34,958 nt of DNA, from positions 1-34,958 of the forward strand of contig CAZYVW010000001.1 in assembly GCA_964651645.1 (NCBI GenBank), written 5' to 3'. The stretch is from an uncultured Candidatus Saccharibacteria bacterium (GTDB lineage Bacteria > Patescibacteriota > Saccharimonadia > Saccharimonadales > CAZYVW01). Positions within the stretch are counted from its first letter, which is position 1, and every line of letters begins with the position of its first letter. The notes beneath the pieces were generated by a model. That model saw only the letters and a program-made list of their open reading frames with translations, was not told where the DNA came from and ran no database searches. This document shows positions 1 to 34,958 of the stretch, one piece after another. The position numbers and the translations under genes are program-made.

Positions 1-995
1 CAGATGGTGTTCAGGATGATACTGACCTGTTGCCCCAACATGTTTTGACGTTCCTCATAGTTCATTTTTCCTTCTTCGACCCAGCGGTCTAGTTGTTCTT
101 CATATATAGCTAGCTCGTCAATATAACATTCAATTTCAGATTCTCGCCGTGAGGATTCTTCTCGCAATAGTTCATAAGGAATGCTTCTTGCTGCTCGCTC
201 GCCGCTGTCGCCATAGCGGACATGGGCGCCGCTATACTTGTCTAGAAATCTCATAATATTTACCACCCCATCAGCATAATCACGTCTGGCATAAATAAGC
301 GGCGCTTCTTGCACGGCGATGTCAGCGGCCTTGCTACTCGTGTTAATGTTGCAAGCATCTAAAAATCTAATGCTGCTTTTCCAAGTGCCGTTGCTACGAC
401 TGACCTGTTCAATAATTCGGGTATAGTTTCCGTCTTCGTTTACACGCAAGTAGGTAGAACTAATCATGCCTTTCTTATTTGCATCGCGGTATCCCAGCTT
501 ATGGCCTTTAAGTGGCTCTGGGTAGTCCAATATTTCAACAATTTCCGTATCCTCAGGCAGTTCATTGCAAACTACAGCGTTGAACACCCTTTGTTTCACC
601 AGCTCATTGCATATATCGCCAAACCGTCGTTGTTTTTCATGTTCGGGCAATTCATCGTTCCAACCATTTAGCAAACGGGCTAACACTTGAGCGTTAATTT
701 CTTCCACTGTGCCTTCTAGCTCCACACGTGATAAGTGCCCGGAGGCAGTCATTGCCTCCATAAGCAGCGTCCTGGCATTGTCCCTATGTTCCGGCATTTT
801 TACCTCTACTGCCGGCAGCTCTTGTCTGTGAGCAATCAGCCAAACTGCCTGCTCCTGAATTTCCGCTCTTTCGATAAACTCGGATGCCGCTAAAATACCT
901 TCGTGCACTGAAGGCTGGCTGAGTTGCTCAACGCCAGTTTGTTGATCCACTAAAAAACCTGCTTTCTCTAAAGCAGGCCTTGAATCAATATTCAC
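1..995 (-). CDS. hypothetical protein, N-terminal part only (gene runs off the left window edge)
   Basis: This ORF is absent from the supplied track because it is open-ended. Reading the minus strand from GTG at 995-993 gives an uninterrupted frame to position 1, about 331 codons (VNIDSRPALEKAGFLVDQQ...GHKLGYRDANKKGMISSTYLRVNEDGNY...EERQNMLGQQVSIILNTI). The nearest upstream in-frame stop is at 1079-1077. The start is uncertain: AGGAG lies only 1 nt from the GTG, and an ATG at 797 has GAGGT 4 nt upstream. No family recognised. Confidence 0.5.
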   Translation of the reverse strand, partial: MNIDSRPALEKAGFLVDQQTGVEQLSQPSVHEGILAASEFIERAEIQEQAVWLIAHRQELPAVEVKMPEHRDNARTLLMEAMTASGHLSRVELEGTVEEINAQVLARLLNGWNDELPEHEKQRRFGDICNELVKQRVFNAVVCNELPEDTEIVEILDYPEPLKGHKLGYRDANKKGMISSTYLRVNEDGNYTRIIEQVSRSNGTWKSSIRFLDACNINTSSKAADIAVQEAPLIYARRDYADGVVNIMRFLDKYSGAHVRYGDSGERAARSIPYELLREESSRRESEIECYIDELAIYEEQLDRWVEEGKMNYEERQNMLGQQVSIILNTI

Positions 996-1141
996 GCTCC
1001 TGCTCGGGAGACTTATGTGTAGCTGTATCGGACTTTTACCGTTGCGGCACAGTGTAGGAATTACACCTACTTCCAGCTATCTGTTTTGTTAAGTACTAGT
1101 AGTATACTCCATGCTGCTCACGCTACATGTAGTAGTTTTTG

Positions 1142-1591
1142 CTACTTTGTGTGCTTCTTTAATTCTGTTAGCCGCGGGAAGAACGATTGGGCGGCTCCAT
1201 CCATACCCAGCACCTTGAGTCCGCCAATTAACACATAAAGTTCATCTAGTTTGGCGCTCGTTAAGGGCTTGGCCTGCTCGGCGGCTTTAAAAAAATAGTC
1301 TACCTTTTCTACCAACCATTTTTCCTCACCCGGTTTGACCTGGTTAGTTTGCAGGGATGGTTTTTCACCTAGCTTGACGACCTCCAGCGATCGGGCCGAA
1401 CGGTCACGTTTACGCAAATGGCCACGTTTTATCAGGTTGTTAACGTGCAGTGCAACCGTGGCGACTGAGGTGTAGTCCAAACCGGCCATAATCTCGCGGT
1501 AACTTGGGCTATAGCCATGCTCGGCAATGAAACCTTCTATAAAGGTCAGTAGTTCTTTTTGTTTTTTTGTCGGGCGGATTTTATCTTCCAT
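1142..1591 (-). CDS. LexA-type winged-helix DNA-binding-domain protein lacking the S24 peptidase domain
   Basis: The N-terminus (PTKKQKELLTFIEGFIAEHGYSPSYREIMAGLDYTSVATVALHVNNLIKRGHLRK) matches the LexA N-terminal DNA-binding-domain pattern. The C-terminal 70 aa show no Ser/Lys dyad or S24-like sequence. I prefer the ATG at 1591 (MEDKIRPTKK) because it abuts the stop of the upstream GtrA gene at 1593-1595. The track ORF extends to 1624. Confidence 0.7.
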   Translation of the reverse strand: MEDKIRPTKKQKELLTFIEGFIAEHGYSPSYREIMAGLDYTSVATVALHVNNLIKRGHLRKRDRSARSLEVVKLGEKPSLQTNQVKPGEEKWLVEKVDYFFKAAEQAKPLTSAKLDELYVLIGGLKVLGMDGAAQSFFPRLTELKKHTK

Positions 1592-1592
1592 A

Positions 1593-2078
1593 TTAAACTT
1601 TCGTGCGGTAGGCGCTATGACCATGCGGCCGATGAGTTAGGGCTCGTTTGACGCCCAAACGGACTGGTCTGCCTTTAAGTTTTTCCGGGAACACCCAAAA
1701 CCTATACCAAAGGTAGTTCCAAACGGTAAAGAAACCGGATGACACAAACTGCCCTAGGTAAGGTGTTAGGCCAGCCGTTTTTAGAGTCAAAACAATAAAG
1801 TAATCAATCACAAAATCAACTAAGGTGATAAAAATATAACGGCTAGTGACTTCCGTTTGGTGCTTTTTGAGGTTAGGATTTTTGAACACCCAGTAGCGTT
1901 GGAGTAAATAATTAATTGTCCAGCCACTAATGTTGGCGCTTAGTTTGACCCACCACAAGCTCCAGTGCAGGCCCTTGTCTAACGCAAAAAATACTAAGTA
2001 GCCCGTCCAAAAATAAGCGCCGCCGCTAATTAGGTATTCGGTTATGCGTTTGGCTTCGCGCTTGGATTTTTTTTTCAT
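1593..2078 (-). CDS. GtrA family membrane protein
   Basis: 161 aa with four hydrophobic spans. GtrA-like motifs are present (ISGGAYFWTGYLVFF, LLQRYWVFKN, YLWYRFWVF). It has a basic C-terminal tail. Confidence 0.8.
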   Translation of the reverse strand: MKKKSKREAKRITEYLISGGAYFWTGYLVFFALDKGLHWSLWWVKLSANISGWTINYLLQRYWVFKNPNLKKHQTEVTSRYIFITLVDFVIDYFIVLTLKTAGLTPYLGQFVSSGFFTVWNYLWYRFWVFPEKLKGRPVRLGVKRALTHRPHGHSAYRTKV

Positions 2079-2103
2079 ATTGCTTGTTCGTATTTAGTAT
2101 ACA

Positions 2104-3411
2104 TTAGCTTTTTGGTTTTTGAGACTGATTTGTACCTAGTGCTAGTCCAGCTAACGGCCACCACAACAGAGCTAGGGTATCATCCGCCCAGGCGTGCGAT
2201 ACCAAATTAATAAATGTCAGTCCGGCCAAGCTTGCTAATAGTGCAAGGGCCAATGGGTCACTTCTTCGTTTATAAAGCCCCAGGCCAACGAGTGCATTTA
2301 TACCAATGAATAAACCGAGCCCCAGCACGCCGCTTTCTTGGCCGACCTGCAAAAAGTAGTTCTCGGCAATCCTGACTCGGTTATCGTTTCTCACTGATGC
2401 CGGCCCAGCCGTGCCCGGGCCACGGCCCAAAGGTTCGTTAGCAACGTCCTTCACAGCATGTTCCAGGGCCGATGCTCTATCCGAGTTAGAGCTAGTCGAA
2501 GACGTAGACTTTTCACTACTATGAAAAACCACGTTCTGGAAACGGTCATTGTTTCTAAGCGCCAGTAAGCTACCAGCGCCGACAATCGCAATTACCGCAA
2601 ACCCGGTTAGTAACCAAGGGCGCAATCGGCTTGGCAAAGCCAGCCAAGCTAAACATAGCAGGCTAATGCCCAGACCAATATAGGCACTACGCGAGTAAGT
2701 GAAGAACAAGGTTATGCAGGCAAGAAGCCCAGCAACGGCAATTAGCCGCCGGCTTTTGACCTTTTGCCAGGTAACTGCCAGCGCCGACAGAACTAGGACT
2801 AGGTAGGCTCCAAGTGGATTGGGTCCACGTAAGGTGGCTTGCAGGCGAACAAAGTTTGGCCGTAAATCAACCGTTTGATAGGCCGGAATGGTTGCCGGGC
2901 CGTATCCAAAATGTCTCAAAAAATCCGCCGGTAGCAAAAAATGCTGCACCAGCCCAAAGACCACAACGGCAGCGGCCGGTAGCAGTAGTAGCTTTTGCCA
3001 GTGGGCCTTCAGCCAATTGTCTTTGAGCGACAGTGCGTAACAAACGGCAAAGATTACCAAGAACCGCAAACCATTTAACAGGCCGTAAATTAAGGCATTG
3101 GCATTGACGTCATGCCTTTTAAAAGCCACCGCTCCAAGTGCTAAATTAAGCCCAGCGTAAGCAATAATTAGTTTAATAATAAGATTGCCAAAAACGGACA
3201 AACGCCACTTCTTGTCTTTTAGTACTAGTAACAGCGCGACCAAGCTAATTGGGATTAATAACAGTTCCTTCCAGATTCTAAAAAGATCAAGGTGGCCATA
3301 GTTTGATCCCACCCAGGTGGTCAAAAGCGTGTGAAATGGCAAAAAAACCAAAATCGCTGCTACAAAATAGCTAATTAATTGTATTAGGTGGTTGTCTAAC
3401 TTCTTACCCAT
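2104..3411 (-). CDS. O-antigen ligase / Wzy_C family polytopic membrane protein
   Basis: 435 aa with at least 10 hydrophobic spans. It has the Wzy_C-like core FFTYSRSAYIGLGISLL followed by a hydrophilic loop (HSSEKSTSSTSSNSDRASALEH). Confidence 0.7.
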   Translation of the reverse strand: MGKKLDNHLIQLISYFVAAILVFLPFHTLLTTWVGSNYGHLDLFRIWKELLLIPISLVALLLVLKDKKWRLSVFGNLIIKLIIAYAGLNLALGAVAFKRHDVNANALIYGLLNGLRFLVIFAVCYALSLKDNWLKAHWQKLLLLPAAAVVVFGLVQHFLLPADFLRHFGYGPATIPAYQTVDLRPNFVRLQATLRGPNPLGAYLVLVLSALAVTWQKVKSRRLIAVAGLLACITLFFTYSRSAYIGLGISLLCLAWLALPSRLRPWLLTGFAVIAIVGAGSLLALRNNDRFQNVVFHSSEKSTSSTSSNSDRASALEHAVKDVANEPLGRGPGTAGPASVRNDNRVRIAENYFLQVGQESGVLGLGLFIGINALVGLGLYKRRSDPLALALLASLAGLTFINLVSHAWADDTLALLWWPLAGLALGTNQSQKPKS

Positions 3412-3413
3412 AA

Positions 3414-4853
3414 ATGCTACAATCTAGTATAGCCCTCATGAAGAACAACGTCTCGCTCTTATATAATTTTTTTCTAGTCGTAGGTGATTTTCTAGCCTTA
3501 ACTGCTGCTTTTGGCGGTGCATACGTACTCCGCGTAACTCTGGATGCCCGACCACTAGTAGAAGCAATCCCAGCCGTAACCTACTTAGGGGTTTTCCTAA
3601 CCTTACTACCATTTTGGATTATTATTTTTGCTCTACTCGGTCTCTACAATACTTCTATTTACGAGAAGCGCTTTGCAGAGCTAGGCCGGCTAATTGTCGG
3701 ATCGTTTATTGGTCTGCTATTTGTAGTTTTTATAGATTTTGTATTGCCGCGGGCTATTTTCCCGGCTCGTCTAGTGCCGCTTTACGGCTTTGGTCTGGCG
3801 CTAGTCTTTGTAGTTCTTTTCCGCAATATTGCCCGCATGGTCCGGTCGATACTTTTCAGTTATGGCATTGGGCTGACCCGTACTTTAATTGTTGGCGATA
3901 CCTCAGTTAGCAATGAGCTGATTGAGGCCTTTCGGGAGTCTTCTTCCGGTTATAAGGTTGTAGGTGTGGTCGGAACAAATCGTTGGCTCACCCATGTGCC
4001 AGTTTATAAAACTTTTGAGGGAGCCACAAAGGCCTTGAAGGACAAAACCTTGCATAGCATTATTCAGACTGAGCTTTATAGTACGCCCGAAAAAAACAAC
4101 TCTGTCCTAACGTACGCTCAGGAGAATCACGTGGCTTACCGCTTTATCCCGGGAAACACCGAGTTATTTGTGGGTAATATTGACGTTGAGCTATTTCGTT
4201 CGGCCATCCCAGTAATTGCCGTCCACCAAACCCCACTGCTTGGTTGGGGCCGGGTTGCCAAACGCGTTTTTGATATTATTGTGTCCAGTTTAGCCCTCGT
4301 TATATTGTCGCCATTGTTCGTACTTATTAGTCTGCTGATTATTATCTTTAGCCCCGGTAAAATTATTTTCCGCCAGCGGCGCCTAACACGCTTTGGCACA
4401 CCTTTTAAGATCTACAAATTCCGCACCACTAAACGCAAATACACTTGCTCGCCGGAGCGCGGCTTTAAGCTAATGGGCCGGCCAGACCTTCTAAAGTTAT
4501 ACCGGGAGAACGGCGATTACCTGCCGCATGATCCGCGCTTTACGCTCCTAGGGCGGCTGCTGCGCAAAACCAGTCTTGATGAACTGCCACAGCTAATTAA
4601 TGTGTTTAAAGGAGATCTGAGCCTGGTTGGTCCAAGAGCTTTGGTACCCGAGGAGATAAATATAGCGGAGGCTAAACACCATATCTTAAGTGTCAAAAGC
4701 GGTATTACGGGCTTGGCTCAGGTTTCCGGCCGTCGGGAAATTACCGTTGATGAACGTCGCAAGTTAGATTTGTATTACATCCAGAACTGGACGTTTTGGC
4801 TAGATATCACAATTATACTTAAGACCTTTAGGGCATTGATTACCCGCGGTTAA
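3414..4853 (+). CDS. polyprenyl-phosphate hexose-1-phosphate transferase (WbaP/CpsE-type initiating sugar transferase)
   Basis: The C-terminal Bac_transf domain is recognisable (KRVFDIIVSSLALVILSPLFVLISLLI, DELPQLINVFKGDLSLVGPRA, KSGITGLAQVSGR). N-terminal TM spans and a central Rossmann-like region precede it. The start is ambiguous between ATG 3414, only 2 nt from the divergent start at 3411, and ATG 3438 (MKNNVSLLY). Promoter geometry favours 3438. Confidence 0.85.
   Translation: MLQSSIALMKNNVSLLYNFFLVVGDFLALTAAFGGAYVLRVTLDARPLVEAIPAVTYLGVFLTLLPFWIIIFALLGLYNTSIYEKRFAELGRLIVGSFIGLLFVVFIDFVLPRAIFPARLVPLYGFGLALVFVVLFRNIARMVRSILFSYGIGLTRTLIVGDTSVSNELIEAFRESSSGYKVVGVVGTNRWLTHVPVYKTFEGATKALKDKTLHSIIQTELYSTPEKNNSVLTYAQENHVAYRFIPGNTELFVGNIDVELFRSAIPVIAVHQTPLLGWGRVAKRVFDIIVSSLALVILSPLFVLISLLIIIFSPGKIIFRQRRLTRFGTPFKIYKFRTTKRKYTCSPERGFKLMGRPDLLKLYRENGDYLPHDPRFTLLGRLLRKTSLDELPQLINVFKGDLSLVGPRALVPEEINIAEAKHHILSVKSGITGLAQVSGRREITVDERRKLDLYYIQNWTFWLDITIILKTFRALITRG
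3418..3431. promoter_or_regulatory. interdigitated divergent -10-like boxes between the ligase-like and sugar transferase genes
   Basis: On the plus strand, TACAAT lies at 3418-3423 and TAGTAT at 3425-3430, with 7 nt from TAGTAT to ATG 3438. On the minus strand, TATACT lies at 3431-3426, with 14 nt to ATG 3411. Confidence 0.35.
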
Positions 4854-4856
4854 ATC

Positions 4857-5960
4857 ATGGACATTAAAGCCGCTCCTAAAGTTGCTATCGTCTGTGATTG
4901 GCTTACGGGCATTGGCGGCGCCGAACGCGTAATTTTGGAACTGCATAAAATGTTTCCACCAGCGCCAATTTATACTTCGCAATACGCGCCAGATAAAATT
5001 AGCTGGTTCAAGCGGGCAGATGTCCGCACCACCTGGCTGCAGCATTTGCCCAAAGGTCTCAAGAAATTCTTGCCAGTGCTGAGGGCTTGGAGCTTTAGCC
5101 GCCTGGATCTAAGTGCATACGATTTGGTAATTTCCTGCGGCAGCGCTGAGGCCAAAGCCGTAAAAACCGGGCCAAATACTATACATGTTAACTATTGCTG
5201 GGCGCCGACCCATTATTACTGGAGCCGCTACGAGCAGTACCTGAAAAATCCAGGGTTTGGAAAATTAGATTGGTTGGCACGGTTTGGATTAAAAGTCCTA
5301 GTTGGCCCACTGCGGCGCTGGGACAAAAAGGCCGCTCAGCGGCCAGATCATATTGTGGCAATTTCTACCCACATCCAAAATGAAATCAAAAAATACTATG
5401 GGCGAGAAGCAGCGCTTATTCATCCGCCAGTGGATATTGAACGATTTAAACCGATTCAAAAACCACAATCACGCCGTGGTTTTTTGGTTGCGGGGCGGCA
5501 AACGCCCTACAAACGGTTTGACCTGGCTGTTAAGGCTTGTTCTCAATTGGATCTGCCACTAACTGTGGCTGGCGATGGTCCTGACAATCAGCGCTTGCGC
5601 AACCTGGCTGGTCCAAGCGTAATGTTTATGAATAATGTTAGCGACAAGCAAATGGTTAGTTTGATTCAATCTGCCCAAGCCTTTATTTTCCCGGGCCTGG
5701 ATGATTTTGGCATTATACCTGTGGAAGCCATGGCCGCCGGCACGCCAGTGATTGCTTATAAAGCCGGCGGCGCGCTGGACTATATGGTTGAGGGTCAAAC
5801 CGGGTTATTTTTCAACAAGCCTTCGGCCGAGTCTTTAGCGGAAACTCTGCAGCAGTTCAAACCAAATGACTTTAACAGCAAAGATATTCGCATGCAGGCA
5901 GAAAAATTCTCGGCCGAGCATTTCCAGGGCAACTTCAAAAACTATATAGCTAATTTATAG
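4857..5960 (+). CDS. glycosyltransferase family 4 (GT-B)
   Basis: 367 aa with the typical GT4 C-terminal signature FPGLDDFGIIPVEAMAAGTPVIAYKAGGALDYMVEGQTGLFF. It starts 3 nt after the sugar transferase stop. Confidence 0.85.
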   Translation: MDIKAAPKVAIVCDWLTGIGGAERVILELHKMFPPAPIYTSQYAPDKISWFKRADVRTTWLQHLPKGLKKFLPVLRAWSFSRLDLSAYDLVISCGSAEAKAVKTGPNTIHVNYCWAPTHYYWSRYEQYLKNPGFGKLDWLARFGLKVLVGPLRRWDKKAAQRPDHIVAISTHIQNEIKKYYGREAALIHPPVDIERFKPIQKPQSRRGFLVAGRQTPYKRFDLAVKACSQLDLPLTVAGDGPDNQRLRNLAGPSVMFMNNVSDKQMVSLIQSAQAFIFPGLDDFGIIPVEAMAAGTPVIAYKAGGALDYMVEGQTGLFFNKPSAESLAETLQQFKPNDFNSKDIRMQAEKFSAEHFQGNFKNYIANL

Positions 5961-5963
5961 CGG

Positions 5964-6419
5964 TTACTCTACTTCGTGGCCGGTGGCCTGATTAATACGC
6001 GAGGAGCTATCTCTTTTCTCGTATTCATGACTGCCAACACCAAAGACCGTTTCAATATCACAATCAACGCAGGACTGCATTTCGTTTTCCGGAAGAGCAT
6101 GCTTGCTTGGATCCCTGTCACCGCCATTAGCAAAAATTAGCTTGTCATTAGGATACATTCCTCTGATTTTCCTAAGTGTCTTAGCCTGCCCCAGGTCTTC
6201 ATCAATCGACAAAACGACTTCATCAACGTCACGCAAGGCTTTTACAAGACGCACCCTGTTCTGTTCATCAAGGATTATTTTACCCTTCTTGATGTGCTGG
6301 GCCTTATCGTTATTCACGACAACCAGTAGTTTATCTCCTAGCTTTTTGGCAGCCTCCACCATATCTAGATGACCACCGTGCAAAGGATTAAAATAACCGC
6401 TGATAATTACTATTTTCAC
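5964..6419 (-). CDS. cytidylyltransferase-family nucleotidyltransferase (TagD / RfaE-domain-II-like)
   Basis: It carries the HxGH nucleotidyltransferase motif (GYFNPLHGGHLDMV) and a C-terminal SSS motif (RDSSSRI). I prefer GTG 6419 (MKIVIISGYFNP), which has GAGGA 5 nt upstream. The track uses TTG 6431. Confidence 0.7.
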   Translation of the reverse strand: MKIVIISGYFNPLHGGHLDMVEAAKKLGDKLLVVVNNDKAQHIKKGKIILDEQNRVRLVKALRDVDEVVLSIDEDLGQAKTLRKIRGMYPNDKLIFANGGDRDPSKHALPENEMQSCVDCDIETVFGVGSHEYEKRDSSSRINQATGHEVE

Positions 6420-6489
6420 TTGGTTCCTCAAATTTACTGCTCGTTTATGATATCAGATTTAGTATGAACGACTTACCAAAAACTATGTT

Positions 6490-6512
6490 TATAATAAGTA
6501 TGTCAAAAGGAG
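6490..6512 (+). promoter_or_regulatory. -10 TATAAT plus Shine-Dalgarno for the phosphohexomutase gene (a conventional leadered example)
   Basis: TATAAT lies at 6490-6495 and AAAGGAG at 6506-6512. Six nt follow the SD before TTG 6519. Confidence 0.45.
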
Positions 6513-6518
6513 AAAAAT

Positions 6519-8318
6519 TTGAAGGACATCCACCGCGACCTAATCGCCCACGCTAAACAACAAAACCTTTTGTCAGATGAAGCAGTTACTAATTTAAAGC
6601 TTTGGCTAGAAAACGAAGCCTTTTCCGATTTCCATGAAGAAATTGGCAAACTGATTGATGATGAAAATTGGGAGTTACTAGATGACTCTTTCTACTCTCG
6701 GGTGCGCGTGGGTACTGGTGGTATTAGGGGGCCAGTCGGGGCTGGACCAAACCGTATAAACACGCGGACAATTGGTGAGGCAGCTCAAGCACTTTCAAAT
6801 TTTATGCATGGGTTCGGCCCTGAGGCCGTAAAAGGTGGAATTGTTATTGGACACGAGGTAAGAAAATTCTCGCGGGAATTCGCAGAAAGATGTTGTGAGG
6901 TTTTTGCGGCCAACGGAATTAATTCTTATCTATTTAGTTCTTATAGAGCGACACCTGAGCTTTCGTTTGCCGTGCGACATCTAAAAGTAACGGCTGGAGT
7001 TCAGCTTACTGCATCGCACAACCCTCGCACTGATAACGGCTTCAAGTTTTACTGGTCTGATGGTGGCCAAGTTGTGCCGCCGCTTGATCAAAAATTTATG
7101 ACACTAGTTACAAACGTCACAGATATTAAACGCATGCCATTTAATGATGCCGTCAAGGACGGCTGGGTTCATGAGGTTGGCAAAGAAATTGACGATGAAT
7201 ACTTCAAGGCCGTAGAAAAACAAGCGTTGCGTCAGGCTCACTCCGCAAAGATTGCTTTTAGTCCAATGCACGGAGCTGGTTTGACTAATGTTCTGCCGGT
7301 TCTACAACATAAAGGATTTGATGTATCCGTTGTGCCGGAGCAAGAAAGGCCAGACGAAAACTTCCCGACGGCGCACGGCGACCTTATTAATCCTGAGTTT
7401 CCAGAAGTTATGAAAATGCCAATGGCGCTGGCCGAGAAAATTGGTGCAGATTTGGCAATAATGTCTGACCCAGATGCCGACCGCGTTGGTGTTGCTGTAA
7501 AAGAAAATTTAGCCAGCAACAAAATGCGCCAGCTGAGCGGCAACGAAGTAGGCATAGCCCTTACCTACTACGTTCTTTCAAGCCTTCGTGATCAGAAAAA
7601 GCTAAGACCAAGCAACTTAGTTATTGAAACGTACGTTACCAGTTCTTTAATATCTAAGGTCGCTAAGCACTTTAATGCCAAAGCTGTTGATGACCTACTC
7701 GTAGGTTTCAAGTTCATTGGTGAAATTATTACCAAGCTGGATGACTCTGAAGATTTTGCTTTTGCGGCCGAGGAAAGCCTTGGTTACTTACGCGGCGACT
7801 ATGCGCGTGACAAAGATGCCGCTGTAGCGGCAATGCTAATGGGCGAGCTATCCTCAACACTCAAAGACAAAGACCAGACGGTTGGTGATTACCTAAATAA
7901 TATTTATGAAGAACTTGGGTATTACAAAAACTTGCTCCTGCCGGCCGAACTTGGGAAAGGCCGGGTTGGTAAAGATAGAATAGTAACTACTATGCTGGGC
8001 CTGCGTGCTAAGCCACCTAAAGAATTGGCCGGCCTTCCGGTTCTTGAAATTATTGATTTACTCCCTGATGAATTAAAAAAGCCAGAAAATTACATAGCAG
8101 CCGCTACTGGTGACCAGATGACTTTTATACTTAGCAAAGACGGTTTGACAAGAGTAACTGCTCGTCCCTCTGGTACTGAGCCAATCATTAAGTTCTACAC
8201 TCAGCATTGGGCCGAGGTTGACGAAAGAGGGCTGGGAGCAACAAAAGCAGATATTGATAGCCAAGCTCAAGCAATTCAGGACTCAATCCAACAATATTCA
8301 GCTAAATTTATTTCCTAA
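6519..8318 (+). CDS. alpha-D-phosphohexomutase (PgcA-like phosphoglucomutase/phosphomannomutase)
   Basis: It has the catalytic-Ser loop TASHNPRTDNGFKFY, the metal loop SDPDADRVGV and the sugar-binding loop AAEESLGY. The start is TTG, with AAAGGAG at 6506-6512 six nt upstream. Confidence 0.85.
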   Translation: MKDIHRDLIAHAKQQNLLSDEAVTNLKLWLENEAFSDFHEEIGKLIDDENWELLDDSFYSRVRVGTGGIRGPVGAGPNRINTRTIGEAAQALSNFMHGFGPEAVKGGIVIGHEVRKFSREFAERCCEVFAANGINSYLFSSYRATPELSFAVRHLKVTAGVQLTASHNPRTDNGFKFYWSDGGQVVPPLDQKFMTLVTNVTDIKRMPFNDAVKDGWVHEVGKEIDDEYFKAVEKQALRQAHSAKIAFSPMHGAGLTNVLPVLQHKGFDVSVVPEQERPDENFPTAHGDLINPEFPEVMKMPMALAEKIGADLAIMSDPDADRVGVAVKENLASNKMRQLSGNEVGIALTYYVLSSLRDQKKLRPSNLVIETYVTSSLISKVAKHFNAKAVDDLLVGFKFIGEIITKLDDSEDFAFAAEESLGYLRGDYARDKDAAVAAMLMGELSSTLKDKDQTVGDYLNNIYEELGYYKNLLLPAELGKGRVGKDRIVTTMLGLRAKPPKELAGLPVLEIIDLLPDELKKPENYIAAATGDQMTFILSKDGLTRVTARPSGTEPIIKFYTQHWAEVDERGLGATKADIDSQAQAIQDSIQQYSAKFIS

Positions 8319-8335
8319 GTAATCTGTTAATTCAC

Positions 8336-8344
8336 TGATATACT
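8336..8344 (+). promoter_or_regulatory. extended -10 TGATATACT upstream of rfbB
   Basis: TG is at 8336-8337 and TATACT at 8339-8344. Eight nt follow before ATG 8353, and no SD is present. Confidence 0.4.
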
Positions 8345-8352
8345 AGAGTTAG

Positions 8353-9357
8353 ATGAAAATACTTGTTACTGGCGGCGCTGGATTTATTGGCTCTAATTTT
8401 GTTCATTATTTGCGCCAGCATTATCCTGACTACAAAATTGTCGTGGTTGATAAACTAAACCAGCAAGGCAATATTGAAAACCTGGCAAGCGTCCGCAGTG
8501 ATATTGAATTCCACGAGTTTGACCTAATAGAAGAACCCAAGCTAAAACCGATTTTTGAGGAGGGAGTGGATTATGTAGTTCACTTTGCGGCCGAGACTAA
8601 TGTTGATAGATCAATTGAAGACCCTGATAACTTTGTTAGCAGCAACGTGCTTGCGACCAACATTTTATTAAGGCTCAGCCGCGACTTTAAAGTTGAACGC
8701 TTCCATCACGTCTCAACCGACGAAGTCTTTGGCAGCCTAGAGTTGGACGACGACAGCAAATTTAACGAATCGACTCCGTACGACCCGCGCAGCCCCTACT
8801 CTGCCACCAAGGCCGCCAGCGACCACCTTGTGCGGTCTTATTTCCATACTTATGGTTTGGATGTCACCATTAGTAACTGTTCCAACAACTACGGCCCCTA
8901 CCAAGTCCCGGAAAATATTGTGCCCGTTTTTACACTGATGGCACTGCACGACAAGCCGCTGACTATCTACGGCGACGGCAAGAGCGTTAGGGATTATCTT
9001 TTTGTATTAGACCATTGCCGGGCGATTGATTTGATTCTTCATAAAGGCAAAGCCGGCGAGACTTATTGTATTGGCGGCGGCCAGGAAGAAAACGGCGTCC
9101 AAATTGCCAACGCTGTACTGAAAATTCTTGGCAAGCCAGAAAGCCTTAAAAAATTTGTGACCGACAGACCTGGCCACGACCGGCGCTACGCCATTGATTA
9201 CACTAAGCTAAAAACCGAACTTGGCTATGAGCCTAGTGTGACATTTGAAGAAGGTCTAAGGCAGACGATCAAATGGTATCAAGACAATGAAGCCTGGTGG
9301 CAGCCCTACATGGAAAAGTTTTATGTACCTAAATTTATGAAAAAGGATGTCTCCTAA
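8353..9357 (+). CDS. rfbB: dTDP-glucose 4,6-dehydratase
   Basis: MKILVTGGAGFIGSNFV, the STDEVFG motif, YSATKAASDHLVRSY (YxxxK) and DRPGHDRRYAID together match the RmlB pattern. Confidence 0.9.
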   Translation: MKILVTGGAGFIGSNFVHYLRQHYPDYKIVVVDKLNQQGNIENLASVRSDIEFHEFDLIEEPKLKPIFEEGVDYVVHFAAETNVDRSIEDPDNFVSSNVLATNILLRLSRDFKVERFHHVSTDEVFGSLELDDDSKFNESTPYDPRSPYSATKAASDHLVRSYFHTYGLDVTISNCSNNYGPYQVPENIVPVFTLMALHDKPLTIYGDGKSVRDYLFVLDHCRAIDLILHKGKAGETYCIGGGQEENGVQIANAVLKILGKPESLKKFVTDRPGHDRRYAIDYTKLKTELGYEPSVTFEEGLRQTIKWYQDNEAWWQPYMEKFYVPKFMKKDVS

Positions 9358-9908
9358 TGTCAGCAGATTTAGCGGTCCGGGAAACAGCCATTCCAGGGTT
9401 TTATGAAATTGACCTAGTTCTACATGGAGACAACCGCGGCTGGTTTAAAGAAAACTACCAGCGCGAGAAAATGGAAGCCTTGGGATTGCCACATTTTGAG
9501 GTAGTTCAAAACAACTTCTCTTTCAATGCTGAAGTTGGGGTTACGCGCGGCTTACACGCCGAACCCTGGGAGAAATATATTTCCGTCGCTAACGGCAAAA
9601 TCTTTGGAGCTTGGGTAGACCTTAGAGCTGGCGAAAGTTTTGGCAAAGTCTTAACTCTGGAAATTACGCCAGAGAAGGCCGTATTTGTGCCCCGCGGCGT
9701 AGCTAACGCCTACCAAACACTGGAGCCAAATGTTACTTATACTTACTTGGTTAATGAGCATTGGTCGCCAGATGCCAAATACACTTTTGTTAATTTATTT
9801 GACCCGGCGCTTGGTATTAATTGGCCGATTGGCAAAGACAAAGCTATTGTTTCTGAGAAGGATGCCGCCCACCCACTGCTAAAAGACGTTAAAGCGATGG
9901 AGTTATAA
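9357..9908 (+). CDS. rfbC: dTDP-4-dehydrorhamnose 3,5-epimerase
   Basis: 183 aa cupin with RmlC-like motifs (HGDNRGWFKENY, TRGLHAEPWEKY, VPRGVANAYQTL). It overlaps the rfbB stop by 1 nt (TAATG). Confidence 0.9.
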   Translation: MSADLAVRETAIPGFYEIDLVLHGDNRGWFKENYQREKMEALGLPHFEVVQNNFSFNAEVGVTRGLHAEPWEKYISVANGKIFGAWVDLRAGESFGKVLTLEITPEKAVFVPRGVANAYQTLEPNVTYTYLVNEHWSPDAKYTFVNLFDPALGINWPIGKDKAIVSEKDAAHPLLKDVKAMEL

Positions 9909-10763
9909 ATGACAGACAGCGAGATATTGATTGTTGGAGCCAATGGGCAGCTAGGCAAAGCGCTGCAAGCCAAATACCCGGGCGCCAGAGCTGTAGATAT
10001 TGATGAGCTGAACATCAGCGACGCAGCCAGTGTAGAAAACTATGACTGGAATGGGATAAAAGTAATCTTGAATGCCGCAGCATATACCAATGTTGATGGT
10101 GCCGAGTCAGCCGAGGGCCAACTTGCCGCCAAACAAGCCAACGCGGTTGCGCCTAAGAATTTAGCTGACGCCTGCGTTAAGCACGACGTGACAATTGTTC
10201 ATATTTCTACCGATTACGTTTTTGATGGCAGTAAAGTTCCCCACACCGAGGATGAGCCGTTCAGTCCTTTGAGCATTTATGGCTCAACAAAAGCTGACGG
10301 CGACAAGGCAATTGCTACAGCTCCAAAACACTACATCCTGCGTACGTCTTGGGTGATTGGCGACGGCAAAAACTTTGTCCGTACCATGTTAGAGCTAGGG
10401 CAAAAAGGCATTAACCCTACTGTGGTTGGTGACCAAATTGGCCGGCTGACTTTCACAAGCGTATTAGTAGAAGCCATTGATCATTTGCTTTCAAGCAATG
10501 CGGCCTATGGAACTTATAATGTCAGTAACGATGGTGAGCCCGCTTCTTGGGCAGATATTACGCGGGAGATTTTTAAGGATGCCGGATTGCCTAACACCGT
10601 TACAGACACGACAACCGCGGAATATTTTAAGGACAAGCCTGAGGCCGCACCAAGGCCATTACAAAGTAGCTTAGATTTAAGTAAAATTAAAGCGGCAGGT
10701 TTTGTGCCACGTGATTGGCGCGAGGATTTAAAGGATTACATCCAGAAGGAACTGAATTCATGA
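9909..10763 (+). CDS. rfbD: dTDP-4-dehydrorhamnose reductase
   Basis: [38 protein letters not shown] and YGSTKADGD match the RmlD pattern. The ATG directly follows the rfbC stop. Confidence 0.85.
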
Positions 10764-11626
10764 AAGGTATTATCTTAGCCGGCGGCGCCGGAACACGACT
10801 GTACCCGATTACTAAGGGTATTTCCAAACAGCTGATCCCAATTTACGACAAGCCAATGATTTACTACCCGCTGTCTACATTGATGTTGGCTGGCATTAAA
10901 GACATTCTGATCATCACCACTCCACATGAACAAGTTCAATTCCAAAACTTGCTCGGCGACGGCAAAGACTGGGGCATTAACTTGCAGTACGCCGTCCAGC
11001 CCAGCCCAGACGGACTGGCGCAGGCTTTTATTATTGGCGAGGAATTCATAGGCCAGGACAAAGTTGCCTTGATTTTAGGCGACAATATTTTCTATGGTCC
11101 GGGCTTTGGTAATAGCTTGCGTGAGTGTACTGACCCAGACGGTGGCATGGTCTTTGCCTACCGCGTAGCCGACCCAGCACGCTATGGCGTCGTGGAATTT
11201 GACGCCAACCAAAAGGCTATATCAATTGAAGAAAAGCCAGAGGTGCCAAAATCCAATTACGCAGTTGTTGGCCTATACTTCTACGACAATGATGTAGTTG
11301 AGATTGCCAAGAACATTAAACCGAGCGACCGTGGTGAGCTGGAAATCACTGCCGTTAACGACGAATATTTGAAACGAGGCAAGCTCAAGGCCCAGATTAT
11401 GGCGCGCGGTACGGCTTGGCTGGACACTGGTACTTTTGAATCTATGAATGATGCTTCGGAATACATCCGGGTGGTAGAAAAACGCACCGGCTTTAAGATT
11501 GGCTGCCCGGAAGAAATTGCTTTCCGCCAAGACTTTATTACAACTGAGCAGTTGACCAAGTTAGCCGAACCGCTGCAAAAAAGTGGCTATGGCCAGTACC
11601 TTCTGAACCTACTTCAAACAGAATGA
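10760..11626 (+). CDS. rfbA: glucose-1-phosphate thymidylyltransferase
   Basis: [39 protein letters not shown] is the canonical RmlA N-terminus. ATG 10760 overlaps the rfbD stop (ATGA). The longer track ORF from 10715 would overlap rfbD by 49 nt and adds non-homologous residues. Confidence 0.9.
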
Positions 11627-13707
11627 AACTCCCTCTCCCCACAATAAATTTGGGCCGCCGGGGCTGGTGGCTTATTGGTGTCTTGTGGGCAGTAATAATT
11701 GCGCTGTTTGCCCACAACTATTTTGTTAAAAAGCCGACCACCACGGCGCCGAAAAATCCACCGGCTCCACAAAGCTTGGTAAGTTTCCCAAATGACCAAG
11801 CTAAACAGGATTTTCTTAAATCTAATAACCTTAATGAGTCTGATTTAAAACCGTCATCAGACCAAAACAACACCTATGTAGTCCCGGTGCCCAATAATGA
11901 GCTAAAGTCTGCTGACGGTACAAGCGTTGCGCCGCGGCGTGAGTATAAGGCCATGCTGACGCCCAATGATCCAACTTATCCGCAGTGGTATACCAATACT
12001 ATTGCTGCTCCCACTGCTTGGGATATCAGCACTGGTTCCAGTTCCGTAACAATTGCCATAATTGATACTGGCTTTGCCCTAAGCCACGAGGATTTGTCCG
12101 GGCGCTGGGCAATAAACAGCGGCGAGTCTGGCTCCGGCAAAGAAACCAACGGTATTGATGATGATGGCAATGGCAAGATTGATGACTGGCGGGGCTGGGA
12201 TTTTGCTCAAGGCGACAACAATCCGATTGCCGGCAGCACCAGCTCCTCTGGCTCGAGTGTCAACCACGGTTCCATAACTTCTGGCTTGCTTGGCGCCACC
12301 GGCAATAATTCAAAAGGTGTGGCTTCCGTCAATTGGGGCTCTAAGATATTGCCCCTTCAAGCCTTAAGCGACAACGGCAGCGGCTTTACAGAAGACGTTA
12401 CGGCAGCTGTTAACTATGCCGTGGCCCAAGGCGCCAAAGTAATCAGCATGAGCCTAGGCAGTCCCGACCCCGACCCTACTTTAGAAACAGCCATTAATAA
12501 TGCCGTTGCCGCCGGAGTGACAGTCGTAGCCGCCGCCGGCAACTGCGGCAATCCAGGCAGTTGTGATACTACCGGTCAAATGGTTTACCCTGGCAAATAT
12601 TCCAACGTCATAGCCGTTGGAGCCACCGATCAAAGTGACAATCGGGCCAGTTTTAGTAGCTACGGGTCAGAGCTAGATATTATGGCGCCGGGCAGCGGCA
12701 CTATTACCAGTACTAGTTGGTCGCAAGCTAACCAAACGGCACTTTACGGCTCGGCCAGCGGCACGTCTATTTCTACGCCAATAGTAGCCGGCAGCGCTGC
12801 TTTACTAAAAGGCGTTTTGGCCGACTTAACACCGTCAGAGATAAACACCGCTCTTACAGTTTCGGCCGACAAAGTGGCCGGCATGGGCACAAGCACCCGG
12901 ACTGACCAATACGGCTATGGCCGGCTGAATTCTTGGGGAGCCTTAAAATATTTGAGTACACCACACCCGGACGGCATCTTAATTTATAACTCCAACCATA
13001 CCGGAGTGTTGCGAGTGGAAGGCGGCAAAAGCCGGGCTATCGTGTCTGGCTCAGTCTTTAGCAACCAAGGTTTTGACTGGTCAAAAATTAAAGAACCGGA
13101 TGTAGCTGATGTTCGTTTAACTGCCGACACGGCACTTAGTAACTTCCGTGAAGGTTCGTTGCTAGAATCCCAAGGCGGTATTTACGCGGTTGATATTACC
13201 GCGCTTGGTGCGGCTGAAAAACGACCATTCTATTCCTGGGATGCCTTTGTTGGTTTGGGCTATAGTTTGGATGAAGTAATCAAAGTGTTGCCTAGCGAAC
13301 TGCCCTCAGCCGACGGCACACCAATCACTACAGCTAATCTACATCCGGACGGCACGCTGATATACAACCCCTCGCACACGGGCATACAAATAATTGATAA
13401 TGGGCAGTTAAGAAATATTCCCTCTGGCAATGTTTTTGGAAGTTACAGCTTTAGCTGGAGTAGAATAAAAAATCCGACAACTCCGGATTCTGTACTGCCG
13501 GCAATTTCTAATTTGCCTTTCCGCGAAGGTACTTTGCTTTTAGCGAACGGCGGGATTTATGTTATTGACGATAATGGCGGCACTTCTGAAAAACGGGCCA
13601 TCGGCTCGTGGAACACATTTGTTGGGCTAGGCTACAACCTGAATGAAGTTCTACCGGTCTCAGTTTCTGAACTCCCGAGCAGCAGCGGCACAATCATCAA
13701 CTACTAG
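11623..13707 (+). CDS. membrane-anchored S8 (subtilisin-like) serine peptidase with a repeated C-terminal domain
   Basis: There is an N-terminal TM span ([16 protein letters not shown]). Catalytic triad contexts are present: AIIDTGF (D148), NHGSITSG (H215), [11 protein letters not shown] (S382), with AAAGN as the oxyanion Asn. [17 protein letters not shown] insert is present. The ATG overlaps the rfbA stop (ATGA). Confidence 0.85.
12964..13704 (+). repeat. protein-level internal duplication in the S8 peptidase C-terminus
   Basis: Two units begin with HPDG(I/T)LIYN at codons 448 and 574, spanning 12964-13341 and 13342-13704. Each unit contains two copies of a roughly 60-aa module (G.L...GG.IY.I..G.KR.I.S...F...G(Y/F)..(W/L)..(I/V)). 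Identity is seen mainly at the amino-acid level. Confidence 0.7.
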
Positions 13708-13715
13708 CCAAAAAA

Positions 13716-14531
13716 TCAGGAATAGACTTTTTGAGCAAAGCGCACAGCTTTCTCTACCCTAGCAACATTTTCCCCTGCTGCCGCGGGTTTCATTTCAATA
13801 GAGACATAGCCGGTATACCCAATATCCTTCAAGGCCAGAGCCGCTTCTTTGTGGTGAACATCTGCCCTGTCCTCAACTTGTTCTAAAAATGGCGAGCTGA
13901 TATGAAAATGTTTCAGTATGTCTTTGGCTGACTCAATGGAAGACTTCACATCATCTTTGGCCAGTGTCATTCCGGCAATATCCAGATGCAGCCCAAAACC
14001 ATCGTTGCCTACAGCTTTTACAAAATCTATACCTTGGCTAGCATTGGTCACAAAATCGCAGGCATAGTCCGTCGGGTTAGGCTCAATGCAAAAACAAACG
14101 TCATTCTCCTTGGCTGTATTGCCTAGCTCATCAAAAAAGTCTTTAGCAATTTTAGTAGCTGATTCATTGTCAAGTTCACCTCTTTGGCGATTTTTGGGTG
14201 AGCCAAATACCATACGCCTAGCCTTCATTTTGCCAGCCAAGCGGATAAAGTCCTGAAGGTAATTTAGTGTCTGTTTACGATTTGCTTCGCTTTCAAATAT
14301 TTTTAAATCTGGATGACTAAAAAGCATTGATTGGAAAGCGACAATTTCTATATCGTACTTCCTCCAAAATTTCATGTAATCATTGATTGCCTGATCATGC
14401 GCAACGGTTGGATCTTCCCATAGTTTTGTTGGAGCAATTTCCACATATTTTACGCCAAGGCTAAGCAACAAAGCTGCGACTTCAGGCTCTTCCTCATTTG
14501 TCCAAGCAATGCTTGATACTGCTAACTTCAT
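13716..14531 (-). CDS. sugar phosphate isomerase/epimerase (xylose-isomerase-like TIM barrel) family protein
   Basis: 271 aa. The pattern of beta-strand-end acidic and His residues (YVEIAP, RMVFGSP, CIEPNP, GLHLDIAG, HFHISS, YVSIEM) is typical of the AP_endonuc_2/TIM-barrel family. The start overlaps the upstream stop by 1 nt. Confidence 0.6.
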   Translation of the reverse strand: MKLAVSSIAWTNEEEPEVAALLLSLGVKYVEIAPTKLWEDPTVAHDQAINDYMKFWRKYDIEIVAFQSMLFSHPDLKIFESEANRKQTLNYLQDFIRLAGKMKARRMVFGSPKNRQRGELDNESATKIAKDFFDELGNTAKENDVCFCIEPNPTDYACDFVTNASQGIDFVKAVGNDGFGLHLDIAGMTLAKDDVKSSIESAKDILKHFHISSPFLEQVEDRADVHHKEAALALKDIGYTGYVSIEMKPAAAGENVARVEKAVRFAQKVYS

Positions 14532-15307
14532 TATTCTTTAGCCTCACGAGCCTGGTCAACAAACTGTTTAATATCACTTACCGCTGCTTCTTTGTCGTAA
14601 ATGTAGTTGCCCCCATTCCCAAATAATTTGGCGTGTTTAGTGTGCATGTCCCAAAAAGCTGGAGTTATGTCTTTTGGTGCTTGTTTAAATTCCTTCATAC
14701 CAAAACATTTAGTAGCAACTTCTTCACTTGTTACTGGCTCAGTCGCAAAGTTGACTAGTTCAAGATTGTTTTTAAGGGCTGTTTGGATATCGCGCCAGAT
14801 ATTTGCCAGATTGTAGTATTGATATGTGCCTTTGGCGTGAATTTTCTCAACCATATTGTTGTTAAGTAGGTCATAAATAACATTCTTCTTAATTCCCTTG
14901 CCAAACAGCCCGGGCAAACGAACAATCAGAGCGTCAAAGTTTTGATTAACAAATTGTTCCAAATGATAGCGGTTTACTCCATACGGCGTCAGACCTTCAG
15001 TTTCAATGGGTGTATCTTCATTGGCATCATTCGGGTTTTTGTATACCCCCACTGTAGATATCAGGACAAACTTTTTGGCTTTTACTTTTTTCAGGTGGCC
15101 TATCAGGGCGTCAATCTGTGCTAAATCGCCTTCCGGGTCTTGGTTTATGCGCCACATTTCGGCATAAGTAGCCGCGCTGACAACCAAGTCATACTCTTTG
15201 CCGTCAATATCATCAATATTGCTGGTGTTATATAAATCGTCAAACTTATACTGTTCGGCAAGGTTGCCGCCAACAAAACCGGTATAACCAATAAGCGCCG
15301 TTTTCAT
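14531..15307 (-). CDS. NAD(P)-binding Rossmann-fold protein (atypical SDR / RmlD-substrate-binding-like)
   Basis: It has an N-terminal glycine-rich loop (MKTALIGYTGFVGGNL) and ISTVGVY. At the expected YxxxK position the sequence reads PYGVNRYHLE, so no canonical Lys is evident. Confidence 0.55.
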   Translation of the reverse strand: MKTALIGYTGFVGGNLAEQYKFDDLYNTSNIDDIDGKEYDLVVSAATYAEMWRINQDPEGDLAQIDALIGHLKKVKAKKFVLISTVGVYKNPNDANEDTPIETEGLTPYGVNRYHLEQFVNQNFDALIVRLPGLFGKGIKKNVIYDLLNNNMVEKIHAKGTYQYYNLANIWRDIQTALKNNLELVNFATEPVTSEEVATKCFGMKEFKQAPKDITPAFWDMHTKHAKLFGNGGNYIYDKEAAVSDIKQFVDQAREAKE

Positions 15308-15318
15308 TATGGTAGCTA

Positions 15319-16074
15319 TTATAGGCTAGTTGATTGATATCCAGCTAGCTTAAGCAAAGGTTCCATTTGCATGAAAAACTGCTGGAAACGCTTGGCTTCG
15401 AAGGCTGGATTAGCTTCTTCCTCAGTGCGCATCGCCGGTGGATAAATTAGATCAACTTGTATACCGCCGATTGGCAATCCGGCCTCGCGTGCGGCTAAAA
15501 TAGGCAGATGCAAGAACAGCCAGTTGTTGTTACCGTCTTCTTCAACATCATAATTTAATAAGTACTGAGCCCCTCTTTCAGTATAGGCACGTCCTCCGGA
15601 AAGAGCGTCAGCTGGAAAATCAAGAAATTTTTGCATCAGCCAGCCTGCCAACTGTTCAGTTTTAGCCATCGTCGACGGCAAAGATCCAATTGCTCCTTCA
15701 GTCCGTCCTATAACTACAGCATCGTTAGTTTTAAGGGCTTCGATAATTGGCTCCGCGAAAGTAACCATCCCAATTTTCTCCGGTTCGTGGCAAACAACTC
15801 TAGCAGCACCGTTTTGAATTGCAAATTTCGTGCCATCAATATACTGAGTCGCCCGTCCAGGTCGTGGTGCTTTTAGAACTACGGCACCTCGTTCTTGCAA
15901 GGCATCAGTGACTTCAGGCAATGGAGATGCATCGACAATCACCAGTGGGATATGTCTTTCTTGATAAGCTTCAGCTGTTTGAAGAGTAGCCTTGTAACGG
16001 ACCGACTCAAGATCATCATAAAGACTAGAAGCAATGCCCACTAAACCCGTGTTTTCGAAGTCATACTCGACCAT
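15319..16074 (-). CDS. hypothetical protein (possibly a GT-A-like or nucleotide-binding alpha/beta fold)
   Basis: 251 aa, soluble-looking, first gene of a three-gene minus-strand unit. AAGGA lies 8 nt upstream of the ATG. Alternating beta/alpha character (PLVIVDASP, AARVVCHEPEK, DAVVIGR) is visible, but no family motif that I can name. Confidence 0.5.
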   Translation of the reverse strand: MVEYDFENTGLVGIASSLYDDLESVRYKATLQTAEAYQERHIPLVIVDASPLPEVTDALQERGAVVLKAPRPGRATQYIDGTKFAIQNGAARVVCHEPEKIGMVTFAEPIIEALKTNDAVVIGRTEGAIGSLPSTMAKTEQLAGWLMQKFLDFPADALSGGRAYTERGAQYLLNYDVEEDGNNNWLFLHLPILAAREAGLPIGGIQVDLIYPPAMRTEEEANPAFEAKRFQQFFMQMEPLLKLAGYQSTSL

Positions 16075-16164
16075 GGTGCAGTTCCTTTAAGATGTAAATA
16101 ATACCATATTTTACTGATAAAAACAATGTCTTGAGGCAGGGTGGCCAAAGTTACAGCCAAATCG

Positions 16165-16173
16165 TGATATTCT
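16165..16173 (+). promoter_or_regulatory. extended -10-like TGATATTCT, 7 nt upstream of ATG 16181
   Basis: The plus strand reads TGaTATTCT-tacatta-ATG. No SD is present. Confidence 0.35.
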
Positions 16174-16180
16174 TACATTA

Positions 16181-18010
16181 ATGAAAGAGAAGTTTAGCGG
16201 TGCCATCTTATCAGGGTATTTTTTTGAGGCTACTTTAGCATTCTTTTCACTTATGATTGGCTATATCGGATCAACTGTGGCAGTTCATCTGCCAGGGGGC
16301 GCGCCTGCAGGAATATCCAACCTATACCTGTCGAACGGCTACAATCCTGAGGAGAATTACCTTAGAATCATTCTTTTGGTAGTTTTTGGGCTGGCGGCTT
16401 ACCTGGGCTTAAAAAAACTCTCAGCCAATGACCGAGTTTTTAGATTAACCGTGATTGTGCTATTAGTTTTTGGCCTGTTTGCTGGATTTCTATTGCCAAA
16501 AGTTGAGAGTTTTAAGAGCAATATAGATACCTTCCACCACGGCGAACAGTTATCCCCGGCACTTGATTTTGGCAAGGGCAAGGGGTTATATACCGACATA
16601 TTTATGCAACACGGCGCGGGTGAAGATGTGGTGCTTCCTCACCTGGCACTCCATTTGCCCGGTACAAATCCTAATGGCGGAATTGGTTCGTTTTTCTTTG
16701 TTATTACAACTTTAGAAGTGGTCAGTGCGTTTCTGTTTTTTTTCCTAATATCTAAGCTTTCTAAGTCAACGCTTGTTTTCTTGGTAACTTCCCTGTGGTT
16801 TCTGCTTTCCTATTATTCAGTCTTCTATTACGTGAGAGATATTTTTGTCTGGGGAACAATTCTATTAATTGCTAGTTTATTACTTCATAAGCACAAGGCC
16901 AAAACTACACGTAATTTATTATTGCTGATTGGCTTTTTGTCTTCGGCGACCTATTTTTACAGTATCGACAGAGCCTTTGTTGCAACGCTTGCCGCCGTAC
17001 TGACCGCTGGCGCCTTAGTTTTGTTCCAGCCGGTAGCTAACGGTCTGCGTTTTGATTGGCGTATTAGTCTAAAGAGATTTCTGCCCGCAGTTTACGTAGC
17101 CAGCGGGGCTCTGCTAGCACAAATCTTTGGCCTAGTTTTGCTAGGTGGTACTCAATACATTGAATTTTTAAAACTTAGCTTTATTACAATCCCAAAGTAC
17201 GAAGGCTACTTATTTGGCCAGCCTTTGAAGCCTCTTGGGCTCAGTACCTATGTTGTCTGGCTACCGCTTTTCATTGCTGCCCTGGGTGCAATTATGTTGT
17301 TTGTTTTAGCTAAACATCAATACACAAAATACAAAGCCCTAAACCCAAGTGTTCTGCTTGGTGCAATTATATATATCGCCGCATTGCTCTTTTTGCGAGT
17401 TGGTTATGGCCGGCCCGATCTTGACCATGTTGCCTATTCCACGCCCCTCTTGTTTTTGTCTGCTTTTTACTTGTCAGCTGTGGCCTACCAGGAATTTCGT
17501 GAAACTAATCTTCAGCTGCTCTGGCCTGTGGTTTTGTTGGTCGTATTGTTATTTTATCCAGTTCAGACTATTTCGTCTGAAAGAGCTCTGGCACTTGCCA
17601 ATACTAACGCCAATTCTATTAGTAAGTATCTGCAGCTTCCGGGCACTACAGATCGCAGCTGGCTGCCCGGGGATGTAATTCAAACGTCAGATTACATACG
17701 CCAAAATACTAAAGCTGATGACCCGATTTTTGTCTTCACCCAGCAGCCAATTTACTACTACACCAGCGGCCGCCAAAACTCTTCAAAATTTTACATCCCC
17801 TGGTTTGCCGACCCACCCGCGCTGACATCACAACTACTAAACGATTTAAAAACCCGGCCGCCAAAAATTATAGTCTACTTTGTTGGTAACCCGTGGGATA
17901 AGTCTGATGGCTACTTGATGTCTGATAGAGCCCCAGAAGTTGATTCGTGGATTAAGCTCAACTACACCAAGCAAGTTAACGTTGGCAGCGCAGTTTTGCT
18001 AGAAAAATAA
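16181..18010 (+). CDS. large polytopic membrane protein, candidate GT-C-type glycosyltransferase
   Basis: 609 aa with at least 12 hydrophobic spans, followed by a roughly 130-aa hydrophilic C-terminal domain (DPIFVFTQQPIYYYTSGRQNSSKFYIPWF...). An acidic/His-rich early loop is present (DTFHHGEQ...HGAGED). No named family recognised. Confidence 0.55.
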   Translation: MKEKFSGAILSGYFFEATLAFFSLMIGYIGSTVAVHLPGGAPAGISNLYLSNGYNPEENYLRIILLVVFGLAAYLGLKKLSANDRVFRLTVIVLLVFGLFAGFLLPKVESFKSNIDTFHHGEQLSPALDFGKGKGLYTDIFMQHGAGEDVVLPHLALHLPGTNPNGGIGSFFFVITTLEVVSAFLFFFLISKLSKSTLVFLVTSLWFLLSYYSVFYYVRDIFVWGTILLIASLLLHKHKAKTTRNLLLLIGFLSSATYFYSIDRAFVATLAAVLTAGALVLFQPVANGLRFDWRISLKRFLPAVYVASGALLAQIFGLVLLGGTQYIEFLKLSFITIPKYEGYLFGQPLKPLGLSTYVVWLPLFIAALGAIMLFVLAKHQYTKYKALNPSVLLGAIIYIAALLFLRVGYGRPDLDHVAYSTPLLFLSAFYLSAVAYQEFRETNLQLLWPVVLLVVLLFYPVQTISSERALALANTNANSISKYLQLPGTTDRSWLPGDVIQTSDYIRQNTKADDPIFVFTQQPIYYYTSGRQNSSKFYIPWFADPPALTSQLLNDLKTRPPKIIVYFVGNPWDKSDGYLMSDRAPEVDSWIKLNYTKQVNVGSAVLLEK

Positions 18011-18011
18011 A

Positions 18012-18827
18012 CTACTGCGCTCTATATTTGCCGCGTATGGCTTTTAGAAGCACTCCCATTACGTGAGCGTTGCCTTTAATCGGGCTAATCTTGGTTGGTG
18101 TTTTACCTTTTTTTGGATACTCGCGGGTAACCGGGGTTTCTGTAAGTTTAAATTTTTTCAGGCGCGCTGCTTCAATGGCCAGATGATAGTGAAGTTCGTA
18201 GGTCATAAAAATATCGCGGAAAACTGCAACTTGGGGATCAGCCAATAACTTGGCACTATAGGCCCGAAAACCATTGGTGGTATCGGTGTGTCTATGGCGA
18301 GCAGCAAGACTAATCAGCGGTGAGTGTACTAAGCGCACAGCCAGCAGACGCTCCAGTGGGGTATTAATGGCATGTCCACCCTTAATAAATCTTGAGCCCT
18401 GAATGTGGTCATAGCCCTTGTCTAACAATTTAATGAAATCTGGTATAGCGGAAACGTCGTCTTTGTTGTTGCCGTCTATAACGACTACGCCGGCATAGCC
18501 TTTATGTAATACGTAAGCAAAAGCCATACGCATTTGGGCGCTTAGTTTGCCCGGGCCAGTTTTAGTAAGTAAGGCTGTTACCTGGACGGACTTCAAAAAA
18601 TTAGTTTCCAGCGAGCCATCGGTACTACCACCGTCAGCAACTATAATATCTACTTGGCCAGCATATTTTTTCATGAGCTTTAACTGTTTCTGAACTTTCT
18701 GGCCTTCATTGATAACAAAAACGCAGACACAATATTTGTGTTTCTTGGGCGCCAGCTCCTTTAGCGTAAAGTCCGGGAATTGCCAAGCAGGGTGTGCCTT
18801 ACGAATTGTTTTTAAATAATCAGTCAT
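18012..18827 (-). CDS. glycosyltransferase family 2, soluble, polyprenyl-phosphate-sugar-synthase-like
   Basis: VFVINEG, IIVADGGSTDGS (residues 62-73), VVVIDGNNKDD (DGN at 118-120) and TNGFRAY are present. No TM span is evident. It appears paralogous to the 22972-23709 product. Confidence 0.75.
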   Translation of the reverse strand: MTDYLKTIRKAHPAWQFPDFTLKELAPKKHKYCVCVFVINEGQKVQKQLKLMKKYAGQVDIIVADGGSTDGSLETNFLKSVQVTALLTKTGPGKLSAQMRMAFAYVLHKGYAGVVVIDGNNKDDVSAIPDFIKLLDKGYDHIQGSRFIKGGHAINTPLERLLAVRLVHSPLISLAARHRHTDTTNGFRAYSAKLLADPQVAVFRDIFMTYELHYHLAIEAARLKKFKLTETPVTREYPKKGKTPTKISPIKGNAHVMGVLLKAIRGKYRAQ

Positions 18828-18829
18828 GG

Positions 18830-19816
18830 TTAGCGTGCTATGTTCCTTCTGGTGGCATCGGCCACCCGTACCTTGCTGTTTAGCTCGTCCAAAATGTAGT
18901 ATTGCGGCTCATGCCAGGTTTCTTCTAAAATTTTCCCGATATATTCACACAGCACAGCCAGGATTGCAAAAAGCAAGAAAAACATTAAGGCCGACTGCAA
19001 AGAAAGTGTCGTCCAGCCTTCGGCCACATTATTTTTGACCAACCGAACGCCTATAACGTAGCCAGCGTAACCTAGGTTCAGGAACGAACCCAAAAAGCCG
19101 AGCCAGGCCAGAAAACGCAAAGGATGTTTGGAGTAATTGGTGGCCAGTTCAATTGCCGACATAAACAATTGGTAGAGGTGTTTTTTCTCACGTTTGTACT
19201 TATCAATAGGCTTATATGGAAAATCCTCGGCTTCGTAGCCAATTTGCCGTGCCAAATATCGGATATGCTTGGCTGATCGATTGCTGCGGGTCAAGGCATT
19301 AACCGCCTTGCGGCTAAAGGCTATAAAGTAAGTGCTATTTACGGGAATAGAGATCCCTAAGAATTTTTTGTTATACCAATAAAATAACTTGGCCCCGTAA
19401 TTATTGGTCAGTCCTGAGCGAATTTTCTGGGTACTAAGCCCAAACACCAGCTCGGCCTTTTGGACTTTAGCGGCAAGTTTGGGGATTAGGTTGATAGGAT
19501 CATTAGACGTACGGACAACTACAATGTCACCAATAGCCGCTTCCAGACCAACGTAGACGCAGATGTCTTTTGGGTAATCCCGCGACAGCCGTATGACTCG
19601 AACACAGGCAATAGTTTTTAAAAGTTCTGTGATGCGGGCCAAGTTTGCGGGACTGATTTTATTTTCAACCAGGATAATTTCATAGTTGCTGTAATGGTCG
19701 CGCATAGTTTGACCGAGCTTTTCTAGATCAGTATGCAGTTTTTGGCTGTCCGCATCGGGAATAAAAACTACCGACACAAAAATATCTTCCAGCTTAACTG
19801 CTCGACGTTTATTCAT
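18830..19816 (-). CDS. GtrB-like membrane-anchored GT2-fold protein with degenerate catalytic motifs
   Basis: Its length and architecture match bactoprenol glucosyltransferase: an N-terminal GT-A domain plus two C-terminal TM spans (FLAWLGFLGSFLNLGYAGYVIG, LMFFLLFAILAVLCEYIG). However, the expected (V/I)DDGS reads ILVENKIS (residues 48-55) and the DxD reads VVRTSNDP (residues 100-107). Confidence 0.7.
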   Translation of the reverse strand: MNKRRAVKLEDIFVSVVFIPDADSQKLHTDLEKLGQTMRDHYSNYEIILVENKISPANLARITELLKTIACVRVIRLSRDYPKDICVYVGLEAAIGDIVVVRTSNDPINLIPKLAAKVQKAELVFGLSTQKIRSGLTNNYGAKLFYWYNKKFLGISIPVNSTYFIAFSRKAVNALTRSNRSAKHIRYLARQIGYEAEDFPYKPIDKYKREKKHLYQLFMSAIELATNYSKHPLRFLAWLGFLGSFLNLGYAGYVIGVRLVKNNVAEGWTTLSLQSALMFFLLFAILAVLCEYIGKILEETWHEPQYYILDELNSKVRVADATRRNIAR

Positions 19817-20924
19817 AAATTAGCTCTATCTCTCTAAGCACATCGTAAATGTTATCAAGTTTCCCTCCCATAATACAGGTATAGCCTTTGAGGCCATGAT
19901 CTTTTTTAAATAAGATCGGACGACTATCGTCATTTTCGCTTTGCGGTAGTACCGTTTTGATCTCCCAAAGTGAATCTACATATTTAGCGTCTTTTAACTC
20001 TGGTATGTAGCGGATGGCATCCTTGTACATCTGTTGAAAATGATTAGCTGGCCTTGCTTCTTCGGCTAATAATTTATGGCCGTCCTGGTAATCTTTGTCA
20101 TCATCCTGCCAATCGTGGTGCGGCGTGTAGCTAACGTGGGAGAGAGTATGTAGCCCTCGTGCAGGAAATGGCATGAATGAAAAAAACGGACCGCACATTA
20201 CTGTTACCGAAGTGTTAGCCAGCCCCTTGGGCAGAGAGATTAGACACATTTCTGTCAGCTCGTGTTTAAGCGGTATTTTGGGAAGACCAGACTGCAGGTT
20301 TATTTTATTAATCATTGAGTAGGTGCAGTTAAAAACGTTCTTGGCATGGTAGCGCTTGCCGCTTTCACACTCAACAGACACTCCGTCCGGATGTTTGACT
20401 ACGCGGTGAACTACCTCACTGGATTTTAAAGTTACGCCGTTGCTTGTAAGTTTATCCGTTAGAGTTTTCTTGAGAATATCAGCGTCAAACACGTACTCTT
20501 TAACTTTAAAGACGTCTTCAATAAGACGATCGTTAAACTTATCTTTGATAAATTGGGGAGCGGAGCCGATTGGAGCATTGATTCTTTCGCAAAATAATTT
20601 AAACTGCTTGGCGGTTACTTTGGAGAAGTTACGGGCAATAGCGTAGTAGGCATCGAAGTCATTAACAATGGCTTTACTATTGTCGCTCACAAACCGGTCA
20701 AAATTTACTTGAGAGCGTAAAGCTGTCAGTAAACTCCGAGGATAGTGGTAGCCACCATGCACCCGAGCCTGATTATTATATGAAGCTCGCCGCATAAAGT
20801 CAGATTCTTTTTCGAGTACCAGCACTCGTTTTTGTTTGAGATTGTCGTGGCAATATTGAGCAATCGTCAGGCCAAAAAAGCCACCCCCAATAATAATGGT
20901 GTCGTACGAATTAGAATCATGCAT
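19809..20924 (-). CDS. FAD-dependent oxidoreductase (DAO-type)
   Basis: It has the dinucleotide-binding N-terminus YDTIIIGGGFFGLTIAQY...VLVLEK followed by ASYNNQARVHGGYHYP, typical of DAO-family flavoenzymes. Its 3' end overlaps the next gene by 8 nt. Confidence 0.75.
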   Translation of the reverse strand: MHDSNSYDTIIIGGGFFGLTIAQYCHDNLKQKRVLVLEKESDFMRRASYNNQARVHGGYHYPRSLLTALRSQVNFDRFVSDNSKAIVNDFDAYYAIARNFSKVTAKQFKLFCERINAPIGSAPQFIKDKFNDRLIEDVFKVKEYVFDADILKKTLTDKLTSNGVTLKSSEVVHRVVKHPDGVSVECESGKRYHAKNVFNCTYSMINKINLQSGLPKIPLKHELTEMCLISLPKGLANTSVTVMCGPFFSFMPFPARGLHTLSHVSYTPHHDWQDDDKDYQDGHKLLAEEARPANHFQQMYKDAIRYIPELKDAKYVDSLWEIKTVLPQSENDDSRPILFKKDHGLKGYTCIMGGKLDNIYDVLREIELIYE

Positions 20925-21004
20925 ATCTTATACACTAGTATATACTAATAACGACACTTTAAGACGATTATTTCAATACCCTTGGAGCAAGAATTGCTTT
21001 AAAT

Positions 21005-21013
21005 GGTACAATC
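21005..21013 (+). promoter_or_regulatory. extended -10 TGGTACAAT upstream of the second GtrA gene
   Basis: TACAAT lies at 21008-21013. Seven nt downstream is an ATG (21021) that opens a 9-codon ORF ending at 21050, which is 5 nt before the GtrA ATG at 21056. Confidence 0.4.
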
Positions 21014-21055
21014 AGTCCCATGATTAAAACATTACGCGGCCTTTTATAGACAATC

Positions 21056-21478
21056 ATGGAAAAGCTTAAAAACTACGCGAACTATTTGTATAGACATAAC
21101 TTGGTGCGCTACCTTTTTGTCGGTGGGACTTCATTTGTTATTCTTTTTGGGGTGCAAGTATTCTTGCATGGAATCTTGGATGTTTGGCTACCGCTGGCAA
21201 CTTTTATAGCTTATTCAACATCAGTTATCTTCAATTTTACGGCTAATCGCCGATGGACTTTTAGTGCATCTGAAGCTAAAAGCCTAAAACAACATATTTT
21301 GCCTTATGCTGCTTTACTCAGTTTTAACTTGTTATTTAATGAGTTGTTTATCAATTTGGGGACACACTTCATCAACTATGCTGTTGCTACAGTACTGGCC
21401 GTTTTGATCCAGACAAGCTGGACGTATTTTATCTATAAAAACGTCATCTTCAATAAAAAAACGGAAGCCAAAGAATAA
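21056..21478 (+). CDS. GtrA family membrane protein
   Basis: 140 aa with four hydrophobic spans. GtrA motifs are present (LVRYLFVGGTSFVILFG, FNFTANRRWTF, WTYFIYKNVIF). Confidence 0.8.
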   Translation: MEKLKNYANYLYRHNLVRYLFVGGTSFVILFGVQVFLHGILDVWLPLATFIAYSTSVIFNFTANRRWTFSASEAKSLKQHILPYAALLSFNLLFNELFINLGTHFINYAVATVLAVLIQTSWTYFIYKNVIFNKKTEAKE

Positions 21479-21479
21479 A

Positions 21480-22907
21480 TCAAAGGGTTCGCGGCCCCGA
21501 GTGAACGTAGTAGCGCAGGACTATCACCACAACAGAGGATACTAGCATTAATGCCATACCAAGTGTCATCAATTTGCAGAGTTTCTGATACTCTGGCGTT
21601 TTGGCCTTGGATTTGAAGCCAAAAAAGGCCACCAGCAAAACTGAAATCGGAATAAAATAGCGCCCTTGGATGCCGTCAACTATTGATTTGCCTACTGGCG
21701 TGTAAGTTAGGTAGGCCAGAGTTGTGAAAGCCAGGATAGTAACAACGCCGACACTAGCAATCAACAGTTTTTGCCAATTTTTAAGCTTTACTAGATTTTT
21801 TTGTTCGTCGTCAGGCATCCAGCCCAAGGCAGTAGCAATCAGCCCAAAATTAAAAATCACAAACCATAGTGGCAAGAACGTCAGCCAACCCAGCATGCCA
21901 ACGTAGCCCATTATTCTGGCATCGCCCACGCCCGTGAAGTAGCTGTTGTAGATTGCCGCTAAGTAGCTTAAAGGTTTATGCAAAATAAACGACGCCTGCT
22001 GATGCGCATGTATCAGCTGGCCGTTTACCAGGTCATAAGTTACACGGTAGTTGGTGTATAGCCCTTTTGTAACATGCCCCCAAACAACAAACATTAATAA
22101 CATTCCTAGAGCTAAGCTTCCAGCAAACAAATAGTAGTTTTTAAGCGATTTAAACTTAGCCCTAGGTAACAACAGATACAGAAGAGCCAGTATAAAATAG
22201 GGGGATTTAGAAAGCATCAATCCTGCGGATGTGCCAAGAAGTATAAGATAGTCCCTCCTTGTAAGCAGATCTTTTGTCATGGCGTAGCGGAAAAATAGTG
22301 CTACAGCCAGAAACGATAGACCGTTAGTTAGGGCGTCTGCCGATAGCGACGCGCCAGTAAAAAGCGACATCGGCATCAATGCCAAGACGCAAAAGACCCA
22401 TTTGCCTTTTGGCGTAATTTTAATAGCCATGTAGGTTAGCAGTAGCCAGGCAATAAAAGTCAGAAGTCTGGCTGTGTACATCAGCACCAAGGGTGGTGCA
22501 TCAAACTGTCTTAATACTGCAATGCCAAACGCCGCCGGAATATATGGCACCGGCGGATAAAGCACAGTGTTAGGAAAATTAATCGGCGTTTTGTCTTGGC
22601 GCTCCAGCGGCCTGGTCAGTCCGGTTCTAACCAGATTAAAGTTTAGCTTGTGGGTTTTTTCTTGAGCAAGGTAATCAAAGGAGTTTTTTGTTTCCAATAG
22701 ACTTCTAGGCAATGTGCCGCCTGCCCCAAGCTGATTTTTGTGGCCAACAATCCCTAGCTCAGAAAGTTGATAGGCTCTATAAAAATGATTGTCTTCGTCT
22801 GAAACTTGATACGGTGGAGTCAGGAATAAAAAAATCAAACCAAAAAATAGAGCCAGGACAAGAAATACTTTTGCCGGATGCAAATAAAAATCAGATAGTT
22901 TAGTCAT
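21480..22907 (-). CDS. DUF2142-like polytopic membrane protein (candidate GT-C transferase)
   Basis: It has at least 11 hydrophobic spans. The first-loop motif PPYQVSDEDNHFYRAYQLSE resembles the conserved PDE..H..RA motif of DUF2142 proteins, which commonly sit in rhamnose/GT2 loci. I prefer ATG 22907 (MTKLSDFYL). The track starts at GTG 22919. Confidence 0.6.
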   Translation of the reverse strand: MTKLSDFYLHPAKVFLVLALFFGLIFLFLTPPYQVSDEDNHFYRAYQLSELGIVGHKNQLGAGGTLPRSLLETKNSFDYLAQEKTHKLNFNLVRTGLTRPLERQDKTPINFPNTVLYPPVPYIPAAFGIAVLRQFDAPPLVLMYTARLLTFIAWLLLTYMAIKITPKGKWVFCVLALMPMSLFTGASLSADALTNGLSFLAVALFFRYAMTKDLLTRRDYLILLGTSAGLMLSKSPYFILALLYLLLPRAKFKSLKNYYLFAGSLALGMLLMFVVWGHVTKGLYTNYRVTYDLVNGQLIHAHQQASFILHKPLSYLAAIYNSYFTGVGDARIMGYVGMLGWLTFLPLWFVIFNFGLIATALGWMPDDEQKNLVKLKNWQKLLIASVGVVTILAFTTLAYLTYTPVGKSIVDGIQGRYFIPISVLLVAFFGFKSKAKTPEYQKLCKLMTLGMALMLVSSVVVIVLRYYVHSGPRTL

Positions 22908-22971
22908 TAGCGTTACCACTAATACTACAGGTGTGCAGAAACCTTGCCAAGAAGCGTTTGGAGCCTAGAAG

Positions 22972-23709
22972 TTAGACCGTCTTAGAATCACGCGGATGAA
23001 AGGCATATAAGAACCAATGCAAGTACATTGGCAGCCATTTGCGAAGGTTGAACTTGGACTCGCCTGTCATGCGGTCTTGCCAAGTAGTAGGCAGTTCTAC
23101 AATTTTTAGACGCTTACGAAAAGCTTTAACGGTAATTTCTAGGGCAACTTCAAAGCCACCGGTACTTTCAATCTTGATTGAATCAAGCAGCTTTTTGTCG
23201 TAAAGACGGAAATTATTAGTAGCGTCATGGATTGGGAAACGGCGGAGATAGTACAGTGAATTCCCAGCCACGCGTGAAAGCGTGCGCTTGATTAGCGGCC
23301 CACCAATTTCTTTGCCGCCCTTCATGTAACGACTAGCGCAAACAACTGATGCTCCGTTTAAATACTCTTTGTACATGGCTCCAACCATCGTTAGGTCATC
23401 AGATAAATCAGCCATAATAACCAGTACTGGTCCGGGTTCTTTGATAGCCGCAAAGCCACTTTTTAAAGCGTTCATTGGCCCACGCCCAATGTTGTTTTTG
23501 TGCAGTCTTATAGTTTTGTCTTTAGCGGCGTATTTTTTGGCAACCGGCACTGTGGTGTCCTCGTCAAAGTCATAAACCACAATTAACTCGTGGGGAATTT
23601 TAATGTCTTTTTTAACGGCTTCGTACAGGCTTGGAAAGTTATCGCCTTCATTGTAAACCGGCGTTACGATATGTAGCTTGGGTTTGCTAGATCCACCCAA
23701 GGCGGACAT
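22972..23709 (-). CDS. glycosyltransferase family 2, polyprenol-monophosphate-sugar-synthase-like
   Basis: HIVTPVYNEGDN, LIVVYDFDEDTT, VIMADLSDD and TNNFRLY are present. I prefer ATG 23709 (MSALGGSSKPK), which overlaps the upstream stop by 1 nt. The track ORF extends to 23769, inside the upstream gene. Confidence 0.75.
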   Translation of the reverse strand: MSALGGSSKPKLHIVTPVYNEGDNFPSLYEAVKKDIKIPHELIVVYDFDEDTTVPVAKKYAAKDKTIRLHKNNIGRGPMNALKSGFAAIKEPGPVLVIMADLSDDLTMVGAMYKEYLNGASVVCASRYMKGGKEIGGPLIKRTLSRVAGNSLYYLRRFPIHDATNNFRLYDKKLLDSIKIESTGGFEVALEITVKAFRKRLKIVELPTTWQDRMTGESKFNLRKWLPMYLHWFLYAFHPRDSKTV

Positions 23710-24911
23710 TAAATTATGCCGCCCTTGCCGTAGAAGTTCCAAATGTCTACCAGTTCCTTGCCGCCCCAATTGTCTTCTGCATAAATGCTGTGCGGCGTAG
23801 CCAGCACAATTGTGTCGGCGCGTTGACGAATTTCGTCCAGCGAAACAAACCGTGGATCTTTAATGAATGGGTCGTGGCAGAGGACTTCTTTGGCCTCAAA
23901 TTCTAAGCGCTTCTTTAGCTTGTAGGAAAGGCTTTCGCGCGGGTCATCATTATCACCCTTAAAGGCCATGCCTAAGATTGCAACGGTGCGACGGGTAAGG
24001 TCATAGCGCTTGCTCATTTTCTCAACGATGTAGTCTGGCAGGCCTTCGTTGACTAGCATGGCCGAGTGTCCAAGGAAAAAGTTGTTCTCACTAAAAGCCG
24101 AAAGTTGCATGGTGTCCTTAAACAAACATGGGCCAGCGGCTAGGCCAGCTTTAGCAAAAGATTTAAGCCGCGGATAGTCTTCTGTCATGGCGTTATAGAT
24201 CTTGTAAAAGTCTAGGTCATGACTGTTGGCAATCATGAAGAACTGGTTGGAAATAGCAAAGTTAATATAGCGCCAGGTGTTGGTAAATAATTTTGCCAAC
24301 TCGGCTTCCATGGGTTTAGTAACGATTATTTTTTTAGCTAAGACTTTGAAGACTTCGCTGGCTGCCTTGGTAGCTTCTTCCGTGCAGCCTCCAACTTGCT
24401 GCGGCAATTCATAAAGTTCCTTAAGAGCGTGCCCCTCAGCAATCCGTTCCGGACAGAAGGCTACTAGCGTCTTTTTGCCCTCTTTTTGCAGGTATTCGTA
24501 AACCTTGTCAGTTACGCCAGGAAACAGCGTGCTGCGCATAATCAGTAACTGATCGTCGCGGAGCTGGTTTTTAATTTGGGCTACGGCTTCAATAATTCCG
24601 GAAATCTTAGGGTTAAGGTGTTCGTCTACCGGCGTACCAATAACCATTATTACAGTTTTGGCTTTATTAATTACGCTTTTATCAGCTGAGGCTTTTAGGG
24701 TCTTACTCTTAATAACTTTTTTTAATAGCTGGTCGGCGTCGTTTTCTTTAAAGGGCATCTCAGCCTTATTAACTTTATCAACGGCTTTTTTATTTAAATC
24801 ATAAAGTACCACCTGTTTCCCTTGGTCGGCAAAAGCCATACCTAGGGGCAAACCAACGTGTCCACAGCCACCAACTATGCAAATATCAATGCCTCTACTG
24901 ACTTCAGCCAT
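23709..24911 (-). CDS. nucleotide-sugar 6-dehydrogenase (UDP-glucose/GDP-mannose dehydrogenase family)
   Basis: It has the N-terminal NAD loop ICIVGGCGHVGLPLGMAF and the catalytic-Cys context AAGPCLFKDT. The C-terminal domain reads ILGMAFKGDNDDPRES. AGGAG lies 5 nt upstream of the ATG. Confidence 0.85.
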   Translation of the reverse strand: MAEVSRGIDICIVGGCGHVGLPLGMAFADQGKQVVLYDLNKKAVDKVNKAEMPFKENDADQLLKKVIKSKTLKASADKSVINKAKTVIMVIGTPVDEHLNPKISGIIEAVAQIKNQLRDDQLLIMRSTLFPGVTDKVYEYLQKEGKKTLVAFCPERIAEGHALKELYELPQQVGGCTEEATKAASEVFKVLAKKIIVTKPMEAELAKLFTNTWRYINFAISNQFFMIANSHDLDFYKIYNAMTEDYPRLKSFAKAGLAAGPCLFKDTMQLSAFSENNFFLGHSAMLVNEGLPDYIVEKMSKRYDLTRRTVAILGMAFKGDNDDPRESLSYKLKKRLEFEAKEVLCHDPFIKDPRFVSLDEIRQRADTIVLATPHSIYAEDNWGGKELVDIWNFYGKGGII

Positions 24912-24966
24912 GTAAACTCCTAAACTTATTTGTTGTTTTTATAATATTACACTGTCTCCGTTATGC

Positions 24967-25536
24967 TCACAATGACATCCCCTGCAGGAAATCAGCAGCC
25001 TTTTGCATAGCCAAGTGATGATTGTAAGCAGAGACTTCTGGTATTTCGTCTAGGCCAATCCAGCGGAAGTCGGCCGCTTCATTCTGGGGGGAAAGCGAGC
25101 CGCCATATATATTAATAAGGTAAGTTAGAGCGATTGCATGCTTGCTAGGATCATAGCCACCTTCGGCATGATCGCGGTGGGCATACTCTGCTACATGGAC
25201 AGGCCGATCCGCAGCATTGCCACCATGGAAGTTAAAAGTTTCTACTCTTAAGTCGTTAAATAGGTGGCGGTGTATTGCATCAGCAATACCTTCGTCTTTT
25301 TTTATTCGGCCGCCCAGCATGGCTGGCTTTCCGGCTTCTGGCCCGGTGGCTCTAGTTATAATGCCAAGTCTTGGTTGGCGCCTGGTGTAGTCAACTGGTA
25401 GAAAGTCCACACATATTAGCGGCAGGTTTCGGACTACAAGCTCATACGCCGGCTCAGTCAAAAGCCCGTCTTTGTCATTAATTCCTTTTTTAGCAATAGC
25501 GTTAGCTAACGCTTTGTCAGATTCAACTCCGCTCAT
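24967..25536 (-). CDS. Nudix-fold-like protein with a degenerate Nudix box
   Basis: Residues 76-98 (GRIKKDEGIADAIHRHLFNDLRV) fit the spacing Gx5Ex7R.U, but the REUxEE glutamates read RHLFND. The overall size (189 aa) is typical of single-domain Nudix-like proteins. The call is tentative. Confidence 0.4.
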   Translation of the reverse strand: MSGVESDKALANAIAKKGINDKDGLLTEPAYELVVRNLPLICVDFLPVDYTRRQPRLGIITRATGPEAGKPAMLGGRIKKDEGIADAIHRHLFNDLRVETFNFHGGNAADRPVHVAEYAHRDHAEGGYDPSKHAIALTYLINIYGGSLSPQNEAADFRWIGLDEIPEVSAYNHHLAMQKAADFLQGMSL

Positions 25537-25543
25537 ATGCCAG

Positions 25544-25572
25544 ACAATAACATAAACATGCTACTATTTCAA
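25544..25572 (-). promoter_or_regulatory. sigma70-like promoter positioned for a leaderless transcript of the Nudix-like gene
   Basis: On the minus strand the order is TTGAAA (25572-25567), a 17-nt spacer ending in TGT, then TATTGT (25549-25544). Exactly 7 nt follow before ATG 25536. Confidence 0.5.
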
Positions 25573-25588
25573 GTTGCTGGCGACCTGT

Positions 25589-26908
25589 TTAATATCCGCC
25601 CCAACGGATTTGTTTTAAGTACTCAAGCCGTGCCTTAACCACTGTTGAATTAGGGTAAGTCAATAACAGGCAGCTCTCCGGTGGCGCGGCTAAGTGGCTG
25701 CACTGCTTTATGTTTTCTAGCTCGCGTTTGTGGCCGGCTGCACTGTGGATTCCCCAGGCGGCGTTGCTAAATAGCAGCAGTGTTGTCCCGGCTATTGCTC
25801 CGGACCATAACAGGTTTCTAAACCCAGTGCTTAACGGTTTTAGGATATCTTGACCCACAAAGCCGAAAGCAACAATTAAACTTATTGGCAGCAACATGGA
25901 AATAGTTGTATAACGGCTGCTATAGGCTTGGCTCAGCCCCAGACCCATCCTGGAAATTGCTGTAATCACCGAACTGCCCAGAGCGTATGTCCCCAGCGCA
26001 GTAAAAGGCAGCAGCTTGTTGAATGTTTGTTTACGGCGTAAGAACAAAAAAGTGTTTAGGCCTATAAAAGTAATCAGCAAAAAAGCGCCCGTAACCAGCG
26101 CCCCGGTGCGCAAGAAAGTCAGCGGCCGACCTAGATATATAAGTACGTACTTTATAAAAATAACGGGCTCCTTAAAAATCAGGGTTTTAGAGACGTAAGT
26201 TGCTGTGGTGTAGTGCCAAAAGTATGCGGTCGTGGCCAGCCCGCCTATAGCAACTGCTGGCAAATATTTTGCCGGACTAAGCCGCCGATAAACCAAGGCT
26301 ATAACTACTAACGGCCAGAGCAAGGTGCCGTTACCCAGCGAGAACTGAGCCAGCAGACCACCGACTATTATTAGCCCAAGTTGCTTCTGCGTTGAGTCTT
26401 TGGGTCGGCTTAGCGCATAAGCTACAATTACTGCGCCAAAGACATTTAGGAACCATTCCAGCTGCCAGCCCCACAACCAATTCTCAACTTGCACCGGCGA
26501 AAACCAGATTAGACTTAGTAACGCTGGCAGAAAAATTGGCAGGGTTTGCTCTAGATCTTTAGCTGTATTTTTAAGTAGTTTTAATAGCAGCCAAAAAGAC
26601 GCACTAGCGGCTGCCAGGCTAATAAAGCATTCAACTATCACATTCCAATGTGTCAAAAACGCTGAAGCCAGCAATATAATGTTTGGGATTAATATACGGT
26701 GTTCATTGTGCTGCTGCCAAACGTCGTGCCAGATAAAATGCCCAGCACGCAAATGCTGGAACATTGGCACTAGTTCCCACTGGTCTAAGTTCGGTGTATT
26801 AACCGTTTTGAAGATAATTAGCAGCCCGGCAACAACAATTGGAGCAAAAATCAGAGTCTGTGCTAAACGTAACTGAGCTCTTTTATCCCACATCTGTTTT
26901 AAAAACAT
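25589..26908 (-). CDS. polytopic membrane protein, candidate GT-C-type transferase
   Basis: 439 aa with at least 10 hydrophobic spans. The first extracytoplasmic loop carries acidic/His residues (DQWELVPMFQHLRAGHFIWHDVWQQHNEHR). No named family recognised. Confidence 0.55.
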   Translation of the reverse strand: MFLKQMWDKRAQLRLAQTLIFAPIVVAGLLIIFKTVNTPNLDQWELVPMFQHLRAGHFIWHDVWQQHNEHRILIPNIILLASAFLTHWNVIVECFISLAAASASFWLLLKLLKNTAKDLEQTLPIFLPALLSLIWFSPVQVENWLWGWQLEWFLNVFGAVIVAYALSRPKDSTQKQLGLIIVGGLLAQFSLGNGTLLWPLVVIALVYRRLSPAKYLPAVAIGGLATTAYFWHYTTATYVSKTLIFKEPVIFIKYVLIYLGRPLTFLRTGALVTGAFLLITFIGLNTFLFLRRKQTFNKLLPFTALGTYALGSSVITAISRMGLGLSQAYSSRYTTISMLLPISLIVAFGFVGQDILKPLSTGFRNLLWSGAIAGTTLLLFSNAAWGIHSAAGHKRELENIKQCSHLAAPPESCLLLTYPNSTVVKARLEYLKQIRWGGY

Positions 26909-26915
26909 CTTTAGA

Positions 26916-26921
26916 ATTGTA
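26916..26921 (-). promoter_or_regulatory. -10-like hexamer TACAAT, 7 nt upstream of ATG 26908
   Basis: The minus strand reads TACAAT-tctaaag-ATG. No SD is present. Confidence 0.4.
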
Positions 26922-26931
26922 GCATCAAGAG

Positions 26932-26937
26932 TATTCT
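26932..26937 (+). promoter_or_regulatory. -10-like hexamer TATTCT, 7 nt upstream of ATG 26945
   Basis: The plus strand reads TATTCT-tagagtt-ATG. No SD is present. Confidence 0.35.
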
Positions 26938-26944
26938 TAGAGTT

Positions 26945-27238
26945 ATGGAAAATAAACTAGTTAGACGCGTTGTTATAATTAAGCTTCATGACGATGTTAG
27001 CGAGCAGACAAAGAAAGACATTCTGCAGAAGTTAATGGCTTTGGGAGAGAGCCCTGATGTTAGGAATTGGCTGGTTAAAGAATCGCTTGATACCCGTAAG
27101 GGTCAAATTATTATTGAAGAAGGAATATTTGAGTCAGAAGCAGCAATTGAACGCTTCCGTTTGAGCCCAGAACACCAAACAGTTGGCAAGTATATGAGCC
27201 AGTTAGCCGACTGGTGGACGGCCGTCTTTTATGAATGA
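26945..27238 (+). CDS. Dabb (stress-responsive alpha/beta-barrel) domain protein
   Basis: 97 aa. The pattern RRVVIIKLHDDVSEQTKKDILQKLMAL...E.IFESEAAIERFRLSPEHQ is typical of the Dabb/ferredoxin-like dimeric barrel family. Confidence 0.6.
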   Translation: MENKLVRRVVIIKLHDDVSEQTKKDILQKLMALGESPDVRNWLVKESLDTRKGQIIIEEGIFESEAAIERFRLSPEHQTVGKYMSQLADWWTAVFYE

Positions 27239-28074
27239 TAAGTTCCTTGGGCTGGTATTATAAGCAGATGAAATTAACTACAGCTTCCGGCAAACCACTT
27301 AATCCGATTGGCATTGGCACTTGGGGAATTGTTGGCACTTGGGAAAAGACAACCGAGCATGAAGCAGAAGGTATTGAGGGTTTACGCTACTCCGTACAAA
27401 AGGGCCAAAACCACATAGATTCTGGCCAAATTTACGGCGGCGGCTATACCGATGAGTTTATTGGCAAAGCTATCAAAGGTTTAGAGCGCAAAGACCTCTT
27501 CATTGGCGATAAAGTTTGGGAAACCAACGTAGCGACCGGCAAAGTCCAGGAAGCCGCGAGCGAAATGCTTAAGAAGCTTGGCACCGATTATATTGACCTG
27601 CTCTATATCCACAAACCGTGGGACGATTTTCCTTGGCGCGAGGCCATCCCACAAATTGATGAGTTGATTGATAGGGGCGTTGTCCGCCAGTTTGGAGTTA
27701 GTAATTTTAACTTAGAGCAGCTACAAGAAGCTATGAAGCTATCTAAACACCCGGTGGCTGCTAATCAGCTTTACTACAACCTGCTACATAAACAAGAGGT
27801 TGATGATGCCATGCAAGCCTTTTGCAAAGAGCACGACATTCAGATAATTGCCTACCGTCCATTGGAACAAGGCAAAGTTTTAGAAAACGAAACCGTTAAG
27901 CAGATCGCCGCGGCCCATTCTGCCACACCTTCGCAGGTAGCCCTGGCCTGGTTAGTCGCCAAAGGCACATTAACCGTACCAATGGCAATTGATGAGACCT
28001 TTATTGACCAAAACCTGCGCTCACTGGAGTTGCAACTCACGCCGGAAGATATGGCCAAGCTGGACACCTTATAA
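27235..28074 (+). CDS. aldo/keto reductase
   Basis: IGIGTWG, IDSGQIYGGG, YIDLLYIHKP, RQFGVSNF and AYRPLEQG are AKR signature blocks. ATG 27235 overlaps the upstream stop (ATGA). An alternative start is ATG 27268 (MKLTTASGK). Confidence 0.85.
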   Translation: MISSLGWYYKQMKLTTASGKPLNPIGIGTWGIVGTWEKTTEHEAEGIEGLRYSVQKGQNHIDSGQIYGGGYTDEFIGKAIKGLERKDLFIGDKVWETNVATGKVQEAASEMLKKLGTDYIDLLYIHKPWDDFPWREAIPQIDELIDRGVVRQFGVSNFNLEQLQEAMKLSKHPVAANQLYYNLLHKQEVDDAMQAFCKEHDIQIIAYRPLEQGKVLENETVKQIAAAHSATPSQVALAWLVAKGTLTVPMAIDETFIDQNLRSLELQLTPEDMAKLDTL

Positions 28075-28081
28075 ATCGCTT

Positions 28082-28110
28082 TTGTTTAATCAACCCCTGA
28101 TTGTTATAAT
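28082..28110 (+). promoter_or_regulatory. sigma70-like promoter for the C-methyltransferase gene
   Basis: The -35 is TTGTTT (28082-28087) and the spacer is 17 nt. The extended -10 is TGTTATAAT (TG at 28102-28103, TATAAT at 28105-28110). Only 9 nt separate the -10 from GTG 28120, and no SD is present. Confidence 0.5.
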
Positions 28111-28119
28111 CATCCCGTT

Positions 28120-29325
28120 GTGATCGTTAAAGAATGTTTTTTATGTAAAAGTAAGAAGCTTTATAAAGTTATTGATCTGGGCTTTCACCCACTGGCCGAT
28201 ACTTTCCTTAAGGCTCCTCAGCTGGATGGACCGGAAACCCGCTATCCATTATTTGTTGTGGCCTGCAAAGACTGCGGCCATTTAATGAACGGCTACATTG
28301 TGCCAGCTAAAGCCCGTTACCAGGAAAACGAATACAGCTACGATTCTTCTAACTCACAAGTTTCAATAAACCACTTTGACGAATTTGCCCAAGAGGCCAT
28401 CAAGCTCGTTGGCGTTACTAAAGACGATTTGGTAGTAGATGTTGGCTCCAATGTTGGCACTTTTTTATCTAAGTTCCGTGAACATTCTGGCTGCAGCGTA
28501 ATCGGTATTGAGCCTTCGCACAACATTGCCGTACTAGCTAGAAAAAACGGTGTTAAAACTTTTGAAGAATTTTTTAACTCCAAAGCCATTAAGCAAATTA
28601 AGGAAACCTCCAAGGCCAAGTTGATTACCGGGACTAATGTTTATAACCACATTGAAGACCAAGCGTCTTTTGCCAAGGATGCAATCGACTTACTAACTCC
28701 AGACGGCATGATTGCTATAGAAACGCCTTACGCCGGCAAGCTGATCGATGAAACCTCTTTTGACACGATTTATTTAGAGCACGCCTCTTATTTCTTTGTA
28801 ACGTCGCTTAAAAAATTCTGGGGCAAGTATGGCTTTAAAATTAGCCATGTGGAGCTTAATGATTACATGAGTGACTCGATGCGCTTTTACTTAAGCCGCC
28901 AGTTACCAGAAAGCCCGGCCGTAGCTAAAATGATTAGAGACGAGGCCAAAAAGGGCTACTTTAAACCAAAAACTTACGAAGCCTTCATGGAGCGCACTGT
29001 GAAATTCAAAATGGATCTTATGAAAGAGCTTTACCAAATTAAAGCCAAAGGTGGTGTAGTTATTGGCATTGGCGCAGCAACTAAAGGCAACACCCTACTT
29101 AACTACTGCGGCATTGACAGCACACTACTGGAATACGTGACTGACGCTTCGCCATTAAAAGTCGGCAAGTTTACCCCAGGCTCGCACCTGCCGATCAAAC
29201 ACGACAAAGACATTGATAACAAGGTTGTGACGCACGGTTTGATTCTGCCATGGAATATTGGCGATTTTCTTAGTAAAAAACTTGGCTTCTTAGGCATCAA
29301 GTTCTTGGTCCCACACCTAAAGTAG
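28120..29325 (+). CDS. NDP-hexose C-methyltransferase-like protein (TylCIII-type architecture)
   Basis: It has an N-terminal four-Cys zinc ribbon (CFLCKSKKL...CKDCGH) and a class I SAM motif (VVDVGSNVGTF). The C-terminal domain ends in G.FLVP, as in sugar C-methyltransferases. The start is GTG, the only in-frame start that retains the zinc ribbon. Confidence 0.7.
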   Translation: MIVKECFLCKSKKLYKVIDLGFHPLADTFLKAPQLDGPETRYPLFVVACKDCGHLMNGYIVPAKARYQENEYSYDSSNSQVSINHFDEFAQEAIKLVGVTKDDLVVDVGSNVGTFLSKFREHSGCSVIGIEPSHNIAVLARKNGVKTFEEFFNSKAIKQIKETSKAKLITGTNVYNHIEDQASFAKDAIDLLTPDGMIAIETPYAGKLIDETSFDTIYLEHASYFFVTSLKKFWGKYGFKISHVELNDYMSDSMRFYLSRQLPESPAVAKMIRDEAKKGYFKPKTYEAFMERTVKFKMDLMKELYQIKAKGGVVIGIGAATKGNTLLNYCGIDSTLLEYVTDASPLKVGKFTPGSHLPIKHDKDIDNKVVTHGLILPWNIGDFLSKKLGFLGIKFLVPHLK

Positions 29326-29329
29326 CGCC

Positions 29330-30322
29330 CTAGCTAGTGTAGCGGTCTTTGTACCAGTCGTAGGTTTTAGTTAAACCTTGTTCTAGGGTAGTGTTGGCTT
29401 CCCAGCCAACAGCGTTTTTGATTTTAGAAACATCAGCCAGGCGGCGCTTAACGGATCCTTCTGGTGATTTTTGAATATCAAGTTTCTTAGGATGCCACTT
29501 ACTAATTTTAAACAGTGTTTCGGCAAGGTCTTTAATAACCGTTTCCTCGGTGGTACCAATGTGGTAGATTTCACCATCGGTCTTATTGGAAATCATAACT
29601 AGGCGCATGGCTTCTACGGCGTCTTGGATATAGCAGAACGAGCGCGTATCATCGGCGCCGTAAATTGGGAAGGGATCAGTTTTCTTAACGATCCGCTCAA
29701 TAAACTGCGGAATAACGTGGTTAAAGCCGGCCCGCGGACCATAAAAGTTGTGCGGCCGGACAATGACATTACGCATTTTGTAGCTAGTACCGTAGTGAAT
29801 AAACAGTTGCTCGCCAATGGCTTTGGTAGCCGCATACGTCCAGCGCGGATTTTTAACATCGGAAATAACTAATGGTACATCTTCGGGTGTTGGAATTGGC
29901 AGCTGGTTAAAAGCTTCTAGGGCGCCGGCGTAAGCCTCGTTAGACGAAGTAAACAGGTTTTTGCCCTTGGGGTTCTTGGTTCTAGCCCATTCCAGGCCAT
30001 AAATTGAAGCCAGCAGGTTAATCCGTAAAACTTCATGGGGGATTTTATAAAACAGGTCGGTGCCGTTAACGGCCGCTAAATGATAAACGTAGTCAAAGTT
30101 GCCTTTAATTTTGTTCCAGCCTTCTGGGCTAGTTAGGTCAATTTCCATTAACTTAACGTTCTTGGCTTTTAGTAGTTCTTTTAGGTCTGGGTCGTCTTTG
30201 CCACGGAAGAAATTATCTATCATCAGGACTTCATCACCCTGCTCAACGTGAAGACGCGAAAGATACAGGCCAATAAAGCCAGCGCCGCCGGTAATTAAAA
30301 CTTTGTTAGATTTGCCAGCCAT
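29330..30322 (-). CDS. extended-SDR NAD-dependent sugar epimerase/dehydratase/reductase
   Basis: KVLITGGAGFIGLYL, YHLAAV and YAATKAIGEQL (YxxxK) are present, along with RPHNFYGPR. Substrate specificity cannot be read from the sequence alone. Confidence 0.85.
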   Translation of the reverse strand: MAGKSNKVLITGGAGFIGLYLSRLHVEQGDEVLMIDNFFRGKDDPDLKELLKAKNVKLMEIDLTSPEGWNKIKGNFDYVYHLAAVNGTDLFYKIPHEVLRINLLASIYGLEWARTKNPKGKNLFTSSNEAYAGALEAFNQLPIPTPEDVPLVISDVKNPRWTYAATKAIGEQLFIHYGTSYKMRNVIVRPHNFYGPRAGFNHVIPQFIERIVKKTDPFPIYGADDTRSFCYIQDAVEAMRLVMISNKTDGEIYHIGTTEETVIKDLAETLFKISKWHPKKLDIQKSPEGSVKRRLADVSKIKNAVGWEANTTLEQGLTKTYDWYKDRYTS

Positions 30323-30332
30323 GTATCCGCAG

Positions 30333-30338
30333 ATTATA
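30333..30338 (-). promoter_or_regulatory. -10 hexamer TATAAT, 10 nt upstream of ATG 30322
   Basis: The minus strand reads TTTATAAT-ctgcggatac-ATG. No SD is present. Confidence 0.4.
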
Positions 30339-30426
30339 AACGCCGCATATCTCTATAGCAAGCCAGGAATTAAATTTATGGTATTGTATACGTAAAATAA
30401 TATTGCCTAAAGGGAGTCGCCGCACA

Positions 30427-31131
30427 ATGTCAAAGAAACTAAAGCTAGATAAGGCTAAAGCTCTAGAAAACCTAAAAAAATACACAGACCAAATGGCCAC
30501 GCAAAACGGCGGCGAGGACAAAGACTACGCGGCACTGCAGTACAGCTGGAACAAAGACATCCTAGAGCGATCTATGGACTATATCCCCAAAGAAGCTCAC
30601 AAATTAATTGGCATTGGTAGTTTCCAGGGGGCATTAGAGCTAGCCTTGGCGCCGTTTTTTGACCAAGTTTTCTGCGTGGATCATGAATCATTCTTGCCAG
30701 CCAAAACTCCAAAGAATGTCACATTCCACCAAGCCGATATTGACAGCGCTCATTGGCGGCTGCCGGATGACCAAGCGATGTTTGACGTTGCCTACTGCAT
30801 AGAAACTATTGAACATCTGCTGTGGTCGCCACTACCACTATTAAAGTGGATGCAGAGCTACTCCCATATTTCCGTAATCTCCACGCCCGATGATGCCGAG
30901 TGGCCTGCCATGAACATTCGCCCGTGGACCCGTTTCCAGAAATTTATTGATATTCCTCGGGCCAAGCGCCGCTTTAAAGGCAACCCCGAGCCGATGTTTC
31001 ATACCAAACAGTACGGACAAGCCGAGTTCATAGAAATGTTGGATTTTGTTGGCTTTAGAGTCTTGGAATTTTTTAGAACTGGTGAGGGGCATCACCAAAT
31101 GGTAGCTATCGTCCAGCCAAGGCATAAATAA
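30427..31131 (+). CDS. class I SAM-dependent methyltransferase
   Basis: Motif I-like LIGIGSFQGALELAL...CVDH and post-I/II FDVAYCIETIEHL are present. I prefer ATG 30427, which has GGGAG (30412-30416) 10 nt upstream. The track starts at TTG 30403. Confidence 0.6.
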   Translation: MSKKLKLDKAKALENLKKYTDQMATQNGGEDKDYAALQYSWNKDILERSMDYIPKEAHKLIGIGSFQGALELALAPFFDQVFCVDHESFLPAKTPKNVTFHQADIDSAHWRLPDDQAMFDVAYCIETIEHLLWSPLPLLKWMQSYSHISVISTPDDAEWPAMNIRPWTRFQKFIDIPRAKRRFKGNPEPMFHTKQYGQAEFIEMLDFVGFRVLEFFRTGEGHHQMVAIVQPRHK

Positions 31132-32828
31132 TGTTATTGAGCATTTTGTATTTCTGCTTTATCCATATCTCGCTTCTGTTGCCAGGCTATGTATTACTTA
31201 AAAAAACTAGGCTGCTATATAGGAATCCTGGCATAGAGTTGTGTTTTGCTTATCTAATTTCGATTGTCTTTTTCGGGTTATTGGCAATTGGTAGTTACGT
31301 TTTAAAGCTAAGTCCAGAGGTTTCACAAATTATCTCTTGGGTGACTCTAACAGCCAGCGCCGTAATCTTTATTCAACAGCGTTATCTCCAAGAATTGCTG
31401 AAACAGCGCTTGCCGCTGGCTTGTTTTGTGATGATCTCTTTGTTTGCTTCTAGTTTTATCGGGCTAAGCTTTAGCGCGCCTTATAAATTTGTGCCAGATC
31501 CGCAAGTTCAGGCCGGACGTAACTACCAAGTACCTAACGTCAAAGTCCTAAATGTCGCCCAGACTCAAGCCAACGATAACTACGTGCCTTACCGCCAGGC
31601 CCAGTTTATGATTCATCGCGCTGACCCGGGCAAAGCTGATTTTATTTATGAATGGGGGGTGTTCTTTTTCCAGCGCACGCCGCTGATGGGCGCTGTAACG
31701 GCTAACTACTTGACGATGCTCGGCGATGTGCCGCCGCTAGACCATCCGTGGGCCGCCGACGGGGCCGACCCGGCACATACTTATATGAAGTTTCAAATTA
31801 TCGCCAATATTTTAAACACCATGTTTATTTTGCCGGCCTTCTTTTTACTGCGCAGATTGTTTAACAATAAAACAGCGGCCTTGACTTGCCTGTTTTTGGT
31901 TTCTAGCCAGTACTTCTTGTACAACGCCTTCTTTAGCTGGCCTAAGTCGCTGGTGGCCTTCTTTATCCTATTGTCTTGGCTGCTCCTGCTAGAAAATAAG
32001 TTCCGCTATACGATGCTAGCAGGCGTGGCAGCTGGTGTGGCCTACTTGGCACATGATTTAGCGATACTTTACATTGGCGCCAGCGCCCTTTACCTGCTTT
32101 ACAACAAACGCTTTAAAGAAACGGCGGTGTTTGCTGGTATTGCGGCGGTGTTTGCTCTGCCGTGGTTACTAACAGCCAGTTTGGTATATAACAAGCCTAG
32201 TACTTTTATTTATTACCCGTTTTCTACCGGTGGAATTCCCCAAAACGGCCCGCAGGTCATGCGCGACTTCGCGCACACCTCCCCGCTCAGGCTGTTAAAA
32301 ATCCGGGTTGATAACATGGTTTACTTGGGCAGCCCTTACGAGCTACTGACTTCTGAAGGCGGGCAAGAGCTTGGCCGGCGGCTGTGGGCCTTTGGGTTGT
32401 TCTCTATCCCAGGGTCAATTGGGATTGGCTTGATTATCCCAGCCGTATTAGGAGCCCTTAAAAAATTCCGTAACGCCGCTTTATGGGCAATGGTTGTCGC
32501 ACCGGTAATTTTAGAGACGTTGGTTATTGGTTGGCCAAAGGGCCTAGGTGCGCTGCATTTTGCCGAAGGCGTAGTTGTTGTCTTAAGCGGCTTAGCCATT
32601 TACTACCTGGCCCAGCTAAAAAACAAGGCTTGGCTATTTGCAGCCTTTGTAGCCAACTGCGCCCAGCTGGTCTTTTTTGCGACATACAGCTATGGGTTTA
32701 AGGTTAGCAGTTGGCTTAACGCTGGCGACCTAGCCAGGCTGTCAGTTATGACAGCAATTATTTTTAGCTCTGGCTGGCTAATCTACAAGATTGCGCTGGA
32801 TAGACCTTCTTGGCTAGCCGACAACTAG
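31131..32828 (+). CDS. polytopic membrane protein, candidate GT-C-type transferase
   Basis: 565 aa with at least 12 hydrophobic spans. A large early loop holds acidic and aromatic residues (ANDNYVPYRQAQFMIHRADPGKADFIYEW). The ATG overlaps the methyltransferase stop by 1 nt (TAATG). The family assignment is tentative. Confidence 0.5.
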   Translation: MLLSILYFCFIHISLLLPGYVLLKKTRLLYRNPGIELCFAYLISIVFFGLLAIGSYVLKLSPEVSQIISWVTLTASAVIFIQQRYLQELLKQRLPLACFVMISLFASSFIGLSFSAPYKFVPDPQVQAGRNYQVPNVKVLNVAQTQANDNYVPYRQAQFMIHRADPGKADFIYEWGVFFFQRTPLMGAVTANYLTMLGDVPPLDHPWAADGADPAHTYMKFQIIANILNTMFILPAFFLLRRLFNNKTAALTCLFLVSSQYFLYNAFFSWPKSLVAFFILLSWLLLLENKFRYTMLAGVAAGVAYLAHDLAILYIGASALYLLYNKRFKETAVFAGIAAVFALPWLLTASLVYNKPSTFIYYPFSTGGIPQNGPQVMRDFAHTSPLRLLKIRVDNMVYLGSPYELLTSEGGQELGRRLWAFGLFSIPGSIGIGLIIPAVLGALKKFRNAALWAMVVAPVILETLVIGWPKGLGALHFAEGVVVVLSGLAIYYLAQLKNKAWLFAAFVANCAQLVFFATYSYGFKVSSWLNAGDLARLSVMTAIIFSSGWLIYKIALDRPSWLADN

Positions 32829-32880
32829 TGTCTGTACTTCCCCTAAGCTAGTTATTTCATACCTATAAGCTGGCAGTTCT

Positions 32881-32889
32881 TGGTACTAT
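32881..32889 (+). promoter_or_regulatory. extended -10-like TGGTACTAT, 6 nt upstream of ATG 32896
   Basis: The plus strand reads TGgTACTAT-atacgc-ATG. No SD is present. Confidence 0.35.
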
Positions 32890-32895
32890 ATACGC

Positions 32896-33480
32896 ATGGC
32901 ATTTAAGTTCCCCAAGTTTCGACGTCTGTCTGCCAAAAGCCGATTGCTTTTGGGCCTGCTTGTTATCGTGGTTGTAGCTAGCCTCTGGTACTGGCATAGT
33001 CACATTAAGAAGATAGTAGCCACCATCCCCACCAGCACTGCGGCGACTAGTCCAAGCACATCGACCCCTACTACAACTCCTTCTACTACCACCAACAGCA
33101 CACCTTCGCCTAGCCCTGCAAGCCCAGCGCCAAGCACTAAATCGGTTAGCCCAACACCTGCTACTAATCCTAATGCGACTTTGGTTGAGCCATACGGAAC
33201 GTTTGTCAGCAACCATGGCCAGGATTCGTCGCACCCAGCTGACTCTGAAGTCTCATATTGCACAACCACGCCGGGAGCAACTTGTTACATTGCATTTACC
33301 CAAAGCAATATAACCAAAAAACTACCAGTTCAAACAACTGACAGTTCTGGCTCAACTACCTGGAGATGGGACGTTAAAGCAGCCGGTTTGACCTCGGGCA
33401 AGTGGACGGTAACAGCCTATGCCTCTTTGGGCAATCAAACTAAAAGTACCGTGGATCAAATTAGTCTGGTCGTCCAGTAA
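32896..33480 (+). CDS. membrane-anchored Pro/Thr/Ser-rich protein with a small beta-rich C-terminal domain
   Basis: It has an N-terminal basic stretch plus a TM span (LLLGLLVIVVVASLWYW). A roughly 60-aa low-complexity P/T/S linker follows (TSTAATSPSTSTPTTTPSTTTNSTPSPSPASPAPS). The last 90 aa have alternating beta-like character (TTWRWDVKAAGLTSGKWTVTAYA). Confidence 0.6.
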   Translation: MAFKFPKFRRLSAKSRLLLGLLVIVVVASLWYWHSHIKKIVATIPTSTAATSPSTSTPTTTPSTTTNSTPSPSPASPAPSTKSVSPTPATNPNATLVEPYGTFVSNHGQDSSHPADSEVSYCTTTPGATCYIAFTQSNITKKLPVQTTDSSGSTTWRWDVKAAGLTSGKWTVTAYASLGNQTKSTVDQISLVVQ

Positions 33481-34958
33481 TGAAAAAGTCTTTTCGCATT
33501 TTGGCAGTTATTTTTTTCTACCTAGTGATTATTGTTGGCGGGCTGTTTATCCAAAATAAGGCTACCCAAGCTGCCTTTAACCCTAATAACGTGATTGACG
33601 ATTACACCTATGAAAATATCAACACCATGAATGCCGGCCAGATTGACGCGTTCCTGAATTCATTCCCTTCAAGTTGTTTGAGCACCAATCATGGCTTTAC
33701 GACGCCAGACCCTACTGGCTGGTCAGCAGCTTCAGGAAACGTCAACCACGGCTATACCTTTGGTGGAAATGTTACTGCCGGGACTGCCATATACCATACT
33801 GCGCAAATCTATCACGTCAATCCACAAGTTATATTGGCTACGCTCCAGTATGAACAAGCTGTGGTAACCGGTTCAGCTGGCTGCCACCTCACTACCCCCG
33901 ACTCATCTAGTACTTACACTTGTGACCTTTGGCACAATGGCGGCTCACATACTTGCACCACAGCCTGCCCATTTGCTGGCGGCTGTGTCCCGATTGCTAT
34001 GAGCAACCAGTGCGACGCCGGCAACTGCGACGCCACGTATGAAGGCTTCAGCTTACAGCTCTTATCAGGAACCTGGTTGGAGCGTTTTGGGCAAGAACGG
34101 GCTTATGGCCTATTAACTGGTTATCCTGGCCATGATCCGGGGGATGAAAACATTACATATGGCGGACCAATGACTCAAGGCAATCGCCAGCGAGTAGCCG
34201 GTGGCTCCAACGATTATTATGACGGAACCTATGTAGTCAATGGGCAGACATTGACCATGACCAACGGCGCCACGGCGGCTCGTTATTATTACATTCCCAG
34301 CATTGGCGGTAACCAAAGTTTTGTGAATACCTTTGAAGGTTGGTTTGGATCGACTATCAACGGCTGTGTGCTTTGGTCACTGCCTTCACCCGGACCCAAA
34401 GGCGCGCATTCTAAGAAAGTCGGCGATTACAATGGTGATGGCGTCACTGACATTGCAGTTTATAGCCCGAGTATTGGTTGTTGGCACGTAAGGGCTAATG
34501 GCGATGCCAGCTACGGCAACAGCGGTGATATCCCAGTACCAGGCGATTATAGCGGTTACGGCATGACAGAAGTGGCCGTCTACCGGCCGAGTGACGGTAC
34601 TTGGCATATCCGCGGTGTCGGCGACTACACTTACGGCAATAGCGGTGATATCCCAGTGCCGGCTGATTACAATGGCGATGGCGTGACAGATGCGGCCGTC
34701 TATAGGCCGAGCGACGGTACTTGGCATATCCGCGGTGTTGGTGACTTTAGTCACGGCCAAAGCGGTGATATTCCAGTGCCTGGTGATTACAACGGCGACG
34801 GTCGGGCAGATGTTGCTGTTTACCGGCCAGTCGATGGCAGTTGGCGTATCCGCGGCGTCGGAGATTTCCCTTACGGCGCGTCCACGGATATTCCAGTGCC
34901 TGGTGATTACAACGGCGATGGCCGGACAGACGCGGCCGTATTCCGTCCCGGCAATGGC
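33480..34958 (+). CDS. secreted protein with a possibly cell-wall-hydrolase-like N-terminal domain and FG-GAP/VCBS-type repeats (3' end outside the window)
   Basis: This ORF is absent from the track because it is open-ended. ATG 33480 overlaps the previous stop (TAATG), and the frame stays open for 493 codons to the window edge. A signal or anchor sequence is present (MKKSFRILAVIFFYLVIIVGGLFI). The motif YHVNPQVILATLQYEQAVVTG recalls the NPQVLL..LQKEQ motif that I associate with some cell-wall hydrolases. The C-terminus consists of GDYNGDG.TD.AVYRPSDGTWHIRG repeats. Confidence 0.7.
   Translation, partial: MKKSFRILAVIFFYLVIIVGGLFIQNKATQAAFNPNNVIDDYTYENINTMNAGQIDAFLNSFPSSCLSTNHGFTTPDPTGWSAASGNVNHGYTFGGNVTAGTAIYHTAQIYHVNPQVILATLQYEQAVVTGSAGCHLTTPDSSSTYTCDLWHNGGSHTCTTACPFAGGCVPIAMSNQCDAGNCDATYEGFSLQLLSGTWLERFGQERAYGLLTGYPGHDPGDENITYGGPMTQGNRQRVAGGSNDYYDGTYVVNGQTLTMTNGATAARYYYIPSIGGNQSFVNTFEGWFGSTINGCVLWSLPSPGPKGAHSKKVGDYNGDGVTDIAVYSPSIGCWHVRANGDASYGNSGDIPVPGDYSGYGMTEVAVYRPSDGTWHIRGVGDYTYGNSGDIPVPADYNGDGVTDAAVYRPSDGTWHIRGVGDFSHGQSGDIPVPGDYNGDGRADVAVYRPVDGSWRIRGVGDFPYGASTDIPVPGDYNGDGRTDAAVFRPGNG
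34425..34958 (+). repeat. in-frame tandem repeat, period exactly 120 nt (40 aa), at least 4.4 copies, truncated by the window edge
   Basis: GATTA(C/T) unit starts fall at 34425, 34545, 34665, 34785 and 34905. Long identical nucleotide runs occur between units, for example ggtacttggcatatccgcggtgt and agcggtgatat(c/t)ccagtgcc. Confidence 0.9.

Follow-up and report, generated by a model that had tools for sequence, protein, structure and literature searches.

Results

The window analysed here is a whole contig of 34,958 nucleotides from the metagenome-assembled genome (MAG) of an uncultured member of the Saccharimonadales (CPR/Patescibacteria); its proteins and gene context are bacterial. In about half of its operons a -10 box lies 6-10 nt before the start codon (Table 1). 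A preliminary description had assigned this geometry to most transcription units; it is indeed widespread, but the fraction is 10-11 of some 19-21, not clearly most. Eleven sites were catalogued, with gaps of 6 (two sites), 7 (six sites), 8, 9 and 10 nt, ten ATG starts and one GTG, and spacers without a Shine-Dalgarno (SD) sequence.

Ten of these sites had been listed before, and direct reading recovered every combination of hexamer, spacer and start codon, except that the TACAAT-N7 site of the mini-ORF leads to an ATG at 21020, one nucleotide from the position first given (21021). The TG noted upstream of several hexamers lies one base 5' of the hexamer at seven of the ten (8353, 16181, 21020, 25536, 26908, 28120 and 32896), and the two -35 boxes placed at a distance of 17 nt (25567-25572 and 28082-28087) read TTGAAA and TTGTTT, to which we add TTGCTA (30356-30361). 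That no SD intervenes between hexamer and start holds for the spacers read. ATG 27268, the eleventh -10-led site, had been overlooked.

Table 1. Promoter elements, SD sequences and start codons in the window. Nx, nucleotides between the start codon and the hexamer or, for SD-led genes, the SD.
Gene or feature	Strand	Promoter element(s)	SD	Spacing	Start	Remark
Gene 3438	+	TAGTAT 3425-3430		N7	ATG 3438	reverse complement of Wzy -10 (see text)
Gene 3438, divergent core 3409..3440	+	TGcTACAAT 3415-3423		N14	ATG 3438
Wzy gene	-	TATACT 3426-3431		N14	ATG 3411
rmlB	+	TGaTATACT 8336-8344 (TATACT 8339-8344)		N8	ATG 8353	extended -10
Gene 15307	-	TATAAT 15318-15323		N10	ATG 15307	hexamer contains stop codon of upstream gene
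609-aa membrane protein	+	TGaTATTCT 16165-16173 (TATTCT 16168-16173)		N7	ATG 16181	extended -10
FAD-oxidoreductase	-	TATACT 20937-20942		N12	ATG 20924
FAD-oxidoreductase	-	TAGTGT 20932-20937		N7	ATG 20924
9-codon mini-ORF	+	TGgTACAAT 21004-21012 (TACAAT 21007-21012)		N7	ATG 21020	extended -10
GtrA (21004..21058)	+				ATG 21056	SD-less, directly after mini-ORF
DUF4916/NUDIX protein	-	TTGAAA 25567-25572, 17 nt, TGtTATTGT 25544-25552 (TATTGT 25544-25549)		N7	ATG 25536
Gene 26908	-	TGcTACAAT 26916-26924 (TACAAT 26916-26921)		N7	ATG 26908
Dabb-domain protein	+	TATTCT 26932-26937		N7	ATG 26945
Aldo/keto reductase (AKR)	+	TGgTATTAT 27253-27261		N6	ATG 27268	extended -10
C-methyltransferase	+	TTGTTT 28082-28087, 17 nt, TGtTATAAT 28102-28110 (TATAAT 28105-28110)		N9	GTG 28120
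NAD-dependent epimerase	-	TTGCTA 30356-30361, 17 nt, TATAAT 30333-30338		N10	ATG 30322
194-aa secreted/membrane protein	+	TGgTACTAT 32881-32889 (TACTAT 32884-32889)		N6	ATG 32896	extended -10
SD-led gene 6519	+	TATAAT 6490-6495	AAGGAG 6507-6512	N6	TTG 6519
SD-led gene 16074	-	TGgTATTAT 16098-16106	AAGGAA 16082-16087	N7	ATG 16074
SD-led gene 24911	-	TATTAT 24941-24946	TAGGAG 24917-24922	N5	ATG 24911
SD-led gene 30427	+	TGgTATTGT 30379-30387	AGGGAG 30411-30416	N10	ATG 30427

The start codons are backed independently by public gene calls, Pfam domain boundaries and the N-termini of orthologues. The start at 16181 is that of the public gene call; a Methyltransf_13 zinc domain (Pfam) runs from residue 6 of the 28120 product, so that no later start is possible; and the Pfam Dabb domain likewise runs from residue 6 of the 26945 product. 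ATG 27268 is the probable true start of the AKR gene, whose longest ORF opens at 27235; in the short form the Pfam domain starts from residue 13, and the orthologue in the related locus L099 (TGtTATTAT-N7-ATG) has the same MKL.T N-terminus. The SDs and longer leaders ascribed to genes 6519, 16074, 24911 and 30427 were also found; orthologues of 24911 are SD-led too in L099, L100 and L101, as is that of 30427 in L100. Several operon-internal genes of the window are without a clear SD.

Enrichment was assessed for 19 first-gene starts, picked without reference to -10 geometry, against 5000 dinucleotide-preserving shuffles of their 60-nt upstream regions. TANNNT stands at a gap of 6-10 before 11 of the 19, compared with 3.67±1.71 in the shuffles (maximum 10; 0/5000 reach 11), and at a gap of exactly 7 before six (0.75 in the shuffles; P=2e-4), while the extended -10 motif (TGNTANNNT) occurs at gap 6-10 before six of the 19 (0.20 in the shuffles; 0/5000). 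A scan of the window with a generic -35/-10 consensus was not enriched over shuffles, so that the support comes from the -10 and extended -10 elements. Before operon-internal genes of the window, gaps 6-9 held zero matches, the one exception, outside this range, being gene 15307 with TATAAT at N10. This hexamer is a possible internal promoter: the L047 orthologue of 15307, first in its unit, has TATAAT-N9-ATG, and that in L048 is preceded by a 27-nt leader containing an SD.

The lineage set joined the window to 31 related Saccharimonadales loci and amounted to 460 kb with 212 first-in-unit ORFs, the related loci being largely polysaccharide-biosynthesis clusters, not genome-wide samples, because they were fetched via such genes. 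In this set TGNTANNNT occurs 29 times at gaps 6-9 before candidate ATGs (4.8 expected, P=7e-14), spread over 16 protein families, and only twice in total at gaps 0-5. In a promoter-anchored test, each of the 288 extended -10 motifs lying outside ORF cores was scored for a following ATG with an ORF of 100 codons or more, which was found at gaps 6, 7, 8 and 9 in 12, 12, 7 and 7 cases, with an average of about 1.7 per position at gaps 10-30. The distance distribution that the preliminary description had proposed to compare with shuffles thus has a sharp peak at 6-9 nt, compared both with shuffles and with the remaining gap positions, in the window and 460 kb of related DNA. No significant excess appears at gaps 12-14 in the lineage-wide plots, and none was found at gaps 20-30 in the window or the lineage set. 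Among operon-internal genes of the related loci there is a slight excess (6 where about 1 is expected), part of which is accounted for by borderline intergenic distances and by -10 boxes over the stop codon of the upstream gene. By the same method, no peak was seen in 392 kb of Dehalococcoidia/Chloroflexi or in a mixed set of 194 kb of distant RmlB-homologue and Firmicutes loci, and a peak was present in other Patescibacteria (22 against 9.4, P=3e-4). These comparisons point to -10-led starts as a property of the Saccharimonadales, not of this contig alone, that probably extends to other Patescibacteria.

Among 24 distinct upstream regions of rmlB, 13 carry a -10 at N6-10 (12 lack an SD, and their spacer sequences differ) and seven have a strong SD without a -10 (Fisher P=0.008 for the alternation). 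Since -10-led and SD-led copies of one gene alternate among relatives, two initiation modes coexist, as had been suggested from the window. The distance is kept while the spacer sequence changes in orthologues of rmlB, 32896, 16181, 30322 and 28120, and at least one orthologue with matching geometry was found for each of 30322, 28120, 27268 and 16181. The L047 orthologue of 16181 retains atcgtgNtattcttacattaATG (N7), sequence further upstream having diverged; orthologues of 32896 have TAAAAT-N6 (L099 and L101), TGcTAAAAT-N6 (L100) and TGtTAAAAT-N9 (L050); and those of 28120 and 30322 have TGgTATACT-N10-ATG (L100) and TGtTACTAT-N6-ATG (L099), respectively. For 25536, the orthologous regions (TGaTATAAC-N6-GTG in L099, TGaTTAAAT-N7-ATG in L100) are TG-extended and AT-rich at a similar distance, with hexamers off consensus. 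The N7 of 26908 is not conserved, its orthologues having an extended -10 at N14 (L099) and N13 (L100). Relatives without a -10 carry AAGGAG-type SDs before rmlB, AKR and epimerase orthologues; the SD-led L100 copies of the epimerase (AAGGAG) and AKR (AGGAGG) genes are operon-internal by gene calls.

At 3438, the earlier choice of this start over 3414 is right, because orthologues begin MKNN[AV]SL, but TAGTAT, first given as its -10, is the reverse complement of the conserved TATACT of the divergent Wzy gene; on the plus strand the conserved -10 reads TGcTACAAT and stands at N14. L049, L050/51, L053 and L054 retain the core, TGNTACAATNTAGTATAGC. From the -10 to the Bac_transf ATG (3438 orthologues) the distance varies (8, 14, 25, 40 and 52 nt), and leaders reach about 45 nt; to the Wzy ATG it is fixed at 13-14 in five loci. 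The divergent starts 3411 and 3438 lie 26 bp apart, and the likewise divergent 26908 and 26945 36 bp, so that neither pair leaves space for two leadered 5' UTRs. Upstream of the FAD-oxidoreductase gene, TATATACT is conserved at N12-14 (window, L048 and L047), from which 20924 would have an SD-less leader of 5-7 nt and not be strictly leaderless. The 22907 gene also has N12-14 spacing.

The mini-ORF at 21020 encodes MIKTLRGLL in nine codons and ends at TAG 21047-21049. Orthologues of the GtrA gene behind it begin at the position equivalent to 21056 but lie inside operons, and none is comparable for the mini-ORF; L062 holds a second mini-ORF, of 12 codons, whose TAATG end falls on the next start. 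Across the lineage there is no clear excess of mini-ORFs behind extended -10 boxes. By analogy with mycobacteria, ATG 21020 is predicted to be translated as a nine-codon uORF before the SD-less GtrA gene.

Discussion

We observe a geometry of -10 hexamer and start codon that occurs in statistical excess, is largely confined to first genes, is conserved among orthologues and is absent in control taxa, and from these observations we infer the position of the transcription start and the mode of ribosome loading. The hexamers would be -10 elements of housekeeping-sigma promoters, mostly of the extended -10 type (TGnTAnnnT) and in three cases with a -35 box at 17 nt, from which RNA polymerase would initiate on the first base (A or G) of the start codon or no more than about 4 nt before it. 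With the -10 so placed, the resulting mRNAs would have no room for an SD, and translation would follow the leaderless route, the ribosome binding the 5'-terminal AUG or GUG directly. Operon-internal genes and a minority of first genes would use a normal SD in a leader of about 15-30 nt, and a gene would change initiation mode as its operon position changes in evolution. A 5'-terminal GTG, as predicted for 28120, works poorly in E. coli. In mycobacteria GTG functions at the 5' end (PMC4633059), which also bears on 28120. Leaderless genes elsewhere have TANNNT some 10-12 bp before the start (PMC3160421); in GeneMarkS-2 group C the Pribnow box lies 6-8 nt from it (PMC6028130). Since the distribution of transcription start sites (TSSs) is centred 7 bp past the -10 (PMC12641261), a gap of 6-8 nt would bring the usual TSS onto the start codon; the N9-N10 sites (28120 and 30322) may have leaders of 1-4 nt.

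The mRNAs of -10-led operons thus probably begin at the start codon, without a ribosome-binding leader. That leaderless mRNAs, or mRNAs with leaders of at most 4 nt, exist beside SD-led genes is the reading we prefer and consider likely; the in silico tests proposed for it in the preliminary description were all favourable, the 5' ends themselves being deduced from sequence. Mycobacterial TSS studies operationally class mRNAs with leaders of 0-5 nt as leaderless. It is unlikely, in our judgement, that the promoters are real but give SD-less leaders of about 5-10 nt, translated in an SD-independent, leadered manner and not by recognition of a 5'-terminal start codon. Such leaders would fit the N12-14 spacing that recurs at 3411, 3438 (via TGcTACAAT), 20924 and 22907 and is conserved for Wzy (N13-14, five loci), the FAD-oxidoreductase (N12-14, three) and 26908 orthologues (N13-14), and the N9-10 sites could also yield leaders of 2-4 nt; the lineage peak, however, lies at 6-9 nt, without a significant excess at 12-14, and a 6-8 nt gap puts the usual TSS on the start codon (PMC12641261). 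We give far less credence to the view that TAnnnT is an AT-rich, unstructured non-SD initiation region of the Bacteroidetes-like kind (group B), with transcription starting further upstream. The motif is largely confined to first genes (zero matches at gaps 6-9 before internal genes of the window, 6 against about 1 in related loci), whereas a group B motif by definition also precedes internal genes (PMC6028130); moreover, the TG stands in exact register, a -35 lies at 17 nt in three cases, gaps 0-5 are nearly empty and the motif alternates with genuine SDs among orthologues, even though the upstream regions are AT-rich and several internal genes of the window do lack a clear SD. Chance matches in AT-rich intergenic DNA, chosen post hoc and perhaps with wrong start codons, are refuted by the window shuffles (0/5000 match the observed counts), the clean control taxa and the lineage test (P=7e-14 across 16 protein families), as well as by the independent backing of the starts, although TANNNT is loose enough that shuffles still give 3.7 of 19 at gap 6-10 and 3438 had been picked partly by geometry.

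We found no report of leaderless-type starts in the Saccharimonadales lineage and no analysed 5'-end data for any Saccharibacteria; a transcriptome preprint on TM7x contains no TSS or UTR analysis. Among known systems, the TA-led or leaderless genes of Actinobacteria and Deinococcus-Thermus (PMC3160421; group C, Lomsadze et al. 2018, PMC6028130) share with the window TANNNT at 6-8(-10) nt before first genes, the absence of an SD at -10-led starts with SDs before other genes, and an extent of roughly 25-50% of operons; orthologues of TA-led genes switch mode with phylogenetic distance (Zheng et al. 2011, PMC3160421), as they do here. Hexamer distance, positional enrichment, confinement to first genes and ATG/GTG starts without an intervening SD all agree with group C. 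Unlike in those genes, the hexamer here is informative in its middle positions (TAtaaT-like) and very often extended by TG. High-GC actinobacteria have a bare TANNNT. The host also differs, a patescibacterial order at about 45% GC that is not in the group table of Zheng et al. 2011 (PMC3160421). Genomes with non-SD ribosome-binding sites (GeneMarkS-2 group B, mainly Bacteroidetes/FCB) likewise have many SD-less genes and an AT-rich motif near -10, but there the motif precedes internal genes too and cannot be a promoter, whereas here it is largely a first-gene feature with TG and -35, absent at gaps 6-9 before internal genes of the window, and internal genes use SDs. Archaeal leaderless genes (group D) share a fixed promoter-to-start distance in first genes, but their TATA box lies about 26 nt upstream; here a bacterial -10 lies at 6-10 nt, with the peak at 6-9 nt and no excess at 20-30. 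The mycobacterial leaderless transcriptome, with its leaderless uORFs and small proteins (Shell et al. 2015, PMC4633059), would accommodate GTG 28120; it differs from the present lineage, in which mini-ORFs behind extended -10 boxes are not clearly enriched. The leaderless strategy itself is already well known from other bacteria; our sequence comparisons indicate that -10-led starts are also common in the little-studied Saccharimonadales.

Results

The preliminary description had proposed leaderless mRNAs from ten sites at which a TAnnnT hexamer stands a short distance ahead of a start codon. Read directly in the sequence, all ten combinations of hexamer, spacer and start were found (see table), the sole slip being the ATG of a mini-ORF that had been placed at 21021. 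A TG had been noted upstream of several hexamers, and 7/10 have it one base before the hexamer (extended -10, TGnTAnnnT); -35 boxes are present at both sites credited with one and, additionally, ahead of 30322. The four genes described as led by a Shine-Dalgarno (SD) sequence also proved correct, and their leaders would be roughly 15-30 nt long if transcription starts about 7 nt past the -10.

An excess over shuffled upstream regions, a comparison suggested in that description, was evident. For this comparison, 19 first-gene starts were fixed without -10 geometry, from longest ORFs, public gene calls, Pfam boundaries and orthologue N-termini, and the null model came from shuffling the 60-nt upstream regions 5000 times with dinucleotide composition preserved. 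TANNNT precedes 11/19 starts at a gap of 6-10 nt, against 3.67±1.71 in shuffles (0/5000 reach 11), and the stricter pattern TGNTANNNT before 6/19, against 0.20 expected (0/5000 shuffles); a gap of exactly 7 occurs at 6/19, against 0.75 in shuffles (P=2e-4). The operon-internal genes of the window give no hit at gaps 6-9. A generic -35/-10 consensus scan of the window gave no enrichment over shuffles, a result that is uninformative on promoters relying on an extended -10.

Start codons, upstream signals and other features of the window (gap, nt between -10 hexamer and start codon)
Position	Strand	Feature	Upstream signal	Gap	Remarks
3-1019	-	ORF			continues past left contig end; no Pfam match in 339 visible residues
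1020-1079	-	AdoCbl-II (cobalamin) riboswitch			Rfam RF01689, 41.1 bits; ahead of ORF 3-1019
3411	-	Wzy	TATACT	13-14	gap conserved
3415-3433		Wzy_C/Bac_transf core			two -10 boxes on opposite strands
3438	+	Bac_transf	TGcTACAAT	14	TAGTAT at gap 7
6419		cytidylyltransferase, probable GTG start	SD GAGGAA		
6519		SD-led gene	SD	23	
8353		rmlB	TATACT	8	
15307		start codon	TATAAT, 15318-15323	10	box overlaps upstream stop codon
16074		SD-led gene	SD	23	
16181		membrane protein	TATTCT	7	
20924		FAD-oxidoreductase	TATACT	12-14	TAGTGT at gap 7
21020-21022		mini-ORF ATG	TACAAT	7	
24911		SD-led gene	SD	29	
25536	-	DUF4916/NUDIX	TATTGT	7	-35 at 25567-25572
26908	-	first gene	TACAAT	7	
26945		first gene	TATTCT	7	
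27268		aldo/keto reductase, probable ATG start	TGgTATTAT	6	
28120		C-methyltransferase, GTG	TATAAT	9	-35 at 28082-28087
30322	-	epimerase	TATAAT	10	-35 TTGCTA, 17-nt spacing
30427		SD-led gene	SD	39	
32896		secreted/membrane protein	TACTAT	6	
33480-34958	+	FG-GAP-repeat protein			ATG overlaps stop of 32896 gene (TAATG); continues past contig end
34386-34760	-	124-aa ORF			antisense shadow of FG-GAP-repeat protein gene

The 34,958-bp window has ~45% GC and carries a polysaccharide/cell-envelope gene cluster (Wzy-like ligase, Bac_transf, glycosyltransferases, rmlBCDA, GtrA proteins, UDP-glucose dehydrogenase, methyltransferases), with LexA encoded at its left end. According to public protein records it is a complete contig of an NCBI MAG, and exact-sequence look-ups with its proteins brought up no further contig of that MAG. 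Clustered at 90% identity, its RmlB groups with 'Candidatus Saccharimonadales' MAGs, and the nearest relatives of other proteins, at 50-70% identity, lie on Saccharimonadales or Patescibacteria contigs; the source is therefore an uncultured member of the Saccharimonadales (Patescibacteria/CPR). Close relatives of its phosphoglucomutase include contigs titled 'uncultured Gammaproteobacteria' (comparison loci L001, L002, L005, L014, L016, L019, L030 and L045), which are interleaved with Saccharibacteria and Patescibacteria records and whose titles look doubtful as taxonomy.

Relatives fetched via PGM, FAD-oxidoreductase, RmlB and 439-aa membrane proteins gave, with the window, a lineage set of 460 kb and 212 first-in-unit ORFs, its 31 non-redundant Saccharimonadales loci representing mainly gene clusters for polysaccharide biosynthesis rather than whole genomes. 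ORFs were called by a simple longest-ORF procedure; a histogram from longest-ORF starts alone gave a weak, noisy peak, and for the final histogram every candidate start in the first 30 codons was scanned and compared against control taxa. This distance plot, of a kind also suggested in the preliminary description, peaks at gaps 6-9. TGNTANNNT stands 6-9 nt before a candidate ATG in 29 cases, where gaps 12-40 predict 4.8 (P=7e-14), the orthologous matches being not fully independent, although spread over 16 unrelated protein families; gaps 6, 7, 8 and 9 contribute 10, 10, 4 and 5, and gaps 0-5 a total of 2. A count anchored on promoters instead took in 288 extended -10 motifs lying outside the cores of ORFs: an ATG that starts a reading frame of 100 codons or more follows at gaps 6/7/8/9 in 12/12/7/7 cases, over a background of ~1.7 per position at larger gaps. 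Run through the same procedure, two control sets (Dehalococcoidia/Chloroflexi, 392 kb; distant RmlB-homologue and Firmicutes loci, 194 kb) had no peak at gaps 6-9; the signal is therefore not created by the method. Other Patescibacteria classes have the peak (22 vs 9.4, P=3e-4), and it is weakly present in a lower-GC mixed Saccharibacteria-like set.

Among 24 distinct upstream regions orthologous to that of rmlB, 13 have a -10 at gaps 6-10, with spacers that vary in sequence (agagttag, ataggcat, ttagggaca, agtagat, acaagc and others), 7 have a strong SD (AAGGAG, AAGAGGA, GGAGG) and no -10, and one has both, the two features being nearly exclusive (Fisher P=0.008). In several SD-led regions the upstream sequence can be recognized as the 3' end of a gene on the same strand. 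Orthologues of 32896 have TAAAAT-type boxes at N6, N6, N6 and N9 (N, gap in nt), and 'atcgtgNtattcttacattaATG' at 16181 is retained in L047, another of the loci fetched from other contigs. The counterpart of 30322 has TGtTACTAT-N6 in L099 and an operon-internal AAGGAG in L100, that of 28120 in L100 reads TGgTATACT-N10-ATG, and orthologues of 25536 have a TG-extended AT-rich hexamer, off consensus, at N6-7. Some genes with an SD in the window are led by a -10 in relatives, among them the cytidylyltransferase, which has TGtTACAAT-N6 in L059 and TGaTATAAT-N7 in L063. A ManC-like gene that the window lacks is preceded by a -10-like hexamer at N7-9 in 5/5 loci, with an extended TG in 4/5. The N7 spacing at 26908 is not shared by its orthologues, in which the -10 lies at N13-14.

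The -10 box ahead of 15307, which overlaps a stop codon, has a counterpart in the L047 orthologue (TATAAT-N9), and TGNTAAAAT, at the rmlA end in two relatives (L063 ~9124, L075 ~13285), is a -10 box containing the upstream gene's stop. The stop-containing boxes of the window, L063 and L075 sit 7-10 nt ahead of the next ATG and may be internal leaderless promoters within operons.

For Bac_transf, the preliminary description had favored 3438 over 3414, the start used in the public gene call, on the strength of TAGTAT at N7. Orthologue N-termini (MKNN[AV]SL) bear out the start, but not the hexamer as its primary -10. Between the divergent Wzy_C and Bac_transf genes lies a conserved ~20-bp core, TGNTACAATNTAGTATAGC, kept in L049, L050/L051, L053 and L054, whose plus-strand -10 lies at N8, N25, N40 and N52 in relatives. 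TAGTAT was rejected as the main -10 of 3438; read on the minus strand it belongs to the TATACT that serves the Wzy gene, of which it is the reverse complement, and it is conserved because that box is. As a leaderless start, 3438 is ambiguous at best, and a leader of about 7 nt is more likely. Since the predicted start points of the two adjacent boxes are only ~11 bp apart, RNA polymerase binding at one promoter probably competes with binding at the other.

Other starts also shift. A site missed earlier, at 27268, has a counterpart in L099 (TGtTATTAT-N7), and the aldo/keto reductase probably begins there, not at 27235; the cytidylyltransferase probably starts at the SD-led GTG, not at TTG 6431. 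At 20924 a hexamer stands at N7, yet the conserved box is the one at N12-14. This longer spacing recurs at 3411, 3438, 20924 and 22907, at L099 10001 and L100 4471, and in Wzy and FAD-oxidoreductase orthologues, and predicts SD-less leaders of 5-8 nt; the class is kept within several orthologue sets but shows no significant excess in the histograms for the whole lineage.

Discussion

Initiation on leaderless mRNAs is well established in bacteria. A pyrimidine at -1 before the start A, present at the ATG of 4/6 N7 sites, is the preferred transcription start context. Transcription start sites (TSSs) centre 7 bp downstream of the -10 in a multi-species analysis (PMC12641261); a gap of 6-8 nt would therefore put +1 on the A of the ATG, where transcription would begin, and a gap of 9-10 nt would allow a leader of 1-4 nt. 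mRNAs with such short leaders would have no capacity for an SD. For translation in mycobacteria, an ATG or GTG at the 5' end is both required and enough (PMC4633059); by analogy we infer that a 5'-terminal ATG/GTG suffices in this lineage too. That leaders are absent or tiny is further suggested by the divergent pairs 26908/26945 and 3411/3438, whose intergenic regions span only 36 bp and 26 bp.

ATG 21020 would open a leaderless 9-codon uORF ending 6 nt before the SD-less GtrA start at 21056, to which it could supply ribosomes through reinitiation; with one case in the window, this role is speculative. In L062 (~18663, plus strand), a mini-ORF of 12 codons that begins at TGcTATTAT-N7-ATG, and whose stop and the start of the following gene overlap (TAATG), is possibly a second leaderless uORF analogous to 21020. 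Across the lineage, mini-ORFs behind an extended -10 show no clear enrichment (9 at gap 8 vs ~3 per position, no coherent peak).

Short SD-less leaders, rather than none, are plausible for the N12-14 group and 3438, yet N12-14 is not where the lineage-wide peak falls. The proposal that the hexamers are a non-promoter AT-rich RBS motif of the group B type is contradicted by their restriction to first genes, the TG in extended -10 register, the presence of -35 boxes and the alternation of -10 with SD. Shuffles, lineage test and control taxa together rule out chance matches.

Frequent leaderless-type starts in Saccharimonadales would not overturn current understanding, but would alter gene annotation in CPR MAGs, in the window favoring 3438 over 3414, 27268 over 27235 and possibly 22907 over 22919. 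For tool building in Saccharibacteria, placing TGnTAnnnT 6-8 nt ahead of an ATG may be enough for expression, and the debate on ancestral leaderless initiation would gain a deep-branching, genome-reduced lineage. We consider it rather unlikely that heavy leaderless mRNA use is a trait of all Patescibacteria/CPR, beyond this Saccharimonadales group. If it were, many gene starts in thousands of CPR MAGs would need re-evaluation with a leaderless model, and ultrasmall epibionts with reduced ribosomes would share TANNNT-only promoters and a 5'-terminal AUG with the leaderless-rich Actinobacteria, the hosts on which cultivated Saccharibacteria live; such shared signals could make gene flow easier or be a legacy of common ancestry within Terrabacteria.

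In the searchable literature we found incidental mentions only, and nothing that attributes leaderless mRNAs to CPR, Patescibacteria or Saccharibacteria; a TM7x transcriptome preprint holds no TSS analysis, and the nearest item is that some Parcubacteria are without an anti-SD motif (PMC9297842). Judged from sequence, the starts described here would represent a known architecture in a lineage without such a report, unsurprising to a specialist. In group C of GeneMarkS-2, 25-50% of operons have a Pribnow box lying 6-8 nt from the start (PMC6028130). Zheng et al. (2011) placed TANNNT ~10-12 bp upstream of the start, found >20% of genes to be leaderless in Actinobacteria and Deinococcus-Thermus, and reported that the initiation mode of orthologues shifts with divergence (PMC3160421). 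The architecture of the window matches the TA-led leaderless genes of that study, and every defining feature that can be tested in sequence is found in it.

Follow-up and report, generated by a model that had tools for sequence, protein, structure and literature searches.

A five-gene bacterial module pairs a GtrB-like protein that has lost its catalytic site with a DAO-family flavoenzyme

To our knowledge, very few systems epimerise a sugar while it is attached to its carrier, namely DprE1/DprE2 and one SDR of enterobacterial O-antigen side chains. DprE1/DprE2 is a major tuberculosis drug target. In the pentofuranose side-chain system of C. youngae (ORF15/ORF13/ORF12), an auxiliary SDR epimerase acts on the lipid-linked sugar, and its authors were aware of no other epimerases in such side-chain systems (PMC11127046). 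Ppm1/Ppm2 is a bacterial precedent for a soluble polyprenyl-phosphate-mannose synthase with a membrane partner (PMC3460810, PMC3485146). The roles assigned here to D94, D96, Q98, D157, R122, R125, K132 and R197 of GtrB follow PMC12698845.

The locus described here lies in a 34,958-nt stretch of DNA (the window) from an uncultured Candidatus Saccharibacteria bacterium. An earlier note on this DNA described a unit of three minus-strand genes, encoding a flavoenzyme, a catalytically degenerate GtrB-like protein (here pseudo-GtrB) and a GT2 without transmembrane (TM) segments, joined by an 8-nt overlap and a 2-nt gap. The ORF coordinates (Table 1) and the junctions agree with this: the sequence reads ...TTATGAATAA at the flavoenzyme/pseudo-GtrB overlap and TAA-CC-ATG at the pseudo-GtrB/GT2 gap. 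Synteny of the three genes holds in many genomes, but they are not the complete unit, to which an SDR and a TIM-barrel protein also belong. The region between the flavoenzyme gene and the divergent gtrA is presumed to hold the operon promoter. The DUF2142 protein and the second GT2 beyond gtrA (21480-23769) are probably a separate Gtr-type side-chain system.

Table 1. Genes and intergenic region in and around the module, with positions in the window.
Feature	Coordinates	Strand	Length	Matches and remarks
Xylose-isomerase-like TIM barrel, ketose-3-epimerase type	13716-14531	minus	271 aa	
Extended-SDR-like protein	14531-15307	minus	258 aa	Pfam Epimerase 3.3e-8
Accessory soluble protein	15319-16074	minus	251 aa	faint GT-A-like signal
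Polytopic membrane protein	16181-18010	plus	609 aa	about 10-12 TM (hydropathy)
TM-less DPM1/AglJ-like GT2 gene	18012-18827	minus	271 aa	
Pseudo-GtrB gene	18830-19816	minus	328 aa	
DAO-family FAD oxidoreductase gene	19809-20924	minus	371 aa	
Divergent intergenic region, flavoenzyme gene/gtrA	20925-21055		131 nt	
GtrA-family small membrane protein	21056-21478	plus		Pfam GtrA_DPMS_TM 4.9e-15
DUF2142 membrane protein	21480-22919	minus		DUF2142 4.9e-61
Second TM-less DPM1-like GT2	22972-23769	minus		Glycos_transf_2 1.7e-16; PgfS, PpgS partial matches

Pseudo-GtrB has the full GtrB architecture, as the earlier note held. Its NCBIfam matches to PgfS (2e-23) and ArnC (9e-16) are near full-length, and GtrB is matched in the PDB at 6e-22. 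The scores lie under the equivalog cut-offs (PgfS, 83 bits vs 500; ArnC, 57.7 vs 529) and under the Pfam gathering cut-off (PF00535, 21.5 vs 23.3). The top Foldseek matches of the AF2 model (pLDDT 81, pTM 0.74) are GtrB and ArnC, with TM scores of 0.74-0.78 (9nyf/9nyc). A GT-A domain leads into juxtamembrane helices and then two TM helices, and the C-terminal tail is conserved. The C-terminal helices, 234-260 and 268-300 in the model, both align to the TM helices of GtrB, and only one of them passes a strict hydropathy cut-off.

The UDP-sugar/Mg2+ site is gone from pseudo-GtrB. HMMER alignment to GtrB places ENKI at NDGS, RTS-N-DP at I-DAD-LQ-DP and TYFI at GDFR, and the loop equivalent to DxD is two residues shorter than that of GtrB in this alignment, the overall figure being one to two residues. 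MAFFT alignment of 120 homologs reproduces these losses, so the replacement of the DDGS and DxD signatures (by ENKIS and RTS) and the absence of the acceptor-loop Asp, noted earlier by eye, are borne out. The metal ligand D96 (GtrB numbering) is Asp in none of the 120 close homologs and in 19 of 143 clade representatives; D157 is Tyr in 117 of the 120; the D43 position is Asn in 103 of them, with VENKIS in the window protein. The Q98 position is variable. Most of the basic UndP-phosphate ligands have been lost as well (R122 to Ser/Ala, K132 to Asn/Glu, R197 to a gap); only K180 is fully kept, as the invariant R186, and R125 is partly kept. The clade without the metal site is large, comprising 286 clusters at 50% identity (E < 1e-30). 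Hundreds of lineages share the replacements and have an intact ORF; the degeneration is a family trait, neither chance nor decay.

Among the pseudo-GtrB sequences alone, TM2 (0.71) and the C-terminal tail (0.58) are the best conserved parts, the overall value being 0.50. The tail hardly varies (99% of the clade have N325) and is modelled with low confidence, as would be expected of a docking peptide. Many distant clade members retain a VDDGS-type loop and some retain D94, a candidate catalytic base in GtrB/ArnC, so residual ligand binding or catalysis may persist in those members. The GtrB-like protein might then still be an enzyme, a polyprenyl-phosphate glycosyltransferase that dispenses with the metal or uses another donor, perhaps one made by the flavoenzyme, with the GT2 performing a different step. 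R169, D106 and P107 are invariant or nearly so clade-wide, R186 is constant in the close family, and a conserved S/A-T-Y-F/Y motif in that family could be a new active-site element. This reading is nevertheless improbable, as positions 94-98 are unconstrained in the 143 representatives, the window's subfamily has lost the DDGS loop too (VENKIS/VDNxL), the phosphate ligands R122, K132 and R197 are missing, and pseudo-GtrB is the fastest-evolving of the five module proteins.

The conserved unit is a set of five genes encoding the DAO flavoenzyme, pseudo-GtrB, the TM-less GT2, the SDR and the TIM barrel. Cultured Microbacteriaceae and many Saccharibacteria carry the five side by side, and the module is found in other phyla too. 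Around clade members of 31% identity the same five genes recur in shuffled order, and the SDR is present in nearly all module loci. The surroundings include GtrA, large polytopic membrane proteins, and rhamnose and ABC-transporter glycan genes. Within the unit, the constant partner of pseudo-GtrB is the flavoenzyme and not, as proposed earlier, the adjacent GT2. The gene of the flavoenzyme overlaps that of pseudo-GtrB in 43 of 44 genome loci, and of the metagenome loci gathered with the flavoenzyme as query, about 74 of 75 have a GtrB-like gene next to it or no more than 2 kb away. In Acidimicrobiaceae the pair forms a low-GC island of its own, an apparent recent horizontal transfer, and it also stands alone on a cyanobacterial contig. 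Mirror-tree partial correlation is strongest for the flavoenzyme and pseudo-GtrB (r = 0.82) and is -0.20 for pseudo-GtrB and the GT2, values that come from non-independent pairs and that a shared evolutionary rate can produce. Adjacency of the genes shows functional linkage, not physical contact.

The GT2 is the most conserved of the five proteins, its best 120 matches being 71-80% identical. It resembles AglJ (NCBIfam, 2.8e-14) and a dolichyl-P hexose transferase family (6.7e-9), both far under the equivalog cut-offs, and PfDPMS (5mlz, 0.0018). The earlier note described it as a TM-less GT2 with an intact DGGS motif. Hydropathy confirms the absence of a TM segment, and the DGGS sequence is present within the invariant ADGGSTDGS motif, but the catalytic motifs are not all intact: the equivalent of DxD(xQ)/DADLQ is an invariant D118-G-N120-N-K122, within DGNxKD, in which both DPMS metal ligands are replaced, making this a non-canonical GT2 too. 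The Arg of the GSR motif, which docks Dol-P in PfDPMS, and the loop of the third invariant motif, TDTTNGFRAYS, are conserved. The GT2 is proposed to be the actual polyprenyl-phosphate sugar synthase of the module.

Membrane partners are on record for soluble polyprenyl-P-mannose synthases, and the GT2 has no TM segment. Pseudo-GtrB could be an anchor or lipid presenter for the GT2, in the manner of DPM1 with DPM2/3, Alg13/14 or Ppm1/Ppm2, the flavoenzyme acting later and alone. The two genes are adjacent and co-directional in 35 of 38 loci. The GT2 gene can also be 0.5-3 kb away, on the opposite strand, or absent within 8 kb, while the flavoenzyme gene stays joined to that of pseudo-GtrB. Together with the negative partial correlation, this makes the anchoring of the GT2 an unlikely role, all the more as the GT2 has an amphipathic helix of its own that corresponds to IFH1 of DPMS, and as no pseudo-GtrB partner accompanies the other TM-less DPM1-like GT2 of the window.

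The flavoenzyme matches DAO in Pfam (7.9e-16), and in NCBIfam type 2 glycerol-3-phosphate oxidase and LhgO match best. Its AF2 model (pLDDT 92) has a DAO/GlpD-type fold, for which Foldseek returns GlpD, GlpO, sarcosine oxidase and glycine oxidase (TM scores 0.72-0.77). We know of no DAO-family enzyme that oxidises glycosyl ring hydroxyls; this one is proposed as an oxidase of the lipid-linked sugar. In the SDR, the NAD motif (GxTGFVG) and the catalytic Tyr (Y109xxxR113) are conserved, and it is a candidate keto-sugar reductase. The TIM barrel matches AP_endonuc_2 in Pfam (2e-21), IolO (7.6e-20) and D-psicose 3-epimerase (5e-14). E150, D184, H210 and E246 correspond in alignment to E150/D183/H209/E244, the Mn/catalytic tetrad of A. 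tumefaciens DPEase (2hk0), and this Glu-Asp-His-Glu tetrad is conserved in 51 homologs. Compared with the ketose 3-epimerases (D-psicose/D-tagatose 3-epimerase) and IolO, the protein keeps all four metal and catalytic residues and differs in its low identity (E 5e-8). It is proposed to be an epimerase at the carbon adjoining the keto group, and the operon context points to a keto-glycosyl-phospholipid as its substrate rather than a free ketose.

That the module works instead on soluble metabolites (for example nucleotide sugars, glycerol-3-phosphate or ketoses) and carries a functionless relic in the GtrB-like gene is highly improbable. The closest named families of the flavoenzyme do take small soluble substrates, and free sugars are the substrates of ketose 3-epimerases. 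A relic would not explain a GtrB-like ORF that has stayed intact and of conserved length in over 280 clusters (50% identity) from several phyla, has invariant residues and overlapping start and stop codons, and always sits with GtrA in cell-envelope glycan loci.

The accessory protein between the SDR and polytopic genes has a match only to TIGR04283 (0.0045) and occurs in about 19 of 50 related loci. The 609-aa polytopic protein has no match in Pfam, NCBIfam or the PDB; its homologs adjoin the module in five other loci (L008, L010, L011, L039 and L042), and it is a candidate GT-C-type transferase using the module product. GtrA, which also flanks the module in three different loci (L007, L018 and L030), is a candidate flippase for the lipid-linked sugar. 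Its presence makes it very unlikely that pseudo-GtrB is itself a carrier or scramblase that holds or flips the intermediate and anchors no enzyme. TM2 is the best conserved region of pseudo-GtrB, and according to a proposal in a recent paper (PMC12992685) PfDPMS may itself flip what it makes; such a role would leave the near-obligate translational coupling to the flavoenzyme unexplained.

The reading that we tentatively favour, judging it to have somewhat less than an even chance of being right, is that the module builds a rare sugar on polyprenyl phosphate for extracytoplasmic cell-wall glycosylation and that pseudo-GtrB is a lipid-binding subunit of the flavoenzyme. The GT2 would move a sugar from a nucleotide sugar onto polyprenyl phosphate, Lys122 probably replacing the missing metal. 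The flavoenzyme would then oxidise a ring hydroxyl, most likely that at C2 beside the C1 phosphate by analogy with glycerol-3-phosphate oxidases and DprE1. The TIM barrel would invert the carbon adjoining the keto group, the SDR would reduce the latter, GtrA would flip the product and the GT-C-like polytopic protein would transfer the sugar. Pseudo-GtrB would have been kept as a membrane-embedded subunit that tethers the oxidase to the membrane and offers it the lipid-linked sugar, perhaps doing the latter for all of the module's enzymes, rather than anchoring the GT2 alone.

A more specific form of this proposal is possible, though doubtful: pseudo-GtrB and the flavoenzyme would be an obligate two-subunit polyprenyl-phospho-sugar oxidase, in which a dead glycosyltransferase has found new use as the subunit that presents the lipid substrate, and with the TIM barrel and SDR would carry out an on-carrier epimerisation independent of DprE1/DprE2, yielding a rare cell-wall sugar and widespread in Saccharibacteria, Actinobacteria, Cyanobacteria and others. 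If true, a widespread and unrelated enzyme set with similar chemistry would broaden the concept of on-carrier epimerisation, Saccharibacteria and Microbacteriaceae would possess a cell-wall sugar unidentified so far, and pseudo-GtrB would be a clear case of a bacterial glycosyltransferase pseudoenzyme retained as the subunit of a redox enzyme. The module is present in the cultured Actinobacteria Microbacterium binotii and Cryobacterium glaciale, and these tractable organisms make the proposal directly testable. That both epibiotic Saccharibacteria and their likely actinobacterial hosts carry it, together with the apparent transfer of the pair, bears on the exchange of surface glycans between episymbiont and host.

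Pseudo-GtrB is homologous over its full length to GtrB, ArnC and PgfS, with the same GT-A, juxtamembrane and two-TM plan and the PLR, GEY and RPxY motifs in common. It differs from them in lacking the DxD/Q metal site, most UndP-phosphate ligands and, in the window's subfamily, the DDGS acid, in having Tyr for D157, and in being consistently paired with a DAO flavoenzyme.

No paper describing the five-gene module was found in the literature, in keeping with the earlier claim that no bacterial system of this composition has been described, but the broader idea of a soluble synthase with a membrane partner has its precedent in Ppm1/Ppm2. As in DPM1-DPM2/DPM3 and in mycobacterial and corynebacterial Ppm1-Ppm2, the gene for a TM-less DPM1-like GT2 lies beside that of a possible membrane recruiter. 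Here, however, the membrane protein is neither a small DPM3-type nor an Lnt-like protein but a GT2 paralog that has degenerated, and its tightest genomic partner is an oxidase, not the GT2.

With DprE1/DprE2, which convert decaprenyl-phospho-ribose to -arabinose, the module, known from its genes, shares the logic of an FAD oxidase and an SDR, and lipid-linked-sugar machinery, GT-C-like transferases and small flippase genes lie alongside both. The DprE1-like role suggested earlier for the flavoenzyme fits this context by analogy, with a DAO/GlpD fold in place of VAO/PCMH. Unlike DprE1/DprE2, the module adds a ketose-3-epimerase-like enzyme and the pseudo-GtrB subunit, and its lipid-linked sugar would come from a GT2 rather than a UbiA-type PRPP transferase.

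Three-component Gtr-type systems (GtrA/GtrB/GT-C) likewise have a monosaccharide on a lipid as donor, along with a small flippase and a polytopic transferase. In the window, GtrA, the DUF2142 protein and the 609-aa protein (a putative GT-C) flank the operon, and L007, L018 and L030 are similarly arranged. The module departs from these and from the C. youngae system in having three redox or epimerase enzymes, and pseudo-GtrB in place of a catalytic GtrB.

The middle gene of the trio encodes, judged from its sequence, a GtrB homolog that has lost the catalytic signatures of the family. End-to-end alignments are obtained with PgfS (2e-23), ArnC (9e-16) and a solved GtrB (6e-22), which upholds the GtrB architecture proposed in the earlier note, and the AF2 model (pLDDT 81, pTM 0.74) has GtrB and ArnC as its top structural matches (TM 0.74-0.78). 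A 2025 cryo-EM study of GtrB reports that Mg2+ is bound by D96 and Q98, that either D94 or D157 may serve as catalytic base, and that the UndP phosphate is bound by R122, R125, K132 and R197 (PMC12698845). These positions were then located in the window protein and in 120 of its close homologs. The acid of the DDGS motif, the DxD and the acceptor-loop Asp had been read by eye as missing; all three are absent, and profile alignment places no conserved Asp at the catalytic metal position. The protein departs from functional GtrBs in its metal site, nucleotide loop, UndP-phosphate ligands and family scores, which fall far under the PgfS and ArnC equivalog cut-offs.

Fate of GtrB residues in the window protein and its 120 close homologs
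GtrB residue	State
NDGS loop	ENKI in window protein; D43 is Asn in 103/120 homologs
D94	not conserved in window protein and homologs
D96	Asp in 0/120 homologs; loop shorter by one to two residues
Q98	variable in homologs
D99-P100	invariant in homologs
D157	Tyr in 117/120 homologs, inside a conserved S/A-T-Y-F/Y motif
R159	hydrophobic in window protein and homologs
R122, K132, R197	lost in window protein and homologs
K180	retained as invariant R186

A shifted alignment could have hidden a DxD; this was rejected, as HMMER pairwise, MAFFT (120 and 143 sequences) and L-INS-i alignments all agree. They also match the predicted secondary structure (β4 98-103, α4 108-121), and neither offers an Asp at the end of β4. 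An exhaustive search yields 286 clusters (50% identity) with E < 1e-30, and 143 full-length representatives of the clade all have the shortened loop, with positions 94-98 unconstrained; loss of the metal site is therefore ancient and clade-wide. Many distant members keep VDDGS and some keep D94; the window's subfamily is the most degenerate branch. Decay of a pseudogene was likewise rejected, the ORF being intact, of constant length and furnished with invariant residues over the 286 clusters. Conservation, 0.50 over the whole protein, peaks in TM2 (0.71) and in the C-terminal tail (0.58). Although the model gives this tail a pLDDT < 50, N325 is conserved in 99% clade-wide.

ORF calls recover the three genes where they had been placed. 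The reading frames differ, the 8-nt overlap of the flavoenzyme and pseudo-GtrB genes reads ATGAATAA, and the 2-nt gap between pseudo-GtrB and the soluble GT2 reads TAA-CC-ATG.

Positions of the genes discussed, in the window and in homologous loci of other genomes or contigs (L numbers)
Sequence	Position (strand)	Product
Window	13716-14531 (-)	TIM barrel, ketose-3-epimerase-like
Window	14531-15307 (-)	SDR
Window	15319-16074	recurrent soluble protein
Window	16181-18010	polytopic membrane protein, 609 aa
Window	18012-18827 (-)	soluble GT2, 271 aa
Window	18830-19816 (-)	pseudo-GtrB, 328 aa
Window	19809-20924 (-)	flavoenzyme, 371 aa
Window	21480-22919	DUF2142 protein
Window	22972-23769	second GT2
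Window	24967-25536	DUF4916/Nudix protein
Window	28120-29325	sugar C-methyltransferase (Methyltransf_13/14)
L001 (CAWHGF010000002.1)	7000-9000	flavoenzyme and pseudo-GtrB pair
L003 (CAVWKG010000016.1)		flavoenzyme and pseudo-GtrB pair
L030	11953-14955	polytopic protein
L037	5497-6858, 9753-11117, 11124-13238	polytopic proteins
L037	15903-16850	recurrent soluble protein
L053/L054	3424-5596	DAO and GtrB-like pair

The earlier note took the adjacent GT2 to be the partner of pseudo-GtrB; in genomic linkage the flavoenzyme is the tighter one. The genes for the flavoenzyme and pseudo-GtrB overlap in 43/44 genome loci, while GT2 lies 0.5-3 kb from pseudo-GtrB in 3 loci, on the opposite strand in 3, and is absent within 8 kb in 2. 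The converse search, from the flavoenzyme side, gave 80 metagenome loci, 75 of them with enough flanking DNA. A GtrB-like gene is directly downstream in 63/75; in the other 12 it is directly upstream (5), 2 kb downstream (1), or really downstream and obscured by ORF-merging artefacts (5), and one contig is too short to tell. Among pairwise-distance matrices from 29 loci, the correlation of flavoenzyme with pseudo-GtrB is the highest (r 0.967); once the average of the remaining three proteins is removed the partial r is 0.82, against -0.20 for pseudo-GtrB with GT2, values that can only be suggestive, the pairs being non-independent. Among the five proteins of the module described below, pseudo-GtrB is the fastest-evolving (mean distance 0.50) and GT2 the slowest (0.27). 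No natural fusion of flavoenzyme to GtrB-like protein, or of GtrB-like protein to GT2, occurs among the matches listed (lengths 163-357 aa, fragments included, and 365-410 aa).

The pair is also found alone. A cyanobacterial contig (L053/L054, PipX nearby) carries it convergent with an adjoining Wzy-like, Wzy_C-family gene, with GT2, SDR and TIM genes absent within 5 kb. On two Acidimicrobiaceae MAG contigs (L001 and L003) the pair, at 55-60% identity to the window's proteins, forms a ~2.1-kb island of 36-38% GC in contigs of roughly 67-74% GC, between the genes for shikimate kinase and dehydroquinate synthase/dehydroquinase, with a transposase-like HTH fragment next to it; the flavoenzyme gene of L003 is broken into three pieces. 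The island looks recently acquired, as the pair alone, from a donor that was low in GC and Saccharibacteria-like; the alternative is a chimeric assembly.

The trio is part of a larger unit. A scan of species-representative genomes gave 48 family loci, in which the usual order is flavoenzyme, pseudo-GtrB, GT2; the trio's synteny is conserved, but homologs of the SDR and TIM barrel accompany the trio almost everywhere, and the unit is of five genes rather than three. In cultured Microbacteriaceae (Microbacterium binotii, Cryobacterium glaciale, Galbitalea, Subtercola, Amnibacterium, Microcella) the five form one tight operon. In Cryobacterium its neighbours are GTs and glycan genes of ABC-transporter type on one side, GtrA and a 1001-aa, ~15-TM protein on the other. 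Clade members with only 31% identity to the query have the same five genes but reordered (DAO-GtrB-like-SDR-TIM-GT2 and DAO-GtrB-like-GT2-SDR-TIM). Also recurrent beside the module are several families of large membrane proteins, polytopic (450-1000 aa, 10-16 TM) and with no match in Pfam, NCBIfam or PDB, which are candidates for new GT-C-like transferases. A soluble protein of 251-316 aa recurs in ~19/50 module loci; its resemblance to GT-A is no more than faint (TIGR04283, E 0.0045). Many Nanosynbacter-type loci have a divergent second TIM-barrel paralog (~30% identity).

The window itself, whose nearest relatives are Saccharimonadales MAGs, is a cell-envelope glycan locus (GC 45.7%) with rmlABCD, a priming phosphoglycosyl transferase, a GT4, a Wzy-like protein, a UDP-sugar dehydrogenase, two GtrA genes and polytopic proteins of DUF2142 and PMT_2 type. 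Its DUF4916/Nudix and methyltransferase genes hint at more unusual sugar chemistry. A second TM-less, DPM1/PpgS-like GT2 adjoins the DUF2142 and GtrA genes and has no pseudo-GtrB partner; the TTG start called for it creates a 61-nt overlap with the UDP-sugar dehydrogenase gene, so that translation probably begins at an internal Met ~20 codons downstream.

The flavoenzyme is, as proposed, of the DAO family (Pfam 7.9e-16). Its AF2 model (pLDDT 92, pTM 0.90) is nearest in Foldseek to GlpD, GlpO, sarcosine oxidase and glycine oxidase (TM 0.72-0.77), a generic DAO/GlpD assignment that gives no clue to substrate, and sequence matches in PDB are confined to the FAD-binding N-terminus. The module's GT2 has no TM segment, as expected, and best matches AglJ, the haloarchaeal dolichyl-phosphate hexose transferase, and Pyrococcus DPMS. 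It is unusually conserved (71-80% identity within the 120 best matches; 58-79% between Saccharibacteria and Actinobacteria), with ADGGSTDGS, GSRF, TDTTNGFRAYS and D118-G-N120-x-K122-D invariant. Its DGGS motif, called intact in the earlier note, is there, but its metal site is not canonical: in PfDPMS the metal ligands are Asp91 and Gln93 of 89-DADLQH-94 (PMC5526996), and in the equivalent DGNxKD both are replaced, one by Lys. These replacements suggest a metal-independent GT-A in which the diphosphate would be stabilised without metal. The TIM barrel retains E150/D184/H210/E246, which correspond in alignment to the four Mn2+/catalytic residues of D-psicose 3-epimerase; that enzyme inverts the carbon adjoining a keto group. 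The SDR retains GxTGFVG and Tyr109, in a conserved Y109-x-x-x-R113 in place of the canonical YxxxK. PDB sequence searches with the SDR and the 609-aa membrane protein are uninformative.

These parts fit a pathway in which a polyprenyl-phosphate sugar would be made, oxidised, epimerised and then reduced by the module enzymes. The C2-OH, neighbour of the C1 phosphate, is suggested as the site of oxidation, because the flavoenzyme resembles glycerol-3-phosphate oxidases and because a 2-keto-glycosyl phosphate would be ketose-like and, as such, well suited to a homolog of ketose 3-epimerases. The likeliest role of pseudo-GtrB is to hold the flavoenzyme at the membrane and offer it the lipid-linked sugar, and it may also recruit GT2; GtrA would flip the product, to be used by a polytopic transferase.

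Comparative evidence supports a module that is widespread, internally coherent and testable in cultured bacteria. Literature searches on the module, pseudo-GT2/GtrB, glycan genes of Saccharibacteria and epimerases of lipid-linked keto-sugars brought up no description of the module or of a GtrB pseudoenzyme, in line with the earlier note, which knew of no bacterial system so composed. The module resembles Gtr-type three-component systems, soluble-synthase/membrane-partner pairs of the Ppm1/Ppm2 type, and an enterobacterial pentofuranose system that includes an SDR as auxiliary epimerase; the authors who described it knew of no further epimerases in such systems (PMC11127046). Its logic is that of DprE1/DprE2, although the folds are unrelated and the epimerase is extra.

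Follow-up and report, generated by a model that had tools for sequence, protein, structure and literature searches.

A predicted sugar C-methyltransferase and a probable branched pentose in a surface-glycan locus of Saccharibacteria

In a tiny episymbiotic bacterium of the Saccharibacteria, the 401-aa product of positions 28120-29325 is, as judged from its sequence, a genuine NDP-4-ketosugar C-methyltransferase of the TylCIII/TcaB9/MtmC family, and the methyl-branched sugar of the pathway is probably a sugar-acid-derived pentose instead of the deoxyhexose that had been expected. Together with an aldo/keto reductase, an extended SDR and, variably, a Dabb protein, this enzyme belongs to a lineage-specific cassette embedded in a Saccharibacteria-wide surface-glycan locus, which runs from a dehydrogenase through the SDR and a small GT2 to a GT-C protein. 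We propose, at a probability of about 0.45, that the C-methyltransferase acts with the dehydrogenase, SDR, GT2 and aldo/keto reductase to bring a branched pentose to the surface on a lipid carrier. The window, i.e., the whole stretch of 34,958 nucleotides analysed, carries the following features, of which the six ORFs between 26945 and 32828 were checked against the sequence and lie where the first-pass annotation had placed them:

8353-11626, forward strand: rfbB-rfbC-rfbD-rfbA, dTDP-L-rhamnose operon, with RfbB and RfbA above equivalog cut-offs
21056-21478, forward strand: GtrA-family small membrane protein (PF04138, 56 bits)
21480-22919, reverse strand: DUF2142 polytopic membrane protein (PF09913, 207 bits), downstream of GT2
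22972-23769, reverse strand: small GT2 (PF00535, 61 bits)
23709-24911, reverse strand: NDP-sugar 6-dehydrogenase of the UGDH/WecC family (NDPDH; TIGR03026)
24967-25536, reverse strand: DUF4916 Nudix-like protein (PF16262, 61 bits), upstream in the NDPDH operon
26945-27238, forward strand: Dabb protein (PF07876, 38.7 bits)
27235-28074, forward strand: aldo/keto reductase (AKR; PF00248, 192.8 bits)
28120-29325, forward strand: C-methyltransferase (C-MT), 401 aa, GTG start, three Pfam domains
29330-30322, reverse strand: extended SDR, convergent with C-MT
30403 or 30427 to 31131, forward strand: second methyltransferase (MT2), its stop overlapping the GT-C start
31131-32828, forward strand: 565-aa polytopic protein (PMT_2, PF13231, 27.8 bits versus a cut-off of 26.1)

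The C-MT consists of a zinc ribbon, a class I SAM domain and a C-terminal domain (Methyltransf_13, PF08421, 56.7 bits; Methyltransf_23, PF13489, 60.4 bits; Methyltransf_14, PF08484, 125.5 bits), all three exceeding the Pfam cut-offs, and its PDB matches were MtmC (E 1.6e-68), KijD1 (2e-54) and TcaB9 (2e-53), each full length at ~32% identity. The frame is intact and full-length; zinc, SAM and catalytic residues are all present, including the cysteines C6/C9/C49/C52, Y72/Y74, H177 and the catalytic Y218-x-E220-H221. The same three domains, four-Cys zinc site, SAM motif, Tyr-x-Glu-His, His and Tyr are found in TylC3, EryBIII, TcaB9, KijD1 and MtmC, the dTDP-4-ketosugar 3-C-methyltransferases of actinomycete antibiotic pathways. 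The TylCIII architecture recognised at first pass is thus borne out by the domains, the MtmC match and the conserved residues; a profile search, run as a check for a non-sugar clade, placed the 401-aa protein in the sugar C-methyltransferase family, and the identification therefore stands unrefuted. An active SAM-dependent enzyme on an NDP-4-ketosugar is accordingly what we predict, as part of the best explanation of the locus. In the tree, a deep, separate clade holds C-MT with sequences from Patescibacteria and Proteobacteria plus two from Thermomonosporaceae. Homologues of C-MT are strongly conserved (68-81% identity); unlike its antibiotic-pathway relatives, it sits in a surface-glycan locus, as earlier claimed, with glycosyltransferases alongside. 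The clade alternates between GMD (short for GDP-mannose 4,6-dehydratase) gene contexts and SDR ones, a flexibility that does not identify the sugar.

As a partner of C-MT, the AKR proposed earlier proved to be a conserved neighbour, located directly upstream in the window, L008, L009 and L010 (four of the five window-clade loci), and after NDPDH-GT2 in L071. It carries motifs typical of the Asp/Tyr, Lys and His tetrad (IDSGQIYG, GDKVW, YIHKPW), and its homologues have 268-270 aa, so that translation may in fact begin with the ATG at 27268. AKR12 enzymes work on NDP-ketosugars in mycarose-type pathways (PMC10923870), and the AKR is likely the NADPH-dependent ketoreductase of the pathway. The Dabb gene described as the other member of this flank does exist at 26945-27238, but it is present in just two of the five closest loci, its homologue (33% identity) being limited to L008, where it adjoins the SDR; we regard this dimeric alpha/beta-barrel protein as a variable accessory of the cassette.

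The stop codons of C-MT and the convergent SDR are separated by 4 nt, and the pairing of the two genes extends well beyond the window. Among 63 loci (62 fetched homologous C-MT loci plus the window), SDR orthologues with 52-80% identity stood beside C-MT in 27; a UGDH-family gene was also present in 22 of these, mostly directly upstream, and in four of the five loci without it a contig end truncates the sequence. The second main context has a true GMD directly upstream of C-MT; since GMD occupies that slot there, the SDR slot would be that of the 4-keto-sugar maker. Residues S127-N128-E129, Y163, K167 and R294 of the SDR align to T432-S433-E434, Y463, K467 and R619 of ArnA, with Asn at the position of S433, and both E129 and R294 are invariant in the SDR family. 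The R619 column holds Arg in the SDR, Tyr in RfbB and Leu in Gmd, and Arg there was the marker that singled out CalS9, AviE2 and EvdS6 (PMC10338323); the second SDR, a presumed reductase, likewise has Arg, so the marker is not exclusive. In the SDR tree, the family falls together with UXS/ArnA and RfbB/Gmd (SH-aLRT 88); Fcl, the second SDR and an epimerase-like SDR lie elsewhere. In its scores, the SDR fell far short of each named family's curated cut-off (NF008872, 95 versus 294 bits; TIGR01181, 145 versus 365), and a PDB profile search gave nearly equal ranks to UXS, to dTDP-glucose dehydratases and to an unnamed SDR.

The NDPDH scored 286 bits to TIGR03026 (cut-off 189.8) and has the catalytic Cys motif AAGPCLFKD. 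It shares an operon with GT2 and SDR in L008 and L010 (NDPDH-GT2-SDR), and with GT2 and AKR in L071 (NDPDH-GT2-AKR); in the window, NDPDH-GT2 lies 4.4 kb from the SDR, in a different transcription unit. Another SDR partner for NDPDH, a GMD and a cupin were looked for in the window genome (G000), and none was found. In the sister loci of actinomycetes, GT2 and GT-C are present, and UGDH and an orthologous SDR are absent. The UGDH pairing, the Glu and Arg residues and the tree position therefore make the SDR more likely a maker of the 4-keto substrate, fed by the 23709-24911 dehydrogenase, than a terminal ketoreductase; it is probably, on sequence grounds, an ArnA/UXS-like NDP-hexuronate decarboxylase. 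A reductase role after methylation is thus unlikely for the SDR, which looks like a 4-keto-generating dehydratase/decarboxylase type tied to a UGDH-family dehydrogenase; this makes an NDP-4-keto-pentose a likelier entry substrate than dTDP-4-keto-6-deoxyglucose.

Regarding export, the best PDB match of GT2, whose ORF overlaps the NDPDH stop, is the Pyrococcus Dol-P-Man synthase (E 5e-17), with GtrB next; identity to E. coli ArnC is 21% (E 9e-8), and a homologue with 52-54% identity adjoins the actinomycete C-MTs. GT2 is thus a predicted DPM1/GtrB/ArnC-like polyprenyl-phosphate glycosyltransferase. The GtrA protein may serve to flip the lipid-linked sugar, and homologues of it occur beside AKR-C-MT in L010 and beside the SDR in L009. 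The DUF2142 gene may encode a transferase using lipid-linked sugar; another DUF2142 gene follows the SDR in L071, where a DUF4916 gene lies between AKR and C-MT. Taken together, GT2, GtrA and the GT-C proteins suggest that the sugar is delivered on polyprenyl phosphate.

The TAATG overlap between MT2 and the 565-aa gene is real (31129-31133). MT2 remained under its Pfam cut-off (21.8 versus 27 bits), and its AlphaFold model (pLDDT 91.3) has a class I SAM-methyltransferase fold, for which Foldseek returned class I methyltransferases with the EvdMO1 sugar O-methyltransferase domain at rank 2. The model of the 565-aa protein has pLDDT 71, and its top 24 Foldseek matches are all GT-C (ALG9, STT3/PglB, ArnT and Pmt4 among them), with TM-scores of just 0.3-0.39. 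Both were previously tied to the pathway, as the source of a further methylation and as its transferase. However, MT2 (62 homologues, 43-71% identity) has orthologues in the Saccharibacteria loci L077-L079, which lack C-MT, and GT-C orthologues (50-59% identity) occur in loci both with and without it, so neither is specific to the C-methyl pathway. The 565-aa protein is a GT-C-type, PMT_2-like glycosyltransferase and a general component of Saccharibacteria surface-glycan loci; as user of the branched sugar it is a possible, not proven, candidate. Directly 3' of its gene lies one for a Pro/Thr/Ser-rich secreted protein.

What the analysis shows of the proposed pathway is the family and intact catalytic residues of C-MT, the gene associations and the ArnA-like SDR residues. 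NDPDH would oxidise UDP-glucose, dTDP-glucose or an N-acetylhexosamine, yielding the hexuronate, which the ArnA/CalS9/EvdS6-like SDR would oxidise at C-4 and decarboxylate, releasing an NDP-4-keto-pentose, as known for ArnA, CalS9, AtmS9, RsU4kpxs and EvdS6; a pentose-derived branched sugar also has a precedent (PMC10338323). C-MT would then methylate the carbon beside the ketone, which the analogy to TcaB9 and TylC3 suggests to be C-3, and AKR would reduce the 4-ketone with NADPH. GT2, in DPM1/ArnC fashion, would load the sugar onto polyprenyl phosphate with GtrA aiding its flipping, and the DUF2142 and/or 565-aa GT-C protein may pass it to a wall polymer or a Ser/Thr-rich surface protein. 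In this scheme, we infer every substrate, the carbon that receives the methyl group, reduction by AKR, carriage on a lipid and the final acceptor.

The route initially envisaged, in which RfbA and RfbB supply dTDP-4-keto-6-deoxyglucose, C-MT methylates C-3, and reduction, perhaps with epimerisation, by SDR and/or AKR yields a 6-deoxy-3-C-methylhexose of the virenose/evalose/mycarose type for a locus glycosyltransferase, is the less likely but still a serious rival. The characterised relatives TylC3, TcaB9, KijD1 and MtmC all use dTDP-4-keto-6-deoxyhexoses (PMC3539893), which counts against the pentose model, and AKR12 enzymes function in mycarose pathways. Both Rfb proteins are bona fide (RfbB, 8353-9357, 426 bits versus an NCBIfam equivalog cut-off of 365; RfbA, 10760-11626, 485 versus 361), rfbA, GtrA, AKR and C-MT are contiguous in L010, and L008 and L009 have rfb genes close to the cassette. 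However, the operon is complete for dTDP-L-rhamnose and found in Saccharibacteria generally, so this proximity is not specific; in the window ~16.5 kb with unrelated modules separate RfbA/RfbB from C-MT, and beyond the clade of the window just a handful of the 62 loci have rfbA/B homologues together with C-MT. The route also leaves the tight, widespread SDR-UGDH coupling unexplained, and the SDR, with its Glu of the dehydratase/decarboxylase type, does not group with reductases. Supply by RfbA and RfbB thus holds as far as the genes are concerned, but a pentose substrate is now judged likelier, and the operon may be an alternative source of 4-keto sugar or of a dTDP-glucose precursor.

Less probable still, the SDR would be an unusual 4,6-dehydratase with GMD-like T/S-x-E, acting on UDP-glucose, UDP-GlcNAc or another NDP-hexose, whose 4-keto-6-deoxyhexose is C-methylated while NDPDH serves another sugar of the glycan. 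The best match of the SDR in NCBIfam, although at 145 bits versus 365, and several of its top ones in the PDB are 4,6-dehydratases; GMD works with Thr-Ser-Glu and lacks the RmlB Asp, true GMD contexts alternate in the C-MT clade, and a GalU-like gene provides for the synthesis of UDP-glucose. Nevertheless, the invariant Arg is absent from RfbB and Gmd, and the near-obligate UGDH partner would be a coincidence. We consider it very improbable that C-MT performs no sugar C-methylation, being a ketoreductase only, acting on a non-sugar or lipid-linked substrate, or non-functional. PMC3539893 cites MtmC as both methyltransferase and 4-ketoreductase. The recurrent GT2/GT-C pairing, actinomycetes included, could hint at a lipid-linked sugar; against this stand the complete residues and the strong conservation noted above. 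We know of no member of this three-domain architecture that acts on non-nucleotide substrates.

Compared with TylC3-type pathways, the window locus lacks a 2,3-dehydratase and an aminotransferase, and C-MT is accompanied by an AKR, a UGDH-family dehydrogenase and a UXS/ArnA-like SDR. The pathway proposed for virenose in Coxiella burnetii LPS, with GMD or RmlB, the TylCIII-like CBU_0691 and a reductase (PMC3539893), is similar in that a TylCIII-type enzyme serves a surface glycan and not an antibiotic. Its GDP branch is matched by GMD-C-MT-cupin loci of other Patescibacteria and Proteobacteria, whereas the window C-MT is tied to a dehydrogenase/SDR pair and a polyprenyl-phosphate GT2, with GMD and cupin absent. 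The Arn pathway comprises Ugd, the ArnA decarboxylase, ArnB, ArnC, ArnE/F and ArnT. With Arn, CalS8/CalS9, AtmS8/S9 and EvdS6, our model would share a dehydrogenase, an SDR decarboxylating to a 4-keto-pentose and tailoring of the ketone (PMC10338323); with Arn, it also has the ArnA catalytic residues, R619 included, in common, and like Arn it would use a GT2 to load polyprenyl phosphate, then a small flippase and a transferase of the GT-C type. In contrast to Arn, tailoring would consist of C-methylation and reduction instead of transamination, the SDR forms a separate deep family (~95 bits to the U4kpxs model, cut-off 294), formyltransferase and deformylase are absent, and a monoderm-like Saccharibacterium has no lipid A acceptor.

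A surface glycan with a branched-chain sugar was regarded at first as unusual in such an organism; TylCIII-type genes are indeed rare within the order of the window (3/301 genomes), but less so across the phylum, being present in 40 of 401 sampled Patescibacteria genomes (~10%). The GT2 polyprenyl-P-sugar synthase, GtrA-type protein and GT-C/PMT_2-like transferases, along with the Pro/Thr/Ser-rich secreted protein gene, resemble three-component extracytoplasmic glycosylation of Gram-positive wall polysaccharides as well as actinobacterial Ppm1/Pmt protein O-mannosylation; unlike in both systems, the donor in this Saccharibacterium would be a tailored branched sugar, and not glucose, GlcNAc or mannose.

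The genome to which the window belongs as contig C1 (G000) comprises 756 kb in 80 contigs and is ~90% complete, and the nearest named relatives of the window genes come from 'Candidatus Saccharibacteria' MAGs. The six ORFs that the first-pass annotation had placed around a putative sugar C-methyltransferase (C-MT) were recovered at identical coordinates with Pfam assignments in agreement, including the TAATG overlap between the stop codon of the second methyltransferase (MT2) and the start codon of the 565-aa polytopic protein. They are listed here with the genes of the adjoining glycan region.

Genes of the C-methyltransferase locus (window coordinates; strand in brackets)
21056-21478 (+), GtrA protein
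21480-22919 (-), DUF2142 protein
22972-23769 (-), small glycosyltransferase (GT2)
23709-24911 (-), UGDH-family NDP-sugar 6-dehydrogenase (NDPDH)
26945-27238, Dabb protein (Pfam)
27235-28074 (+), aldo/keto reductase (AKR; Pfam)
28120-29325 (+), C-MT, 401 aa, with Methyltransf_13 (zinc ribbon), Methyltransf_23 and Methyltransf_14, all above the gathering score
29330-30322 (-), extended SDR, convergent with C-MT
30403-31131 (+), MT2, a weak methyltransferase match
31131-32828 (+), 565-aa PMT_2-like polytopic protein (GT-C)

Two further large polytopic proteins without a Pfam match are encoded at 25589-26908 (439 aa) and 16181-18010 (609 aa); the former shows a distant likeness (24%) to the membrane protein encoded next after GT2 in the homologous locus L079, and may be another lipid-sugar-using transferase. 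A promoter and terminator scan of the window returned promoter-like sites no more frequently than in shuffled sequence, and the operons described below are independent of that scan.

The C-MT shows the three-domain order of its family over residues 6-388 (PF08421 zinc ribbon, class I SAM domain and PF08484), each above its Pfam gathering score, and its closest solved relatives, MtmC (E 1.6e-68), which is the D-mycarose 3-C-methyltransferase, KijD1 and TcaB9, are each ~32% identical over essentially the full length. The four cysteines of the zinc site (C6, C9, C49 and C52) align with those of MtmC and show little or no variation in 20 homologues; furthermore, Y72/Y74, H177 and Y218-L-E220-H221 align with the YPYH, CHIP and YDEH motifs of TcaB9 and are invariant in our alignment A1. 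In the numbering that Bruender and Holden reportedly used in 2012, the active-site residues of TcaB9 are Tyr76, His181, Tyr222, Glu224 and His225. Judged by its domains, zinc site and active-site residues, the protein is thus a predicted NDP-ketosugar C-methyltransferase of the TylCIII/TcaB9 type. The profile search placed it in the sugar C-methyltransferase family and not in a non-sugar clade and, since the match is full length and the zinc and active-site residues are conserved, a non-sugar methyltransferase identity is ruled out at the level of sequence. In the tree, the enzyme falls within a large clade well apart from the three solved enzymes, nearest to four other Saccharibacteria sequences (73-77% identical) and then to two from Thermomonosporaceae (58-59%; SH-aLRT 98), and represents a new addition to a known family.

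The gene neighbourhoods of 60 loci from species-representative genomes, and of further loci on metagenomic contigs, were compared after clustering all neighbouring ORFs, and two contexts of the C-MT recurred, here called type A and type B. Type B, found in ~24 loci of Patescibacteria and Proteobacteria (e.g., L022:8631-11600 and about 23 similar), has the order GMD (a GDP-mannose 4,6-dehydratase), a 130-aa protein without a Pfam match, C-MT, a ~139-aa cupin and, in last place, either a small SDR or a DegT aminotransferase. The GMD is a true GDP-mannose 4,6-dehydratase (PF16363, 407 bits), the arrangement corresponds to the GDP branch of the pathway put forward for virenose in Coxiella (PMC3539893) and, by analogy, type B operons would encode a GDP-linked C-methyl-6-deoxyhexose route of the virenose kind. 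The 27 type A loci, among them the window, have an SDR orthologous to that of the window (52-80% identical) upstream of the C-MT, in the slot that the GMD takes in type B; in many, a second SDR or a classical short-chain reductase comes next, before the C-MT and the cupin. A UGDH-family gene is present in 22 of these 27 loci, usually directly before the SDR, and in four of the five exceptions the SDR is at a contig edge. This dehydrogenase is either full length, as in the window (catalytic-Cys motif AAGPCLFKD), or a ~264-aa 'mini' form (262-317 aa), which keeps the Rossmann motif and the catalytic-Cys motif GFGGxCLPKD and lacks the entire C-terminal nucleotide-sugar-binding domain; besides L015:7105-8058, L014:830-1621 and L019:7511-8299, a further 11 loci encode the mini form, with the UXS/ArnA-like SDR nearly always the next gene downstream. 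The cupin (124-139 aa), which may be an epimerase or ketoisomerase, is located immediately 3' of the C-MT in 43 of 62 loci, in both GMD-type and SDR-type contexts (e.g., L015:11209-11607 and L013:2929-3303). Another recurring companion is a DUF4916 Nudix-like gene, located in the NDPDH operon in the window (24967-25536) and flanked by the AKR and the C-MT in L071:9290-9943.

Regarding the SDR, the GGAGFIG motif is present, S127, E129, Y163 and K167 align with T432, E434, Y463 and K467 of ArnA, and N128 occupies the column of ArnA S433, where one family member has Ser. E129 and R294 do not vary across 26 family members; R294 aligns with ArnA R619, in a column that holds Tyr in RfbB and Leu in Gmd, and Arg also in an unrelated second SDR. 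An Arg equivalent to ArnA R619 has been the marker for recognising CalS9, AviE2 and EvdS6 as glucuronate decarboxylases (PMC10338323). Moreover, the SDR is coupled in the genome to an NDP-sugar 6-dehydrogenase, as is expected of the ArnA/UXS family. Given the ArnA-like residues and the near-obligate dehydrogenase partner, the best reading of the SDR is an NDP-hexuronate decarboxylase, which would deliver a 4-keto-pentose.

The main alternative is a GMD-like dehydratase, and several comparisons bear on both readings. All matches of the SDR to curated NCBIfam models fall far below the respective cut-offs, with 95 bits against 294 for the ArnA/UXS model NF008872, and 145 bits against 365 for the RmlB model TIGR01181, whose catalytic Asp is replaced by Asn in the SDR; the true RfbB is encoded at 8353-9357. 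Searches of the PDB, with the single sequence or with a 26-sequence profile, placed human UXS, the unnamed SDR 8vr2 and dTDP-glucose dehydratases from archaea and bacteria within ~10-20 bits of one another, and nothing relevant was found in the literature on 8VR2. In a small SDR tree, the family of the window SDR groups with UXS plus ArnA and with RfbB plus Gmd, apart from Fcl, the second SDR and an epimerase-like SDR; it is not nested inside the ArnA/UXS family, since UXS plus ArnA, RfbB plus Gmd and 8vr2 form an unresolved polytomy with it, and the tree resolves only a dehydratase/decarboxylase side from a reductase/epimerase side. A plain 4-ketoreductase, the role implied by the first-pass annotation, is the least likely of the three, as the ArnA-like residues, the position in the tree and the UGDH coupling all speak against it.

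For the pathway as a whole, the main rival is the classical route through dTDP-4-keto-6-deoxyglucose, which had been proposed from the presence of RfbA and RfbB; both are genuine, scoring above their equivalog cut-offs, but lie ~16.5 kb from the C-MT. G000 encodes RfbA, a GalU-like uridylyltransferase and a short NTP-transferase fragment, and neither mannose-1-phosphate guanylyltransferase nor GMD was found in it, so that UDP-glucose and dTDP-glucose are the predicted hexose nucleotides available. Enzymes of the CalS8/CalS9 type use UDP- or dTDP-type glucose nucleotides (PMC10338323), and CalS8 is among the PDB relatives of NDPDH; as the closest of these are dehydrogenases of the UDP-ManNAc/GlcNAc type, an N-acetylated substrate would also be possible. 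A mycarose-type pathway with 2-deoxygenation was discarded, because the annotated ORFs of the window include no 2,3-dehydratase and the genome lacks a cupin epimerase, a GMD and a second SDR. The core of the first-pass annotation, a sugar C-methyltransferase in a surface-glycan locus of a Saccharibacterium, is confirmed by family membership and glycan neighbours, but its pathway needs revision, entry from dTDP-4-keto-6-deoxyglucose being less favoured. Most likely, a hexuronate would be converted to a 4-keto-pentose, and the sugar would proceed onward on a polyprenyl-phosphate carrier.

None of the five closest loci (L008, L009, L010, L071 and the window itself) has the cupin or the second SDR, and G000 carries no copy of either elsewhere. 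In four of these five the AKR is directly upstream of the C-MT, while in L071 it follows NDPDH and GT2; the Dabb gene is present in only two. L008 and L010 each have NDPDH, GT2 and the SDR in a single operon; the window groups NDPDH and GT2 with DUF2142 in one unit, at a distance of 4.4 kb from the SDR, which is on its own. The nearest solved relatives of the AKR are 2,5-diketogluconate-reductase-like AKRs (E 2e-55) and, because AKR12 enzymes of the AKR family reduce NDP-ketosugars in mycarose-type pathways (PMC10923870), it is a reasonable candidate for the ketoreductase of the pathway, the likeness to AKR12 NDP-hexose reductases (TylCII/EryBII/AveBVII) being one of role only. The best match of GT2 is Dol-P-Man synthase (E 5e-17), with GtrB and ArnC also matched, and it is predicted to be a polyprenyl-phosphate glycosyltransferase of the DPM1/GtrB/ArnC type. 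The three components of a polyprenyl-phosphate system, GT2, GtrA (PF04138) and GT-C, are encoded together. The 565-aa GT-C scores just over the PMT_2 cut-off and has no sequence match in the PDB; its good Foldseek matches are all GT-C enzymes, with TM-scores of 0.3-0.39 for a model of medium confidence. By analogy, the GtrA genes, DUF2142 and the PMT_2-like GT-C would make up a complete candidate export set, Arn-like, for the branched sugar.

Much of this machinery is shared with Saccharibacteria loci lacking the C-MT. MT2 has 62 homologues (43-71% identical), and orthologues of both MT2 and the GT-C (the latter 50-56%) are found in L077-L079, three such loci, which also carry a Pro/Thr-rich protein and an FG-GAP protein 3' of the GT-C; a role confined to the C-methyl sugar was therefore rejected for MT2 and the GT-C. 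The fold of MT2 is that of a class I methyltransferase and no finer assignment was obtained, the EvdMO1 sugar O-methyltransferase domain being among the best matches and no PDB sequence match being found. NDPDH orthologues are likewise present (71-72% identical in L077 and L078, 38% in L079), followed by an epimerase-like SDR with SSSMVF and no catalytic Glu (L079:11797-14101, L077:16648-18711, L078:1-2174), which is 28% identical to the window SDR, absent from G000 and, in L079, succeeded by GT2 and a polytopic protein. Given these orthologues, the dehydrogenase, SDR, GT2, GT-C and MT2 are a locus backbone common to Saccharibacteria, on which AKR, C-MT and SDR, with or without Dabb, are a lineage-specific replacement or insertion. 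In several Saccharibacteria, the GT-C orthologue is adjoined by a small protein of ~185-195 aa (Pro/Thr/Ser-rich in the window) and an FG-GAP-repeat protein of ~560-580 aa, often near an 830-860-aa GT4 protein (window 32896-34958; L077:6591-8869; L078:4097-6317; L009:1180-3485); both proteins may be acceptors of glycosylation by the GT-C.

TylCIII-type genes (E ≤ 1e-30) were detected in 40 of 401 sampled genomes of the phylum. Within the order of the window, only three of 301 sampled genomes have one at E ≤ 1e-50, the other two being just 30-33% identical, and an SDR orthologue occurs in the window genome alone among the same 301. A relative in the same order carries a decayed C-MT-like gene (G032:C2:173456-174330; L002, L006), 30% identical and interrupted by three in-frame TAA codons. 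The sister C-MT of Thermomonospora and Spirillospora (L011:10001-11960; L012/L070:10001-12049; 58-59% identical) is flanked by a small GT2 (52-54% identical to that of the window), PMT_2 and GT87 GT-C genes and an ABC transporter. Horizontal acquisition of the C-MT is suggested by its patchy spread, by a sister group that lies in actinomycetes and by a GT2 that looks co-transferred; the Thermomonosporaceae enzyme and its adjacent GT2 hint at an exchange of glycan genes between episymbiotic Saccharibacteria and Actinomycetota.

In brief, we assign a probability of about one in three to the proposal that Patescibacteria, and some Proteobacteria and Bacteroidota, make a hitherto undescribed C-methyl-branched pentose in four nucleotide-sugar steps, in which a UGDH-family dehydrogenase, often the ~264-aa mini form, and an ArnA/UXS-like decarboxylase would supply a 4-keto-pentose to a TylCIII-type C-MT and a ketoreductase; in this Saccharibacterium the route would be grafted onto Arn-like polyprenyl-phosphate export, possibly exchanged with actinomycete hosts, and its product would decorate the surface. 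Literature searches returned no account of a pathway to C-methyl sugars from Patescibacteria. Patescibacteria surfaces mediate attachment to host bacteria as well as exposure to phages and, to our knowledge, nothing is known chemically of the surface glycans of Saccharibacteria or other Patescibacteria. In this context, the locus offers a concrete prediction that is cheaply testable on four soluble enzymes. If the dehydrogenase, decarboxylase and C-MT logic is true, it would represent a new entry to branched-chain sugars, through a pentose instead of a 6-deoxyhexose, would provide new enzymes for glycodiversification, and would assign roles to an SDR family that is widespread but unnamed and to truncated UGDH-like proteins.
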